Positions 1-64,000 of a DNA stretch of 64,000 nucleotides are shown in pieces; position 1 is the stretch's first letter, and the number at the start of each line of letters is the position of its first letter. The position numbers and the translations under genes are program-made. Below the pieces are notes generated by a model, which saw only the letters and a list, made by a program, of their open reading frames with translations, had not been told where the DNA came from and made no database searches. This DNA comes from a bacterium (GTDB lineage: Bacteria > UBA8248 > JACPRG01 > G963555815). Location: contig OZ244653.1 in the NCBI GenBank assembly GCA_965218795.1, positions 3,616,001 to 3,680,000 of the forward strand, given 5' to 3'.

Positions 1-199
1 TGAGCTTCAGATGGCCCTGATGAACCGATGGCTGAACCATGAAATCGAAACCTTCTTCATGGCGCCGAGCGCTGAATTTTCCTTTCTCAGCAGCGGGTTG
101 GTTAAAGAGGTGGCCTCCTATGGAGGTGAAGTGCGAAATCTCGTCCCCGATTGCGTGGGCGATGCCCTGGAGAGGAAAATTTCGGGGGGCTCGAAGTAG
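1..199 (+). CDS. coaD: Phosphopantetheine adenylyltransferase, C-terminal part (5' end outside window)
   Basis: ELQMALMNR..ETFFM..FSFLSSGLVKEVASYGG..LVP is the typical CoaD C-terminus. Confidence 0.9.
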   Translation, partial: ELQMALMNRWLNHEIETFFMAPSAEFSFLSSGLVKEVASYGGEVRNLVPDCVGDALERKISGGSK

Positions 200-232
200 C
201 GCAGGGGCCGCGGCGGCCCAAGGGTTGAATCG

Positions 233-1468
233 ATGAACGCGAAATCAGGAGCGGGTGAGCGGGCTGCTCGTAATTTCAGGCTGTCCGAGCGCATCGGCGC
301 GGTGAAGCCTTCCGCCACCCTTGCGATCACCGCGATGGCTCGGGATCTGCGCGCCCAAGGGGTGGACGTCATCGGTTTCGGGGCGGGCGAGCCGGATTTC
401 GACACCCCCGAAGCCATTGTCCACGCCGCGGTGGAGGCGCTCCAGGAGGGGTTTACCCGATACACCGCCTCGAGCGGGATCCCTGAGCTCCGGGCGGCCA
501 TCGCCAGAAAGCTCGAGCGGGACAACAACGCGATCTATCAGCCTGAGGAAATCGTCGTTACGGTCGGCGCCAAACAGGCGCTCTATTCCATCTTTCAGAT
601 CCTGTTGGACCCCGGCGACGAGGTCATTGTGCCGGCGCCGTATTGGGTGTCCTATGTGGATCTCCCCGCCCTCGCGCACGGGACGCCCATCGTCTGTCCC
701 CTGGATGAAGAGAACGGTTTCGACCTGGACCCGGACGGGATCGAGCGGTGCCTCAGCCCGGCGACCCGCGCGGTGATCGTCAATTCGCCTTCCAATCCGA
801 CGGGCGCGGTGTACTCGCGCGGTGCCGTGGAAGCCGTGATGGAGCTGGCCATCAAGCACGGGCTCCTCGTCATCACGGACGAGATCTACGAAAAGATCGT
901 CTACGGGGGTGCGGAGGCCCTTTGCCCTGCCGGATTGGGCAATGACGCGTGGGAACACACCCTGGTGGTCAACGGTTTCTCGAAGGCCTATGCCATGACC
1001 GGCTGGCGGCTGGGATTCGTGGCCGGTCCCCGGGCCGTCATCGACGCGATCGGCAAGTTTCAGACCCAGGGCACGAACAACCCGACCTCCTTTGTCCAGA
1101 AGGCCGCGGTCGTGGCCATGGACAGCCCGGACGAAGTGTTCGCCCCCATGGTGGAAGAGTTCCGGAAGCGGCGGGATTACATGGTCGGCGAGTTCAACAA
1201 GATGGACGGCGTCTCCTGTTTCGTCCCCCAGGGCGCATTCTACGCCTTCCCGAACGTGGGCGGGCTCTTCGGCAGGAGCTCTTCCTCCGGCCCGATCGAA
1301 TCCTCGGCCCAACTTTGTGAATACCTGCTGGAGGAGGGAAAGATCGCCGTCGTACCAGGCAGCGCCTTCGGCGCCGAGGGTTTCGTCCGGTTCTCCTACG
1401 CCACCTCCATGGAAAACATCCGAGACGGGATGGAGCGGATGGCCGACGCCATTTCCAAGCTCAAGTAG
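233..1468 (+). CDS. aspC: PLP-dependent class I/II aminotransferase (aspartate aminotransferase type)
   Basis: GAGEPDFDTP, NSPSNPTG, DEIY and NGFSKAYAMTGWRLG (PLP lysine) motifs; 411 aa. Confidence 0.88.
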   Translation: MNAKSGAGERAARNFRLSERIGAVKPSATLAITAMARDLRAQGVDVIGFGAGEPDFDTPEAIVHAAVEALQEGFTRYTASSGIPELRAAIARKLERDNNAIYQPEEIVVTVGAKQALYSIFQILLDPGDEVIVPAPYWVSYVDLPALAHGTPIVCPLDEENGFDLDPDGIERCLSPATRAVIVNSPSNPTGAVYSRGAVEAVMELAIKHGLLVITDEIYEKIVYGGAEALCPAGLGNDAWEHTLVVNGFSKAYAMTGWRLGFVAGPRAVIDAIGKFQTQGTNNPTSFVQKAAVVAMDSPDEVFAPMVEEFRKRRDYMVGEFNKMDGVSCFVPQGAFYAFPNVGGLFGRSSSSGPIESSAQLCEYLLEEGKIAVVPGSAFGAEGFVRFSYATSMENIRDGMERMADAISKLK

Positions 1469-1490
1469 CGTCCCCGGCGGGAGACCCTCC

Positions 1491-1679
1491 GTGGCCACGG
1501 TCCTCTACCTCATCGGCCGAATGCTCCAGCTTTTGGGTCTGGTCTACCTGGCCTGGGCCGTTTATCAGGGCATCGCCCTCGAACACGGCGGCATGGCCCA
1601 GGAATACAAGTGGTTCGGAATCGGGATCGGTGTCTTCTTCGTCGGCCGGCTGATGGAGCGGCGCTGGGGAACCAAATGA
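1491..1679 (+). CDS. Small two-helix membrane protein, unknown function
   Basis: GTG at 1491 in frame with ORF 1092..1679; two hydrophobic stretches; its stop overlaps the next ATG (ATGA at 1676-1679). Confidence 0.6.
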   Translation: MATVLYLIGRMLQLLGLVYLAWAVYQGIALEHGGMAQEYKWFGIGIGVFFVGRLMERRWGTK

Positions 1680-2872
1680 GCGCCTCCCGGCGTGACGTCA
1701 TCGTGGTCGGCGCCGGGCCCGCGGGTTCGACCGCGGCCAGACGACTGGCCCTCGCGGGCCGGGACGTCCTCCTGCTCGAGAAATTCGAGCTGGGCCGGCG
1801 AAAGTCCTGCGCGGGCGGCATCAGCCCCCGCGCCGCAAACGCCCTCGATTTCCCCATCGATTCCGTCGTCGAGCACCGGGTTTCCGCTTACACATTCTCT
1901 TACCGGGCCCGGGCTTTCCACGCCCCTGAATCAGTCGATGTGAACATTTCGATGGTTAGACGCTCCCGCTTCGACCGGCTGCTCGCCGAGAAGGCGGCTG
2001 AGGCGGGCGCGGAGGTCCGCCCCCGGTGTCCCGTGGAGGAGGTGCGGGAGGAAGGCGGGGGCGTCGCCGTTCGAACGGGGGACAAATGGCATCGGGCCTC
2101 GGCGCTGATCGGGGCCGACGGCGCGACCGGGGTCGTCGGCCGCTTGCTGAACTTGGCCCGAAACGTGCGGCGGGGCGCGGCCGTCGAGGGAGAAGTCCGG
2201 GTCCCCGCGCTCCAGCTTCTCACAGCGCAGGGATCCATCCAGTTCGATATGGGGGCCCTGCCCGGCGGGTATCGGTGGATCTTTCCGAAAGGCGATCACC
2301 TCAACGTCGGGTCGTGCACGACGCAGGAAAAGGTGAGGACCGTCAAGCCCTCCTGCCTCGAATTTCTGGAGCTTCATCCCGTTTTGAGGGAGTATTCCGA
2401 CCTCACGATGACGGGGGCGCCCCTTCCCTGCCTGAATGCCCCCTGCGCGCTCAACACCCGTCGGGCGGTGGTGTGCGGGGATGCGGCGGGACTGGTGGAT
2501 CCTCTGACGGCCGAAGGGATCCAGTACGCCATCGAGAGCGGCGTCCTGGCGGCCGAGACGGTGGACGGGTTCCTCCGCGGCGGCCAATCCCTGGACGTAT
2601 ATACCGAACGGGTGATCCGCACGGCGTTCGTCGAGATCTCCATCGCGGAGAAGTTCGCGCGCCTGCTCTTGAACCACCCTTACGCGAGCTTCCAGGTGGG
2701 GGTGCGCAATCCGAAGGTCAACGCCCTGTTCGCCGACGTGGTCTCCGGACGCAAGAGCTACCCGGAGATCTACGGCGAGATCAAACGGCGATTCTCCCGC
2801 CGGTTTCGTTTCGCGCGGTTCCTTCTTTCCGCCCGGTTTTATGGATCACCGCATTCATCAGCGATCCGGTGA
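1676..2872 (+). CDS. Geranylgeranyl reductase family FAD-dependent oxidoreductase
   Basis: DVIVVGAGPAGS, KSCAGG, RSRFDRLL, GADG, GYRWIFPKG, CGDAAGLVDPLTAEGIQYAIESG. Confidence 0.85.
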   Translation: MSASRRDVIVVGAGPAGSTAARRLALAGRDVLLLEKFELGRRKSCAGGISPRAANALDFPIDSVVEHRVSAYTFSYRARAFHAPESVDVNISMVRRSRFDRLLAEKAAEAGAEVRPRCPVEEVREEGGGVAVRTGDKWHRASALIGADGATGVVGRLLNLARNVRRGAAVEGEVRVPALQLLTAQGSIQFDMGALPGGYRWIFPKGDHLNVGSCTTQEKVRTVKPSCLEFLELHPVLREYSDLTMTGAPLPCLNAPCALNTRRAVVCGDAAGLVDPLTAEGIQYAIESGVLAAETVDGFLRGGQSLDVYTERVIRTAFVEISIAEKFARLLLNHPYASFQVGVRNPKVNALFADVVSGRKSYPEIYGEIKRRFSRRFRFARFLLSARFYGSPHSSAIR

Positions 2873-2883
2873 ACCTCTATTCC

Positions 2884-2955
2884 TTTGGGGGACATTTCGG
2901 GCGCTTGCGCGCCCGGCATTTCGCGGAGGCGCGTTGCCTCCCAAAAGGCCCCAAA
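2884..2955. repeat. Two inverted copies of the TGGGGGACATTTTGGAGGCAACGCGCC-type end motif of the dispersed repeat family
   Basis: tttgggggacatttcggg...ggcgcgttgcctcccaaaaggccccaaa; the right arm matches 47838-47865 and 63951-63979 in reverse. Confidence 0.55.
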
Positions 2956-2995
2956 ATTCTTTGGCGTTCTTGATTCATGCCATAATGAATTCGTC

Positions 2996-4111
2996 ATGCG
3001 GATTTCGTACTTGAGTCATTTTTCTTGTCCGACCTCACGGGCGAAGAAGGCGGGGCGCTGCGGAGGCCGGCTCGCCGTCCAGCCGGGCGAGATCCCCACG
3101 CGGCTTGCGGACAGCGACGAAGACGAACTCCTCGAAGGCAACGTGATGTGCGAGCGTTGCGACGCCTGGTATCCGGTTTTGGGAGGCGTCCTGGTCCTTA
3201 CGCCCAGGGCGAGGCTGTATCTGGGCGCACGGTATTCATCGATGATGGGGTTCGCGGGCGTCCATGCCTGCCTCTCGGATAACGCCCGCCAATGGCTTCT
3301 CGATCAGCACTTCGACCTCTACGAAGTGTCGAAAAAGCAGGACACGGTCGATTCCAATTCGGCCCTGCATTACGAGAATCTCTTGGACCTGATGGAGCGC
3401 GCGCCTCTCCCGAAGAGTTTTCGGGCTTTCCTGGAAGCGTGGGACGGAAAGTCGCCCTATGACCTATTGTCGGCGATGGGCCTCGAACACCAAATGGTCC
3501 GGGAGAAGGAGTTCGAGCGAAGCTTCAACGGACTCGCGGTGGATGCGGGGTGCGGGGCCGGGGGGCTGGTGCGCCGGCTGGCCGACCACTTCGAACGGGT
3601 CATCGGGGTGGACCTTTCCTTCAGTTCCGTCCTGATGGCGCGCTCGATCCTGCTTCATCAGCCGAGACCCTGCAATCAGCATTTCATCCGCACGGAGCGG
3701 GACGCCTTTCAGTCCCGCGACCTGGACCACGCCCGCCGCTCCAATGTCGAGCTGGCGGTCGGGGACGTCACGGTCCTTCCGTTCGGCGACGAGGCGGCCG
3801 ATGCGGTGGCGAGCGCGAACATCGTGGATATCGTTCACCCGCGTACCCCGCTCTGGGAGGCCGCCCGGGTGATTCGGAGGGGCGGTCAGCTGCTGTTTAC
3901 GGATCCCTTCAAGATTGCGGCGGGGATGTATTCGGCCACGTCCCGTCGTCCATTGGAGGACGCCAAGAAATACCTGGCCTCGCTGGGCCTACAGCCAGTG
4001 GAAGAGCACGACTACGTGCCGTGGGTCTGGTATCGCTACAAGCGCCACGTGCAGATCTATTTCAACTACTGCGGGGCGTTTCGGAAGGGGGAGAAGCCGG
4101 AGGAGCCTTGA
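2996..4111 (+). CDS. Class I SAM-dependent methyltransferase with N-terminal Trm112-like Zn-ribbon
   Basis: N-terminal SCPT..RCGG..EGNVMCERCDAWYPVLGGV; C-terminal VDAGCGAGG, IGVDLS, VGDVTVLPF motifs. Confidence 0.7.
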   Translation: MRISYLSHFSCPTSRAKKAGRCGGRLAVQPGEIPTRLADSDEDELLEGNVMCERCDAWYPVLGGVLVLTPRARLYLGARYSSMMGFAGVHACLSDNARQWLLDQHFDLYEVSKKQDTVDSNSALHYENLLDLMERAPLPKSFRAFLEAWDGKSPYDLLSAMGLEHQMVREKEFERSFNGLAVDAGCGAGGLVRRLADHFERVIGVDLSFSSVLMARSILLHQPRPCNQHFIRTERDAFQSRDLDHARRSNVELAVGDVTVLPFGDEAADAVASANIVDIVHPRTPLWEAARVIRRGGQLLFTDPFKIAAGMYSATSRRPLEDAKKYLASLGLQPVEEHDYVPWVWYRYKRHVQIYFNYCGAFRKGEKPEEP

Positions 4112-4175
4112 AGGATCGTTTCAGGGAGCCATTTCAAGCGCGCATGCGCCACCAAAAGCCTCCAGGGAACTTCTT

Positions 4176-4330
4176 GCAAACACCTGGATACTTCAGCCGG
4201 GTTTCCTTGTTTTCCATCAGGTCGGCGGACTGGCCTTCGTAGCGGATTCGGCCTTTCTCGATGAGGCAGGCCCGCTGGATGATGCCCAGGGCCAGTCCTC
4301 GTGTTTTGCTCCAACTCAGGACGAACGGGG
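4176..4330 (-). pseudogene. Remnant of the C-terminus of a LivF-type ABC ATPase, frameshifted
   Basis: FVL/LEQNT/GLALGIIQRACLIEKGRIRYEGQSADLMENKETRLKYPGV across two frameshifts resembles the LivF tail (LVEQN..AL...RAY.IE.G.I...G....L.......YLG). Confidence 0.65.
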
Positions 4331-4538
4331 CCAATCGATGTTTTTCTATCGATTGATAACAGTTTGAAATCATGACCCGAACCGCGGCGGAACTCAGATC
4401 AGGCGCCTGTGGTTCAAGACGAGCCGAACAAAAGGTTGGGTTGAAATTTGGTTCTCCGCGTATTAAATTCACTCGGTTAGATGGAATCCAGAGGATTTGC
4501 GGGTCGCCCCTTTCCAACAAAAATCAGGCATTCAGCGA

Positions 4539-5450
4539 ATGGAGCCAGCCAAAGAAATCTGGATGGACGGTCAGTTTGTGGATTGGGACGACGCGAAGAT
4601 TCACGTCCTGACCCATACGCTCCACTACGGCCTGGGGGTCTTTGAAGGGATTCGGTGTTACCAGACCTCGAAGGGCTCGGCGGTATTCCGTTTGACCGAA
4701 CACATGGATCGGCTCTATCGTTCGGCCCACATCGTCGGGATGGAGCCGAACGTCCCTAAAGAGGATGCGCACCAGGCGACGCTGGACCTGATCCGGCGGA
4801 ACGGGCTCAATGCCTGTTACATCCGACCCATCATGTTCCTGGGTTACGGAACGATGGGCGTCAGCAACCTCAACGCACCGGTGCATTCAGCCATCGCGAT
4901 CTGGGACTGGGGCGCTTATCTCGGAGAGGATGGTCTGGCGAACGGGATTCGGGTCAAGATTTCCTCCTTCACGAGCCACCACGTCAACAGCTACATGACG
5001 AAATCGAAAACGTGCGCCAACTATGCCGTCTCCCAAATGGCCAAGATGGAAGCCGTCCGGAACGGTTACGATGAAGCCATCATGCTGGACGCGGAGGGAA
5101 CGGTCGCCCAGGGGTCGGGCGAGAACATCTTCATCGTACGGAACGGGATGCTCAAGACGCCCCCCCTCGTGGGTGTGCTCGAAGGGATCACGCGTGATGC
5201 GGTCATTCAGTTGGCGGATGCTCATGGCCTGGAGACGAAAGAGGAGGCGTTCGCCAGAGACGAGCTCTACATTGCGGATGAAGCCTTCTTCACCGGAACG
5301 GCGGCCGAGATCACCCCGATTCGCGAGGTCGACAACCGACGGATCGGGTCCGGGCAGCCGGGGCGGGTGACGAAGACGTTACAGGATTCCTTCTTCCGGG
5401 CCGTTCGGGGGGAGGATGAGGCTTATGAGAAATGGCTGACCTTCGTATGA
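4539..5450 (+). CDS. ilvE: Branched-chain amino acid aminotransferase
   Basis: [58 protein letters not shown]. Confidence 0.95.
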
Positions 5451-5524
5451 AAAGGCGCCTTGACGGTTTTCAGGCTCGGAAGATGAGGTCTGTTCATTTT
5501 CCGAAGCGTTGGAGGTGAAAGAAA

Positions 5525-5863
5525 GTGCCCATCTATGAGTACTCATGCTTGGAATGCGGGCATGAATTTGAAAAGCTGCAGCAGGTTTCCGATTCGCCGG
5601 TCCGCAAGTGTCCCTCCTGCGGCCTCCTGAAGGCCCGCCGGATGATCTCGCGGACATCGTTTGTTCTGAAGGGGGACGGCTGGTACGTGACGGATTACCC
5701 CTCCAAGGATCGAAAGGCCGCGATGAAGTCCGAGTCCGGCGCCGGCAGCAACGGGGACGCCGCGAAATCCTCCGAGAAGGCCACCGCCGTCAAATCAGGC
5801 GGGTCCGACACAAAGTCTCCGACGAAGACCAAAAAGACCAAGTCCGAATCCAAGACCTCCTGA
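5525..5863 (+). CDS. FmdB-family zinc ribbon protein
   Basis: MPIYEYSCLECGHEFE..KCPSCG..FVLKGDGWYVTDY followed by a low-complexity K/S tail; ggagg RBS. Confidence 0.88.
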   Translation: MPIYEYSCLECGHEFEKLQQVSDSPVRKCPSCGLLKARRMISRTSFVLKGDGWYVTDYPSKDRKAAMKSESGAGSNGDAAKSSEKATAVKSGGSDTKSPTKTKKTKSESKTS

Positions 5864-6058
5864 GCGTCTATCCGCCCCCCGGGCCTGAAGTTTTCCTTGG
5901 TCCTGTGAACGAATTTTTGCTTGATTTCCATCGGGCCGACTGATACCATTCATCTACTCATCACCTATCCTCCTGGGGTGAATCTCGTCCAAGCGACCCA
6001 TTTTGTAGAGGGGTCCGGTGCCCGTTTTCAGACGGCACGGAATGAGAGAACTGTTGCC

Positions 6059-6703
6059 TTGAGTTCCCCTGTTGCTGAGCGCATCCTGATATCGGATCCC
6101 GACGAGGGTTCCCGCGCCGCAATTGAAGAGGCATCCAAGCTCCTCGATGTATCCCCCCACACGTGTGAAAACGGAGCCGGTCCCGACGAGTTGAGGGGGC
6201 AACGTTATCTCCTGGCCTTTGCCGCCTTCCCGAACGATGCCTTTTTCGTCAATGCAGGATTTCGCGCGGGCCTGTCCAGGCTCGTTGTCTTAACGACCCC
6301 CGCGGCCAAGTCGAAGGGGTTCGAAACCGTCGGCGCCGACGCTTTCGGTTTTCTCACCAAGCCTTTTCAGCCGGAAGAGGCGTGCGCGCTCATTCGTCGC
6401 GCGCTGGAGCTGAAAAAAGTGCAGCGGGAGTTGAACCGGCTGCGTTCTTTGGAGAGCCTGTCGGAAGCCATGATGGACAGGCTTCGAAATGTCGTCCGCA
6501 AGTCCGACCCCTCGAAGAAGGGGGATGTGTTTGATTTTGTGAAAAGGTGCGTGGAGAAGCCTTTGTTGAAGATGGTTCTCGAAGAGACCGGTGGAAATCG
6601 TCTCAAGGCCGCCAATGTTCTGGGAATCAACCGAAACACCCTCCGCACCCGGTTGCGGGAGTTGAGAATCGAGCCCCATCGTCTGTCCCGGTCCAACAAG
6701 TAA
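6059..6703 (+). CDS. Fis-family HTH protein with degenerate N-terminal receiver-like domain (start uncertain)
   Basis: C-terminal VEKPLL..VLEETGGNRLKAANVLGINRNTLR; N-terminal RILISD..GADAFGFLTKPF. Confidence 0.75.
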   Translation: MSSPVAERILISDPDEGSRAAIEEASKLLDVSPHTCENGAGPDELRGQRYLLAFAAFPNDAFFVNAGFRAGLSRLVVLTTPAAKSKGFETVGADAFGFLTKPFQPEEACALIRRALELKKVQRELNRLRSLESLSEAMMDRLRNVVRKSDPSKKGDVFDFVKRCVEKPLLKMVLEETGGNRLKAANVLGINRNTLRTRLRELRIEPHRLSRSNK

Positions 6704-6927
6704 CCGGATCATCGTTGAAATTCGTCCGATTGGCCCGGCCTGGATGTTCCGGTCCGTCCGGTTGCTCCTTCAGGGTGCCGCTTCACGATCATCCGATTCT
6801 GCTTTTTGCTGTTTTTTTGTCCGAATCGACTGAAATAATGATGCGAAAGGCCTGGATTTTTCTGGTCCCTGAGGATCACCGTCCGGATGGACGAAGGCGT
6901 TACCCGAGTCGAGGGTGAGATTCAACC

Positions 6928-8133
6928 ATGAAGGCAATCATTCTGGCGGCGGGGGGTGACAGCCTGCCCCCGTTCACCTCCACACGTCCCAAGCCGATGC
7001 TCCATCTGAGCGGTCACTATCTGCTGGAAAGCGCCATCGAGTATCTCAGGGCCGCCGGAGTCATCGATCTCGTCCTCGTGGTGGGCTATCGGAAAGAGCG
7101 AATCGTCTCCTACTTCGGCAACGGAAGTGAGTTCGGAGTCCGGATCAGCTACGTCAGCCAGGAGGAGGACCTCGGGATCGGCAACGCGTTGCTCCAGGCC
7201 GAGAGCCGCATCAATCCGGGTGAATACTTCCTGCTGGTGTACGGTGACGTGGTCACCACCGGGAACATCTATCTGGAAACCATCCAGGGCTTCAATTCCT
7301 TCCGGGCTCCGGTCGCGGCCATCTGCCTGACGCCTGAGTCGGAGACGTTCGGCAACGTCTACCTGGACAACGAAATGCGGATCACCCGCTTGGTGGAGAA
7401 GCCCATGAGGGGGGGGTTGGGCAACTATGTCTTGGCCGGCGTGTTCATCCTGCCCCATGGGTTTTTTGAGATATTGAAAGAGGCTGGAGCGGATATGGGG
7501 AAGGCCCTGGACGATTTGATTCAGATGAACGGTCTGCACTCTTCCATATGGGAGCAGGACTGGATCGATGTGCGAACTCCTTGGGATATCCTGCGGGCCA
7601 ACCGGATGATGATGGATACGTGGCACCAGGCCATCGTGTCGGATACGACCCAGTTGAAGGGCTGGGTCCACATCAACGGCCCGGCTCATATCGAGGAAGG
7701 CGTGGAGATCCTGTCCGGCACCGTGATCGAAGGGCCTTGCTACCTTGGGCAAGGCAGCTTCGTGGGCAACAATGTGCTGATCCGCCCATACACCTGCATC
7801 GGGCCGAATTCGATGATTGGGTACGGTGTTGAGCTGAAGAACTGCGTCCTGTTCAGCGGCGCCCGCGTCGGCCGGCTCTCCTTCATCGGAGACAGCGTGG
7901 TCGGCGAAGGGGTCCACTTCGGATCGGGGACGGTGACGGTCAACGTCAACCTGGACGAGACCGATGTCAAGGCTGCCATCGGCGGAGAGGATGTCGAAAC
8001 GGGGATGACCAAGGTGGGATCGTTCATTGGCGACGGCTCCCGTATCGGGGCCGGGAACACTCTCCTGGCGGGTACGGTCATCCGCAACGGCAGCATCATA
8101 TCTCACCACGGAACGGTGTCCCGGGAGGTGTAA
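6928..8133 (+). CDS. Sugar-1-phosphate nucleotidyltransferase/acetyltransferase, archaeal GlmU-like
   Basis: MKAIILAAG..TRPKPM, VYGD, VEKP, DVRTPWDILRAN, then hexapeptide repeats (GVELKNC, LSFIGDSVVGEGVHFGSGTVT). Confidence 0.8.
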   Translation: MKAIILAAGGDSLPPFTSTRPKPMLHLSGHYLLESAIEYLRAAGVIDLVLVVGYRKERIVSYFGNGSEFGVRISYVSQEEDLGIGNALLQAESRINPGEYFLLVYGDVVTTGNIYLETIQGFNSFRAPVAAICLTPESETFGNVYLDNEMRITRLVEKPMRGGLGNYVLAGVFILPHGFFEILKEAGADMGKALDDLIQMNGLHSSIWEQDWIDVRTPWDILRANRMMMDTWHQAIVSDTTQLKGWVHINGPAHIEEGVEILSGTVIEGPCYLGQGSFVGNNVLIRPYTCIGPNSMIGYGVELKNCVLFSGARVGRLSFIGDSVVGEGVHFGSGTVTVNVNLDETDVKAAIGGEDVETGMTKVGSFIGDGSRIGAGNTLLAGTVIRNGSIISHHGTVSREV

Positions 8134-8136
8134 GCG

Positions 8137-9957
8137 ATGTGCGGGATCTCAGGCGTCGTCGGTCAGAAACCCGTCGCCGCCGATCTGTTTCAGTGCGTTC
8201 GCAACCTGGAATACCGGGGATACGATTCGTGCGGCGTCGCCCTTATCAACAACGGCGGGATTGAAGTCCGGAAGAACGTCGGGACGGTGGACGAGGTCAA
8301 CGCCTTGGAGAGGTTGACGGAGATCGACGGGGAGATCGGTATCGCCCATACCCGTTGGGCGACCCACGGTAAGGTCAGCCGGGAAAACACCCACCCCCAC
8401 ACGAGCGCCTCCGGGAACATTGCCGTCGTTCACAACGGAATCATCGCGAACTACCGCGCTCTTCGGGAGCAGTTGCAGGGCAAGGGCCATGCCTTTCATT
8501 CCGAAACGGACACGGAAGTCATTCCCCATCTGATTGAAGATATCATGGGCGGCGGGCTGAATCTGGAAGACGCCTTCCGGCGGGCCGTCCGGGAGTTGGA
8601 GGGGAGCTTCGCCGTCGCCGTTCTCGCGGTTTCCGAGCGCGACCGGATTCTCTGCGCCAAGAAAGAGAGCCCCCTGGTCCTCGGCATCGGGGATTCGTGC
8701 AACTTCGTCGGATCCGATTTCAACACATTCATCGATTTCACCAAGCACGCAATCGTTCTGGACGACGGAGAGATGGCCGTGGTGATCCGGGACGGCTTCA
8801 CCGTCAAGGATTTCCTCACGGGCCGGACCATCCGAAAGAGCGTCATGGAGATTCAATGGGACGCCGAGATGTCCAAACGCGGGGGCTACCCTCACTACAT
8901 GCTCAAAGAGATTTACGAGCAGCCCCGGACTGTCAAGAACGCTCTGGACCTCGACCGCAAGGAGCTCCGCCGCCTGGCCCAGGCCATCGATTCCAAAAAG
9001 AGGACGTACCTCATTGGAACGGGGACGACCTATTACGTCAGCCTGTCGGGCCAGTATCTGTTCTCCCGGTATGCCGATCGGTTCCTCCCCGCCGTCAGCA
9101 GCGACGAATTTCGCGGGCTGGCCCAGTCGGATGCCGACACGTTCATTCTGGCCGCCTCCCAGTCCGGGGAAACCTATGACACGCTGAGCGCATTGCGTTA
9201 CGCCAAAGAGCGGAACGCGGCCTCGGCGGCGATCGTGAACGTGATGGGTTCCTCCATCGCCCGAATGGTGGACCAGGTCATCCTTCAGGACGCCGGGCCG
9301 GAGATCTGCGTCCTCAGCACCAAGGCGGCCATTTCCCAAATCCTGATTCTCTGTCTGACCGCGCTGGAGTTGGGAGAATTAACGGGGCATCTCTCCTCCG
9401 TAGAGGTGAACGCGCTACGGGAGGAGATCGGCTGTCTCCCCGACCTGATGGAAGCCATTCTCAATGAACGGTCCGGTTTCATCCACGGGATTGCCCACCG
9501 CCGGATGAACCGGAAAAACTGGCTGTATCTGGGAAGGGGGATCTACTATGCCATTGCCATGGAAAGCGCGCTGAAGATGAAGGAGGTCACGTACCTCCAC
9601 GCGGAAGGGATGCCCGCGGGCTTCCTGAAGCACGGAACGATCTCCCTGATCGACGACCAGATGGCCTCGATGCTCTTCGTCCCGCCCCCGAGGGCGGGTG
9701 AGTTGTATTCCCTCTCACTGAGCAGCGCGGAGGAAATCAAGGCCCGGGGCGGGTACGTGCTCGGCGTGCACACCGAAGGGGACAAAGAGGCCGAGGAAAT
9801 CTGCGACGAGTCGATCGCGCTTCCGTCCGGACCTGATGTGGTCAACCCCTTTCTCCACCTTCTCGCCGGCCAGTTGTTCGCCTACTTCACGGCCACAGGC
9901 CTGAAGCGCAACATCGACCGTCCCCGTTCGCTGGCCAAATCCGTCACCGTTGCTTGA
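8137..9957 (+). CDS. glmS: Glutamine--fructose-6-phosphate aminotransferase
   Basis: MCGI start, LEYRGYDS, GIAHTRWATHG, VVHNGII, SQSGET, ALKMKE, PRSLAKSVTV. Confidence 0.96.
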   Translation: MCGISGVVGQKPVAADLFQCVRNLEYRGYDSCGVALINNGGIEVRKNVGTVDEVNALERLTEIDGEIGIAHTRWATHGKVSRENTHPHTSASGNIAVVHNGIIANYRALREQLQGKGHAFHSETDTEVIPHLIEDIMGGGLNLEDAFRRAVRELEGSFAVAVLAVSERDRILCAKKESPLVLGIGDSCNFVGSDFNTFIDFTKHAIVLDDGEMAVVIRDGFTVKDFLTGRTIRKSVMEIQWDAEMSKRGGYPHYMLKEIYEQPRTVKNALDLDRKELRRLAQAIDSKKRTYLIGTGTTYYVSLSGQYLFSRYADRFLPAVSSDEFRGLAQSDADTFILAASQSGETYDTLSALRYAKERNAASAAIVNVMGSSIARMVDQVILQDAGPEICVLSTKAAISQILILCLTALELGELTGHLSSVEVNALREEIGCLPDLMEAILNERSGFIHGIAHRRMNRKNWLYLGRGIYYAIAMESALKMKEVTYLHAEGMPAGFLKHGTISLIDDQMASMLFVPPPRAGELYSLSLSSAEEIKARGGYVLGVHTEGDKEAEEICDESIALPSGPDVVNPFLHLLAGQLFAYFTATGLKRNIDRPRSLAKSVTVA

Positions 9958-10069
9958 GCCTGTCCGCGAAGGGCCGGGGAAGATCGACCCGTCCCGCCGG
10001 ATGGACCGTCGGGCAGGCCGGATGTTCCTTGCTCGAAAACCGATATCTTTGCGGGGCTGAGACCGGGAC

Positions 10070-12148
10070 GTGATGGACCGACCTTTGCGTCTGCAGGGGA
10101 CCGATGGGATTCGCGCCGCCGTGGGTCCTGATAATGAAGCGAGCCGGCGGGATCCCCTGGGAACCTACCTGCGGACCGGACGCCTGACTCCGGCTTTCGC
10201 CACACTGTACGCCCGGGCCTTTGCGGAGGAGGAGACATCCCCCGGGGAGGAAGTCATTGTCGGATGGGACCCCCGGGACCGCGGCGGAGATTTCACCAAG
10301 GCGGTCGTCGGAGGCGTCCTCCAGGCCGGTCGCAGGCCGGTCGTTCTGGGAACCGTTCCGACCCCCGCCGTCCCCCTGCTCATGATCCGGCGGAAGTCCA
10401 ACGCCGGGATCATGGTGACGGCCTCGCACAACCCCGAAAGCCAGAACGGACTCAAGCTCTTCCTCGGCCCCCTCGCGACCAAGCTCTACCCGGCGGATGA
10501 GGAGCGGCTGACCCGGAAAGTGTACGACCTGGGTGGAAGTCCGGCCCGTTCGTCCTCGGAAGGAGAGCCTTTGCTGAGGGAGGCCGAGGCACGGAGAGCC
10601 TTCATCGATGACTCCTGCGACCCGTTCAATTCCTGGCTGCCCGAACCCGTCCCAGGCGGGTCCGGCGCAGCCGAGGGACCCTTGGCGGATCTTCTGCTCG
10701 TGGTGGACGCCGCGGGGGGAAGCATGGCGGGTTTGGCCGCCGATGTCCTCCGCCGCCTGGGGGCCGGCGAAGTGGTTGAAGTGAACGGCACCGGCGCCCC
10801 GATCAACGAGGATGGGGGGGTGGTCGATCTGGAACAGGTCCATTGGGTCGACGCCGATTGCCGAAGCGACGCCGGCAAGGACTTCAGCCGACACGCGGGG
10901 GTCGCCGCCTTGATCGAGGCCGCCGGCGGATGCCGCCCGGAGCTCCTGTCCGGAAAGCGTTGGGCCGCGGGCGCGGTTTTTGACGGCGACGGCGACCGCG
11001 CCGTTCTCCTGTTCTACGATCCGTTCAGCGAAGGGGCTGCGGTGCTGGACGGCGATCGGGCCGCCCTCCATATGGCGAGGTTTCTGTCGGACGCGGACCC
11101 GAATGGCTGGAAGGGGACCTCGTATGTCAATACGGTGGACAGCGACCTGGGTGCGGCGGCGGCCGCATCGGAGTTGGGGTTTGCGCCCGCGCTCTCGGCG
11201 GTCGGAGACAAGTGGTTGCTCTGGCGCGCGGGACTGGCCTGCGCCCGCGCAGGGGCCGATGAGGCGGGGGGGGCTTCGGGATCGCTGGGAGCGTTGGAGG
11301 CGGGAGAGGGCGACGCCCGCGCGCTCGCCGCGTATCTGCGGGATCTGAGCCGGGAGCCGGCCGATGCCTTGCTGACCCCCGGAAGGATCCCCTTTGCCCT
11401 GGGGAGCGAGGCGTCGGGCCATCACGTGACCCTGGGGCGCACGCAGGTCGACGGAAACTTCTCTCCCGTATTCGCCGGCAACGGCCTCAAGGCGGCGACA
11501 AACACCCTTGCGGCGATTCGGGCGCTCTCCATGGGAAGGTCCGTCGGCGAGTGGGTCGAGGCGGTGTGCCGACCTTACCCGACGGGGTATCGAAAAACCT
11601 ACTACGCCTTTTACACGGACCGGGAGAAATTCGCGCCCGGGACCGATGCCTGGCGCAAGATGGAAGAGCTTCTCCCCCGGACGTGCGAATCGAAGTTGGG
11701 GAAGCGCTGCCGGTCCCGCCGGTTGAGAATCTCCGAAGACCCCGGCATGCTGTATCTCGCGCTGGAGGATGCCGAGGGCGTTCAGCGGGCCGCGGTTTTC
11801 GTCCGGAATTCCGGGACGGAGGAACGGACGGGCGTGACGGTCCAGGGCGTTCCGGGCGAGGCGGCGGCTCTGGATGAAATCGGAGAGACTGGCCTCCGCT
11901 CTCTCCTCGCGGACCTCAAGCGCGGCGGCCATCCGTACGCTGAGGCGGAGAGGGAGATATTGGGACGGCTCACGGGCGGAACGTTAAGCGTCGAGGAAGC
12001 CGGAAAAGAGGTAGGGAAACATGTAGAGGTCCGGCGACTGTTCAAGGAAATGAAGCGCCAGGGCCTGATTCTCGTGGAGGGCGGGACCGTTGCCGCAACG
12101 GACATCGGTCGGTGGTACGCGGAGAATGCGGCGGCGCCGTCAGGGTGA
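10070..12148 (+). CDS. Phosphohexomutase (GlmM-like), extended, 692 aa
   Basis: GTDGIR, VTASHNP (phosphoserine), DGDGDR (metal loop), VGDK, GSEASGH, RNSGTE. Confidence 0.8.
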   Translation: MMDRPLRLQGTDGIRAAVGPDNEASRRDPLGTYLRTGRLTPAFATLYARAFAEEETSPGEEVIVGWDPRDRGGDFTKAVVGGVLQAGRRPVVLGTVPTPAVPLLMIRRKSNAGIMVTASHNPESQNGLKLFLGPLATKLYPADEERLTRKVYDLGGSPARSSSEGEPLLREAEARRAFIDDSCDPFNSWLPEPVPGGSGAAEGPLADLLLVVDAAGGSMAGLAADVLRRLGAGEVVEVNGTGAPINEDGGVVDLEQVHWVDADCRSDAGKDFSRHAGVAALIEAAGGCRPELLSGKRWAAGAVFDGDGDRAVLLFYDPFSEGAAVLDGDRAALHMARFLSDADPNGWKGTSYVNTVDSDLGAAAAASELGFAPALSAVGDKWLLWRAGLACARAGADEAGGASGSLGALEAGEGDARALAAYLRDLSREPADALLTPGRIPFALGSEASGHHVTLGRTQVDGNFSPVFAGNGLKAATNTLAAIRALSMGRSVGEWVEAVCRPYPTGYRKTYYAFYTDREKFAPGTDAWRKMEELLPRTCESKLGKRCRSRRLRISEDPGMLYLALEDAEGVQRAAVFVRNSGTEERTGVTVQGVPGEAAALDEIGETGLRSLLADLKRGGHPYAEAEREILGRLTGGTLSVEEAGKEVGKHVEVRRLFKEMKRQGLILVEGGTVAATDIGRWYAENAAAPSG

Positions 12149-12160
12149 CGAGGGAGAGGA

Positions 12161-12955
12161 ATGAGCAATCGGCCTGAAACCCGGCCCGGATTTTATTTTC
12201 CGGGGGACGACGACCCATGGGTCGCCGGGCTTTTCCGCGATACCGAACGGGTTTGGGAGGGGGTTCCCCGAATTGCCGGCGCCATCGATGAAGTGATCGC
12301 CGAAAGCGAGGCCCCGGCCGGGGCGGTACCGCCCGGAATCGGGCTCCACGACGGGATGATCACCGCCGACGCGCTGGTTCGGGTTTCCGAAGATATCCTC
12401 CTGCCCGAGTTGCGGATCCTGATTCGGGCGGGGGCGGTCCTGGAGCCGGGCGTCCTGATCAAATCCGGCGCCCTGGTCGGCGAAGGAGCGGAGCTCCGCC
12501 AGGGGGCGTACCTCCGCGGGGATGCGATCATCGCCGGCGGCGCCATCGTCGGCCATGTGAGCGAGGTCAAGAATTCGGTCTTTTTCGCCGGCGCGGAGGC
12601 CGGGCACTTCGCCTACGTGGGGGACAGCATCCTGGGCCGGCGCGTCAACCTGGGCGCGGGGACCAAGCTGGCCAATCTCCAGCTCAGGACGCCGAAGCAG
12701 AAGGCCGGGGACGCTCCATGCTCCGTCACATTGTCCGCGGACGGATCGATCCTGGACACCGGCCTGCGCAAGCTCGGAGCCATCCTGGGCGACGACGTGG
12801 AGATCGGATGCAATACCGTCACCTCGCCCGGAACGCTGGTCGGCCCCCGCACCTGGATATATTCGACCACGACGGTCCGGAAAGGTTTTTATCCGGCCGA
12901 TGCCATCATCCGCCCCGAGTCGAGAGACCTGGAAACCATCCCGAAGAAGAAGTAG
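12161..12955 (+). CDS. Stand-alone hexapeptide-repeat acetyltransferase (GlmU C-domain-like)
   Basis: ELRQGAYLRG..VGHVSEVKNS..GHFAYVGDSILGRRVNLGAGTKLAN..KLGAILGD. Confidence 0.8.
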   Translation: MSNRPETRPGFYFPGDDDPWVAGLFRDTERVWEGVPRIAGAIDEVIAESEAPAGAVPPGIGLHDGMITADALVRVSEDILLPELRILIRAGAVLEPGVLIKSGALVGEGAELRQGAYLRGDAIIAGGAIVGHVSEVKNSVFFAGAEAGHFAYVGDSILGRRVNLGAGTKLANLQLRTPKQKAGDAPCSVTLSADGSILDTGLRKLGAILGDDVEIGCNTVTSPGTLVGPRTWIYSTTTVRKGFYPADAIIRPESRDLETIPKKK

Positions 12956-12962
12956 CCCCTCC

Positions 12963-15260
12963 GTGCATTCCTACCTCGAAGGTCTGACGGATCAGCAAAG
13001 AGAAGCCGTGCTCCACGAGGGCTCCCCCCTGCTCGTCCTTGCCGGGGCGGGATCCGGGAAGACCCGTGTGGTCACGCGGCGCATCGCCCGTCTGATCACG
13101 GAGGGCCTCGCGCGGCCCCAAGAGGTTCTCGCCCTGACCTTCACCAACAAGGCGGCGGGGGAGATGCGGGAGCGCGCCCTGCGCCTCCTGGCGGGTGAAG
13201 ACGGGGAGTCCGTCGGGAGAGCCGGTGCGCGGGGAGGCGATCGAGGGGACGCGGATCCCGCTCCGGCCCGTCTGCTCTGGGTCTCGACCTTCCATTCGGC
13301 CTGCGCCCGGATCCTCCGGTACGACGGCAAGGCCCTGGGGCTCGAGCCCGATTTCACGATATATGACGCCGCGGACAGCCTGGCCGCGATCACCGCGGTC
13401 GCCTCCGACCTGGGAATCAACCGGGATCTCTACGCCCCCCGCCTGCTCTTGTCGGTGATCCGCAGGGCCAAAAGCCAAGGGATCGGACCGGATCAGTTCG
13501 AGGGCCTGGGTTTCGGCGTGGACGCCAAGGTGCGGCAGGTCTACCCGGCCTATCAGGCCCGCCTTCGGGAATCGGGCGCGGCCGACTTCGACGATCTGCT
13601 CTTCATGACGACCCGGCTGTTCGAGGAACATACCGATATCCTGAATGCTTACCGGGAACGCTTCCGCCGGATTCTGATCGACGAGTACCAGGACACCAAC
13701 GGCGCCCAGCACCACCTCCTCAAGCTCCTGGCCGGGCAAGGCGGGAACCTCTGCGTGGTGGGGGATGAGGACCAAAGCATCTACAAATGGCGCGGCGCCG
13801 AGGTGGAAGGGATCCTTCAGATGGAGCGGGCCTACCCGGGAACCCGCGTCATCCGTCTGGAGAAAAACTTCCGGTCATCGGCCGCCATCCTTCGCGGGGC
13901 CGCGGGCGTGATCGGGCGAAACCGCCGCCGGCGGAACAAGGCCCTCATCCCCACGCGGGAAGCCGGCGAGAAGCTGGTCCTCTATTCGGCCCTGGACGAT
14001 GGGGCCGAGGCGGAGTACGTCGCCTCCAAAGTGATTGACATCCGAAGAGGGCCGGGCGACCCGTCCGGACCGAGCAGCACGGCGGTGTTTTTCCGTACGC
14101 ACGCCCAGTCGCGCCCGTTCGAGGAGGCCTTCCGCCGCCACCGCATCCCGCACCGCGTGGTGGCCGGGCTCCGTTTCTTCGACCGGAAGGAGATCAAGGA
14201 TGTCGTTTCCTATTGCAAGGTCCTGGTGAACCCAAGGGCCGAGGACGCGCTCCTGCGGATCATCAACGTTCCGCCCCGCGGGATCGGCGGGACGACGGTC
14301 CAACGGCTGAAGGAGGCCGTCCGGGAGACCGGCCGGTCGATTTGGGACGTCATCGCCCGTCCGGGCGAGGCGGTTCGTGGCTCGGCCAAAAGCCGGGTGG
14401 CGGATTTCCATGAACTCATGGCGCGATTGGCGGAAGAAGCCGTGCGCCTGCCGGTCGTGGACCTGTTCCGGAGCCTCCAGGTCCGGACGGGGTATGCGGA
14501 GTTTTGCCGCGAGACGGGCCGGGAAGCGGTCTTGAAGGAGTTTGCGGATTCCCTGGAGAAGTTCCAGGGCGAATGGAAATCGGACGCCGCCCCCCGGCTG
14601 CGGGATTATCTGGACGAGGCCGCTTTGCTGAGCGACATCGATACCGTCGAAGGCCAACCCGGGGGGGAAGTCCTCCTCATGACCCTTCATGCGGCCAAGG
14701 GCCTTGAGTTCGACACCGTTTTCCTGACCGGCGTGGAAGAGGGTCTCATCCCCCACAGCCAGTCCCTGCGGGCCGCGGAGGGCGATATCGAGGAAGAGCG
14801 CCGCCTCTTTTACGTTGGGATGACCCGCGCGCAAAATCGACTGATCCTCACCCGGGCGCTGACGCGAACCCTGTACGGCCAAACGCGCTCTCATCCGGAA
14901 TCGGTCTTCCTGTCCGAAATCCCGGAGGATGTTCTGACACGGGAGGGCGGGGAAGGCCGCTTCGGGCAGAAGGCCGCCTTCTCGGATGCGGGAGGGGATG
15001 GGCGGCGGCGGAGGCCGAGGCGTGGAGAGGAGCCCGCCGGGCCGCGGGGAGGTCATTTTTCAGGGCAGGCGGAATCCGAGGCCCGAACGTCGTCGGCCGG
15101 GCAATGGAAGATGGGGGCCCGTGTCCTTCACGACACCTTCGGGTCGGGGACGATCGTCGAGAGCCGGGGCTCGGGCGACGAGCTCTGCGTCACCGTCCGC
15201 TTCGCGACCGGGACGAAGCAGCTGATGATCAAATACGCGCCGATGCGCATTGCGGGCTAG
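12963..15260 (+). CDS. uvrD: UvrD/PcrA ATP-dependent DNA helicase
   Basis: LAGAGSGKT, TFTNKAA, DEYQDTN, VGDEDQSIYKWRGA, TLHAAKGLEF, EERRLFYVGMTRA, C-terminal Tudor-like VLHDTFGSG. Confidence 0.92.
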   Translation: MHSYLEGLTDQQREAVLHEGSPLLVLAGAGSGKTRVVTRRIARLITEGLARPQEVLALTFTNKAAGEMRERALRLLAGEDGESVGRAGARGGDRGDADPAPARLLWVSTFHSACARILRYDGKALGLEPDFTIYDAADSLAAITAVASDLGINRDLYAPRLLLSVIRRAKSQGIGPDQFEGLGFGVDAKVRQVYPAYQARLRESGAADFDDLLFMTTRLFEEHTDILNAYRERFRRILIDEYQDTNGAQHHLLKLLAGQGGNLCVVGDEDQSIYKWRGAEVEGILQMERAYPGTRVIRLEKNFRSSAAILRGAAGVIGRNRRRRNKALIPTREAGEKLVLYSALDDGAEAEYVASKVIDIRRGPGDPSGPSSTAVFFRTHAQSRPFEEAFRRHRIPHRVVAGLRFFDRKEIKDVVSYCKVLVNPRAEDALLRIINVPPRGIGGTTVQRLKEAVRETGRSIWDVIARPGEAVRGSAKSRVADFHELMARLAEEAVRLPVVDLFRSLQVRTGYAEFCRETGREAVLKEFADSLEKFQGEWKSDAAPRLRDYLDEAALLSDIDTVEGQPGGEVLLMTLHAAKGLEFDTVFLTGVEEGLIPHSQSLRAAEGDIEEERRLFYVGMTRAQNRLILTRALTRTLYGQTRSHPESVFLSEIPEDVLTREGGEGRFGQKAAFSDAGGDGRRRRPRRGEEPAGPRGGHFSGQAESEARTSSAGQWKMGARVLHDTFGSGTIVESRGSGDELCVTVRFATGTKQLMIKYAPMRIAG

Positions 15261-15325
15261 GGCTGGCCAAATGTGTCCTTCGGCTGTTACATTATGAGGG
15301 TAACAGAACTCTGGAGAACCCGGCA

Positions 15326-15613
15326 TTGGAATTAACCAGGGAACAGATCGATCACATCTCGCAGCTCGCGCGGCTGAACTTCTCCGAGGAAGAGCGTGAG
15401 CAGTTCCGGGAACAGCTCGCCGGTATCCTCTCCTATGTCGGGATGCTGAATGACGTCGATACGGCGGACGTCGAGCCGGTGACGACCGTCCTTCCCCAGG
15501 TGAACGTCTTCCGGGAAGACGAGGTCCGCAAACCGCTCCCGCAGGAAGATTTTCTCTCGCTCGCCCCCTCGGCCGATCACGGCCACTACAAGGTCCCGAA
15601 AGTCATTGAATAG
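15326..15613 (+). CDS. gatC: Asp/Glu-tRNA amidotransferase subunit C
   Basis: TTG start after ggag; IDHISQLARL..LAGILSYVGMLNDVDTADVEP..NVFRED..YKVPKVIE. Confidence 0.92.
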   Translation: MELTREQIDHISQLARLNFSEEEREQFREQLAGILSYVGMLNDVDTADVEPVTTVLPQVNVFREDEVRKPLPQEDFLSLAPSADHGHYKVPKVIE

Positions 15614-15621
15614 AGAGAGCG

Positions 15622-15752
15622 GGCACGGCCTGCTCCGGTTTCGCCGGGCACAGGCGTTGGATTCATGTAAGATACCCTCCTCCAGCCCGGCTTCGGCGCC
15701 TTGAAGGCGCCGCAAAACGCTGAGGCCTGTTGCCTCCAGAATGTCCTCTCAC
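15622..15752 (-). repeat. Copy of dispersed ~130-bp repeat family
   Basis: ggcacggcctgctccggtttcgccgggcaca..gataccctcctccagcccggct shared with 36028-36097; ends match the 47.6-48.0 kb units in reverse. Confidence 0.8.
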
Positions 15753-15817
15753 CCTTTTTGGTCTTGCCCCCCGGAAAAACTTTGGAAATGATACGCTTGA
15801 CTGGTCAGGTCTTTTTT

Positions 15818-16046
15818 CTGGATTCCCGCTTCCGCGGGAATGACAGGCTGTTGTACGTGGGCCTCGTTTGTCATTCCTGCGCAAGCAGGAACCCACTCTC
15901 CGACTGAAACACTCGGGGACAGGCTCCGCGGGAATGACCCCCGCCTGAAACCGTTGGGGCGGGGGCGCTGGGGGACCGGCATGGTTCTGGTGATCATTCC
16001 CGCCCCCGACTCAAGCCTTCGGGGACAGGCTGCAACGGGAATCCAT
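15818..16046. repeat. Cluster of REP-like palindromes (GTCATTCCCGC..GCGGGAATCCA type)
   Basis: ctggattcccgcttccgcgggaatgaca (15818-15845), inverted tgtcattcctgcgcaagcaggaaccca (15869-15895), plus two interrupted copies. Confidence 0.8.
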
Positions 16047-16573
16047 CTCGACGGAGAAATCGACTTACGCGGCGCCTGACGATCTCGAGGCGCGGTACGG
16101 GTCTACGGCAATCTCCGAAGAATGATACCCCTGGCTGGTCAAGCGTATCATTCCCAAAACTTTCCTTTCGCTGCGCAAGTGGCGGTGTATGCCTGTGCCT
16201 GGGTCGCAGTCTGCGGCAATCTCGCGGCGGTGTCCCCTTGTGGCTGACTCTGGGATGGCCGCATGGGTGACGGGCTTCGGCTTCATATACGCCTGCCTGG
16301 ATGACGACTTCGACCGTTCAGAGGAGGTGCGCGCTCCATCCCCGCGCGGTTCGGCATTGCAAGCGCCCTGCGGCTCTCCGCAATTCTGCATCCCGTCACC
16401 ATTTTTCCTTTCTCGAGGCGGGCAGATCGGGTAACCTTGGGGAATCTATTGGATTGGCTGGCGGGTAGCGGGATTCTGGTCTGTGAGCATCTCCTGGCGA
16501 GGCTCACCGATCTGTCGCGGGCAAATTTTTTTCGTTCTTTGACCTGAACGCCTGGTTCAGTGTCGTCGTCGGG

Positions 16574-17605
16574 TTGGGGGTGGTCGCTGATGTCCTCTGG
16601 CGTTCGCATGGGCGAAAAGACCTCCGATGGGGAAGGGGGAAGAGGTTGAGATTCCGTGGATTGGCCGTGAGACTGGTCGTGCTGTTCTTGATGGGCGGCA
16701 CCGGATTACTGTTGAAAGCCGGAGTGGCCCGGGGCGCGGAGAAAGAGATTCGCCTGGGCATCCTGCCCATTGTCGACGCGCTTCCCTACATCATCATCTC
16801 CGATAAGGGGCTCGACCGGAAACACGGTTTCCGGTTCATCACCTTTCCGTTCCAGAGCGCGCTGGAGCGGGACGCGGCGCTGACCTCCGGTTCCGCCGAT
16901 GGCGGCCTGAGCGATATGATCACGGCCACTGTCATGGTCTCGCGGAATGTCGACGTCGCGGTCGCCGCGCTCCTTCTGGGCGCGGTGGGGAAGGAAGGCC
17001 CGTTTTACATCCTGGGGTCCCCCAAGGGCGGCCCGGCGACCTTGAGCGCGCTGAAGGGCATGCCCATTGGGATTTCCTCGAACACGATCATCCAGTACGT
17101 AACGGACCGCATGCTGCAGGCCAGGGGATTCGGACCGGACGATATCAAGACGGTAGAGGTCAAGAAGATCCCTTTGCGGTTCCAGATGCTCATGACCGGC
17201 CAGATCGGAGCCGCGACACTGCCCGATCCGCTGGCAACGCTCGCCATCGCCAAAGGGGCGAAGCCCCTCGCCAACGATGTCGCTGACAACCTGTCCCAGT
17301 CCATCACCATGTTCACCGGCCGGGCCATCCGGGCCAAGACGTCGACGATGAAGGCCTACGCCCGCGCTTACAACGAGGCGGTGGACGCGATCAACGCGGA
17401 CCCCGATTCCTGGAAGGGCCTCCTCGTCAAGAAGGCGCGTCTCCCCAAGCCCATCCTGAACAGTTATTCCGTGGTCCCGTTCCCGAGGATTCAGCTCCCG
17501 TCGCGGGAGAAGGCGGAAGACGTCATCCGGTGGGCAAAAGGGAAAAAGCTCCTGAAGGATCCCGTGACGTACGAGAAGCTGACTACAAAGATCCTGTTGG
17601 ATTGA
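16574..17605 (+). CDS. NitT/TauT-family ABC transporter substrate-binding protein (true start probably ~16667-16690)
   Basis: IRLGILPIVDALP, FQSALERDAAL, IGISSNTIIQY, IPLRFQML..GAATLPDPLA; next to the cognate ATPase and permease. Confidence 0.82.
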   Translation: MGVVADVLWRSHGRKDLRWGRGKRLRFRGLAVRLVVLFLMGGTGLLLKAGVARGAEKEIRLGILPIVDALPYIIISDKGLDRKHGFRFITFPFQSALERDAALTSGSADGGLSDMITATVMVSRNVDVAVAALLLGAVGKEGPFYILGSPKGGPATLSALKGMPIGISSNTIIQYVTDRMLQARGFGPDDIKTVEVKKIPLRFQMLMTGQIGAATLPDPLATLAIAKGAKPLANDVADNLSQSITMFTGRAIRAKTSTMKAYARAYNEAVDAINADPDSWKGLLVKKARLPKPILNSYSVVPFPRIQLPSREKAEDVIRWAKGKKLLKDPVTYEKLTTKILLD

Positions 17606-17629
17606 GTGGCTCCCAAGAGCGGGAAAACC

Positions 17630-17824
17630 CAGGGAGATTCTTGGGGAGGCAACGTACCTCTACTGCGATTTCGCATCTCACCGATAATTGTTTCCGTTCC
17701 GCGCTTGATCCACACGCAGCCAGCCAATCCGCCCTTCACCGCGAGCAGGCCGCGTCGCAGGCGCGGCCGTCAAAAGTTTTTGAAGGGGGCCACAGGGGGA
17801 ACCATTTTCAAAATGTTCCCCCTG
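17630..17824 (+). repeat. Composite ~195-bp repeat element with imperfect terminal inverted repeats
   Basis: ggaggcaacg at 17645, gagcaggccgcg at 17743, then aaaagtttt..ggggaaccattttcaaaatgttcccc; same layout as 49697-49900. Confidence 0.65.
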
Positions 17825-17902
17825 ACTGACGAACTTGCTTTCAAACCTTGATGTAGACACCCTGCTCTCCCTGTTTTTACTGTGGAACTATCCGTTGAAT
17901 CC

Positions 17903-18652
17903 ATGATCCAAGTCGAGCATCTCTCCTTCGCTTACGGTGATCATCCCGTCCTGGAGGACATCACCTTTTCCGTGCCCCCTGGGGGCAGCCTGGCGGTCAT
18001 CGGACCCTCCGGGTGCGGGAAGACCACCCTGCTCTACAACTTGGCGGGCCTGCGGACTCCTGTCGCCGGCCGGGTGAGGATCGGCGGGGCCTTGATCCGC
18101 GGTCCGCGGGACAAAACCGCAGTCATTCTCCAACACTACGGCCTCTTCCCCTGGAAGACTGTTTTCGAAAATGCCGCCCTCGGACTCCGGATTCGCGGGA
18201 CGCCAGCCGCGGGGCGCATGCAGCGGGTCACCGCGATCCTCGAAGAACTGGGAATCGCCGCCCTTCGGGACCGGTATCCCAGCCAGATCTCGGGCGGTCA
18301 GCGGCAGCGCGTCGCCATCGCGCGCGCCCTGGCTATGGACCCCGACCTGTTGATCATGGACGAGCCGCTCTCCTCATTGGACGCCCTGACCCGTGAGGCG
18401 CACCAAAACCTCCTGCTGTCGCTTTGGCGGGAGAAGGGAATGACGCTGGTCCTCGTGAGTCACAGCATTACCGAGGCGGCCTACCTGGGCCAGCAGGTTG
18501 CGATTCTGTCCGACGGGCCGGCCCGGATCAAGGAAATCCTCGACAATTCCCGCGTGGGCGAGGAAGACTACCGGAGCCACCCGGACTATCACGACATCTG
18601 CACCCGGCTTCGGGGTCTGCTGAGAGGAGCGATGGATGAGGCGGTGGGTTAG
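17903..18652 (+). CDS. NitT/TauT-family ABC transporter ATP-binding protein
   Basis: GPSGCGKTT, LFPWKTV, ISGGQRQR, LIMDEPLSSLD. Confidence 0.9.
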   Translation: MIQVEHLSFAYGDHPVLEDITFSVPPGGSLAVIGPSGCGKTTLLYNLAGLRTPVAGRVRIGGALIRGPRDKTAVILQHYGLFPWKTVFENAALGLRIRGTPAAGRMQRVTAILEELGIAALRDRYPSQISGGQRQRVAIARALAMDPDLLIMDEPLSSLDALTREAHQNLLLSLWREKGMTLVLVSHSITEAAYLGQQVAILSDGPARIKEILDNSRVGEEDYRSHPDYHDICTRLRGLLRGAMDEAVG

Positions 18653-19373
18653 GTACCTCTTGACGGCGGCTGTGTTGATCCTCTTGTGGGAGCTGGTGGC
18701 GCTGGCCCTGAAGAACGAGGCGCTTCCGGAGCCCTGGCGGGTCGTGATTCAGTTTTTTGCTCTCCTTGCCGCCGATCTCCCCGTGCATTTCGGCGTCAGC
18801 GTCTATCGGGTTGCGGCGGCCGTCGTGTTCGCCGTCGCCGCGGGCCTGCCGCTGGGTCTGTTGATGGGCCGTCTCCCCAAGGCGGACGCCTACATGGCCC
18901 CCGCCGTCTACCTGACCTATCCCATCCCGAAGATTGTCCTCTTGCCCATCATTCTCCTGTTTTTGGGACTGGGGGACGCGTCGAAGATCGCCGTGATCGC
19001 CCTCATCCTGTTTTTCCAAATCCTGGTGACTGTCCGGGATGCAGTCCGCGGGATCGACGAGGAGTATTTCCTGTCGGTCCGCTCGCTCAACGCACGGGGT
19101 TGGGATGTCTTGCGGCACGTCGTCCTGCCCGCGACCGTGGCGGAGCTCCTGACCGCCCTTCGGATCAGCGTTGGAACATCGGTGGCCGTCCTGTTCTTCG
19201 TCGAGACCATCGGCGCCCGCCGGGGTTTGGGCTATTTCATTCAGGACGCCTGGGCCCGGGTGAATTATCAGGAGATGTACGCGGGCATTCTCGCCATGAG
19301 CCTTCTTGGCGTTTTCCTCTACGAGGTTCTGGAACAGGCCGAAAAGCGGGCCTGCCGCTGGAAGCGAGTGTGA
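18636..19373 (+). CDS. NitT/TauT-family ABC transporter permease
   Basis: Hydrophobic; YPIPKIVLLP, HVVLPA, GLGYFIQDAW..MYAGI; overlaps the ATPase stop. Confidence 0.9.
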   Translation: MRRWVRYLLTAAVLILLWELVALALKNEALPEPWRVVIQFFALLAADLPVHFGVSVYRVAAAVVFAVAAGLPLGLLMGRLPKADAYMAPAVYLTYPIPKIVLLPIILLFLGLGDASKIAVIALILFFQILVTVRDAVRGIDEEYFLSVRSLNARGWDVLRHVVLPATVAELLTALRISVGTSVAVLFFVETIGARRGLGYFIQDAWARVNYQEMYAGILAMSLLGVFLYEVLEQAEKRACRWKRV

Positions 19374-19634
19374 GAGAACGGCTTTGCGGCCCCCTGAATC
19401 TTCCGAAGCGATGCAATAATTTGCGAGGGGCGCTTTTGGAAGGTGACGCCCCTCTCTCGCAACAAGGTTTCTTGGCAAAGTAACAGAGTAACAGGTGGAC
19501 CCGCCTCCACATCGTAAAAAGACCCGTTCTCCCATCGTGCGCTGCTCGCACGATTCGGAGAACCACGCATTCCGCCCTGCCCTGCTGGTCATGGACGGCC
19601 TAAATCACCTATAATCAACGAATTGCGCCATAAA

Positions 19635-19661
19635 TTAGCACTCCGTCCTGGGGAGTGCCAA
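19635..19661. promoter_or_regulatory. CIRCE operator (HrcA binding site)
   Basis: TTAGCACTC-cgtcctggg-GAGTGCCAA, one mismatch to TTAGCACTC-N9-GAGTGCTAA; TATAAT at 19610-19615 just upstream. Confidence 0.85.
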
Positions 19662-19922
19662 TAATCTCTTGATTCATGTTTGCGGATCGATTATATATTC
19701 TCTCAAAGGATTGAGGGTAAAGCGGGATCGGGTCATGCCTGTGGGGTGAGGCGCTCAAATGGTCTGATTCGATGTCCTTTATCCGAATCGAAGAATTAAA
19801 AATTTCTAATCTCATTGCTGATCTCCCCGTTGGACCTAAGTATCGGGGAACTCGGAAAGACTCGAGGCGGCGTCTTTCGGGACGTTCGTCCATTTGAAGA
19901 TGAGCACAGGGGAAGAACTGGC

Positions 19923-21314
19923 GTGCGCCGAACCTTAAGGAACCTTGCCTTTGCAGGTATTGCCGCCGCCACGATCCTGGCGGCCGGGACCGGGTCGGCC
20001 GAGAAGCGGCCCGACAGCTTTGCTGATCTCGTGGAGCGTCTGAAGCCCACCGTCGTCAACATTCAGGTGACCATCGTCCAGCGGGGGGGCAGCCCTTTCC
20101 AAAGGCGGAGCCCCTTCGGCGGGCGACCCGACGATCCGTTTGAGAAGTTTTTCAAGCGCTTCTTCGGCGATCAGCCCCCACGCGAGTTTCGAAACCGAGC
20201 CATCGGCTCCGGGTTCATCATCAGCCCGGACGGATACATCGTCACGAACAATCACGTGGTCGAGAGGGCCAACGAAATCAAGGTCAAGCTGGACGACGGG
20301 AAGGAATACAAGGCGAAGCTGATCGGCCGAGACCCGAAAACCGATCTCGCCCTCATCAAGGTCGAGCCGAAGAAATCCGTGCCCTTCACGGAGTTCGGTG
20401 ATTCCGATGAGTTGCGGGTCGGCGATTGGGTGATGGCGATAGGAAACCCGTTCGGCCTGTCCCACACCGTCACGGCGGGCATCGTGAGCGCGAAAGGCCG
20501 TGTCATCGGGCAGGGGCCGTATGACGATTTCATCCAGACCGACGCCTCGATCAACCAGGGCAACTCGGGCGGACCTCTGTTCGACACGAAGGGTAAAGTG
20601 GTGGGAATCAACACGGCCATCATCGCCGGGGGAACCGGTATCGGATTCGCGATTCCCGCCAACATGGCCAAAAAGCTCATCAATCAGCTTCGGGAAACCG
20701 GCACTGTGGTGCGCGGTTTCCTGGGAGTCCGGATTCAAAACCTGACCCCGCAGCTGGCCAAGCGTTTCGGTACGGAGAAGGCCGAAGGGGCCCTGGTTTC
20801 CGACTTGACGAAAGACTCCCCCGCCGCCCGGGCCGGCGTTCGGCAGGGAGATGTGATCGTCGAATTTGACGGCCTGAAGATTCAGAACGTGTCCGATTTG
20901 GTCCGGAAGGTCGGTGCGACTGCGGTCGATAAGACGGTGAAAATGAAGGTGTTGCGCGAGGGGAAGGGAAAGGTCCTGGATGTCAAGGTCGGCAAGCTCG
21001 CCGAGGAGCCCAGTGCGGTCGCGTCGGTCGGCACCCCGGGAAAGTTGGGCCTGACGATTCGCCCGGTTCCCGCTGAGCGGGCCACTGAGCTCGGACTCAG
21101 AGCCGGTCAAGGCGTCCTGGTGACCGAGGTGGTTGCCGCAAGTCCTGCCGCCCGGGCGGGGATCCGCGCGGGCGACATCATTCTGGAAGTCAACGGGAAG
21201 GCCATTCGGGTGCTCGCCGACCTCAACGAGGCCGTGTCCAAGGGCAAGGAGGACCCGCTATTTTACATTCAGCGGGGCGAGAGCAAACTGTACACCGTCG
21301 TCCCCAAGGGGTGA
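19923..21314 (+). CDS. DegP/DegQ (HtrA) periplasmic serine protease with two PDZ domains
   Basis: Signal peptide; GSGFII, TNNHVV, DLALIK, IQTDASINQGNSGGPL; two PDZ repeats. Confidence 0.93.
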   Translation: MRRTLRNLAFAGIAAATILAAGTGSAEKRPDSFADLVERLKPTVVNIQVTIVQRGGSPFQRRSPFGGRPDDPFEKFFKRFFGDQPPREFRNRAIGSGFIISPDGYIVTNNHVVERANEIKVKLDDGKEYKAKLIGRDPKTDLALIKVEPKKSVPFTEFGDSDELRVGDWVMAIGNPFGLSHTVTAGIVSAKGRVIGQGPYDDFIQTDASINQGNSGGPLFDTKGKVVGINTAIIAGGTGIGFAIPANMAKKLINQLRETGTVVRGFLGVRIQNLTPQLAKRFGTEKAEGALVSDLTKDSPAARAGVRQGDVIVEFDGLKIQNVSDLVRKVGATAVDKTVKMKVLREGKGKVLDVKVGKLAEEPSAVASVGTPGKLGLTIRPVPAERATELGLRAGQGVLVTEVVAASPAARAGIRAGDIILEVNGKAIRVLADLNEAVSKGKEDPLFYIQRGESKLYTVVPKG

Positions 21315-21328
21315 GAGGGTCTTCGGTC

Positions 21329-21841
21329 ATGAACATTCCCGTCCGGGAGCCTCAAGACGATACAGTCGCGCGTCTGGCGCCGGAACCCTGTGGAGAGTCG
21401 GAGCTCTGCGTGGACCTCAAAGACGCCTATCTGGAAGAAAAGATCCTGTCCCAGCAGCTGGAAGCCCTTTCCGGTTCCACGGAGGCGGGCTGGGATCACC
21501 CACATGCGGACCGGGTGTCGTCTCTCGCAACCGAGGATGGGGCCCACATTCGAGCGCTGTTGGCGATTTTGGCTGAACTGGATACATTCCCGCCCGAGCG
21601 TCCGGAGACCGCGCATCCGCTGCCGCCGAAGAGATCGGGCGTTCGCACAATCCTCCAGGCGTCCATGGATGGCAAGAAAGATCTGGAAATCCGATACATC
21701 CGCGCGGCCTCTCTGGCCGCCGTCGAGGGGCGTAGAGCTTTGGCCTCCCGGCTGGAAGGCATCGCGGATGAAGAGGCGCGGGGCCGGAGGAATCTGCTTC
21801 AGGTCCTCTCGCGGTTCCCTGCGAATCAGCCCGAGGATTGA
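21329..21841 (+). CDS. Hypothetical protein, possible ferritin-like four-helix bundle
   Basis: Helical pattern LKDAYLEE..ATEDGAHIRALL..DLEIRY..LEGIADEEARG; lies between co-oriented genes. Confidence 0.5.
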   Translation: MNIPVREPQDDTVARLAPEPCGESELCVDLKDAYLEEKILSQQLEALSGSTEAGWDHPHADRVSSLATEDGAHIRALLAILAELDTFPPERPETAHPLPPKRSGVRTILQASMDGKKDLEIRYIRAASLAAVEGRRALASRLEGIADEEARGRRNLLQVLSRFPANQPED

Positions 21842-21843
21842 GC

Positions 21844-22920
21844 ATGGTCCGAAACGCCGCCAAGACCGACGCCCCTGCGGCGGAACCCAAGGTGAACGGG
21901 AAGAAGAAGGCCGAAAAAGGGGAACGGGTACCTCGGGGAGGCCGGCAGGCAACGGGCGCCGCGGCGGCAAGGGCCCGGCGGGCTGTGAAACCCGAGGAGG
22001 TTCCGGTCCGGAAGGATCCGACCCGGTCTCTGATCGCCGCCGCGCTCCGATTGGCCAAACAGCTCGATATCGACGCCGTGTTCATCTACGCTCAATCCAT
22101 TTCCCAGGCGCCCAGCCTTTTTCAATTGTTCCAGGACGGTCCCAGTCTTCTGCTGATCGCGAGGAATGATGATGAGGAGGCGATGTGCAAGGGGCACTCC
22201 AAGAAGATCATTCGCGTTCCGGATATCAACCTGAGCCGAATGGACCAGGTCAAGCTGGCGGTGGTGATGGCCCTGACCGATCGGATGCTGAACGTGGGAG
22301 ACCGCATTCTGTGTCTGGTGGGGCGGGTCAACCGCCACACCTCCGACACGCTCGTCGTATTGGATGTAGGCGATGAGTTCGAGACCATGAATCTCCCCGG
22401 CCAGTTGTCCCGTTCCAAGGAGATCGACTCCAAGGTCTTTGAGGCCACCCTGAGGATGGCCCTGGAGTTGGCGAACGAGGGCCGGGAGGGAAGGCCGATC
22501 GGCTCCATCTTCGTAATTGGGGACAGTGAGGAAGTCTCGCGCTACTCCCGGCAAACCATCATCAATCCGTTCGAGGGCCACCCCGAATCCCGCCGGAACA
22601 TCCTGGATCCGCATCTGCGGGAAACGGTCAAGGAGTTTTCCACGCTGGACGGCGCGTTCCTGATTCGAAAAGACGGCGTTCTGATGGCCGCGGGCCGCCA
22701 CTTGAACGCCGCCTATAACGGCGACGGTTTGCCCTCCGGCCTGGGGTCCAGACACGCCGCCGCCGCCGCCATCACGTCGGTGACCAAAGCGCTGGCCCTC
22801 ACCATCTCGGAATCCACGGGAACCGTGACGGTTTTTCGCGGCGGCGAGGTCATGATGACATTGGAGAGATTTCGGCAGGCGCCCAGCCTGGCCGAAGGGG
22901 AAAACAATCTGGACCCGTGA
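21844..22920 (+). CDS. Diadenylate cyclase (DisA_N/DAC domain) with DacZ-like N-terminal domain
   Basis: ELANEGREGRPIGSIFVIGD, KEFSTLDGAF (DGA), GLGSRHAAAAAIT, ISESTGTV; no transmembrane segment. Confidence 0.85.
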   Translation: MVRNAAKTDAPAAEPKVNGKKKAEKGERVPRGGRQATGAAAARARRAVKPEEVPVRKDPTRSLIAAALRLAKQLDIDAVFIYAQSISQAPSLFQLFQDGPSLLLIARNDDEEAMCKGHSKKIIRVPDINLSRMDQVKLAVVMALTDRMLNVGDRILCLVGRVNRHTSDTLVVLDVGDEFETMNLPGQLSRSKEIDSKVFEATLRMALELANEGREGRPIGSIFVIGDSEEVSRYSRQTIINPFEGHPESRRNILDPHLRETVKEFSTLDGAFLIRKDGVLMAAGRHLNAAYNGDGLPSGLGSRHAAAAAITSVTKALALTISESTGTVTVFRGGEVMMTLERFRQAPSLAEGENNLDP

Positions 22921-23007
22921 TACCCGCCGGGCGCTTGAGGCCCGGGCGCGGCGTTCGCATTCACCCGTTACACGGCCTTTGAGCCCTGGTTGGGGAGGAC
23001 AAACAGA

Positions 23008-24642
23008 ATGGCAGTCAAAGAATTGGCATATGAACAGCAGGCCCGGTCCGAAATTCTGTCGGGCATGGATCAGTTGACGCGCGCCGTGGAGGCCACGCTG
23101 GGGCCGGCCGGTCGAACCGTGATCTTGGGAAGGAAGTGGGGCTCACCGCTGGTGACCAAGGACGGAGTGACGGTTGCGAAAGAGATCGACTTGCCCGAGC
23201 CCTTCGAGAACATGGGCGCGCAGATGGTGAAAGAGGTGGCCAAGAAGACCAACGACGACGTCGGAGACGGAACGACGACGGCCACCGTCCTGGCCGAGGC
23301 CATCTACCGCACCGGGCTGAAGTACGTTTCGGCCCAGGCCAATCCCGTGGACATCAAGCGCGGGATCGATGCCGCCGTGGAGACGGTGGTGGGCGAGCTC
23401 AAGAAGCAAAGCCGTCGGATCTCGGGGACGGAGCGAATCGCCAAGGTGGCCGCGGTGTCGGCCAACGGCGAGGAATCGATTGGGGAGATCATCGCAGCCG
23501 CCATCGACAAGGTCGGACGGGACGGTGTGATCACCACCGAGGAAGGCAAGGGGATCGAGATGTCGCTCGAGGTGGTCGAAGGGATGCAGTTCGATCGGGG
23601 CTATCTCTCGCCTCATTTTGTGACTCACCCGGACCGTTTGGAATGCGAGCTGGAAGACGTGTCCCTGTTGATCCACGAGAAGAAGATTTCCAATGTGAAC
23701 GAGCTTCTGCCCATCCTCGAGAAGGTCTCCGCATCTGGAAGATCCCTGCTGATCATCGCCGAGGATGTGGAGGGCGAAGCTCTGGCAACCTTGGTGGTCA
23801 ACAAGCTGCGCGGCACCCTGAAGATCGCAGCGGTCAAGGCGCCGGGTTACGGCGATCGCCGCAAGGAGATGCTGGAAGATATCGCGGTCCTGACGGGCGG
23901 ACGGATGATCACCGAGGATCTCGGCATCAAGCTGGAAGCGGTTCCTTTGGAAGACCTCGGCCGGGCGAAACGCGTGCTGATCGACAAGGAGAACACCATC
24001 GTCGTCGAGGGTGCGGGAACGGCCCGGGCCCTGAGCGGACGGTGCGCGCAGATCCGCGCGCAGATCGAGGAAACGACCTCCGAATATGACCGCGAGAAAC
24101 TTCAGGAACGCCTCGCCAAGCTGTCCGGGGGCGTGGCGAAGATCCTGGTCGGCGCGGCCACCGAGACGGAAATGAAAGAGAAAAAGGCGCGGGTGGAAGA
24201 CGCGCTGAACGCCACGCGGGCGGCGTTGGAGGAGGGTATCGTGGTCGGCGGCGGTGTGGCGCTGGTCCGCGCCGCCGCCGACCTGGGCTTGCTGGAGCTG
24301 CCGGGCGATCAGAACTACGGCGTAAGAGTGGTTCAGGATGCGCTGGGCGATCCGCTTCGGATCCTCGCCGAAAATGGGGGTTATGAGGGTCCCGTGGTCC
24401 TGCACGACGTCAAGAAGAAGAAGGGCGCGGTGGGCTTCAATGCGGCCACCGGCAAGATGGAGAATCTTGAAAAGGCCGGGATTGTGGATCCCGTCAAAGT
24501 GACCCGCTCCGCGCTGCAGAATGCGGCCAGCCTGGCGGGTGTCCTTCTGACGACCGAGTTGCTGGTGACGGAGAAGCCCGAGGATGAAGAGGATGAAGAA
24601 GGCGGCGATCACTCCCACGGCGGCCACGGCCACGCCCACTGA
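23008..24642 (+). CDS. groEL: Chaperonin GroEL with acidic/His-rich C-terminal tail
   Basis: [52 protein letters not shown]; ends [15 protein letters not shown]. Confidence 0.96.
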
Positions 24643-24701
24643 TCCCCCAGGTAAGAACCCTCTCCCGATGACAGGGTGACGGGTGGGAAGGAACAGCGTG
24701 C

Positions 24702-25649
24702 ATGATTCAGGTTGAGAATCTGACGAAATTCTATGGGCCCGTACCGGGGATTGAGGGCGTGACCTTCGGCATCGAGCCGGGGGAGATCGTGGGATTCCTC
24801 GGCCCCAATGGAGCGGGGAAGAGCACGACCATGCGCATCCTCACCTGTTATATGCCCGCTACCTCCGGAACGGCGACTGTGGGCGGGTTCGACGTCTTTG
24901 AATCCCCGCTGGAAGTCCGCCGCCGGCTGGGCTACCTGCCTGAAAACGTCCCCATTTACCTGGACCTGACTGTTCGGGATTACCTGAACTTCGTCGGCGA
25001 TCTCAAGGGGATGGACCGTAAGAAAAAGAGGCACCAGATCGACAAGCTCATCCCTCTCACGGGGATCAAGGAGGTCGAGAACCGGATCATCGGCAACCTC
25101 TCCAAGGGGTACCGCCAGCGGGTCGGTCTCACCCAGGCCCTGCTGAACGACCCGGAGGTGCTGATTCTGGACGAGCCGACGACGGGCCTGGACCCTAAAC
25201 AAATCATCGAGATCCGTGACCTCATCCGCGACCTGGCGGGAAGCCGGACCATTATTCTCTGCACGCACATCCTGCCCGAAGTCAGCATGACGTGCTCACG
25301 GGTCATCATCATCAACAAGGGCCGAATCATCACCCAGGATACGCCCGAGAACCTCACCCGGCAACTTCAGCGGAAATCCCTGGTGGAGATCGAAGTGGAG
25401 GGGCCGGTCGAGCAAGTCCGGGACAAGCTCCAATCGGTTCCGACGGTGGTTTCGGTTTTCCCGCAGCGGAGACCTGCGGACGGTTCGGGCTCGACCCTCT
25501 TCCATGTGGAAACGGATCCGGATACCGATATGCGTCGCGACCTGGCGGCCGCGGTGTGCGGGAGCGGGTGGGGGCTGATGACCCTCAAGCCCGTCTCCAT
25601 GACCCTGGAAGACATCTTCGTCCAGTTGGTGACGGAAGAAGAGCACTAG
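24702..25649 (+). CDS. ABC-2 type ATP-binding protein (GldA-like)
   Basis: GPNGAGKSTTMRILT, LSKGYRQRVGL, LDEPTTGLDPKQI, THILPEV. Confidence 0.9.
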   Translation: MIQVENLTKFYGPVPGIEGVTFGIEPGEIVGFLGPNGAGKSTTMRILTCYMPATSGTATVGGFDVFESPLEVRRRLGYLPENVPIYLDLTVRDYLNFVGDLKGMDRKKKRHQIDKLIPLTGIKEVENRIIGNLSKGYRQRVGLTQALLNDPEVLILDEPTTGLDPKQIIEIRDLIRDLAGSRTIILCTHILPEVSMTCSRVIIINKGRIITQDTPENLTRQLQRKSLVEIEVEGPVEQVRDKLQSVPTVVSVFPQRRPADGSGSTLFHVETDPDTDMRRDLAAAVCGSGWGLMTLKPVSMTLEDIFVQLVTEEEH

Positions 25650-25712
25650 GATTGACCCGGAAGATCCGGTCCGTCGGCTCTTTGCGGCGGATTGACGGAG
25701 GACGTTTTCAGC

Positions 25713-26483
25713 ATGAGAAACATTTGGGCCATCTATAAGAAGGAATTGCGGCTCTATTTCCATTCGCCCATCGCGTATGTCGTCTTAACGATTTTTCTGG
25801 TCCTGATGGGCTGGCTGTTTTACAGCAACATGGCCTTTTTCAGCCGGATCAGCGTTCAGGCGGTCCAGAACCCCCGCCTGTCCAGCCAGCTGGATGCGAC
25901 CGACGCGATCTTTACGCCGCTCATCGGAAACATGACCATCATCCTGCTGTTCATCATCCCGGGATTGACCATGAGGCTGTTTGCCGAAGAGAAAAAGCAG
26001 GGGACGCTGGAACTCCTTTATTCCTATCCGGTCCGCGACGGCGAGGTATTGTTCGGCAAGTTCTTCGCGTGTTTCACGGTCTTCCTCATTATGCTGGCTC
26101 TCACGGCCTTGTATCCGATCCTGATCGGCGTGTTCGGCTCGCTGGAAATTCGGCCGGTGCTCGCCGGTTACCTGGGGGTTCTCCTGCTTGGGATGACGTT
26201 CATCTCGGTGGGGGTGTTGATGTCTTCGTTGACGTCCAATCAGTTGGTGGCGTTCATCCTCGGCTTCGGGATCCTCCTGTTTTTCTGGGTCCTCGGGTTC
26301 GCATCAGCCTATCTGGACCCGAAGATGGCAGCCGTGCTGGATCACGCCTCCCTGATCCAGCATGTGAACAATTTTTCCCGGGGGCTCATCACCACCCGCG
26401 ACCTGATCTACTATGTGAATTTCAGCGTCTTCTGTCTGTTCCTGACCGTCCAGGCGCTGGCCTCTCACCGATGGAAAGGTTGA
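25713..26483 (+). CDS. ABC-2 type permease (GldF-like)
   Basis: KELRLYFHSPIAYVV, TMRLFAEEKKQGTLELL, SSLTSNQLVA. Confidence 0.88.
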   Translation: MRNIWAIYKKELRLYFHSPIAYVVLTIFLVLMGWLFYSNMAFFSRISVQAVQNPRLSSQLDATDAIFTPLIGNMTIILLFIIPGLTMRLFAEEKKQGTLELLYSYPVRDGEVLFGKFFACFTVFLIMLALTALYPILIGVFGSLEIRPVLAGYLGVLLLGMTFISVGVLMSSLTSNQLVAFILGFGILLFFWVLGFASAYLDPKMAAVLDHASLIQHVNNFSRGLITTRDLIYYVNFSVFCLFLTVQALASHRWKG

Positions 26484-26489
26484 TCCGTC

Positions 26490-28061
26490 ATGAATAAGGA
26501 GCGATTTCCGCTGGTCGTCGGATCCCTGGGGATCCTGCTTTTCTTGATTGGGATCTTCGGGGGCGCCATCGAAGGGCGATTCGGACTGCTCTTTCTCACC
26601 CTTGTGCTGGTGGGTCTGGCCCTGTTCCTGGTTTTCCTGTACCTGGCCGGGACCATCGTGCGCGTCTGGATGAACCGGCGGTCCACGCGGTACGGCACGA
26701 ATCTGGCCGTCATGGCCCTGGTGGCCTTCGCCGTCGCCATCTTCATCGAGACCCTCTCCTACAGTCATTACAAACAGTTCGACGTGACCGGGGACCGGCT
26801 GAATTCCCTGTCCGCGCAGACCCTCCAGATTTTGAAAGGGCTGGAGAAGGACGACGAGAAAGTCCAGGTCGTGGCCTTCGTCCGTGACAGCGATCGAAAG
26901 GGGTATCAAGACCTGCTGGACCTGTACGCCTATGTCACCGACCGCTTCCAATACGAAATGGTCGATCTGGACAAGAACCCACTGCTGGCCAAGAAGTTCG
27001 ATGTCCGGGCGTACGGCACGCTGGTCTTTGAATCGGGCGAGAACCGCCAGAAGGTGGAGCTCGCCACCGAGCAAAACATGGCCAACGCGATCCTCAAGGT
27101 GACCCGGACGGCCAAGAAAACCGTCTATTTTCTGAAAGGCCACGGCGAGGGGGACATCAGCAGCACGGAGAAAGACGGCTTTTCCCAGGCCAAACGGGCC
27201 ATCGAGCTCGAGAACATGGTAGCGAAGGACCTGGTCCTTCTTCGGGCCAACGTCGTCCCGAAGGACGCCTCCGTCGTCGTCCTTGCCGGACCCCGAAAGG
27301 CCATCACCGAAACCGAGCAGAAGATGCTGGACGATTATGTCCGCAAACGCTCGGGAAGCCTTCTCCTGCTCATCGACCCGCAGACGGATTCCAGGCTGGG
27401 GACTTTCCTGAAGCCTTACGGAATCGTTCTCTCCGGTGACATCATCGTGGACCGGCTGAGCCGGCTGTTCGGAGCCAGTGAGCTGACGCCCGTCGTAACC
27501 CAGTATGCCAAGCACAAAATCACGGAGGGATTCAACTCGGCCTCGTTTTTCCCCCTGGCGCGGTCCGTGCAGATTGCCGGGAAAGACGAGCTCCCCAAAA
27601 AGGCGAAGGCCGAAATCCTGGCCCTGACGGGGCCGGGGAGCTGGGCGGAGACCGATCTGGAGAAGCTGGGAAAGGGGGAGGCCGAGCTGGATGAGGAAGA
27701 GGAACTGAAGGGGCCGATCCCCGTCGGCGTCGTTGTCGAGTATGAGACCAAAGAGGCGAATCCTTCAGAGGGCGATCTCGGCCAGCGGGCCCGGCTTGCG
27801 GTCTTCGGAAACTCGCGGTTCGCCAGCAACGAGGTGCTGGGCGCCTCGGGAAACCGGGATCTGTTCATGAACAGTCTGAGCTGGCTCGCCCAGCAGGAAG
27901 ACCTCATTTCCATCCGTCCCCGGGCGCGGCAGGGAAGCGGACCCATTTTCCTGTCGGCCGCTCAATCGCGCGCCATCTTGATCATTCCAGTGTTCGTCCT
28001 GCCGGGGCTGGTCCTGTTGTCCGGGGCGGCCGTGTATCTCCGGAGGAGAAAGAAGCATTGA
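26490..28061 (+). CDS. GldG-family ABC auxiliary protein
   Basis: DVTGDRLNSLSAQT, VYFLKGHGE, NRDLFMNSLSWL..ISIRP, C-terminal TM. Confidence 0.85.
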   Translation: MNKERFPLVVGSLGILLFLIGIFGGAIEGRFGLLFLTLVLVGLALFLVFLYLAGTIVRVWMNRRSTRYGTNLAVMALVAFAVAIFIETLSYSHYKQFDVTGDRLNSLSAQTLQILKGLEKDDEKVQVVAFVRDSDRKGYQDLLDLYAYVTDRFQYEMVDLDKNPLLAKKFDVRAYGTLVFESGENRQKVELATEQNMANAILKVTRTAKKTVYFLKGHGEGDISSTEKDGFSQAKRAIELENMVAKDLVLLRANVVPKDASVVVLAGPRKAITETEQKMLDDYVRKRSGSLLLLIDPQTDSRLGTFLKPYGIVLSGDIIVDRLSRLFGASELTPVVTQYAKHKITEGFNSASFFPLARSVQIAGKDELPKKAKAEILALTGPGSWAETDLEKLGKGEAELDEEEELKGPIPVGVVVEYETKEANPSEGDLGQRARLAVFGNSRFASNEVLGASGNRDLFMNSLSWLAQQEDLISIRPRARQGSGPIFLSAAQSRAILIIPVFVLPGLVLLSGAAVYLRRRKKH

Positions 28062-29866
28062 ACGTTCGTCTGACCGCAACCCTGGCCGTCGTCCTGGCCG
28101 TTCTGATCACCGCCTACGTCTGGTCACTCCGCGTGGACGAGGAGCGGAAAGAAGCCGAGAAGCGGGAGGCCAAAGTTGTCCGGATCGATTCCGACAAGGT
28201 CGTGGCCATCGACCTGCGCCCGGCGAAGGATCAAGACAAAGCCTCAGCGCCGCTCTCACTGATCAAGGAAGGCGGCGTCTGGCGTCTCACCGTGCCGCTG
28301 AAGCTGCGGGCGGACTCCAGGGCGGTCGATGATATTCTCAGCTCCATCGGGGAGATACGGAGGAGCCGGGTCATACAGGAATCCGCTGAGGATATCTCCG
28401 CCTTCGGGCTGAAGCCGGCCAAGCTCACGGTTCAGTACAAGCTGGATGGCGGGGAGCAGGGCAAGCTGCTGTTCGGCGAAGAGAGCCCCTCGGGCGAGGG
28501 CGTGTACGCCGCGGTCGAGGGAAGAAGCACGGTCTACCTCCTCTCCAAGCGCGCCCGCAGCCCCTTTGAGAAGTCCCTCTATCAAGTCCGAGACAAGACC
28601 GTTCTCCGCCGCCCGCGCGGGGAAATCGGGCAAATCATCTTCGAGCGGGATGGGAAGCGGTATTCCCTCCGAAAGGCGGGCCCGGACAAGTGGGACATGG
28701 TCGAACCCGTCGCGGCGCCGGGGAATATCGAGACGGCCAACTACGCGCTGGGCCTGACCGTTCAAGGCAAAGTCCAGAAGTTCGTCAAGGAAAACCCGAC
28801 CGCTGAGGATTTGAAGAAGTTCGGCCTGGATCCCCCCAAGATTCGGATGACCCTCGCGGACAAGGACGGGAAGAACCCGGACGTCTTCATTATCGGCGGT
28901 CAGGAGGAGGGTACGAAGAACTATTACGCCCGCAAGGAAGGAAGCGGCCCCTTGTTCACGCTGGAGCGGTTCAGCGTGGAGGACCTGCCCAAGAAGCCGT
29001 TGGAGGCCCGCAAGCGTTGGATCTTCGATTTCGAGAAGGAGTCCGTCGTCAAGGTGGAGCTCGAAAGCCCTGCCGGGAAGGTCACCATTCGGCAACTGGG
29101 CAAGAAGGATGAGTGGGAAGTCGAGGGCGCCGACGGCAAGCTGCCGGGCAATGACCGCCGAATCAGCGATATGCTCTGGGACATCAAGTACGCAAAGATC
29201 GCACACTTCTACGATGAAGGCTCCGACAAGCCGGACACATCGCTGGTCGATCGGGTCACTCGAAAGGTCGCCCTGTACGTCGAGGGCCGGGAAGACAAAC
29301 CGCTCCGTTTCACCGTCGGGCAGCAGGGCCCTTCCGACCCTGCCCAGAAAGATGAAGAGGACCGGGAGCGGTGGTATGCCCGCAGGAATGCAGACGGCAA
29401 AATGTTTCTTCTGACCCGGGACAGTGTCAACCGGATCAGCAAAGGGGTATGGGATTTTCAGGAGCGAAAGGCCCTGAGCTTCGGCTACCAGGACGTTGCG
29501 AAGCTGGATTTCATCTATCCGAAGGAAAAGGTGGAAATCGAAAAGGATGGCCGCCGGTGGAAGATGGTCAAACCGCTGGATGAGATCGCCGTCGGTGACA
29601 AACTGGACTTTATTCTCAACGAGATTCATTTCATGGAATTCGAAAAGATCGTCAAAGACGAAAAACCCGATTTTGCCTCCGTGGATCTTGGGTTGCGCGT
29701 CACGTTGAAGGATGGGAAGAAACTCCCGCTGCTCCGGCTCGTTCGAGACAGGGAAAAGAAGATCGCCTACGTCAGCCGCGGGAAAGAATCCAGGGTGTAC
29801 GAGATCGAGGACCGGTTCCTCGACAATGTTCCCAAGAGCTACAAGGGATTCCTCGCCAAGGAGTGA
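28058..29866 (+). CDS. DUF4340-type membrane-anchored protein (repeated domains)
   Basis: N-terminal TM; repeated W....P....A and FGL..P motifs; usual position after GldG. Confidence 0.75.
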   Translation: MNVRLTATLAVVLAVLITAYVWSLRVDEERKEAEKREAKVVRIDSDKVVAIDLRPAKDQDKASAPLSLIKEGGVWRLTVPLKLRADSRAVDDILSSIGEIRRSRVIQESAEDISAFGLKPAKLTVQYKLDGGEQGKLLFGEESPSGEGVYAAVEGRSTVYLLSKRARSPFEKSLYQVRDKTVLRRPRGEIGQIIFERDGKRYSLRKAGPDKWDMVEPVAAPGNIETANYALGLTVQGKVQKFVKENPTAEDLKKFGLDPPKIRMTLADKDGKNPDVFIIGGQEEGTKNYYARKEGSGPLFTLERFSVEDLPKKPLEARKRWIFDFEKESVVKVELESPAGKVTIRQLGKKDEWEVEGADGKLPGNDRRISDMLWDIKYAKIAHFYDEGSDKPDTSLVDRVTRKVALYVEGREDKPLRFTVGQQGPSDPAQKDEEDRERWYARRNADGKMFLLTRDSVNRISKGVWDFQERKALSFGYQDVAKLDFIYPKEKVEIEKDGRRWKMVKPLDEIAVGDKLDFILNEIHFMEFEKIVKDEKPDFASVDLGLRVTLKDGKKLPLLRLVRDREKKIAYVSRGKESRVYEIEDRFLDNVPKSYKGFLAKE

Positions 29867-29998
29867 CCGCCTGGCTTGCGGTTTTCAAGGAGCTTTCAGG
29901 AAAGGAACCCTTGAGCTTTCCCGCGGGAATTCCCCCGAATGAAAACGGCGGAACTTCCGAAAAGAATAGAAAGGAACTGGGATTCTTTTGAGTGGGGC

Positions 29999-30027
29999 TT
30001 GTCGGACCAGACGGGAAGTTATATATT
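29999..30027 (+). promoter_or_regulatory. Candidate sigma70-type promoter
   Basis: TTGTCG-N17-TATATT about 100 nt upstream of ORF 30128. Confidence 0.4.
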
Positions 30028-30127
30028 TTCCTGAGTCGGGTTCGGAGGCATGATGGAGAAGCCAGCCGGTTTCTTCAAGAATGCAGGGTCGACAACCTAG
30101 TGTCTGAGAGGGAAAGGAAGCCAAACC

Positions 30128-30613
30128 ATGTGGGATGGGCTGAAACCTGGACCTCAATATGAGCAATTGAGCCAAGCCATCATCCAGGCCATTCTCTCCT
30201 CGTCGGAGGTTCAGGCCCTGGTGGCGGATCTTCACGAGAAGGGCGGTCTCGAAGCGGAAGACATCGTCGCCTTGGCCCTGCGCTTCCCGCCGCAGGGGGG
30301 GCTGGAGGCCAAGGTTGAACTCATGCGACGGAGCGAAGGCGAAGAATCCGGGGAGCCGGTGGAAGAGGAAGCGGGCGCGATGGATCTGGAAGAAGAATTC
30401 TCCGGGCAGGACACCGATTCCGGGTTCAAGCCCAGGGGCTCCATGAATTCCCGATCGCCGAACGAAATCGCTTTTGAGAATTTCCTCCGAGATCGGTTCG
30501 ACAGCGAGGCCTGGATGAAGAAGGTAGGCATCCGGTTTTTAAAGGGGAAAGATTCAGGGATTTTTCTCAACGAAGGAGAATCCCCGATGGAGGAATCGGA
30601 GCAACCCGGCTGA
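30128..30613 (+). CDS. Acidic hypothetical protein
   Basis: 161-aa ORF with aaagga RBS, candidate promoter and downstream terminator. Confidence 0.65.
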   Translation: MWDGLKPGPQYEQLSQAIIQAILSSSEVQALVADLHEKGGLEAEDIVALALRFPPQGGLEAKVELMRRSEGEESGEPVEEEAGAMDLEEEFSGQDTDSGFKPRGSMNSRSPNEIAFENFLRDRFDSEAWMKKVGIRFLKGKDSGIFLNEGESPMEESEQPG

Positions 30614-30658
30614 AGGCAATCTGCGCCAAACCGAGCGTTGACGATATTAAGAGACGAT

Positions 30659-30694
30659 ATAAGAAAGGGACCCGGATCCGGGTCCCTTTCTTAT
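30659..30694. terminator. Bidirectional terminator-like perfect 36-bp palindrome
   Basis: ataagaaagggacccgga|tccgggtccctttcttat between convergent genes. Confidence 0.8.
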
Positions 30695-30747
30695 TGCGCG
30701 AATCTGTTGCAAGGCGATCGCGAGAGCGCCGCGCCCGTCCCCGAATG

Positions 30748-31092
30748 CTATTTCTGGACGACGATCCTTCCCTCCATCGAAGGATGGATGGAGCAGTTGT
30801 ACGTGTACTCCCCGGGATTGGCAAACGTGATTTTCATATTCCGCCCCTGGCTGAGAGATTCGGTGTCGAACGCTCCCTTTGCCGCCCGGGTTGCGGTGTG
30901 CGGGACATCGTCCCGGTTGACAAAAAGCACCGTATCTCCGGCCTTGATTGTCAAACTCGCCGGGGAGAAGGCGAAATTCGCAATGATGACCCTGTGCTCA
31001 GCCGCTCCGGACGGGGAAGCCAGCCCCATCAGCAGGCACAGGCAGACCGCCGCCATTCCCATCAATCCCGAGACGAACCTCTTGTTTCGCAT
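30748..31092 (-). CDS. Cupredoxin (amicyanin/plastocyanin-like blue copper protein)
   Basis: Signal peptide; FAFSP..IKAGDTV..N.D..PHT, YNCSIHPSM (type 1 Cu ligands H,C,H,M). Confidence 0.9.
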   Translation of the reverse strand: MRNKRFVSGLMGMAAVCLCLLMGLASPSGAAEHRVIIANFAFSPASLTIKAGDTVLFVNRDDVPHTATRAAKGAFDTESLSQGRNMKITFANPGEYTYNCSIHPSMEGRIVVQK

Positions 31093-31266
31093 CTCCGTTA
31101 GCCCCTGATCGGAGGTTTCGTTTTCAGGCGGCTGTGGGCCGCCCTGTTGAGGCAGCTTCATTCCGCGAACGTTTCAAGGGAAACTTTATTCCTCGCCTCG
31201 CGAGGACAAATCCGGCCAGGAAAAAGTTCGCTTCTCTTGATGAGTCCGGCGATTCCTCCGGCCGCG

Positions 31267-32940
31267 TCAGACCGTGACGGCCCCCTCCGACGCCGAGGAG
31301 ACAAGCTTGGCGTACTTCGCCATCACCCCGCTGGTGTAATGGGGCTCGGGCGGAGCCCACGCATTCAGGCGGGATTGGATCTCCTCATCGGAGAGCGCTA
31401 CCGAAAGCTTGCGGTTGGGCACGTCGAAATGGATGGTGTCGTCGTCCCGGACCGCCGCAATCGGGCCGCCGTTGGCTGCTTCGGGGGCAACGTGACCCGC
31501 CATCAACCCGTGGGTCGCGCCCGAGAACCGTCCGTCCGTCAAGAGCGCGACGGATTCGCCCAGTCCCTCCCCGATCAAAGCCGCGGTGACGGCGAGCATC
31601 TCGCGCATGCCTGGGCCTCCTTTGGGGCCCTCGTACCGGATGACCATGACGTCCCCGGGCCGGATCTCCTGGCGGGTGACCGCCGCAAAGGCGTCCTCCT
31701 CCCGATCGAACACGCGCGCCGGTCCTTCGTGGGTCAGCTTTTTCTTTCCGGCGATCTTCATGATGCAGCCATCGGGGGTCAGGTTGCCCTTCAGGACGAC
31801 GAGACCTCCGTTTTGCGCGAGCGGCGCGTCCAGGGAAGCCACCACGTCCTGCCCCGGGGTCTCCTCGGCGCCCCGGGCCTCCTCCCCGATGGTTCGGCCG
31901 CTGACGGTCATCTCGTTTTCGTTCAGAACGCCCGCGTCGAGCAGCCTCCTGGCGATCAATGCGGTTCCGCCCGCGGCGAACATGTCCGTGGCGACGTACC
32001 TTCCCCACGGTTTCAGGTTGGCCAGCAGCGGCGTCTTTTGGCTGATGGTGTCAAAATCCTCCATGGCCAGCGCGACGCCCATCTCTTTGGCGATCGCGAG
32101 GAGGTGGAGCACCCCGTTCGTGGAGCCGCCGGTCGCCGCGATCGAGGCGATGGCGTTCTCTAGGGATCCCCGGGTAATGATCCGGCTGGGACGCAAGTCG
32201 TCTTTCAGGATCTCCATGATCTGGCGCCCGACCTGCCGGCAAACCTCGTCCTTCTTGGGGTTCGTGGCGGGCACGCAGGAGCTGCCCATAACGGAGATGC
32301 CCAGGCATTCCATGGCCGTCGACATGGTATTGGCCGTGAACTGGCCCCCGCAGGCCCCCGGGCCGGGACAGGCGCTGCATTCCAGGTCATAGAGCTCCGC
32401 GTCCGTCATCGTCCCGGCTGCATGGGCGCCCACGCCTTCAAAGACGTCCTGGATGGTGACGTCGCGATCCTGGAATCGGCCGGGGTCGATGGAGCCGCCG
32501 TAGAGCATCAGGGCCGGGATGTCCAGCCGGGCCAGCGCCATGACCGTGCCCGGGATGGTCTTGTCGCACCCGGAAAGCGCGATCACGCCGTCAAACAGGT
32601 GGCCCCGCGCGACGAGCTCGATGGAGTCGGCGATGACCTCACGGCTGACGAGCGAAGCCTTCATCCCCTCCGTGCCCATCGTAATCCCGTCGGAGATGAC
32701 GACCGAGTTGTACTCCATGGGGGTGCCCCCGGCTTCCCGGACGCCCTCCTTCACCTTTTCGGCCAATTCCCTCAGGTGATAGTTGCAGGGCGTCACCTCG
32801 GTCCAGGTGTTCGCAATCCCGATCAGGGGTTTTTTGAGAGCGTCATCGTCAAAGCCGCACGCCCTGAGCATCGCGCGGGCGGGGGCGTGGTCCCAGCCGT
32901 CGGTGATGGCGCGGCTCCTGCTTTTCGGGTCAACGGTCAT
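31267..32940 (-). CDS. ilvD: Dihydroxy-acid dehydratase
   Basis: [62 protein letters not shown]. Confidence 0.95.
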
Positions 32941-33360
32941 GGCTGCCTCCTCGCGGGCTTGTCCATTCGAAGCGGACAAGCATTTCGTCCACACCGGAGC
33001 GTCCATCGACGCCGGGTCTGTGGATTGTCCGCCGAAAATGCGCAGAGTTCAGACGAAATACCCCGCCCCGTCCGACTGAATTCGGGGGCGCCATGCGGCC
33101 CGCGCGTGGGCGGTCCACTCTCGGGGTCATTCAATTGTAGCGGGAATCCCGGATAAAGAGAATAGCGGGGGCCGTACGGAATATGAAGGCGGGGCCGTGA
33201 CATCCTCAACGGATCTGGAATGGACCGATTTTTTTTCATCCAGCGATCGGGATCAGAGAGGGCCTTGTCGGATGAATCGGCGTGCCCTATCTTGGTGAAG
33301 ATAAGAGGGGTTGAAGAACTCGAATTTCAACTTGACTCGCTTCCAATGGATTTGTGAAAA

Positions 33361-36012
33361 ATGACGGGCGACGAGATTCGCGAAAAGTTCCTCGATTATT
33401 TCGGACGCAGCGGCCACCAGAAGGTGAAGAGCGATTCCCTTGTGCCTGCCGGGGATCCAACGCTGATGTTTGCCAACGCCGGCATGGTGCAGTTCAAGAA
33501 TGTATTCACCGGAGAGGATAAGCGGGACTATTCCCGGGCCGCCTCTTCGCAGAAGTGCATGCGGGTGAGCGGGAAACACAACGACCTCGAGCAGGTGGGC
33601 TACACCGCACGCCATCACACCTTCTTCGAAATGCTGGGGAACTTCTCTTTCGGGGACTACTTCAAGGAGGAGGCCATCCGCTTCGGCTGGGAATTCCTCG
33701 TGGATGAGATGGGCCTGCCGGGCGATCGCATGTGGGCGTCCGTCTATCACGAGGATGAAGAGGCCCATCGCATCTGGAACGAGGCGGTCGGCGTCCCGGA
33801 ATCGCGCATCCTCAGGCTCGGCGAGAAAGACAATTTCTGGTCCATGGGCGACACCGGCCCGTGCGGTCCCTGTTCGGAGATGATTCTCCAGCTTCACCCG
33901 CGCGAGGACGCGGATTCGCCGCTGACCGAGGAAGAGCTGGACGGCGACGGCTTTCTCGAGATCTGGAATCTCGTCTTTATGCAGTTCGACCAGTCCGCCG
34001 CCGGCAGGCGGACCCCGCTGCCCAAGCCCAGCATCGACACGGGCATGGGGCTGGAGCGCCTCGCATCCGTCGTCCAGAACGTCGCGGGCAACTTCCACAC
34101 GGACCTGTTGTTCCCCATCATCCGGGCGACGGAAGAGTGGACCGAAACGCGCTACGACCTGGAGGGGGATTTTTACTCCCGCGCCAATATGAACTTTCGG
34201 GTCATCGCCGACCATGCCCGCGCCACGTGTTTTCTGATCGGGGACGGGATCATGCCCTCCAACGAAGGGAGGGGCTACGTTCTCCGGCGCATCCTTCGGC
34301 GCGCTGCGAGGCACGGGCGGATGCTGGGTATCGAAGATCCCTTCCTGTATCGAGCGGTCGGCACGGTGGCCGACGTCATGAAGACCGCCTATCCGGAGCT
34401 GACGGACGACTTGAGCTACATTTCCCGCGTGACCCTGGCGGAGGAGGATCGTTTCGCCCATACCCTGAGCCAGGGCCTCCCCATCCTGACCGACCTGATT
34501 GCGGCGGCCAAGGACAACAGCGGGGTGATTGACGGACAGGCGGTGTTCCAGCTCTATGACACGCACGGATTTCCGGTGGACCTGGCCGCGGACGCCGCTC
34601 AGGAAGAGGGGCTTCAGATCGACCGGGCCGCATTCGACGCCGCCATGGAGGGCCAGCGGGAGCGCGCCCGGGCCTCCTGGAAGGGGTTTGCGGAGTCGGC
34701 GGCGGCGCCCGCCCATCAATCCCTGGCCGAGGATTTCCCCGCGTCCGGGTTCGTCGGCTATGAGCAATGGAAGACCGACGCAAAGGTTCTGGCCGTCCTG
34801 AAGGATGGAGGGCGGGCCGATGAGGCGTCGGAAGGGGAGCGGGCCGAAGTCCTTCTGGACCGGACCCCGTTTTACGCTGAGTCGGGCGGACAGATCGGGG
34901 ACCGCGGGGTTCTGGAAGCCGAGGGCCTGCGGTTTGAGGTGGAAGACTGTCAGGCCCCTGTGCCCGGCTACCGGATGCATGTCGGCATATTGCGGCGGGG
35001 AACCCTCCGTGTCGGGGTCGAGGTCGAGGCCACCGTTGATGCCGGAAGCAGAAGCTCCACCCAGCTCAATCACACGGCGACTCACCTGCTCCAGGCCGCC
35101 CTTCGGGACGTTCTCGGCGACCATGTGAAACAGGCCGGTTCCCTGGTGGCGCCGGACCGGCTCCGGTTCGATTACACGCACTTCTCCGCCATGAGCCCGA
35201 GGGAGCGGGAGCGCGTCGAGGAGATCGTCAACGATCACATTCGGGCCAACGCGCCCGTCCGCTGGTCGGAGATCCCCATCGACGAGGCCCTCGCCCAGGG
35301 GGCCACGGCGCTGTTTGGAGAAAAGTACGGCGACGTCGTCCGCATGGTGTCCGTCGATTCGATCAGCAAGGAGCTTTGCGGGGGCACCCACACGGCGGCC
35401 TCCGGCGATATCGGACTGTTCAAGATCGTTCATGAGGGGAGCGTGTCATCGGGCGTCCGGCGGATTGAGGCCGTCACCGGGGGCGAAGCGCTCGGTCATG
35501 TGCGGAAAGAGGAAGAGGAGCTGGCGCGCGTCGGCGAGCTGCTGAAGACGTCTCCCCGCCAGGCGTCGGAGCGGGTGGAGAAGCTTCTGGAGGAGCAAAG
35601 ACGGCTGGAGAAGGAGCTCCAGGCGCTCAAGCAGCGGCTGGCCCGCGGCGAAACCCATGATTTGGTCAAGGGCGCACGGGAGGTCGGCGGCGCGCGGGTG
35701 GTCGCCGCGCAGGTCGATGAGTCGAACCCCAAGGGTCTTCGGGAATTGGTCGACGCGCTCAAAGGGAGGCTCAAGTCGGGCATCGTTGTGCTGGCGGCCG
35801 ATGTCGGAGGCAAGGCGGCCCTGGCCGCGGGCGTGACCCAAGACCTGACGGACCGGTTCCACGCGGGAGATATCCTGAAGGAGGCCGCAAAGGCCGTCGG
35901 CGGCAAAGGCGGGGGCCGTCCCGACATGGCCCAGGCGGGCGGCAAGGACGCCGGGAGGATCGGGGAGGCTTTGGAGAAGGCCGTTCAGTTCATCGAAAAC
36001 ACGGCGGGATGA
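33361..36012 (+). CDS. alaS: Alanine--tRNA ligase
   Basis: FANAGMVQFK, RHHTFFEMLGNFS, GPCGPCSE, DTGMGLER, NHTATHLL, ELCGGTH, GGGRPDMAQAGG. Confidence 0.97.
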   Translation: MTGDEIREKFLDYFGRSGHQKVKSDSLVPAGDPTLMFANAGMVQFKNVFTGEDKRDYSRAASSQKCMRVSGKHNDLEQVGYTARHHTFFEMLGNFSFGDYFKEEAIRFGWEFLVDEMGLPGDRMWASVYHEDEEAHRIWNEAVGVPESRILRLGEKDNFWSMGDTGPCGPCSEMILQLHPREDADSPLTEEELDGDGFLEIWNLVFMQFDQSAAGRRTPLPKPSIDTGMGLERLASVVQNVAGNFHTDLLFPIIRATEEWTETRYDLEGDFYSRANMNFRVIADHARATCFLIGDGIMPSNEGRGYVLRRILRRAARHGRMLGIEDPFLYRAVGTVADVMKTAYPELTDDLSYISRVTLAEEDRFAHTLSQGLPILTDLIAAAKDNSGVIDGQAVFQLYDTHGFPVDLAADAAQEEGLQIDRAAFDAAMEGQRERARASWKGFAESAAAPAHQSLAEDFPASGFVGYEQWKTDAKVLAVLKDGGRADEASEGERAEVLLDRTPFYAESGGQIGDRGVLEAEGLRFEVEDCQAPVPGYRMHVGILRRGTLRVGVEVEATVDAGSRSSTQLNHTATHLLQAALRDVLGDHVKQAGSLVAPDRLRFDYTHFSAMSPRERERVEEIVNDHIRANAPVRWSEIPIDEALAQGATALFGEKYGDVVRMVSVDSISKELCGGTHTAASGDIGLFKIVHEGSVSSGVRRIEAVTGGEALGHVRKEEEELARVGELLKTSPRQASERVEKLLEEQRRLEKELQALKQRLARGETHDLVKGAREVGGARVVAAQVDESNPKGLRELVDALKGRLKSGIVVLAADVGGKAALAAGVTQDLTDRFHAGDILKEAAKAVGGKGGGRPDMAQAGGKDAGRIGEALEKAVQFIENTAG

Positions 36013-36021
36013 CTTTTTTGC

Positions 36022-36135
36022 GGGGCAGGCACGGCCTGCTCCGGTTTCGCCGGGCACAAGACTTCCGTTCAGTTCGATACCCTCCTCCAGCCCGGCTGCG
36101 GTACTTTTGAGAAGCCCGGAAATCGCGGAGGACCG
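36022..36135 (-). repeat. Copy of dispersed repeat family
   Basis: ggggcaggcacggcctgctccggtttcgccg is the reverse complement of the 3' end of the 47.6-48.0 kb units (2 mismatches) and near-identical to 15622 onward. Confidence 0.8.
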
Positions 36136-36214
36136 TCGCAGACGAAAGGGAGAGCCCCCGCTTCGCTCGGACAGGCTCCGCCCCTCCCTGAAAATCCTGG
36201 AGGCGCGTTCTCTT

Positions 36215-36496
36215 TTGGATATCGATAAGCCTTTGGCCGTCGAAATCGAGATCGAGAAAGAGAAAGCCGAGGCCCTTGGGCGGACGGGACGAAAGCTCGA
36301 ATCCTGCGTCCAGAAGGTCCGGGAGATCGAAGCGGGCTGGCGGGGTTCGCTCGACTCTCTCAAGCGGCAGAAGGCCTACCGCCTGGCGGTGGAGCGGGCT
36401 CATCGTTACAAGTATTACCTGATCGTTCAACGGGAGGCCGTGGGCCTGACGGCCCATCAAGACGTCGAGCGCCTGTACGCCCTTCCAGAGCTGTAA
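36215..36496 (+). CDS. Small conserved protein, DUF6665-like
   Basis: ggagg RBS then TTG; EKAEALGRTGRKLE..YLIVQREAVGL..H..V...Y..P pattern (family recalled, not searched). Confidence 0.65.
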   Translation: MDIDKPLAVEIEIEKEKAEALGRTGRKLESCVQKVREIEAGWRGSLDSLKRQKAYRLAVERAHRYKYYLIVQREAVGLTAHQDVERLYALPEL

Positions 36497-36522
36497 CCCA
36501 TCGCATTCACGAAGAAGCCGCC

Positions 36523-37326
36523 TTGAGACTTTACGGCTGGATCGGCCTGGCCATCCTGGTCCTCGCCGAGACTCTTCTGTTCGCCGGAAACCCCGTGGCG
36601 GCGGCCAACATGACGCCGGTCGCCTGGACAGGGTACATCCTGCTGGCGGACGCCGTCGTCTTCCGCCTCGCGGGCCAATCCTGGCTGATGACCCGAAGGC
36701 GGGAGTTCTGGCATCTCCTGCCCGTCTCGGTGATTTCCTGGCTCATTTACGAGTTCTACAACTACAGGATGCAGGGGTGGCATTACATCGGCCTCCCCGA
36801 CGATACCTGGGCCAGGGGGTTCGGCTACTTCTGGGCGTTTGCGACGATCTTTCCGGGATTGTTCGTGACCGCGGATCTGCTGCTGGCTCTCCGGTGGTTC
36901 CGAAGGTTCCGGGGGAGGCCGAGACCCTGGTCGGCCCAAACGCTGCGCGTATTGTTCACCTTGGGCTTCATCTGCCTGGCTGTCCCGCTGCTCTATCCTT
37001 CCGGCTATCTCTGGGCGCTCGTGTGGGTCGGGACGGTGTTTTTTCTGGGTCCCATCAATTTGATGTACGCGCCGGACAGCCTCTTCCGCGATTTCGCCGA
37101 AGGGGATTACGAGCGAATCGCCGCGCTTTTCGCAGGCGGTATCATCTGCGGTTTTCTATGGGAGCTCTGGAACTTCTGGGCGACCGCCAAGTGGTACTAC
37201 ACCGTGCCCATCCTCTCGGACGTGAAGATCTTTGAAATGCCCGTCGTCGGTTTTCTGGGCTTCCCCCCCTTCGCCCTGGAGTGCTTCGCCATGTACCAGA
37301 CGGCCCGCGCGATCCTGAGGTTCTAG
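36523..37326 (+). CDS. Integral membrane protein, unknown function
   Basis: Multiple TM helices; WLIYEFYN..WHYIG, CGFLWELWNFW..KWYY..FEMPVVGFLGFPPFALE. Confidence 0.75.
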   Translation: MRLYGWIGLAILVLAETLLFAGNPVAAANMTPVAWTGYILLADAVVFRLAGQSWLMTRRREFWHLLPVSVISWLIYEFYNYRMQGWHYIGLPDDTWARGFGYFWAFATIFPGLFVTADLLLALRWFRRFRGRPRPWSAQTLRVLFTLGFICLAVPLLYPSGYLWALVWVGTVFFLGPINLMYAPDSLFRDFAEGDYERIAALFAGGIICGFLWELWNFWATAKWYYTVPILSDVKIFEMPVVGFLGFPPFALECFAMYQTARAILRF

Positions 37327-37327
37327 G

Positions 37328-37518
37328 TGTCCTCTAAATCTTCTTTCCGTGCGATTTTACATTGCAAGGAGGTCTTTTTTATGGGACGAACGGCAACCGG
37401 GGCTGCAAGCGGTGGGAAGCGCGTTGCGGCGAGCCAGCTTGCCGAGCATCCACTGAGCGTTCTGGAGTTGGTGCACGAACTGAGCAACGTCTCGGAGGCC
37501 TGCCCCCGAGTATTGTAG
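37328..37518 (+). mobile_element. IS481-family transposase 5' remnant
   Basis: aaggagg + ATG 37381; QLAEHPLSVLELVHELSNVSEAC resembles the IS481 N-terminal HTH (RLSVLELA..LGNVSEAC); stops after 45 codons; TGT at 37328. Confidence 0.6.
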
Positions 37519-37526
37519 TCGGGAAA

Positions 37527-37694
37527 TGGATTCCTGCTACAGCCTGCCAGCTTACCCCCCCCTGAATTCCTGCCTGCGCAGGAATGACAGTCAGGGGCAG
37601 GGGGCGTGTCCCCCAGTGTTTTAGTCGAGGCAGGAATGACAGAGCAGGACCATGCAACCCCCCGTCTTGTCATTCCCGCGCAGGCGGGAATCCA
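37527..37694. repeat. Second cluster of REP-like palindromes
   Basis: tgaattcctgcctgcgcaggaatgaca (37563-37589), gcaggaatgaca (37630-37641), inverted tgtcattcccgcgcaggcgggaatcca (37668-37694). Confidence 0.8.
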
Positions 37695-37752
37695 CACCGA
37701 ACGACCCCATCCGGCGCATCGCAACAATCAAATCATTCGTCAGACAAGAAGG

Positions 37753-38676
37753 TTAAGGGATATCATCATCAAAATCTGGTTCAAAGTCATCTGCTGGGTC
37801 CACGGTTTCTTCGATAATATTTTCACCATACTTTTCGGCAAGAAATCGTTCCCTATATAAGTAGAAAGCAGCATCACAAATCTTGTTGGTGTAATAGGCA
37901 TTAAAACTGCCCCCCACTACTGCACCTGTCACAGGAACCACTTGGGCTAATTTAGCTTTAGTAAGACGTATGCCGAGCGAAGAAGCAATTGTTTTAATGA
38001 TTGTTACAAAAGAATGCTTCTCTAAATCTTGCCACGCCTTCTTTTTAGCAACATCTTTCGCAATCCTAACGAGTTGAGCCATTGCGACTTGCTTGGCAGC
38101 GTCATTTGGGCTTGATGCTAACCCCAAAATATTCAGGGCAAACAATCTTTCCTGTTGAGATGAAATATCAAATCCATAATAGGTAGCATATTCTCCAATT
38201 GCTCGCTGATTTAGTGTAATAAGAGCTACAATATCAGGAGGGATTCCTGGTAAACCAACAGACCCCGCCCCCGCCCCTTCGGCAGTTGCAAGGGTTTTGT
38301 ATTTTGCTGACAACCAACCACATACCCTGTCGGCATCTTCTAAATCCAATGTGAATATGTCGCTCGGTGCTTCGATGTGCTCAAAACCGGCTTTTTGATA
38401 TTGTTTGTATATTGCATCGGGGCGAACTGTCCATGCAGCCAAATCATTAAGCAAACCAACCAAGCCACCTATAGCTTTTTCAATTACCCAATTAACACCT
38501 GGCGCTTCTGTTATCAGGTCTCCCGCTTTTTTAAGAGGCCAATTAATAACTTCCATAGTTTTTCCGAACCAGCCAATTTGTGGATTTTTCCACTCATGGA
38601 TGCTTGAAATTGCTAATCTTTCGTATTCACTTGGTCCATTTTTTATGAGGTGGCTCCGGTTCTGAGATGGTCCCAC
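37753..38676 (-). CDS. EcsC-family protein (AT-rich, horizontally acquired; start uncertain)
   Basis: EGAGAG..GLPGIPPDIVAL..RAIGEYATYYGFD..ER, KLAQVVPVTGAVVGGSFN..ERFL; markedly low GC. Confidence 0.8.
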   Translation of the reverse strand: MGPSQNRSHLIKNGPSEYERLAISSIHEWKNPQIGWFGKTMEVINWPLKKAGDLITEAPGVNWVIEKAIGGLVGLLNDLAAWTVRPDAIYKQYQKAGFEHIEAPSDIFTLDLEDADRVCGWLSAKYKTLATAEGAGAGSVGLPGIPPDIVALITLNQRAIGEYATYYGFDISSQQERLFALNILGLASSPNDAAKQVAMAQLVRIAKDVAKKKAWQDLEKHSFVTIIKTIASSLGIRLTKAKLAQVVPVTGAVVGGSFNAYYTNKICDAAFYLYRERFLAEKYGENIIEETVDPADDFEPDFDDDIP

Positions 38677-38740
38677 TTTCTTGGACAGTCTGGCGGCTGA
38701 TGTTAAGGTGTATTTCGATTGTCGATCAAGCCGCCAGAAT
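38646..38740 (-). mobile_element. IS3-family right-end remnant, possibly nested in a second IS end
   Basis: Minus strand ctggcggcttga..atacaccttaacatcagccgccagactgtccaagaaagtgggaccatctca resembles IS3-family ends; a similar tgaggtggctccggtt lies at 38646-38661. Confidence 0.5.
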
Positions 38741-38833
38741 CTCTTCGAAATCGATCTCCTGCATTCCAGGCTTGTAACGCGATAGGAATATTCTTTCGAT
38801 GATTGCGGAATAGGTTCCCTTGCGTTGGTTCAC
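38726..38833 (-). pseudogene. Truncated 5' end of the gene downstream of the methyltransferase, probably the cognate restriction endonuclease
   Basis: GTG 4 nt after the MTase stop, ggag RBS; VNQRKGTYSAIIERIFLSRYKPGMQEIDFE then runs into the IS end. Confidence 0.5.
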
Positions 38834-38837
38834 AACC

Positions 38838-40190
38838 TTATTCTCCAGGCCAATGGAGGAGAACGACTTCCTCTCGAAGTTCCGACCTCGTTGCCGTTGC
38901 CCTTCTGGTTCGGAATAAGTCGATACCTGTCACGTCATAACCGAGGGACTCGGCAATGTCCGCCAATAGCCGCCCGGTCCGGATCATGACTCTGAAATAC
39001 GAGGCTTGATCGCCTGCAACATATGCAAGTTGAGCGCCGGGACGAAGTATCGAGCGGAGATCCGAAAGGTGCCGCATCATCCCTCCGAAATACAGCCTTG
39101 CGACTCTTCCATAAAGCCGTTCAAAGCCGGAGGTCTTCTTCAGTTCTGTCCGCCGGTCTTCGATGGTCTCCGCAAGCTGCTGTATCTCCTTGTGATCCGC
39201 GACGATCAGATCGTCCGTGTCATCTTGATATACGTTACGGGTGTTGGACCTGACCAAATGCTGTTTGAGTTCCCGCAACTCTTGCCTGTTTCTGATAAAG
39301 CCCAAAAGAACGGATTCGAGGCGAGTCGTCCTGGTGTAATCCTTCTCGTTCGGATAAGGAGGCGAAGTGATCACTGCATCAACAGAACGTGGAGGGAGGA
39401 TCTCCCCAAGGGTTCGCGCGTCTCCCTGATGAACGGCTGCTTCGGTTCTGTTACGGCAACTCGGTTTTTTCAGGTCTTCCGCCATGCTCTCAACCCCATG
39501 CAGCCAGGAGGAGAGTACAGGGGCATCGGTCTTCGGAGGTCCAACGCCGACTTCCGGCCCGAAACGCAGGTTGCCAATTCCAGAGACGAGCGCCCGCGCC
39601 AACGCCAACCGTTCGTGATCATGAAATCGATGGTCTTTGTTCTCTTCCAAGGTTTCAAGGAGAACCAATGACTTGTGCAGAGGCAAGGGGCTTATGGAAT
39701 TTTTCAAAAGAAGTTTTGAGGTTTCTTCCGGCAGGCGTCGAAGGCTGCTCTCTGAAACGGTTTCTTCTCCCCCTGAAAATAAAGGAAGGTCCCCTCCTTC
39801 ATGGATTCCTGCGTCCTTGAGCTTTTTCGAGGCGATTCGGGAAACCTTTTTCGCGTGATGGAGCAGGCCGGCAGGGTCAATGTCCCAGTTCACTTTGACC
39901 TTGGTGGCGAAACCGGCCATTGGATTCACTTCAACCCCGAAGCTCGGGATTCCATGCTTTTTGCACTCTACGAGGGTTGTCCCGGTTCCGCAGAAAGGAT
40001 CCAGAACGCGCATTTCCCGGTTTACGCCCAATCGGCTCAGGTATTGCCTGACAAGGTGTGGAGGAAACGCAAGAACGAATCGATACCAATCGTGAGCAGC
40101 GCGATCGTCACGCTTGACTTTATTGTCTTCACGCTTGGCGACGAAAACCTGCTCCTCTGCCGTTCTCACGGTGAAGAAAACCCCATCCAT
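38838..40190 (-). CDS. Amino-DNA methyltransferase, probably N4-cytosine (motif I before SPPY)
   Basis: HDWYRFVLAFPPHLV, VLDPFCGTGTT (motif I), VITSPPYPN (motif IV). Confidence 0.88.
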   Translation of the reverse strand: MDGVFFTVRTAEEQVFVAKREDNKVKRDDRAAHDWYRFVLAFPPHLVRQYLSRLGVNREMRVLDPFCGTGTTLVECKKHGIPSFGVEVNPMAGFATKVKVNWDIDPAGLLHHAKKVSRIASKKLKDAGIHEGGDLPLFSGGEETVSESSLRRLPEETSKLLLKNSISPLPLHKSLVLLETLEENKDHRFHDHERLALARALVSGIGNLRFGPEVGVGPPKTDAPVLSSWLHGVESMAEDLKKPSCRNRTEAAVHQGDARTLGEILPPRSVDAVITSPPYPNEKDYTRTTRLESVLLGFIRNRQELRELKQHLVRSNTRNVYQDDTDDLIVADHKEIQQLAETIEDRRTELKKTSGFERLYGRVARLYFGGMMRHLSDLRSILRPGAQLAYVAGDQASYFRVMIRTGRLLADIAESLGYDVTGIDLFRTRRATATRSELREEVVLLHWPGE

Positions 40191-40239
40191 ACGGGTCGAA
40201 GAGGGTTTGTCGAAGCGGAGTCCAATGAAAATGCGGGAT

Positions 40240-40665
40240 TCAAATCCGTCCCAGCCAGACCCCCAAAAAGAAGACGATCACGAACAGGTGGATGTTGATG
40301 ATCATCCAGCGCCTGCGGTTTTGCTTCATTGATTGAAACGCCTTGCCGGGCAGCGTCAGTGCGATGGCGATGGTGAAGATGACGATGGCCAGGATGATCT
40401 TGATCCCCAATATGGAATGGTAGAGGGGGCTCGGGACAGCGGTCATCACCACGATGATCATCCAGATGCCCGTGATGATGAGAAGGGCGATGGCGATCCA
40501 GATCATCCGGCTGAACCGGACCGTGACGCTCTCCATCAACTTGCCGGACGCCTCTGAGTCGATCCGGCCCGCGGACGGCATCAGCGCCCAGAGCACAAAA
40601 GCCACCCCGCCAAAGGCGATGGCTGCCGACATCACGTGAAGAAATTTCGCGATCACAAAATCCAC
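40240..40665 (-). CDS. Four-TM membrane protein (CopD/DUF4149-like)
   Basis: FLHVMSAAIAFGGVAF..L.P..RFS..W..I..L..TG..LGIKIILA; ggag RBS. Confidence 0.65.
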   Translation of the reverse strand: MDFVIAKFLHVMSAAIAFGGVAFVLWALMPSAGRIDSEASGKLMESVTVRFSRMIWIAIALLIITGIWMIIVVMTAVPSPLYHSILGIKIILAIVIFTIAIALTLPGKAFQSMKQNRRRWMIINIHLFVIVFFLGVWLGRI

Positions 40666-41294
40666 GGTCGGTCTCCTCGTTTGAAATCATACCCTCCGCG
40701 CTCGCACTCCGCAGTTTAGCAGGCATCGCAAAAAAGGAAAACCAGGGTCCGGGCGTTTTCTATGGTGTTTGCCGAGGGGAGGGTGTATAATTCTTTGACA
40801 CTGAAGCTTCTGATATGGATCTCTGAACCGATCCGGATTTCCGGGGTCCAAATCGCGGGAAGTTCTCAAGGAGCCCGCAACCATGACGAAAATTCCTGTC
40901 CGAAACGACTCTTTATGGGTGCAAGAGATTGGCCGGGTCACGCCGCGCAGGCTAATGAAATTCCGGACGCGCGGCAGGCCTTCAGGCCGGCGGACAGGGA
41001 TTTCGAGCAAGAATCCCGCCTAGGTACAACCCCAGAGCAGACTCGAATCGAAATCCCTGATTCTTTTGGATTGGGAGGAAGGCCGCCCGTTTTCGGACCG
41101 GCATTTTCGTCAATCCTGCAAGGCGCAGGCTTCTATTGCAGGGATTCAGGATTGAAACCGTGAAAACCATCGAAGAAAAGGCGGATGAGAGGCGCCCCCA
41201 GCCGATGCTTCCGGGAGAAGGTTTGAGCATCCCGGGGAAAGGCGACCCGGGCATGGCCCGGAGGAGCGTCTCTCAGCCGGGATAATGGATCACC

Positions 41295-41663
41295 ATGGCA
41301 AAAAGAAAATCAAGGGAAAGGGCGACCGTCAAGGTCTTCCGATACGATCCCGACGTCAACAAAGAACCCCATTTCGACACCTATGAGGTCCCCTACGACG
41401 CTCAAAACAGCGTCCTTCAGGTTTTGACGGACATCCGCGAACAGCAGGACCCCACCCTGGCCGTGCGCGAGTCCTGCTGGGTCGGCTGCTGTCTCATCTG
41501 TACCTATCGCGTCAACGGGAGATCGGAGGTCACCTGCCGGACGCGGATGGAGAAGGAGATGGTCATCGAGCCGCTGAAGAAGGAGCGGGTGGTCCGCGAC
41601 CTGATTCAGCTCGAACGAATGGACGTGGTTGACGGACGCGACGAGGCCGAAGAGGAAGAGTAG
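41295..41663 (+). CDS. 2Fe-2S protein equal to the N-terminal domain of SdhB/FrdB only
   Basis: VFRYDP..YEVP..SVLQVL..DPTLAVRESCWVGCCLIC..VNG....TC..IEPL...VVRDL then stop; no 4Fe-4S/3Fe-4S motifs. Confidence 0.85.
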   Translation: MAKRKSRERATVKVFRYDPDVNKEPHFDTYEVPYDAQNSVLQVLTDIREQQDPTLAVRESCWVGCCLICTYRVNGRSEVTCRTRMEKEMVIEPLKKERVVRDLIQLERMDVVDGRDEAEEEE

Positions 41664-41684
41664 CCCCCGGCCCGTGGGAAGGGA

Positions 41685-43478
41685 GTGATCAAGATGCGAA
41701 TCAACGGTACGAACGTGAGGGTGGTCGAGACGGACCTGCTCATCATCGGAACCGAGGCGACCGGCGGGAAGGCGGCCCTGGAGGCGGCCGAGAAGTTTCC
41801 GGAATGCCGAATCACCGTCGTCAATAAGCAGGTGATCGCGCGGAGCGCGGTCACGATCACCGCCGTGGCCACGTATAACGCTGCGGTGAATCCATACGAC
41901 GACCCCGACACTCACACAGCGGACACGATCAACGGCGGCTCGCACCTGGCGGACCAGACCCTCGCCAAACTGATGTGCGATGTCGGGGTGCAATGCGTGC
42001 ACGAGCTGGAGGCCTGGGGCTGCCGGTTCGCCCGGCAGGAGAAGAATCCGGAGTTGTACGACTGCTTCGAGTATCCGGGACATTCGAAGGCCAGAGGCGC
42101 TTACACGTTTCCCTACGGCACGACAGGCCGGAAGATGGTCCAGATCATGAAGCGGCAAATCTTCAAGCAGCCCAACATCACGGTCATGAACGACGTGTAC
42201 ATCTCCGACATGCTCATGGCCGACGGCAAGTGCGTGGGGGCGGTCGGCGTTTGTCTGGTCGAGACCCGGCCTGTCGTCATTCGGGCCAAGGCGGTCATCA
42301 TCGGCGCGGGCGGCGGGATGGAGATCTTCAAGAACAGCGATGCCGCCCGCGATGCTGTGGGCAACGGTTACGGCTGGGCCTACCGGGCGGGGAGCACCCT
42401 GGTCGACATGGAGCTCTGCCAGTTCTTCCCCACCAATGTCGTCACGCCGAAGACCATGTACGCCCAACAGCCGGTGGCCGTCATCCGTTACGCCCTCGGG
42501 GCGCGTCTTTACAACAGCAAGGGCGAGCGGTTCATGCACCGGTATGATCCCGTCCGGGGCGAATACAGCACCCGGGATCTCACCTCGCGCGCCATGTGGA
42601 TGGAAATTCTGGAAGGGCGGGGCGGGCCCAACGGCGGCGTCTACCTGTCGGTCGCCCATCTTCCCGACAACCTGATTGACGACTGGGTCGCCAAGAACAA
42701 TCCCGGGTACAATTTCGGGGGCGTGAAGCTCGAGGAGGAAGGCGTCGATATCAAGCACGATGCCTTGGAGGTCGCTCCCATGGCGCACTTCTATCTGGGC
42801 GGGATCAAGATCAACGGCCGTTGCGAGACCGACATCCCCGGTATGTACGCCGGAGGGGAGGTCGCGGGCAACGTTCACGGGGCCAACCGGCTCGGCGGCA
42901 ACGCCCTCACCGATTGCCAGGTCTTCGGCAAAATCGCCGGGGCGGAGGCGGCCGGGTACGCGTCGAAGGAAGAAGGGTACGGGGCGGTCAATGAAGACCA
43001 GGTGAAAGACCTGGTCGAGAAGATCGATGCCCTGTACGCCCGCGAAAACGGAACCCCGCCTCATGAAACGCGGAACAGAATCCGTGACGCCATGTACGAG
43101 GTCAGCCTGGTCAAGCACGGCGACTGGATCGAGAATGCCATGGGCATTCTGAAGGAAGTGAGAGAGAATGAACTTCCCGCGCCGGTCCTGGTCGGGAAGA
43201 GCAAGACCTTCAGCAAGGAGCTCATGCTGGCCCTGGAGAACGAGGATCTTTTATTGACGGCCGAACTTCACCTCAAGGGGGCCCTGATGCGGGAAGAGAC
43301 CCGGGGCGCCCAGTGCCGGCTCGATTTTCCGGATACCGACAACGAGAACTGGTGCAAGAACATCCACTACCGAAAAGACGGGGACGACGTGGAAATCTGG
43401 ACCGAAGACGTGGACCTCCACTTCTACAAGCCGGATTGGTATCTGGAAAAGGAGAAAGAGACCGCCGGCGCAGTGTAA
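41685..43478 (+). CDS. Succinate dehydrogenase/fumarate reductase-family flavoprotein, atypical
   Basis: DMELCQFFPT, GERFM, STRDL, AHFYLGGI, GMYAGGEVAGNVHGANRLGGNAL, REETRGAQCRLDFP. Confidence 0.85.
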   Translation: MIKMRINGTNVRVVETDLLIIGTEATGGKAALEAAEKFPECRITVVNKQVIARSAVTITAVATYNAAVNPYDDPDTHTADTINGGSHLADQTLAKLMCDVGVQCVHELEAWGCRFARQEKNPELYDCFEYPGHSKARGAYTFPYGTTGRKMVQIMKRQIFKQPNITVMNDVYISDMLMADGKCVGAVGVCLVETRPVVIRAKAVIIGAGGGMEIFKNSDAARDAVGNGYGWAYRAGSTLVDMELCQFFPTNVVTPKTMYAQQPVAVIRYALGARLYNSKGERFMHRYDPVRGEYSTRDLTSRAMWMEILEGRGGPNGGVYLSVAHLPDNLIDDWVAKNNPGYNFGGVKLEEEGVDIKHDALEVAPMAHFYLGGIKINGRCETDIPGMYAGGEVAGNVHGANRLGGNALTDCQVFGKIAGAEAAGYASKEEGYGAVNEDQVKDLVEKIDALYARENGTPPHETRNRIRDAMYEVSLVKHGDWIENAMGILKEVRENELPAPVLVGKSKTFSKELMLALENEDLLLTAELHLKGALMREETRGAQCRLDFPDTDNENWCKNIHYRKDGDDVEIWTEDVDLHFYKPDWYLEKEKETAGAV

Positions 43479-43580
43479 TCCGGGAACGACGGTATCCAGG
43501 GAGCGGACGGAGGTCTGCCCCGGAGGCGAATCGGATCCGGACGAAGCCATTCATGAATTCGGAGACAGAGGAGATAGCCC

Positions 43581-44255
43581 ATGGCGCGCGATATGCTTGA
43601 ATCCCTGGCCAATAAGATCGACCCGAAGAATGCCGCTTTGCTGATTGTGGACGTCCAGAATGACTTTGCCGCGGAAGGCGGAATGATGGACCGTGAAGGG
43701 AACGACCTGTCGATGTCCCAGGGGATCATCCCCCGGTTGCAGCAGCTCATCGACGAAGCCCATGAGGCGGACGTTCCCATCATTTTTATCCGCAACGTCT
43801 ACAACACCGACGCCAACTGGTATCTCTCCGACGTCTGGCTCGAGCAGGCCAAGCGCGTGCGCCAGGGCAGCTACGTCATCCATTCCGTTTGCGCGCCGGA
43901 TTCCTGGGCGGGGGATTTCTATGAGATCCGGCCGACCGAGAAGGACGTCATTGTCACCAAGCACCGGTTCAGCGCCTTCCAGGACACCGACCTCGACCTG
44001 ATCCTCCGCAGCCGGGGGATCCGCACGCTCATCATGACGGGCATCGCCACCAACGTCTGCGTGGAGAGCACGGCCCGGGACGGGTTTTTCCGGGATTATT
44101 ACATCGTCTTCACCTCGGACTGTACGGCCACCTATTCGAAGGAAGACCACGAGGGTACGTTGAACAACATTCGGCGGTTCTTCGGAGAAGTCGTCACGGC
44201 GGACGAGGTGGCGGGCGCCTGGAAGGGCGCGGCGGTCAAGGCGGCGACGTCCTAG
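43581..44255 (+). CDS. Isochorismatase-family cysteine hydrolase (RutB-like)
   Basis: ALLIVDVQNDF, KHRFSAF..TDLD..LRSRGI, TGIATNVCVESTARD (D-K-C triad). Confidence 0.88.
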   Translation: MARDMLESLANKIDPKNAALLIVDVQNDFAAEGGMMDREGNDLSMSQGIIPRLQQLIDEAHEADVPIIFIRNVYNTDANWYLSDVWLEQAKRVRQGSYVIHSVCAPDSWAGDFYEIRPTEKDVIVTKHRFSAFQDTDLDLILRSRGIRTLIMTGIATNVCVESTARDGFFRDYYIVFTSDCTATYSKEDHEGTLNNIRRFFGEVVTADEVAGAWKGAAVKAATS

Positions 44256-44321
44256 CCGGTCCGGTTATCCCGAATGGGGGGGAGGGCCGCGATGAAGTCC
44301 AGCGGTCCCGACGAGAGCTCC

Positions 44322-44366
44322 GGGGGGACATTTTGAAAACCGTCCCCCCTCGAAAACTTTCGTTTC
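44322..44366 (-). repeat. Partial copy of the GGGGGACATTTTGAAAA hairpin module
   Basis: ggggggacattttgaaaaccgtccccctcgaaaactttcgtttc is the reverse complement of 49848-49899 with a short internal deletion. Confidence 0.7.
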
Positions 44367-44859
44367 CCAATCGTGGCGGGCATAAAGGCCCGCCACGATT
44401 GGAATAAGCGCAAAACCCGGGCGGACACTTTTGATGATTGCCGCGAAGCGTCCCGAACGGCGTGAGGGAGCTATCAAGCTCGAAACTTTTTGTTTTTGAA
44501 CGGATTGACAAAAAATTCCCCTATTGGAAGAAGGTTCTTCGCGCGGCTCGATGACTTCGGGTCGTTGACCCCTCGCTCAGAATGACATGGGGGCTGCATC
44601 ACGGGCCTCGACATCGTTTTTCCGCAGCCTGTCATGCGCTCCTCCCCGATTTCAGCCCTCTTCAATTTTTTTTGAACCCTTTTTGCCGTAATACCCTTCA
44701 AACATGCCGCTCCCGTATGGGACAATTGTGCGGCCGGGTGAATCCATGATCTCCGTGGTTCCGCGCGATTGATTCCGGCATGAGGAGGAATTGCGGGCGG
44801 CCTCCTGTTGACGACTTCATCGTTTGAGGCCCCGGTCTGTGTCTGGGAAGAGATATTCG

Positions 44860-46254
44860 ATGGCAAAGATTCTCATTGGAACCGGTACGGTCATCACGAT
44901 GGATGCCAAGCGGCGAATCATCAAGAACGGGGCCGTTCTCGTCGAGAATGATCGAATCGCCTGGGTGGGGAAGGCTTCAAGGATCAAACCGGAAGCGGCC
45001 GGCGGGGCCAGGAAGATCAACGCCGACGGAAAGATCATCATGCCCGGGCTGATCGATGCCCACGTCCACAACGTTCAGTCCCTCGCCCGGGGTCTCGGCG
45101 ACGACATCGATCTCATCGATTGGATCCACGAGCGGATCTATCCCTACGAAGCGGCCATGACGCCCCAGGATACCTACTGGAGCGCCATGTTGGCCTGCGT
45201 GGAAATGGTGCGCACGGGAACCACCTGCGTGGCCGACCCGGGCAGTTATTTGATGGACGACGTCGCGCGCGCCTGGGTGGATTTCGGAATGCGGGGGATG
45301 CTGTGCTGGGCCGGAGCCGATCAGTGGAGCCGGGACCGGCGGCTGGAGAAGGGGTTTCGCGGCAGGCTGAACACCGACGAGACCATGGAAGCGGAAGAAG
45401 TCCTCATCGAGCGCTGGCACGGAAAGGCCAAAGGGCGCATCCGCGCCTCGGCGGGCGTCCGCGTGGAGCCGAACTGTTCCCCCGAACTGCTGAAGCGCTG
45501 CGACGCCCTCGCGAAACAGAAAGACCTCATCGTGCAATTTCACGCCTGTGTGAATTGGGATCAGGTGAACTGGGTGAAGCGGCGATGGGGGAAACCGACC
45601 ATCGAGTGGATGGACTCCCTTGGCGTACTCAGCGACCGCTGGCTGTTGACCCACATGTCGGCTGTCACCGATCGCGACGTGGACCTGGTGAAAAGGCGCA
45701 GCGTCAGCGTCTGCCACAATCTGGGCGCCACGCTCCACGGGGCCTACGGGGCCGTCTCCGGGGGAAAGTTTCCCGAGATGATCGAGGGGGGCGTCACCGT
45801 CGTCCTGGGGTGCGACAGCACCGCGGCCAGCAACAGCCTCGACATGTTCCGGGCCATGCATCAGGTGGCCACCTGCCACAAAGAGGCCCGGATGATCCCG
45901 GACCTCATCCTTCCCGAGAAGGCCCTGGAGATGACGACCGTGGATGCCGCCAAGGCTCTGAGGTGGGAGGAGATCGGCTCGCTTGAGAAGGGCAGGAAGG
46001 CGGACCTGATCGTGGTGGACGGGACCAAGACGAACTGGACGCCGAGTTACGATTTCGCCCTTGTGCCGAACCTGGTCTACTCCGGGGAAGGACGGGACGT
46101 GGAGACCGTTCTGATCGACGGGAAGGTGGTCTACAAGGACCGGAAGTTCACCACGGTGAACGAAGCGGAGGTCAACCGGGAGGCGCAAAAAGCCGGCGAG
46201 CGCATATTGCGGCGCCTTCCCTACAGGCTCAAGCCGCGGTGGCCGCTCGTGTGA
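44860..46254 (+). CDS. Metal-dependent amidohydrolase (MTA/SAH deaminase, TrzA/AtzA group)
   Basis: MPGLIDAHVH, GTT, QFHACVN, LTHM, LGCDS, IGSLEKGRKADL. Confidence 0.85.
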   Translation: MAKILIGTGTVITMDAKRRIIKNGAVLVENDRIAWVGKASRIKPEAAGGARKINADGKIIMPGLIDAHVHNVQSLARGLGDDIDLIDWIHERIYPYEAAMTPQDTYWSAMLACVEMVRTGTTCVADPGSYLMDDVARAWVDFGMRGMLCWAGADQWSRDRRLEKGFRGRLNTDETMEAEEVLIERWHGKAKGRIRASAGVRVEPNCSPELLKRCDALAKQKDLIVQFHACVNWDQVNWVKRRWGKPTIEWMDSLGVLSDRWLLTHMSAVTDRDVDLVKRRSVSVCHNLGATLHGAYGAVSGGKFPEMIEGGVTVVLGCDSTAASNSLDMFRAMHQVATCHKEARMIPDLILPEKALEMTTVDAAKALRWEEIGSLEKGRKADLIVVDGTKTNWTPSYDFALVPNLVYSGEGRDVETVLIDGKVVYKDRKFTTVNEAEVNREAQKAGERILRRLPYRLKPRWPLV

Positions 46255-46345
46255 CAGCGGCGGGTCCGGACGGAAGATCCGGAGAAATGCCCCTCATTTG
46301 ACTTGATCTGCGGGGCGGTCTGCGGTCCTGCATGAACGGCAATCC

Positions 46346-46379
46346 AAAAAAGCCCCGCACGGTTTCCCGCGCGAGGCTC
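46346..46379 (-). terminator. Rho-independent terminator of the LLM gene
   Basis: Minus strand gagcctcgcgcgg-gaaa-ccgtgcggggctt followed by a T-run, about 20 nt after the stop. Confidence 0.75.
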
Positions 46380-46400
46380 GATGACTTCGGCTCCTCCGGT

Positions 46401-47411
46401 CTAATTCGGCGCGAACAAATCCAGCAGTCTTTGCGCCTGATGCGGCTGGGCCGGCCGGACCACTGGAAGCTGAACACCCGCCTCGCGGAACTTCTCCACC
46501 CGCGCCAACACCTGCTCCGGGGTCCCCGAGGCCGTGAGATTTTCCACGTAGGATTCCGGAATCGTCTTGGCGAGCAGTTCTTTGCCCCCCGTTTCCTCCG
46601 CCTCGCGGAACTTCGGAAAGTCCTCCTTGTTGAGCCACGGGTCTCCGACGCGGATGCGCTGCCCGGCGTTGAAATCGATCTGGATCCGGTTGAACTTGCT
46701 GGCGACCTCCCAGCGAATCTGCTCGATGGCTTCGTCGCGGCTGTCTTCAACCGACGATACGATGATGCAGCCGACCCCGAAATCGCTGAAATCCCTCCCG
46801 GCGGCTTCGCAGGATTCCTTGCAGATCCGGATGGCGTTCTGGATGTACTCGGGCGAGGTGATTGCGTTGAGCATGACGCCGTCGCCGATCTCGCCGGCAA
46901 GCTTCAGTCCGGTCTTGCTCGTGGCCGCCACCCACATGGGAATGTGCTCCCGGTAGGGCTTCCACGCCAGCTCGGCCCGGTCCAGCTTGATGGTTTCCCC
47001 TTCCCAGACAATCTGCTTCTCGCCCCGGAGGAACTTGCGGATGACTTCGACGTAGTCCTTGAGGGACCCCACCGGGTCTTCGGGCTCGAGGGAGTTCCAG
47101 ACGGCATGGGTCCGTGTGCAGGCACCGGGGGCCAGGATGAAGCGACCTTCGGAGAGCTCGTCGATCGTGGCCACGGTCTGGGCGTGGATGATCGGTGTCC
47201 TCAGCCGGACGATCTGCGTGCAGCCGATGTTGATCTTTTTGGTGGCCAAGGCGAAGGCCGCCATCGCCGAGACGGAGTCGCGCATCACCTCGATGGTTTC
47301 CGAAAAAAAACCCATCTCATAGCCGCGCTCGTCGGCCTGTCGGACGAAATCCGCCATCTCGCGGACGTTCAATTTGGGCGAGTAACCCTGAGCAAAGCCG
47401 ATTCTTGTCAT
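46401..47411 (-). CDS. LLM-class flavin-dependent oxidoreductase (Mer-like)
   Basis: RD....AAFALATKKI..G..RTP...AQTVATIDELSEGRFIL..G, IPMWVAA....LKLAGEIGDGV, GTPEQV. Confidence 0.85.
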   Translation of the reverse strand: MTRIGFAQGYSPKLNVREMADFVRQADERGYEMGFFSETIEVMRDSVSAMAAFALATKKINIGCTQIVRLRTPIIHAQTVATIDELSEGRFILAPGACTRTHAVWNSLEPEDPVGSLKDYVEVIRKFLRGEKQIVWEGETIKLDRAELAWKPYREHIPMWVAATSKTGLKLAGEIGDGVMLNAITSPEYIQNAIRICKESCEAAGRDFSDFGVGCIIVSSVEDSRDEAIEQIRWEVASKFNRIQIDFNAGQRIRVGDPWLNKEDFPKFREAEETGGKELLAKTIPESYVENLTASGTPEQVLARVEKFREAGVQLPVVRPAQPHQAQRLLDLFAPN

Positions 47412-47570
47412 TGAATTCAAATCCTTTTCCACCGGCCCCCACGGATCGGTTGATGGGACGGAACAGAGGCCCACGCCTCTACGCCGCCGGCTCCGGGGAG
47501 CACGCAACGCTCCGCCCTCGTAATTTGGCCGAAATTGACCATTAGGCTGGAAACAAAGAACCTTCTTCTA

Positions 47571-47971
47571 CCCTTTGAGAGGATCGCTGTCAAGCCGTTC
47601 TGGGGCTGAGTGGTTCCCGGTTTCCTGGGGAGGTCGGTCTGGGGTACGTATTGGAGGCAACGCGCCTTTGCGAGCTCACGGCGCCTGGAGGCGCCGCCGC
47701 CGCGCTCAAAAAGAGCATCGGATATCGACAACTCGAATGCGCGGCGAAAACGGAGCAGGCCGCGCCTGCCCCTTTGAGGAGGTCGCTGTCAAGCCGTTCG
47801 GGGGCTGAGTGACTCCCGGTTTCCTGGGGAGGTCGGTCTGGGGTGCGTTTTGGAGGCAACGCGCCTTTGCGAACCCACGGCGCCTGGAGGCGCCGCAGCC
47901 GCGCTCAAAAAGAGCATCGGATATCGACAACTCAAATGCGCGGCGAAAACGGAGCAGGCCGCGCCTGCCCC
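47571..47971 (+). repeat. Tandem duplication, 2 x 199 bp, containing the dispersed repeat
   Basis: Units start ccctttgag at 47571 and 47770; about 12 substitutions counted by eye. Confidence 0.95.
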
Positions 47972-48009
47972 CCGAACGACTGAGCAGACAGGGCGGGGCT
48001 GCATTCCCG

Positions 48010-48089
48010 TAGAACAGGTTCTGTTTCATAAATCCGCACAAGCCGGTAAAATCACGCCTTCACACGTTGCCGAAAACAGACCTGTTCTA
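48010..48089. mobile_element. 80-bp MITE-like element
   Basis: tagaacaggttctgtttc ... gaaaacagacctgttcta imperfect terminal inverted repeats. Confidence 0.4.
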
Positions 48090-48101
48090 TCGGGGGTGAA
48101 A

Positions 48102-49691
48102 ATGGCGTCCTATGACGGAATCATTGTAGGAAGCGGCCACAATGGCCTGATCTGCGGGAGCTACTTGGCGCGGGCGGGGAAGAAGGTCCTCATCGTTGAA
48201 CGGAACGACCGCGTCGGCGGCGGGCTCCTGACCGAGGAAGCCATCCTGCCCGGGTTTCATCACAACCTGCACGCCAACTTCTTCATGGGTGTGGAGCTGT
48301 CGCCTTACTACGACGACCTTGAGCTGGCGAAGCACGGGTTCGAGATCATTTTCCCGCCCGTCCAGCACGGAATCGCATTCCCCGACGGCACCGGAATGTG
48401 CATCCACCAGAACCCCGAGAAAACGGCGGCGTCCATCGCCCGGTTTTCGAAAAAAGACGCGGATAACTACCGGGAGATCCACGCGAACTTCACCCTGGGG
48501 ATGCGGAATTTTATCACGTCTTCCATGTTCACCTGTCCGCTGCCGCCTGCGGAGATGGCGGATCGCCTCAATGGTGAAATCGGAGAGGAAGTCAAAGCGT
48601 ACAACCGGATGACGATGTATGAGGCCGTCGAAAAAAATTTCGAGGAGGCCCACGTCCGCACACTGTTCAAGCTCTGGTTCCATATTCTCGCCCTGGAGAA
48701 CGACCCCGGCACGGGCTCGTTCTTCCCCCGCGTCTTTTCACGGATGGACCGGTTCTCCCTGGTGAAGGGCGGGTCCGTTCACTTCGCCGACGTTCTCGCC
48801 GAAGTCTTCCGAAAAAACGGCGGCGAGATCCGCCAGGGGGTGCACGTCTCGGCCATTACGCATCAGAACGGCAAGGTCTCGGGCGTTCGCCTCGAGGACG
48901 GGTCCGCCATCGAGGCGAATGAATTCGTCGTCAGTACGGTCGACCCGCCGCAGACGCTCCGAATGGTGGGGGACGATGGGTTCGGCCCGGAGACCTCGGA
49001 AAAGCTGCGTCACTTCAAGCCCTCGCCCCACGCCATCTGCACGCTTCACCTGGCCCTGAATGAGCCGCCGGAGTATTCGGCCGCCGCGTTCGACCCCGAC
49101 CTGAACCGGGCATTCAATATGTTCGTCGGCGTCGAGGACGAGGAAACCCTGGAAGAAAATTTCGAGGCGACGATTCACGGCCAGTTTCCGCCCTTCCCCA
49201 TGGGCAACGGGGCCTGCAACTCGCTGTTCGATCCCTCCTATGCGCCTCCCGGCAAGCACGTCGCCTTCTGGTGGCCGTTCGTCCCCTATGCAGTCGGCGA
49301 TGAGGGTCCGGATTATTGGGACAACAACCGCAAGGAGGTCACGGATCGGCTGCTGGAGGTGTGGCGCGCCTACGCGCCGAACCTGGATGGAAAGAACGTC
49401 CTGGGTACGCATTTGTTCACGCCCCTCGATACGGAACGAAGCTGTATCAACATGATCCGGGGCAGTCACCACGTTGGGGCCTACACGCTGGACCAGGTCG
49501 GCTACAACCGGCCGACGCCCGAGCTCTCCCACTACCGCACGCCGGTCGAGGGCGTATACATGGCCGGATCGGGAAACCACGTGGGAGGGTCGATCAACGG
49601 AGCCGCAGGATACAATGCGGCCGGCGTGATCGCGGACGATCTGGGCGTCAGGAAGTGGTGGACGCCGGTCCCCGAACCGGCATTGGCTTGA
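48102..49691 (+). CDS. Phytoene dehydrogenase-like NAD(P)/FAD oxidoreductase
   Basis: IIVGSGHNGLICGSYLARAG..ER....GG, APPGKH, TPLD.ER, YRTPVEGVYMAGS..H.GG.I.GAAGYNAA. Confidence 0.85.
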   Translation: MASYDGIIVGSGHNGLICGSYLARAGKKVLIVERNDRVGGGLLTEEAILPGFHHNLHANFFMGVELSPYYDDLELAKHGFEIIFPPVQHGIAFPDGTGMCIHQNPEKTAASIARFSKKDADNYREIHANFTLGMRNFITSSMFTCPLPPAEMADRLNGEIGEEVKAYNRMTMYEAVEKNFEEAHVRTLFKLWFHILALENDPGTGSFFPRVFSRMDRFSLVKGGSVHFADVLAEVFRKNGGEIRQGVHVSAITHQNGKVSGVRLEDGSAIEANEFVVSTVDPPQTLRMVGDDGFGPETSEKLRHFKPSPHAICTLHLALNEPPEYSAAAFDPDLNRAFNMFVGVEDEETLEENFEATIHGQFPPFPMGNGACNSLFDPSYAPPGKHVAFWWPFVPYAVGDEGPDYWDNNRKEVTDRLLEVWRAYAPNLDGKNVLGTHLFTPLDTERSCINMIRGSHHVGAYTLDQVGYNRPTPELSHYRTPVEGVYMAGSGNHVGGSINGAAGYNAAGVIADDLGVRKWWTPVPEPALA

Positions 49692-49696
49692 AGTCC

Positions 49697-49900
49697 TTGG
49701 GGACGGGCGCAACGGCAACGTGCCGCTCCGATTTCGCCTCCCTGCGGGCGGCAGAGGCGGGCGGATAGAAACATCCTCCCCTGTGGCCAGGGACGTTATT
49801 CGGTCGCAGGGGCCGGTTTCCGTATCGGCCCGTCATTCTTGTTGGACGAAACGAAAGTTTTCGAGGGGGTCTGGGGGACAGTTTTCAAAATGTCCCCCAG
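49697..49900 (+). repeat. Composite ~200-bp repeat element
   Basis: ggcaacgtgccgctccgatttcgc near the left end; aaagttttcgagggggtctgggggacagttttcaaaatgtcccccag at the right end. Confidence 0.6.
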
Positions 49901-49930
49901 AATCCCTTCTCAGAGAGAAAGGGATAGCCA

Positions 49931-50335
49931 ATGACCCGAACCGCCGTCAATCCCGCAGCCATCGGTGTGCCGGTGGCGCCTTATTCGCACGCCATCAAGA
50001 CCACCGGGAGCGAGATCCTCTTTCTCGCCGGTCAGGTGCCGATCGACAAAGACGGAAGCACCGTCGGTGTCGGAGATTTCGAAGCCCAGGCCCGTTGCGT
50101 CTTCGATTTGCTGACCGAAATCCTGAAAGCCGGCGGAATGGATTGGGGAAACGTGGCGAAGTTGAACGTATTCATGACGCGCCGGGAGGATCGGGAAAGG
50201 ATCACCGCCCTGCGGGAGGAATTGTTTTCCGAATGGTTCCCCAGCGGCGATTACCCCATCAGCACGCTGCTCTTCATCTCCGGTCTTTACCGTGAAGAGT
50301 TTCTGATTGAGATTGAGGCCATCGCCGTCCGCTGA
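49931..50335 (+). CDS. RidA/YjgF-family protein (copy 1)
   Basis: PYSHA, LFLAGQVP, QA..VF, YPISTL, LIEIEAIA. Confidence 0.88.
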   Translation: MTRTAVNPAAIGVPVAPYSHAIKTTGSEILFLAGQVPIDKDGSTVGVGDFEAQARCVFDLLTEILKAGGMDWGNVAKLNVFMTRREDRERITALREELFSEWFPSGDYPISTLLFISGLYREEFLIEIEAIAVR

Positions 50336-50380
50336 GCGCGGACCCGGTGGGCATTTCGAAAACCCTCGGGGTGGCTTTCT

Positions 50381-51337
50381 TTAAAGCTGATACGTCGTCC
50401 CAACGCTGTTCTGGATAAACTGCTCTGGAAATTCTTCCTGGAACTTCCGCACGGCCTTCCAGCCGGTGCAGTGGGTGGGGATGATCCAGCGGGGATTGAG
50501 CTTCGTCAAAGCCTCGACCGTGGGGTCGATGATCGGTTCGAATATTCCTCCGGTCAGGTGAAATCCCCCCATGACCGCCAGCACATCTCGGACGCCCGTA
50601 ATTTCTCGGGCGTGATGGACCGTGTTGACGATCCCCGAGTGACCGCATCCACTGACGACTACGAGGCCCTTGTCCCGGACGTGGATGATCAGGGATTGGT
50701 CATCCCAGATCCAGGGGTCTGGTTCCAGTGCTCCCTCCCGTTCACAGTAGTGGATCGGAAAACCTCGCTCAAAGTCGGTCTTGCGTTCGATCTGTCCGGT
50801 CAGGGCCATGGTTCCGTCACCCAGCAATTTCGGCTCTTTCCCCGTCATGATCTGCGCGCCTGCATCGATCAGGCGTTCTTTCTGAAAAGGGGGCATGATG
50901 TGATGTTTCCCATCGGGCATGATGGCGCGTCGACTGAGATACGCATCCGGGTGGAAATGAACCGGAAGGTCTTTTTTCCCCGTTCGCTCGATCATCTCCG
51001 CCAACGCGGCCCGATGATCGACGTGGCCATGACTCAAGAAAACAGCCTCCACGGAGGATAGATCGGCTTCCAGGCGCTCCACATTGTGGAGGAGCCCTTT
51101 CACGCTCACCCCTCCATCCATGAGAACCGTGCGGGATGCGCCTCCCTCATGCGTTCGGATGAGGAGCGAGAGACCGTGCTCCGCCAGGAGCGGGGTTTTC
51201 ATGGTTCCCTGATCGTCCGACATGGGAGGACGCATGACGCATTCCTGATTGGGGAGCAGGGTATCGACGTAGTTGTCAATCAGAAACTGAATTTCGGCAT
51301 GATCGACGGGTTTCAGTTCGAGCTTCGAAGGGGACAT
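50381..51337 (-). CDS. MBL-fold metallo-hydrolase (7,8-dihydropterin-methyl-RFA-P synthase-like class)
   Basis: AEHGLS, LSHGHVDH, DDQSL, GCGHSGIVN, GGFHL, PTHCTG. Confidence 0.85.
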   Translation of the reverse strand: MSPSKLELKPVDHAEIQFLIDNYVDTLLPNQECVMRPPMSDDQGTMKTPLLAEHGLSLLIRTHEGGASRTVLMDGGVSVKGLLHNVERLEADLSSVEAVFLSHGHVDHRAALAEMIERTGKKDLPVHFHPDAYLSRRAIMPDGKHHIMPPFQKERLIDAGAQIMTGKEPKLLGDGTMALTGQIERKTDFERGFPIHYCEREGALEPDPWIWDDQSLIIHVRDKGLVVVSGCGHSGIVNTVHHAREITGVRDVLAVMGGFHLTGGIFEPIIDPTVEALTKLNPRWIIPTHCTGWKAVRKFQEEFPEQFIQNSVGTTYQL

Positions 51338-51500
51338 GTCTTTTCCTTCGCGGATGGAGAGCGGACCGATTGAGGAGACTGCCTCTCGCTGCGAATTCAG
51401 ATACGATTTGCCTTGGGATGGGTTGGATTTCTTGTTCTATCGTACGGCGATATGAATACCCGCATCCTCGATCAGGAATCGGTTCCGAGAGGAGAATCCC

Positions 51501-51902
51501 GTGAAAGAAATGTTAAACCCTGATTCGGTGGCAAGGCCCGTTGCCCCCTATTCCAATGTCGCCCTGACCGACGCCCGGGAGACTCTGTACATCGCAGGCC
51601 AGTTTCCGGTGGACAAGGACGGCTGCCTCATCAGGCCAGGCGATATCGAGGCTCAGGCCCAGGCCTGTTTTGACGCCATCGGCCGGATTTTGGGAGAGGT
51701 TGAGATGGCCTGGACGAACGTGGTCAAATTCAATGTGTTCATGACGCGCCGGGAGGATCGGGACGGATTTACCGCCCTGCGGCAAAGAATCTTTCCCCAA
51801 ATGTTCCCGGCCGGCGACTATCCCATCAGCACGCTGATCTTCATCAACGGCCTCTATCACGAGGATTACCTCATCGAGATCGACGCGACCGCGGTCAGGT
51901 GA
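51501..51902 (+). CDS. RidA/YjgF-family protein (copy 2)
   Basis: PYS, LYIAGQFP, YPISTL, LIEIDATA; aggag RBS. Confidence 0.88.
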   Translation: MKEMLNPDSVARPVAPYSNVALTDARETLYIAGQFPVDKDGCLIRPGDIEAQAQACFDAIGRILGEVEMAWTNVVKFNVFMTRREDRDGFTALRQRIFPQMFPAGDYPISTLIFINGLYHEDYLIEIDATAVR

Positions 51903-51979
51903 TTCGTCGAGAAGAAAGACGAAGACCGCCGGCTCCGGGGGCCGGCGGCCTCACTGGATGGCAACGCTCGTCTTCGGGG

Positions 51980-53029
51980 TCAGGGAGCCTTCGGCATCAG
52001 CTTGGGCAGGAACTCATTGGTGAAGAGATCGCCCGCCTTGACGGTGATGGACTCCTTGGACGTCTGCTTCACCACGTTGAGGGTCAGTTCCCACTTCTCC
52101 CCCGTCATGTGTCCGATTCCGAGCGTTTTCGACTCGGGCGTGAGCAGGTGCTCCACGGTCAGGGCCCAGATCGCTTCGACCGTCGGGCGCTTGGTCGTCG
52201 GCATGCCCTTCTGAAAGATGTCGAGGGCCTCCTTGGGATTCTCCACCGACCAGGCAAGTCCCCTCATGGACGCCTTCATGAACTTGTCGACCATGCCCCG
52301 CCGTTCCCGAATCGTTTTCTTCCGCGCCATGATCGCTACGGGATAGACGTCCACGCCGTATTCGCTGTAGGGGATCACAACGGGCTCCTTGCCGTGCTTC
52401 CCGACGGCCCCTTTCACGATGGGGTAAGAGATGGTGAACAGCGTGATGGCGTCGACCTTTCCGGTCGCCAGACTGGGGACCATCGCCTGCGGCGACATGG
52501 GAATATGCTTGATCTTCGAGATGTCTACGTTGTTCGCCATGGCCAGGGCCGGGAGGTTCACGAACACGGTTTCTCCCGGCGGCGCCCCCAAGGACTTCCC
52601 TTCCAGGTCCTTGGGCTTCATGATCCTGTTCCCCTTGAGGGAATAGATGGCGTACACCCCTTTCGCATGAATAACGCCGACGGCCTGAAGGTCTCCTCCC
52701 TGGCCGCGGAGCTTGATGAGGGACCGCGGGTCCGCGTGGCCCAGCTCAATGGCCCCTGCAGAGATGTCCTTGGCGACCGCCGAGCCGCCATACCCCCTGA
52801 CGAGTTTGATATTCAGGCCGGCCTTCTTGTACCAGCCTTTGTCCTGAGCGACGAGAAAGCCGGTATCGCGCGGCAGGAAAATCCAGCCGGTCGAGTACGT
52901 GGCGGATTCGGCCGAGAAAGCCGTCCCCTGCGCCCACGGGGCAAGAGTCAATATGGCTATGGCCAACAGGACGTTTCGTACCATTCGGAATCCGGTCACC
53001 GTTATCCTTCTCTTCCCATGCGGTTTCAT
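51980..53029 (-). CDS. NMT1/THI5-like ABC substrate-binding protein (no cognate permease or ATPase adjacent)
   Basis: Signal peptide; W..P...F.VA.DKGWYKKAGL, PKDLEGK, GKVDA, DLFTNEF. Confidence 0.82.
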   Translation of the reverse strand: MKPHGKRRITVTGFRMVRNVLLAIAILTLAPWAQGTAFSAESATYSTGWIFLPRDTGFLVAQDKGWYKKAGLNIKLVRGYGGSAVAKDISAGAIELGHADPRSLIKLRGQGGDLQAVGVIHAKGVYAIYSLKGNRIMKPKDLEGKSLGAPPGETVFVNLPALAMANNVDISKIKHIPMSPQAMVPSLATGKVDAITLFTISYPIVKGAVGKHGKEPVVIPYSEYGVDVYPVAIMARKKTIRERRGMVDKFMKASMRGLAWSVENPKEALDIFQKGMPTTKRPTVEAIWALTVEHLLTPESKTLGIGHMTGEKWELTLNVVKQTSKESITVKAGDLFTNEFLPKLMPKAP

Positions 53030-53170
53030 TTCGTCGAAGATTACGCATCTCCCTTCGGGGTGAAAAAATCAACAAGGCCCTGGAATGACGTTCTCGTCAT
53101 TCGGATTTTGCCGGCCGCCGGGCTGCTGCCCGGCTCGCCATCCGGGGTGGGAAGCCGTTGCCCGCCCGGA

Positions 53171-53788
53171 TCATGCCGGTCGGACCATCTCGAAAATCTC
53201 CTGGCACCGTGTGTAGTAGTTCTTCGAGAGCCGGGCGATCGGCCGGAGGTTGTGAATGTCGATGGTTCCGTCCCTGTAAAGGTCGTCCCGGACGTGGAAC
53301 ATGACCACGCGGCCGATGATGAGGTTGTGACTGCCCAAATCGACCGCCTGATGAACCTCGCACTCCAGGGATCCCGGAGATTCGGCCACGCGGGGCGGTT
53401 TTACGATTTTGCTGGGCGCCGTCGTCAGGCCGGCCTGCTCCAACTCGTCGACCTCGGGCTCATACGTGCCGGCGCAGATGTTGATCGCATCGCCGATGTC
53501 CTCTGTCACGATGTTCACGACGAACTCACCCGTCTCCTCCACGTTCCGCAGCGTGTCCTTCTTGACCTTTCCGCCCGAGTATCCTGGTTTCTCCGCCCCC
53601 TGGTATGTGGGTGAGAACATGACCAACGGCGGATCATTGCCGATGGCGTTGAAGTAGGCGAAGGGGGCCGCGTTCAAAGCACCGTCCACGCTGAGCGTCG
53701 TCACGAATGCGATCGGACGGGGAACCACCAGCCCGCTCAGCAACTGGTAATTCTGCCGTCCCGTATGTCCAATGGGGTCGATTTCCAC
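53171..53788 (-). CDS. Flavin reductase-like FMN-binding protein
   Basis: YQLL..VVPRPIAFVTT..NAAPF.YFN, KDTLRN..ETGEFVVN, PPRVAESP..LEC. Confidence 0.88.
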   Translation of the reverse strand: MEIDPIGHTGRQNYQLLSGLVVPRPIAFVTTLSVDGALNAAPFAYFNAIGNDPPLVMFSPTYQGAEKPGYSGGKVKKDTLRNVEETGEFVVNIVTEDIGDAINICAGTYEPEVDELEQAGLTTAPSKIVKPPRVAESPGSLECEVHQAVDLGSHNLIIGRVVMFHVRDDLYRDGTIDIHNLRPIARLSKNYYTRCQEIFEMVRPA

Positions 53789-54130
53789 GTTGAATCCTCG
53801 TTCTCAGAAAGGACTCCGCGCCATCTTCAAGACCTCGGAGCCGTACGGTTGGGGTTTCGGAAAAACCCTCTTGGCCTTGATCGACGCACATTCATCCATT
53901 GCGCGTCCCGGATGGTGAATGCGAACGGTCCAATGGTTTATTGCAATCGAGGCTAGCAAAGGGGGTCGAATCGTGTCAACGAAAACCGTCAATCCGCGGG
54001 ATGGTTCCCGGGAGCAGGTCCGGTTCGAAAATCGCAGGCGTTCGGACCGAGTTTCGGTTGACACCACCGATGGTCTTGCTCACACTGAACAAAGGAAGAA
54101 TTCACTTCATCACTCACGATCGAGAGAACG

Positions 54131-54388
54131 ATGGAATTGGACCCCCGGGTTCCCGGTAAAGAAAGCAAGGCAGCGGCCGAGAAACTGAGTCGAATTCTGA
54201 ACGATGATGTTCCTGGTGTGGCGACGGACATTCGATACCACTTCGCGAAGTCCGGCTTTCAATTGACGGCGCGTCCGTCAAGCGAGAGAGCGGATTCGCT
54301 GTTCCTGTCGTTTGCTCAAATCCAAGAGCTCAACGACAACGAGATCGGAAACCTGATCCGCTCGGCCTTCCAGGGCGGAGACGTCTAA
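54131..54388 (+). CDS. Small hypothetical protein
   Basis: 85-aa ATG ORF with gagag upstream; no motif recognised. Confidence 0.45.
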   Translation: MELDPRVPGKESKAAAEKLSRILNDDVPGVATDIRYHFAKSGFQLTARPSSERADSLFLSFAQIQELNDNEIGNLIRSAFQGGDV

Positions 54389-54519
54389 AGGTCGCTGCGG
54401 TCCCCTTCCGGCATCTATTGGGAAAATTTTCACCCCAGCGCAGCCTAGATGCCAGTGGAAGAGGTGCATAGGTGTATTTGTATTGAGTACGGTAATCACC
54501 TGACAGTCTGACCGTCGTC

Positions 54520-54662
54520 GCGCGACCTTCGCCTTAAAGGCCGATGAATGGTGACGGCGCTTTCTTCGGGTCATCTTCCCCTCCTTCTCCTCGGAGAACT
54601 GTACGGCAGAAGATACCACTTATCAGGCCCCCTTCTCTGTCCAACTACTAAGGTCCAGCTCT
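54520..54662 (-). mobile_element. IS3-family left end plus first codons of orfA
   Basis: aaggagg RBS, MTRRKRRHHSSAFKAKVA (ATG 54574); IR-like agagctggacc..ttggacag..gataagtgg. Confidence 0.75.
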
Positions 54663-54684
54663 GCCCACCTCACAATTCCTTTTT

Positions 54685-55315
54685 TTAGACATCCGAACCG
54701 GCTACCTGTTCTTTTGTTAATTCTCCATATTTTTTGGAGAAAGACGATGTTATAAAGTTTTCGTCATAGTTCCAAATGCTACCATCCGCTAATCGTGCCT
54801 GCCGAACATATATTCCGATCACTCCATATTTCTTGAACTTAAATAGATAGGCTGGACTGTAATCCCATTGCATGCCGTTGGTTGGTGGATCCATAGTGAT
54901 CGCCGTAAGGCCACCGAGATACTCTTTGAATGCGTCATAGACGATCGCCGTACACCTTTGAAATTTACACCAAAATTTACTGCAACTACGTTCTTGCCAC
55001 TTGCATCTATAGTGATCGTTAGCGTCTCCCTCGCTAACCGTTTAAGTCTGTCTTTTTCACGGTCTCCAAGATATCGAAACAGACTGTTTCGGTATGCATC
55101 AGCGAGTGCAGCAGTTTCCCTTGGAATGTGGCGTCCTGTTACATTTACAATACGAACGGGTGCATCCTTTTCGTTAATGTAAAATGCCTCGTTATGGTAA
55201 ACGGTGCCCTTTATATCCTTGTAGATAGTAACATCCTCGATCTTCGCTTCTGCGCCTGTGCGACAGAAGAAATCAAGACTGCCAGCGTAGCAGAAACGAA
55301 ACCAAACACGCTCAT
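54685..55315 (-). pseudogene. Secreted-protein gene broken by two apparent frameshifts
   Basis: Signal peptide MSVFGFVSATLAVLISSVAQA, then a start-less open frame (EAKIEDV..VVAVNFGV), then a third frame (IVYDAFKEYLGG..GSDV*). Confidence 0.6.
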
Positions 55316-55325
55316 AGCGCCAATC

Positions 55326-55664
55326 CTATTTCGTGAAATTTTCGTTGGCCGTCCAAACAACGACAGGCGCGCCTCCATCTGGTGGATGTACGTAAATCTG
55401 TGACTTTCCCCACATACTATAATCTTTAAGTGTGACCCTAAGTCCGCTCCTCAGGCGAATACATACTCCGCTCTTGTAGAGGCTGATCATCCATGATGCG
55501 TCCCTCGTCTTATGAGCATGAATCGCAGCATCCATATATTCGTCATAAGCCTTCTCGGTGAAACAAGCAGCCCCACCGGCCCTATTGGTTGTGTAGTAGT
55601 CTTGCGCCGTAGCACTGCAGAGCATATTTAGTGAGACGAGGGCACAGGCTACGATGATGCGCAT
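55326..55664 (-). CDS. Small secreted hypothetical protein
   Basis: Signal-peptide-like MRIIVACALVSLNMLCSATAQ; two Cys in the mature part; co-oriented with neighbours. Confidence 0.65.
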   Translation of the reverse strand: MRIIVACALVSLNMLCSATAQDYYTTNRAGGAACFTEKAYDEYMDAAIHAHKTRDASWMISLYKSGVCIRLRSGLRVTLKDYSMWGKSQIYVHPPDGGAPVVVWTANENFTK

Positions 55665-55671
55665 GAAGAAC

Positions 55672-55865
55672 CTACCCCCCCGTCTTTTCTTCTCGATGTA
55701 CTAGCACGTTCCCAAGAGTGTCGAGCGCACCTTCAACCCGTGCCATTCGCTCTCGCAGCGAAGCGACGTCTCTGCGCAACTCACGAAGACCGGGCGCGAT
55801 TGCCGTCCAAAGCCAATGCCCGTGCCGACAATGATACAGATAATAGCTATAGTATCTGCGTCCAT
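55672..55865 (-). pseudogene. Small TM + coiled-coil protein with a 1-nt frameshift
   Basis: aaggag RBS; MDADTIAIICIIVGTGIG / WTAIAPGLRELRRDVASLRERMARVEGALDTLGNVL..GG*. Confidence 0.55.
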
Positions 55866-55958
55866 CGAACTCTCTCCTTTAGGTGGACTAAATAATAGAC
55901 TAGGGGACGCCCTGTCGTCAACCTGCCCTCACGCTTGCTACGATGGCTGCAAACCCCA

Positions 55959-56060
55959 TCCTGATTATGCACGAAGCTCAGGTTGGGGGCACGGGATTCC
56001 CGGGATCGCCGCCTTCCAGGAAACCGGCGGCCACAACCTGAGCTTCGTGCGTAATCAGGA
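55959..56060. mobile_element. 102-bp MITE with 27-bp terminal inverted repeats and 6-bp target duplication
   Basis: tcctgattatgcacgaagctcaggttg / caacctgagcttcgtgcgtaatcagga (1 mismatch); acccca at 55953-55958 and 56061-56066. Confidence 0.85.
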
Positions 56061-56207
56061 ACCCCAATTTCGTCAATCGAGACTGGACAATCTAAGCTGG
56101 ATGGCTATCGCGACCCGCTCAGCTGCCTTTTCGCTCTATGATCACAACCGAAAACCCTCAACCCACTTGGCCCTAAACCAGGGGGAAGGTCACGCAGAAA
56201 CGTTATG

Positions 56208-57122
56208 TTACCCGCAATCTGTCATCTCTAAGATTTCATCCAGAGAATATCCACAATCCAATAGTTCGTTTGCCATCTTTCCCTTTTTTATGTCACCTAA
56301 AGATACTCTCTCTAGGGAAAAATCCAAGTCATACATCGGCACTTGCCAAAATCGCAACAGTGTCTGTACATGACGGTCTGTTGCATTGTCTCTCACTAGA
56401 CCTTCCTCAAACAATTTTCTTACATTCTCTCGCAAAAGAACGTCCCATCGGGGATACTCTTGTGCGTTAGACTGGCTAATCTTTGTAAAGAAATATTTCC
56501 CCCAAATATTTGATGTGATCGACACCCCTCTGGGCGTGAAAAAGCCAAGACAACACATAGCATCTACAACTTCAAGAGCGGGCATAAAGCTTTCTAGAGA
56601 ATCGATATTCAACGGCGCATGCCAGTAGGCTATTCCATCATCGGTAGATGCAACGTCTGCGTACAGGTTAGCTTCTCGCTCCCATAGCTCCCACTGTGGG
56701 ACAATGGGAGCTCCCGGACCGTCAATCCGAAGTGATTTTCGCATAAAGTCAGCATATTCCCTCTGCAATTCAACGACATCATACCCGGTCACCGAAGCCG
56801 CTTCCGCATAGATCAAACGCACATGGTGGTTGTAGAACCACTTGCACATCTTCGGAAGACATTCATTGAGAAGGGAATCAGGACAACGCACAACGTCCAT
56901 AAGGATAAGTATTTTTGCTGCCTCTTCCTTAGAAAATCCGTTCAAAACACATGCCTCGCGTGGACTGTCTCTTATCTGGAGCGCTGCGTTTCTATAGTTT
57001 CTTGCGCTGGACAGGATGATTGGAAATCCCTCAGCAAGGAAGGATAACTGCTTCTTTCGGGACATTTGGCACAATGATTTCAATTTTCTGAATCCTGTTG
57101 AAGTCATTGAACTCTCTTTCAC
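56208..57122 (-). CDS. AbiV-like (HEPN) abortive infection protein
   Basis: A....N...A......R...L.....EEAAKILILMDVVRCP..FYNH..RLIY..RE..LYAD pattern; low GC; next to an R-M remnant. Confidence 0.6.
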   Translation of the reverse strand: MKESSMTSTGFRKLKSLCQMSRKKQLSFLAEGFPIILSSARNYRNAALQIRDSPREACVLNGFSKEEAAKILILMDVVRCPDSLLNECLPKMCKWFYNHHVRLIYAEAASVTGYDVVELQREYADFMRKSLRIDGPGAPIVPQWELWEREANLYADVASTDDGIAYWHAPLNIDSLESFMPALEVVDAMCCLGFFTPRGVSITSNIWGKYFFTKISQSNAQEYPRWDVLLRENVRKLFEEGLVRDNATDRHVQTLLRFWQVPMYDLDFSLERVSLGDIKKGKMANELLDCGYSLDEILEMTDCG

Positions 57123-57337
57123 TTATCCTGGTGCCTTCGGGTCGCTTTCATTCTAACCCCCAGAGGGCCGCGTAAATTCTCATAGAGCGTGAACAGGTAC
57201 TCGATACGTTCTCGCTCGCTGACGAATTCAGCACGTCGATAAAGGCGGTCCACGGCGCGGTCGAGAGCTTGGTGCGCACGGCGCAGGTTCGGCGGCATGA
57301 GGTCGAGGTCGTAGAGGCCGGCCAGCGTCGCATCCGG
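57119..57337 (-). pseudogene. C-terminal remnant of an MmeI-like type IIL restriction-modification enzyme
   Basis: PDATLAGLYDLDLMPPNLRRAHQALDRAVDRLYR..F.SERERIEYLFTLYE matches the MmeI-family tail. Confidence 0.8.
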
Positions 57338-57466
57338 GCGTACGGCCCGAGCGAACCAGCTCAACCATCTGGCGCCGGTATTCCGGCGCGTAGGGTGAAT
57401 GAGTTTTCGCCATCTGAACACCTCCTGCGCACAGTCTGAAGGTGTCCACTAAAACGGTCAACTCGA
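57338..57466 (-). mobile_element. IS3-family left end plus start of orfA
   Basis: gagttgaccgttttagtggacacc IR-like end, ggagg RBS, MAKTHSPYAPEYRRQMVELVRSGRTP (ATG 57413). Confidence 0.75.
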
Positions 57467-57637
57467 CACGCAACGGGGCGGGAGACGTTTCCCCACATGC
57501 GCGGCGGACGCTGCCGCTCAAGCGCCGCTCGGGCTAACGGCCGGATACACAACGGCTTGTATCGCCCGAGGGCTTGAGCGGAACGGAAGCACGATGCAGA
57601 CGCCAGTCGGCGTTTCACTCTCACCCCACGCAGCCCG

Positions 57638-58927
57638 CTAGCGATTTGGTCCGGAACCGCCGCCGGAGGCCAGAGGGAAGGATCGGGATTTTGTGAACCA
57701 AAACCGTTTTTGGAAGATCCCAAGGGGGAGCGCCAAATCCGTCTGGGTGGGACCGACGATTGAACCCTGCTGTATCTGATCCAATAGTTTCTGAACGTTT
57801 GGAAGGATGTCCCTTCGGTACCGGAAGGCCTCTTTGGCGAAGAGCACATAGGTTGAAACCCATTGCGATGTCGTAGATAGCCTTCCCGGTATCCCATATC
57901 GCCGGCCTTCCTCAATTCGCTTGCTGAGATCAGCGCCGCGTGCAGGGAACAGAACCTGGGCCTGGCCTTCGCTGTTGATGCGCAAGAGCAGGACGTATAT
58001 CGACTGCGTGGGGAGAAAGCTGATCAGATAGGATGCGGAGGCGTTGACGCTTGCCCCGTCCAGACCCTTGCGGCGGTGTCCATCGGCCTCTATCACCTCG
58101 TACCAGACGCTCAACGGGCTCCAGGTCCAATCCCTCGGCACAACGGGGAGGATATTTCGCTTCCGGGACGGGATGCGGCCGCTCACCTCTGTGTGCTGGA
58201 GAGAACCCAGAGGCAGCGTCACCCGGGCCCTGGCAACGGACAAGGTTCCCGTTGCCAGGGCCGGCGCCATCCGGAGGAGCTGGGCGCTGATGACCACGCG
58301 GTTTCCGAGGACTTGATAGCGGCCTCCTACAAGGGTATCCACTCCGCCGAGGGCGGCAGCGCGAATGCTGAAGTCGGGGCTGAGGGGTCTCATCCCAATC
58401 CGGTCTGGAACCCCCCTCATCGCCAAATCCTCTTCCCAAGCAACCATGAGATTTCTCGGGAATACCGGGCGGCCGCTGATTTTTCCGAGACTTTTCACCA
58501 GCCCGTTCTCCAATCGCTGAGAGAGCAAAGTTCTGTAGCCACTGGTGTCCAGCACACTGCCGACGGCGATTCGGCTCACCGGGACGATCAGGCTTCGGTA
58601 CCGCCCCAGTTTGAATTTTCCCCCTTCACTCCATAGGGTCTGCACAAGCTTGGCTGCCGCCGTTTCCGCGTCCTTCGCTATTCCGGGAATTTCAATCCAT
58701 TTTTCCTCATCCGGCGTTGGCTTGATGGCACAGGCGCATATGGTGAGACACAACGTCATCCAGCAGGAGGCCCTTCGTAATCTTCGGCTTCCGGTTGTCA
58801 AGGACCTCTCGGGCCGGAAAAATCGGCGGAACGAAGAAATGGAAAGTCGTTTTCTACCTTGTTTCAGCATTTTTCCCGTCCGGAACTCTTGGCGAAAATC
58901 CGCCGACTCCGCATGGGCGCTCGACAA
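57638..58927 (-). CDS. Putative lipoprotein, FlgO/CsgG-like domain plus DUF4384-like domain (start uncertain)
   Basis: Lipobox-like LTICAC; GGVDTLVGGRYQVLGNRVVISAQL; YVLLLRINSEGQAQVLFP. Confidence 0.55.
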   Translation of the reverse strand: MSSAHAESADFRQEFRTGKMLKQGRKRLSISSFRRFFRPERSLTTGSRRLRRASCWMTLCLTICACAIKPTPDEEKWIEIPGIAKDAETAAAKLVQTLWSEGGKFKLGRYRSLIVPVSRIAVGSVLDTSGYRTLLSQRLENGLVKSLGKISGRPVFPRNLMVAWEEDLAMRGVPDRIGMRPLSPDFSIRAAALGGVDTLVGGRYQVLGNRVVISAQLLRMAPALATGTLSVARARVTLPLGSLQHTEVSGRIPSRKRNILPVVPRDWTWSPLSVWYEVIEADGHRRKGLDGASVNASASYLISFLPTQSIYVLLLRINSEGQAQVLFPARGADLSKRIEEGRRYGIPGRLSTTSQWVSTYVLFAKEAFRYRRDILPNVQKLLDQIQQGSIVGPTQTDLALPLGIFQKRFWFTKSRSFPLASGGGSGPNR

Positions 58928-59139
58928 GGCCTTCTGCGCTCATCCCTTGCCGGGCGATGGTCGACGGGCTGGCGATTGAGTATTTTCGTTGCCATCTTGA
59001 ATATCCGTTGATTTTCAATGGGCGCAGGCCTCTTCATTGAACTTGACTGAACGGGACAAATTCATTAAAGTCCAATCTGGTTCCGTTGAGAAATCCTCAC
59101 TCCATTCTTGTGTTTTAATCAGACGGAACGCCATAGAGG

Positions 59140-59769
59140 ATGATCCAAGCCATCAACACGGATGCCGTCGTAAAGATATATTCCAGATATTCTTCCTTTT
59201 ACGACCTTTTGTTCAAGAACATTTTCTCCGAAGGCCGGGAAGTCGCCATCAAGCTTCTCGACATTCGTCCAGGAGAACGGGTCTTGGATGTGGGCGCGGG
59301 GACCGGTCTCTCTCTGCCTATTTTCCCCAACTGGTGCCAGGTTGTCGCGATGGACATCTCCGAGAAAATGTTGGCCCAGGCCGCCAAAAAAGTGGAAAAG
59401 TTCGGGCTCGAGAATGTCTCGTTGATGACCCAAGACGCCTGTCACACCAGCTTTCAGGATGACGCCTTCGATTGCGTATCCGCGGCGTATGTCGCCAGTG
59501 TCGTTCCTGACGCCAATGGATTGGTTGGGGAGATGAAGCGGGTCTGCCGGCCGGGGGGCCGCATCGTCTTCCTCAACCATTTCAAGAGCCAAAATCCAAT
59601 ATTGGCCCGGTTGGAAGAACTTTCCAACGGACTGTGGAACAAGATGGGCTGGAACTCCAACCTCGATCTCTGGAAATTGATCGAGGAGAACGACCTGAGG
59701 GTCGAACGCGTAGAGCACGTCAACATCTTTGGCTATTGGAAAGGTGTGCTCTGCATCAATGACAAATAA
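59140..59769 (+). CDS. Class I SAM methyltransferase, phosphatidylethanolamine N-methyltransferase (PmtA)-like
   Basis: YSRYSSFYDLLF, VLDVGAGTGLSL, YVASVVPD, RVCRPGGRIVFLNHF. Confidence 0.78.
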   Translation: MIQAINTDAVVKIYSRYSSFYDLLFKNIFSEGREVAIKLLDIRPGERVLDVGAGTGLSLPIFPNWCQVVAMDISEKMLAQAAKKVEKFGLENVSLMTQDACHTSFQDDAFDCVSAAYVASVVPDANGLVGEMKRVCRPGGRIVFLNHFKSQNPILARLEELSNGLWNKMGWNSNLDLWKLIEENDLRVERVEHVNIFGYWKGVLCINDK

Positions 59770-59830
59770 TCCCCTTCCTGTATTTCCCGAGTCCTTTCCG
59801 GGTTGCCCTGCTGCCGACTGAATCCGGGCC

Positions 59831-60765
59831 ATGGCCGTTCTGAACTGCCTGATGGATTGCGACCCGGGCGTTGACGACGCCCTGGCGCTGATACTGGCTC
59901 TCGGGCATCCGATACCCGTTTACTCGCAATTACGACCGTCGCGGGGAATGCGCCGCTTGAGGCCTGCACCCGAAACGCCCTCCGGGTGTTGGAGGCTGTG
60001 TCCCCTCAGCGGGCGCCTCCGGTGCACGAAGGGGCTGCCGCGCCCATCGACGGAAACGCTCGGGAGCGGGCCCTCCACGTTCACGGGGAGGATGGTTTGG
60101 GGGATCTCGCTCCCACGGTCTATCCGGAGCCGGCGGGCGGACCGGTTTCGCCGCCAGCGCCCAAGGCCATCCTGCAATACGCCGATGATTTTCCGGGCGA
60201 GGTGACATTGGTCGCTACCGGCCCGCTGACCAATCTGGCCCTGGCCGCGCGGGAAAAACCCGAGCGGTTACACCTCTTCCGGGAAATCGTCGTCATGGGC
60301 GGGGCCGTTCGTGTGCCTGGGAACGTGACGCCCCACGCCGAGTTCAACATCTGGTCCGACCCCGAGGCGTTGGCCATCCTTCTGGCATTGGGCGTTTCCC
60401 CTCTTCTCGTCCCTCTGGACGTGACGATGCAGGTCGTGTTGACGCCGGACCACCTCGAGCGTCTTCCGTTGCAAAACCCTCGAGCGCGTCTCGTCTTGGA
60501 CTGCACCCGAGGATACATGGCCTTTCACAACAAGACGCGGGGAGTAGACGGTTGTTTTCTGCATGATCCCCTGGCGCTCGGTGTCGCCATCGACTCCTCT
60601 TTCGTTGAAATAGAAGAAGTGTATCTGGACGTCACCACGAGCGAATCGGAGGTGAGGGGAAAAACCTTCGAAACGTCACCCGACCGGGGCCACCCCGCTC
60701 GGATATGTACCCGGGTGGATGCAGATCGATTTCTCGATTTCTTTTTGGACTGGATTTCCGTCTAG
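59831..60765 (+). pseudogene. Nucleoside hydrolase with a single 1-nt frameshift near 59910 (pseudogene or assembly error)
   Basis: DCDPGVDDALA in one frame; LLAITTVAGN..VHGEDGLG..GPLTNLA..MGG..AEFN..DPEA..HDP in another. Confidence 0.85.
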
Positions 60766-60822
60766 CCGGGAATCGGATTTCCTCATGGTGGGTTCAACTC
60801 GACCCATCGGATACCGTTTCCA

Positions 60823-61788
60823 TTGACTCCCGAAATCGTCGTCATCGGCAGCGCAAACCTCGACCGCGTGGTCGAAGCCCCCAGGCTGCCGATGCCTGGG
60901 GAGACGGTTCTGGGAGGTGAATATCGGGAATTCTTCGGGGGCAAGGGAGCGAACCAGGCGGTCGCCGCCCGAAAGGCAGCCGGGGCGTCCCTCCGCGCCG
61001 CCTTTGCGGGGAAGATCGGAACCGATGCGGGCGGAGAGAAGTACGTCCGGTACCTGGAGGCCGAAGGCCTGGACCTGACCTTCCTGGCGAAGGATGAGAA
61101 TGCCCCGACCGGTGTTGCGCTCATTGTGGTCGACCCGGGCGGAGAGAACCAGATCGCCGTCGCCCCGGGGGCCAACGCGCGGTTCTCCCCGCAGGATATG
61201 GAAGCGGCCGGAGAATGGATTCGCGGAGCCCGCATCCTTCTGGCGCAGCTTGAAGTTCCGCTGGAAACCGTCCGGACGGCTTTCCGGCTTGGCCGGGAAG
61301 CCGGCGTGAGGACTGTGCTGAACCCGTCACCCGCGTCACCCGGAGCCGAGCTTGAGGAATTATTGGGCTGGACCGACCTCGTCGTTCTCAACCGGGGGGA
61401 GGCGGAGGCCCTCGCCGGCCGGCCGGCGGATTCCGCCGGGCCCGCGCGCGAGGCCTGCGAAATTCTGGCGGCCATGGGGCCGGAGGGTGTCGTGATCACC
61501 CTGGGCGGCGACGGCGCGGTGTTTTCCGGCCCGCGGGGTTCCGGCCACGTCGAGTCCGTTGCCGTCGAGGTCCGCGATACCACGGGCGCCGGCGATGCCT
61601 TTTGCGGCGCCCTGGCCGTCGCATTGTCGGAGGGCGGGGATCTTGAAACCGCTGTCCGATTCGCCTCCGCCGCGGCGGCCCTGGCCTGCACGGTTCCTGG
61701 GGCGCAGCCCTCTCTCCCAATCCGTCCGGACATCGACAAAATGCTTGCAGGGCCCGATCATTCCGCCGCGCGGCGGTCCACTCCTTGA
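60823..61788 (+). CDS. rbsK: Ribokinase
   Basis: GSANLD, GGKGANQAVAA, QLEVP, LNPSPA, DTTGAGDAFCGA, GAQPSLP. Confidence 0.9.
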   Translation: MTPEIVVIGSANLDRVVEAPRLPMPGETVLGGEYREFFGGKGANQAVAARKAAGASLRAAFAGKIGTDAGGEKYVRYLEAEGLDLTFLAKDENAPTGVALIVVDPGGENQIAVAPGANARFSPQDMEAAGEWIRGARILLAQLEVPLETVRTAFRLGREAGVRTVLNPSPASPGAELEELLGWTDLVVLNRGEAEALAGRPADSAGPAREACEILAAMGPEGVVITLGGDGAVFSGPRGSGHVESVAVEVRDTTGAGDAFCGALAVALSEGGDLETAVRFASAAAALACTVPGAQPSLPIRPDIDKMLAGPDHSAARRSTP

Positions 61789-61857
61789 AGACGGCTCGTC
61801 CGTCTCCACCTTGCGGGCATGCGGGGCAGATGCTACGATTCCAACCGCTTGCAATGA

Positions 61858-62943
61858 ATGCGTCTTGCCGATTCTCCGGATTCCCGAGACGTACCGGATG
61901 ACGGGCGGAACGGGGGAATTTCTTTCTTGTCTGCAACCAACGGCGGCCAGCACCAGCTGCAGATCAGCGGTCTCCAGACCCACTTCTTCACCTCGGACGG
62001 CGTAGCCCGGGCGGTCGATGGCGTGTCTCTCACCCTGGATGAGGGAGAGACGCTTTGCGTCGTGGGCGAGTCCGGCTGCGGGAAGACGGTTACGGCCCTG
62101 TCGATCCTTCGTCTGATTCCCGATCCGCCCGGCAGAATCGTCGGCGGTGAAATCCGCTTTCAAGGCAAGGATCTCCTCACCTTCTCGGACCGGGAGATCC
62201 GGGCCGTCCGGGGGAACGACATCTCGATGATCTTCCAGGAGCCCATGACCTCCCTGAACCCCGTGTTCTCGGTGGGTTACCAAATCGTGGAGGCCGTCAC
62301 CCTCCACCAGGGCCTGGGCAGCCGCGACGCCTGGGACAAGGCGGTGGAGATGCTCGACAAGGTCGGCATCCCGGACCCGGCTCAGCGGGCCCGCGAGTAC
62401 CCCCACCAGCTTTCGGGCGGAATGCGGCAGCGGGCGATGATCGCCATGGCCCTTTCGTGCAATCCGAAGATCCTGATCGCCGATGAGCCCACCACCGCGC
62501 TGGACGTCACCATCCAGGCCCAAATCATCGAGCTGATGCAGCGTCTCCAGGAGGATTTCGGGACGGCCATCATCATGATCACCCACGACCTCGGCGTCGT
62601 GGCCGAGATGGCGAACCGGGTGGCGGTGATGTACGCGGGCGTGGTGGTCGAGGAGGGAAGCGCCGAGCAGATATTCACCGAGCCCAGGCACCCTTACACC
62701 CAGGGCCTGCTGGAGTCGGTTCCCCGGATCGACGCGGGCCGCGGCGGGCGGCTCCAGGAGATTCCAGGCGTCGTCCCCAGCCTGTACCGCGTTCCCAAGG
62801 GCTGCAAGTTCGAGCCCCGGTGCCCCCATGCCGCGGACCGCTGCCGGGACAGGGAGCCTGCGCTGTTTCAAATCTCCGACGGCCATACGGCCCGCTGCTG
62901 GCTGGAAGACCCCGTGGATCCCATTCCCAGGCGAAGCGCCTGA
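61858..62943 (+). CDS. Peptide/nickel ABC transporter ATP-binding protein (OppD/DppD-like)
   Basis: [53 protein letters not shown]. Confidence 0.92.
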
Positions 62944-62958
62944 AAGGTTCTTTCCCGC

Positions 62959-63945
62959 ATGGCAGACAATGTTCCGAAAGATGACGTTCTCCTCGAAGTC
63001 GAGGACCTGAAAAAATACTTCCCTGTGCGGGGCGGCGTCTTCGGTAAGAAGGTCGGAGAGGTCAAAGCCGTTGACGGCATCAGCTTCTCCATCCAAAAGG
63101 GGGAAACCCTGGGCCTCGTTGGCGAGAGCGGCTCCGGAAAGTCCACCGCCGGCCGATCCATCCTCCGTCTGATCGAACCCACCAGCGGGCAGGTCCGCTT
63201 CAACGGCCAGAATGTATTCAAGCTCGGCAAGGAAGAACTTCGCGAAATGCGCCGCCGGATGCAGATCATCTTTCAGGACCCCTACGCCTCCTTGAACCCC
63301 CGGATGACCGTGGGCAGCATCGTGGGCGAGCCCTTCGCCATCCACAAGATCGCCGCCGGGCGGGACCGCGTGGAGCGTGTGGAGGCGCTGCTCATGCGCG
63401 TGGGGCTGTCGGCCGACCACATGCGGCGCTACCCCCACGAGTTCAGCGGCGGGCAGCGGCAGCGAATCGGCATCGCCCGGGCCCTGGCGCTCCATCCCGA
63501 GTTCATCATCGGCGACGAGCCGGTCTCGGCCCTGGACGTCTCCATCCAGGCGCAGGTGATCAATCTGCTGGAGGAGCTCCAACAAGAGATGGGCCTGAGC
63601 TACCTGATCATCGCCCACGACCTCAGCGTGGTCCGGCACATCAGCCACCGGATAGCGGTGATGTACCTCGGAAAGCTCGTCGAGATCGCCGGCAATGAGC
63701 AGTTGTACAATAACCCCCTCCACCCCTATACGGAGGCCCTGCTGTCGGCCGTGCCCGTTCCCGATCCCAGGATGAAGAAGGAACGTATCGTCCTGACGGG
63801 CGATATCCCGAGCCCCATCAACCCGCCCTCCGGCTGCGTTTTCCATACCCGCTGCCCCATTGCCGAAGACCGCTGCAAAATCGAAATCCCCGAGCTCCGC
63901 AAACTCGATGACGGCCGCCTTCTGGCCTGTCACCTGAGGGGATGA
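62959..63945 (+). CDS. Peptide/nickel ABC transporter ATP-binding protein (OppF/DppF-like)
   Basis: [53 protein letters not shown]. Confidence 0.92.
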
Positions 63946-63950
63946 GAGGA

Positions 63951-64000
63951 TTTGGGGGACATGTTGGCGGCAACGCGCCTGTCTGCGTGCGACGCACAGG
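63951..64000 (+). repeat. Start of another dispersed-repeat copy (runs off the window)
   Basis: tttgggggacatgttggcggcaacgcgcct. Confidence 0.6.

Follow-up and report, generated by a model that had tools for sequence, protein, structure and literature searches.

The 64,000-nt stretch of bacterial DNA analyzed here (the window) carries a family of modular, dispersed repeats, recognizable by sequence, module composition, spacing and intergenic position, which occurs in both orientations and includes two subfamilies and one tandem duplication (Table 1). The family is probably an undescribed, lineage-specific version of the common bacterial palindromic repeats, and a new kind of element is improbable. 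The preliminary description had called the repeat unrecognized in kind, which overstated the case, as its anatomy is that of described REP dimers and REPINs. The explanation that we place first, at roughly even odds, is that the copies form a lineage-restricted, REPIN/BIME-like group of non-autonomous palindromic repeats, which would have been moved in trans by an HUH enzyme and have since diverged.

Copies, modules and genomic setting

The core of motif A, GGMGGCAACRNRCC, is found at six sites (2928-, 15724-, 17645+, 47653+, 47852+ and 63966+; shuffle mean 0.04) and motif B at five (15624-, 17743+, 36030-, 47753+ and 47952+; shuffle mean 0.05). The two combine into four A..B pairs (15.6, 17.6, 47.6 and 47.8 kb), with none in 100 shuffles; as the patterns were built from the same copies, these shuffle figures are optimistic, with a large margin. 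Start-to-start distances of 102, 98, 100 and 100 nt bear out the earlier claim that B follows A by about 98-102 nt at 15.6, 17.7 and 47.6-48.0 kb, and the additional B proposed at 36022 is also present (core at 36030, minus strand). The original list of A sites held for the six cores, but its 27-nt consensus fits just three sites with ≤3 mismatches and has no match at 17630 or 49697 even when eight substitutions are allowed. The supposed second inverted A at 2884 is a P4 hairpin plus half of module C read backwards; the first half of the consensus also fits module C in reverse complement. Three features were missing from that picture: an upstream hairpin with a GTGG foot, a cap formed by a G-run hairpin (C), and the tandem duplication of a 199-nt unit.

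Table 1. Copies and solitary modules of the repeat family in the window (CM, built from four core copies).
Position	Strand	Feature	Remarks
2884..2960	-	Short copy: A hairpin, P4-type hairpin and 3' half of C; lacks P5 and B	CM 31.3 bits, E 1e-7; fold z -3.15
15619..15750	-	Subfamily I copy: A, P4 GGCGCC hairpin, P5 stem, B hairpin	gatC stop lies 5 nt before the B end
17603..17636	+	Module R: TGAGTGG, then CTCCC..GGGAG hairpin; GTGG-footed, REP-like	3 matches, 0/100 shuffles (pattern drawn from copies); the substrate-binding-protein gene uses this TGA as its stop codon
17630..17822	+	Subfamily II copy: A, unrelated interior, B then inverted half-B, module C	
19426..19454	+	Possible solitary A-like hairpin, weak	blastn E 0.49; nhmmer E 3.6; not significant alone
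36022..36186	-	Subfamily I copy with decayed A; ends mutually pairable	Between alaS and DUF6665-like gene
44322..44366	-	Solitary module C (AAAGTTTT, G-run, hairpin); neither A nor B present	
47571..47769	+	First 199-nt tandem unit: 36-nt flank, R (47607-47632), A (47640-47666), P4, P5, B (47753-47772)	Flank carries TTGACA hexamer, minus strand
47770..47971	+	Second tandem unit, 187/199 identical (12 differences)	CCC microhomology at junction
49697..49899	+	Subfamily II copy: diverged A, long interior stem, module C	CM 10.3 bits, E 0.14; 5 nt past phytoene-dehydrogenase-like gene
63951..64000	+	Copy running off window end	A hairpin 5 nt past oppF stop

All 15 module sites tested fall outside an approximate gene map, which leaves ~16% of the window non-coding and in which some genes at 30-33 kb lie on the opposite strand to that mapped. 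The copies at 17.6, 49.7 and 63.9 kb run A-first and those at 15.6 and 36.0 kb B-first, and A lies on the minus strand at 2.9 kb. Starts close to stop codons, as first reported, were observed for six of eight copies (within ~11 nt); this is weak evidence of targeting, because the copies at 2.9, 17.6, 36.0 and 49.7 kb fill most of their short spacers. The 47.6/47.8-kb pair lies between divergent genes, with a luciferase-like gene on the minus strand. The spacers that hold copies also house other repeat families, and several families are likewise crowded into the same intergenic regions among the Geobacter multicopy nucleotide sequences (PMC2700814 and PMC2996986). The distinction drawn earlier from the GTCATTCC REP family stands, with none of its seven exact sites overlapping an A or B core.

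The open frame at 46332-47414 is an antisense shadow of a genuine gene, and an Atlas search with it was uninformative. The heptamer GTCAAGC, which lies 64 nt 5' of A in three copies, was examined as a possible 5' end or HUH target and is left unexplained; the 15.8-kb occurrence is part of a separate inverted repeat, and the one at 47.6 kb may be a promoter hexamer. The nearest named homolog of a neighboring protein comes from a Nitrospinota MAG (65% identity). Proteins with 95% identity to the product of the 36.2-kb gene are on record.

Interior stems and folding

A diverged interior between conserved ends had been described for the family as a whole, and this is true of the 17.6-kb copy only; the remainder are ordinary diverged subfamilies. 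The interiors of the 15.6-, 36.0-, 47.6- and 47.8-kb copies are homologous, with 54-82 of 85-87 columns identical (z 7.1-18.5; 0/300 shuffles in all six pairs). The 17.6-kb interior is unrelated to the others (z -0.7 to 1.6 over five pairs), and the similarity of the 49.7-kb interior is weak (z 1.0-3.2). The reported GGCGCC-loop-GGCGCC hairpin is present at 15.7, 47.7 and 47.9 kb.

Module B in reverse complement resembles A, so that each unit probably consists of two diverged hairpins, inverted with respect to each other, and a structured spacer between them. The likeness is loose and no more than suggestive: against three B queries, the A end of the 49.7-kb copy ranks first, second and second among non-self sites (12,792 windows), with two coding-region sites scoring within 2-3 points of it or above it. 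The CM independently aligned its own B end to the reversed 49.7-kb A (E 0.008).

A multi-copy structured RNA, either a 3'-UTR element or a small RNA with its fold under selection, would account for stems that are more conserved than loops: pairing is kept at 100% in the P5 stem and 97% in the B stem despite divergence of the P5 loop, and one C-G/G-C double change was found. On the A-to-B strand, fold z is below -1.9 in five of seven copies and is the lower of the two strands in six of seven, and both changes in the P2 3'-arm between the tandem copies exchange wobble and Watson-Crick pairs. The cores at 36.0 and 17.6 kb fold no better than shuffles (z +1.75 and -0.62), and the sole structure kept by RNAalifold over eight copies is a four-pair A hairpin. 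However, some copies run with transcription and others against it, divergent genes flank one pair, covariation among four copies is not significant against the control (51-194 of 500 shuffles), and spread over GTDB species is not detectable. The Rfam search returned nothing in the window at or near the gathering threshold, three sub-regions giving just miRNA/lncRNA noise far below it. This reading is thus quite unlikely. The preliminary description had proposed a structured RNA or ssDNA element mobilized in trans; dispersed, structured, non-coding copies that would need a trans factor agree with it, but its RNA half is not favored, because of the two orientations, the lack of an Rfam match and covariation that does not exceed its control.

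In the GTDB scan, the pattern A-N(72-102)-B gave ten matches, which are read as chance, although an exact pattern would miss diverged relatives. At least one open frame runs across nine of the ten, their lengths are scattered (97-123 nt), their interiors are dissimilar, and none scores below E 0.75 with the window profile. Blastn searches of plasmids with four copies, and of phages with two, gave nothing beyond two Enterococcus matches to module C. These motifs are not described in the literature searched, which included few subscription papers, and they have no match in the Geobacter supplementary files that were searchable (12 of 15 and 12 of 19), where alignments may be pictures (PMC2700814 and PMC2996986).

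Integron attC sites have RYYYAAC..GTTRRRY ends and follow cassette genes. The B end has no GTT core, and the neighbors here are alaS, gatC and oppF; the anatomy and the Rfam blanks led us to set aside attC, ribozyme, retron and group II intron readings.

Comparison with REPINs and other mobile repeats

As a REPIN/BIME-like element, the core would consist of the related hairpin modules A and B, inverted and separated by ~100 nt, with one or two further stems in the spacer between them, and longer forms would gain the GTGG-footed hairpin (R) or the G-run cap (C). Copies would spread as folded single-stranded DNA through an HUH (RAYT/TnpA-type) enzyme encoded elsewhere, insert into short spacers, and then diverge or decay. 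Those retained just 3' of stop codons would give mRNA hairpins from either strand and may tune the stability of operon segments. Both the mobility of the family and its mobilizing enzyme are inferred, and any activity of the copies would be that of hairpins at mRNA 3' ends. In favor of this reading are the fixed A-B spacing, the alignment of reversed B to A, the pairing kept in the P5 and B stems, fold z below -1.9 in five of seven copies, the absence of target duplication and the sharing of spacers with other repeat families; against it are the loose likeness of A and reversed B, the non-significant covariation and the 36.0- and 17.6-kb cores that fold no better than shuffles.

For REPINs and REP dimers, PMC3116915 and PMC3733652 describe tandem units extending into flank, doublets in inverted orientation at fixed distances, and spacers with structure of their own. 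With these and with BIMEs (also PMC6006769), the family shares an intergenic location in either orientation, a fixed-distance and probably inverted hairpin pair around a structured spacer, tandem units carrying flank, the absence of target duplication, and a position near stop codons, one terminus providing a stop codon. REPs are defined by GT[AG]G at the hairpin foot (PMC6006769). In contrast, a GTAG, GTGG or CGTC foot is absent at the A and B hairpins here, which are dissimilar to each other, and GTGG is confined to the optional module R (two of three copies). The dispersed copies are 60-70% identical rather than near-identical as in REPINs; since no near-identical ones occur in the 64-kb window, there is no sign of current mobility. 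The RAYT, transposase and RT families have no match among the 229 open frames outside known genes in the window, and no mobilizing gene was found there.

A decayed MITE, with A and B (or A and C) as its worn terminal inverted repeats and a DDE transposase acting in trans, is unlikely. In its favor, the ends of the copies are imperfect inverted repeats with copy-specific pairing, the 5' flank of the 63.9-kb copy matches the reversed C end of the 49.7-kb copy (85% over 27 nt), and the size is within the 70-300 bp range given in PMC3733652. Nevertheless, none of seven candidate boundaries, which are estimates, has direct repeats beyond chance, the longest being 6 nt at 2.9 kb, a length that 7% of random pairs reach; left boundaries vary between copies, and the ends are themselves hairpins. 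Prokaryotic MITEs, including MITEPpu9/ssr9 of IS110, are similarly small, non-coding, structured, multi-copy and at times tandem (PMC3184786 and PMC12288879), whereas no sharp terminal repeats, target duplication or parent IS were identified for the present family.

Derivation from IS110/IS1111, as a non-autonomous module like MITEPpu9/ssr9 that circularizes and inserts at REP-like hairpins, is highly unlikely. For ssr9, PMC12288879 reports copies in tandem, insertion at REP targets and a -35 in the right end, and here there is a tandem copy, no target duplication, and TTGACA at 17 nt from an end of the 199-nt unit, on its inner side. However, no -10 hexamer lies at the tandem unit junction, TTGACA would equally well be a promoter of the divergent luciferase-like gene, the 199-nt boundaries are missing from other copies, and no common dinucleotide core is definable.

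Module C and similar hairpins

Full module C is carried by two of eight copies (17786-17822 and 49865-49898). Its geometry (G-run, G5, 14-20 nt, C5), which occurs at two window sites, is that of the RRS terminal hairpin, and recurs at 7 of 11 RRS-family loci, both plasmid loci and none of the 10 GTDB chance loci. E. coli RRS/TRIP (PMC11194060) is likewise ~200 nt long, GC-rich and dispersed between genes, and in it a branched stem precedes a G-run/G-run hairpin with a closing C-run; RRS sits at up to 13 places in one record. The two differ in that sequence homology is not detectable and the cap is found on a minority of copies here. On the shared geometry and dispersal, the repeats could be RRS-like chromosome-structure elements, whose C-capped forms would take up their fold in the lagging-strand template and, like E. 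coli RRS, give rise to gaps, but this is very unlikely: local alignments to RRS from NC_000913.3 are within shuffles in 20 of 20 strand tests, a profile from 10 RRS copies matches no window copy, the window CM has no significant RRS match, the G4Hunter score of C (1.8-2.0) is equalled at many ordinary sites, and most copies are without full C. Homology to the 222-bp RRS/TRIP repeat was rejected at the sequence level by the alignments, the RRS profile and the window CM.

Module C also resembles a hairpin of two Enterococcus Rep3 plasmids (NZ_CP144491.1 and NZ_CP097037.1; 83% over ~52 nt, E 8e-4 and 3e-3), which lies upstream of iterons, has C alone in common with the family, carries no annotated function and is confined to 2 of 72,556 plasmid records. 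This likeness could be convergence of a low-complexity hairpin. It is doubtful, to a degree that makes it a long shot, that all of these belong to an unrecognized cross-phylum class of ssDNA element with a G-run/G-run/hairpin cap, including E. coli RRS and the Rep3-origin hairpin; the window would then hold a still-modular, untagged form, its mobilizer would be other than the known RAYTs, RRS would have a mobile origin, and replication gaps would start from the dispersed copies.

Should the connection with RRS hold, the family would provide a handle on the origin of gap-triggering elements. The REPIN/BIME-like reading has a modest consequence, adding one untagged, modular family from a poorly known lineage to the catalog of REP-like repeats. 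Finding its enzyme would show whether REP-like elements without the GTAG/CGTC foot have their own mobilizer.

Hairpins A and B and the unit that they enclose

The dispersed intergenic repeat occurs as eight copies, named by their positions in kb, and is built around two hairpin motifs, A and B. The A core is found at six sites in the window (shuffle mean 0.04), B at five (shuffle mean 0.05) and the joint A+B pattern four times (0/100 shuffles), figures that are optimistic, though immaterially, since the patterns were derived from the copies themselves. The start-to-start distances from A to B in the four joint units are 102, 98, 100 and 100 nt, and all 15 tested module sites lie outside the genes of an approximate map in which 16% of the window counts as non-coding. 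The recurrence of A and B at about 100 nt, as given in the preliminary description, is real, but its 27-nt consensus for A matches just three sites at ≤3 mismatches and is a blend of A and another module.

Regarding the interior, the copies at 15.6, 36.0, 47.6 and 47.8 kb (subfamily I) are alignable over their full length. Their interiors have 54-82 columns in common out of 85-87, exceeding all 300 shuffles in six of six pairs; the interior is therefore diverged, not free. The variable core between conserved ends that had been proposed for the family fits fully only the 17.6 copy, in which A, B and the spacing are kept and the interior is unrelated. The subfamily I fold comprises the A hairpin, a GGCGCC hairpin (decayed in the 36.0 copy), the interior stem P5 and the B hairpin. 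Pairing is kept at 100% in P5, which has one double change, and at 97% in B, as a selected multi-copy RNA might show. Covariation among the four copies was above control in 0/5 measures (51-194/500 shuffles), and Rfam, where a structured RNA had been thought worth seeking, gave no match to the repeat, whether at the gathering threshold or in three more sensitive searches of sub-regions. The A-to-B strand has the lower folding z in 6/7 copies, and two copies show no folding advantage over shuffles. A selected RNA is considered quite unlikely.

A search with the subfamily I model recovered the 2.9 copy (E 1e-7), barely the 49.7 copy (E 0.14) and the cut 63.9 copy (E 6.7); the 17.6 copy is not among the 49 matches listed. 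In this search, the model placed its B end on the A end of the 49.7 copy, read on the opposite strand. That site ranks 1st, 2nd and 2nd for three B queries among non-self sites in 12,792 windows, and similar scores are reached in coding sequence at 16.9 and 10.2 kb. When nine A ends were aligned with four B ends in reversed orientation, GGC-ACG-GCC followed by CG.TTTCGC was kept in several rows. A relationship between A and B is thus suggested, not proven, by sequence likeness; if it holds, the unit would consist of two diverged hairpins, inverted relative to each other, with a structured spacer between them.

Subfamily II, accessory modules and the RRS repeat

The 17.6 and 49.7 copies (subfamily II) have in common a 14-nt extension 3' of A and terminate in module C, which consists of a AAAGTTTT motif, then G-runs, then a hairpin that a C-run closes. 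Module R, a hairpin preceded by TGAGTG, stands 42-46 nt ahead of A at 17.6, 47.6 and 47.8; at 17.6, its TGA doubles as the stop codon of the upstream gene and its first nine bases are able to pair with the start of C. The 47.6/47.8 pair, located between divergent genes, is a duplication of 199 nt in tandem, the two units showing 12 differences and meeting at a CCC junction.

PMC11194060 describes RRS, a 222-bp repeat of E. coli; the geometry of its terminal hairpin is the same as that of module C. Members of the RRS family lie as near-tandem or inverted neighbours and number up to 13 in one record, the behaviour of a dispersed repeat family. A common hairpin pattern, composed after inspection of both C and RRS, matches two window sites (raw count 3, reached in 1/100 shuffles), 7/11 RRS-family loci, 2/2 plasmid loci and 0/10 chance GTDB loci. 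Three tests of sequence homology between the window repeat and RRS were negative. An RRS-like element is rated very unlikely, and so is the boldest reading, a cross-phylum class of single-strand DNA elements, capped by a G-run hairpin, that would take in the window repeat, RRS and the plasmid hairpin. Plasmid and phage searches gave as sole matches two Enterococcus plasmids, which match C upstream of Rep3 iterons.

Further features of the window and of the compared records
Position	Feature	Remark
15796, 47589, 47788	GTCAAGC at a constant 64 nt ahead of the A core of three copies	may be a genuine 5' end, a promoter hexamer or coincidental
15776-15809 / 16130-16163	34-nt inverted repeat (82%) around GTCATTCC-type REP cluster, adjoining the 15.6 copy	
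16190-16600	frameshifted gene remnant adjoining repeat cluster	resembles a UbiA/MqnP prenyltransferase; no Pfam match for the pieces scanned
37381-37518	short frame adjoining REP cluster	may resemble the start of an IS481 transposase; no Pfam match
37590-37615	small G-run/G-run hairpin of C-like shape within the 37.6 kb REP cluster	
44368-44403, 44545-44590	perfect long hairpin and second REP-like palindrome in the spacer of a solitary C	
48010-48090, 47556-47570, 44527-44540	palindromes of AGAA-NN-TTCT type close to nucleoside/pyrimidine-related genes; among them, a 16-nt inverted pair precedes the 48.1 kb gene	may be sites for a regulator
49931-50335, 51501-51902	pair of Rid-family paralogues separated by 1.6 kb, with 74% identity across 198 nt	
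55959-56060	45-nt inverted repeat, 84% complementary	lower-GC region
57119-57421	MmeI C-terminal fragment	same lower-GC region
L001:2850-3060, L002:2870-3060	structured region with C-like hairpin just upstream of iterons and Rep3 gene (two Enterococcus plasmids)	no Rfam family
L016:1-82, L021:4-196	near-tandem or inverted RRS-family neighbours (Klebsiella and Citrobacter records)	

Placement and kind of element

Six of the eight copies start ≤11 nt from a stop codon. In four stop-adjacent copies, the element takes up the greater part of the spacer, and more of what is left lies on the ribosome-binding side; selection against disruption of the next gene therefore accounts for the bias no less well than targeting. 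Copies occur in both orientations, and direct repeats beyond chance were found at 0/7 copy boundaries. A decayed DDE MITE is regarded as unlikely. The mobilising gene sought beside the repeat was not found: no transposase, RAYT or reverse transcriptase family was matched by any of 229 open frames outside known genes or by the scanned window genes. A module derived from IS110 (compare PMC12288879) is highly improbable. When GTDB genomes were scanned with an exact A/B pattern, the ten matches all looked like chance, implying that this exact form is absent from the species representatives. The closest named homologue of a neighbouring small protein is in a Nitrospinota MAG (65%).

The REPIN/BIME kind is the best fit, and the repeat is alike in anatomy. 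REPINs are inverted doublets at fixed distances, with tandem units that include flank (PMC3116915), and REP dimers have equal-length spacers, different or structured, and termini supplying stop codons (PMC3733652). The arrangement at 15776-16163 is similar to the insertions of REP dimers into long palindromes that PMC3733652 also describes. In PMC6006769, a GT[AG]G foot is the defining mark of a REP, and atypical structures are mentioned beside some enzyme subclasses; A and B lack this foot, and the window repeat is therefore not classed as a member of the REP family. A literature search found no published description of these motifs, the Geobacter supplements being searchable in part and perhaps including comparable alignments in picture form. 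The host genome is already dense with other repeats, and the family appears to be undescribed but of a familiar kind. With moderate confidence in the REPIN/BIME reading, the copies may have been spread in trans by an HUH enzyme and would later have come to serve as mRNA hairpins.
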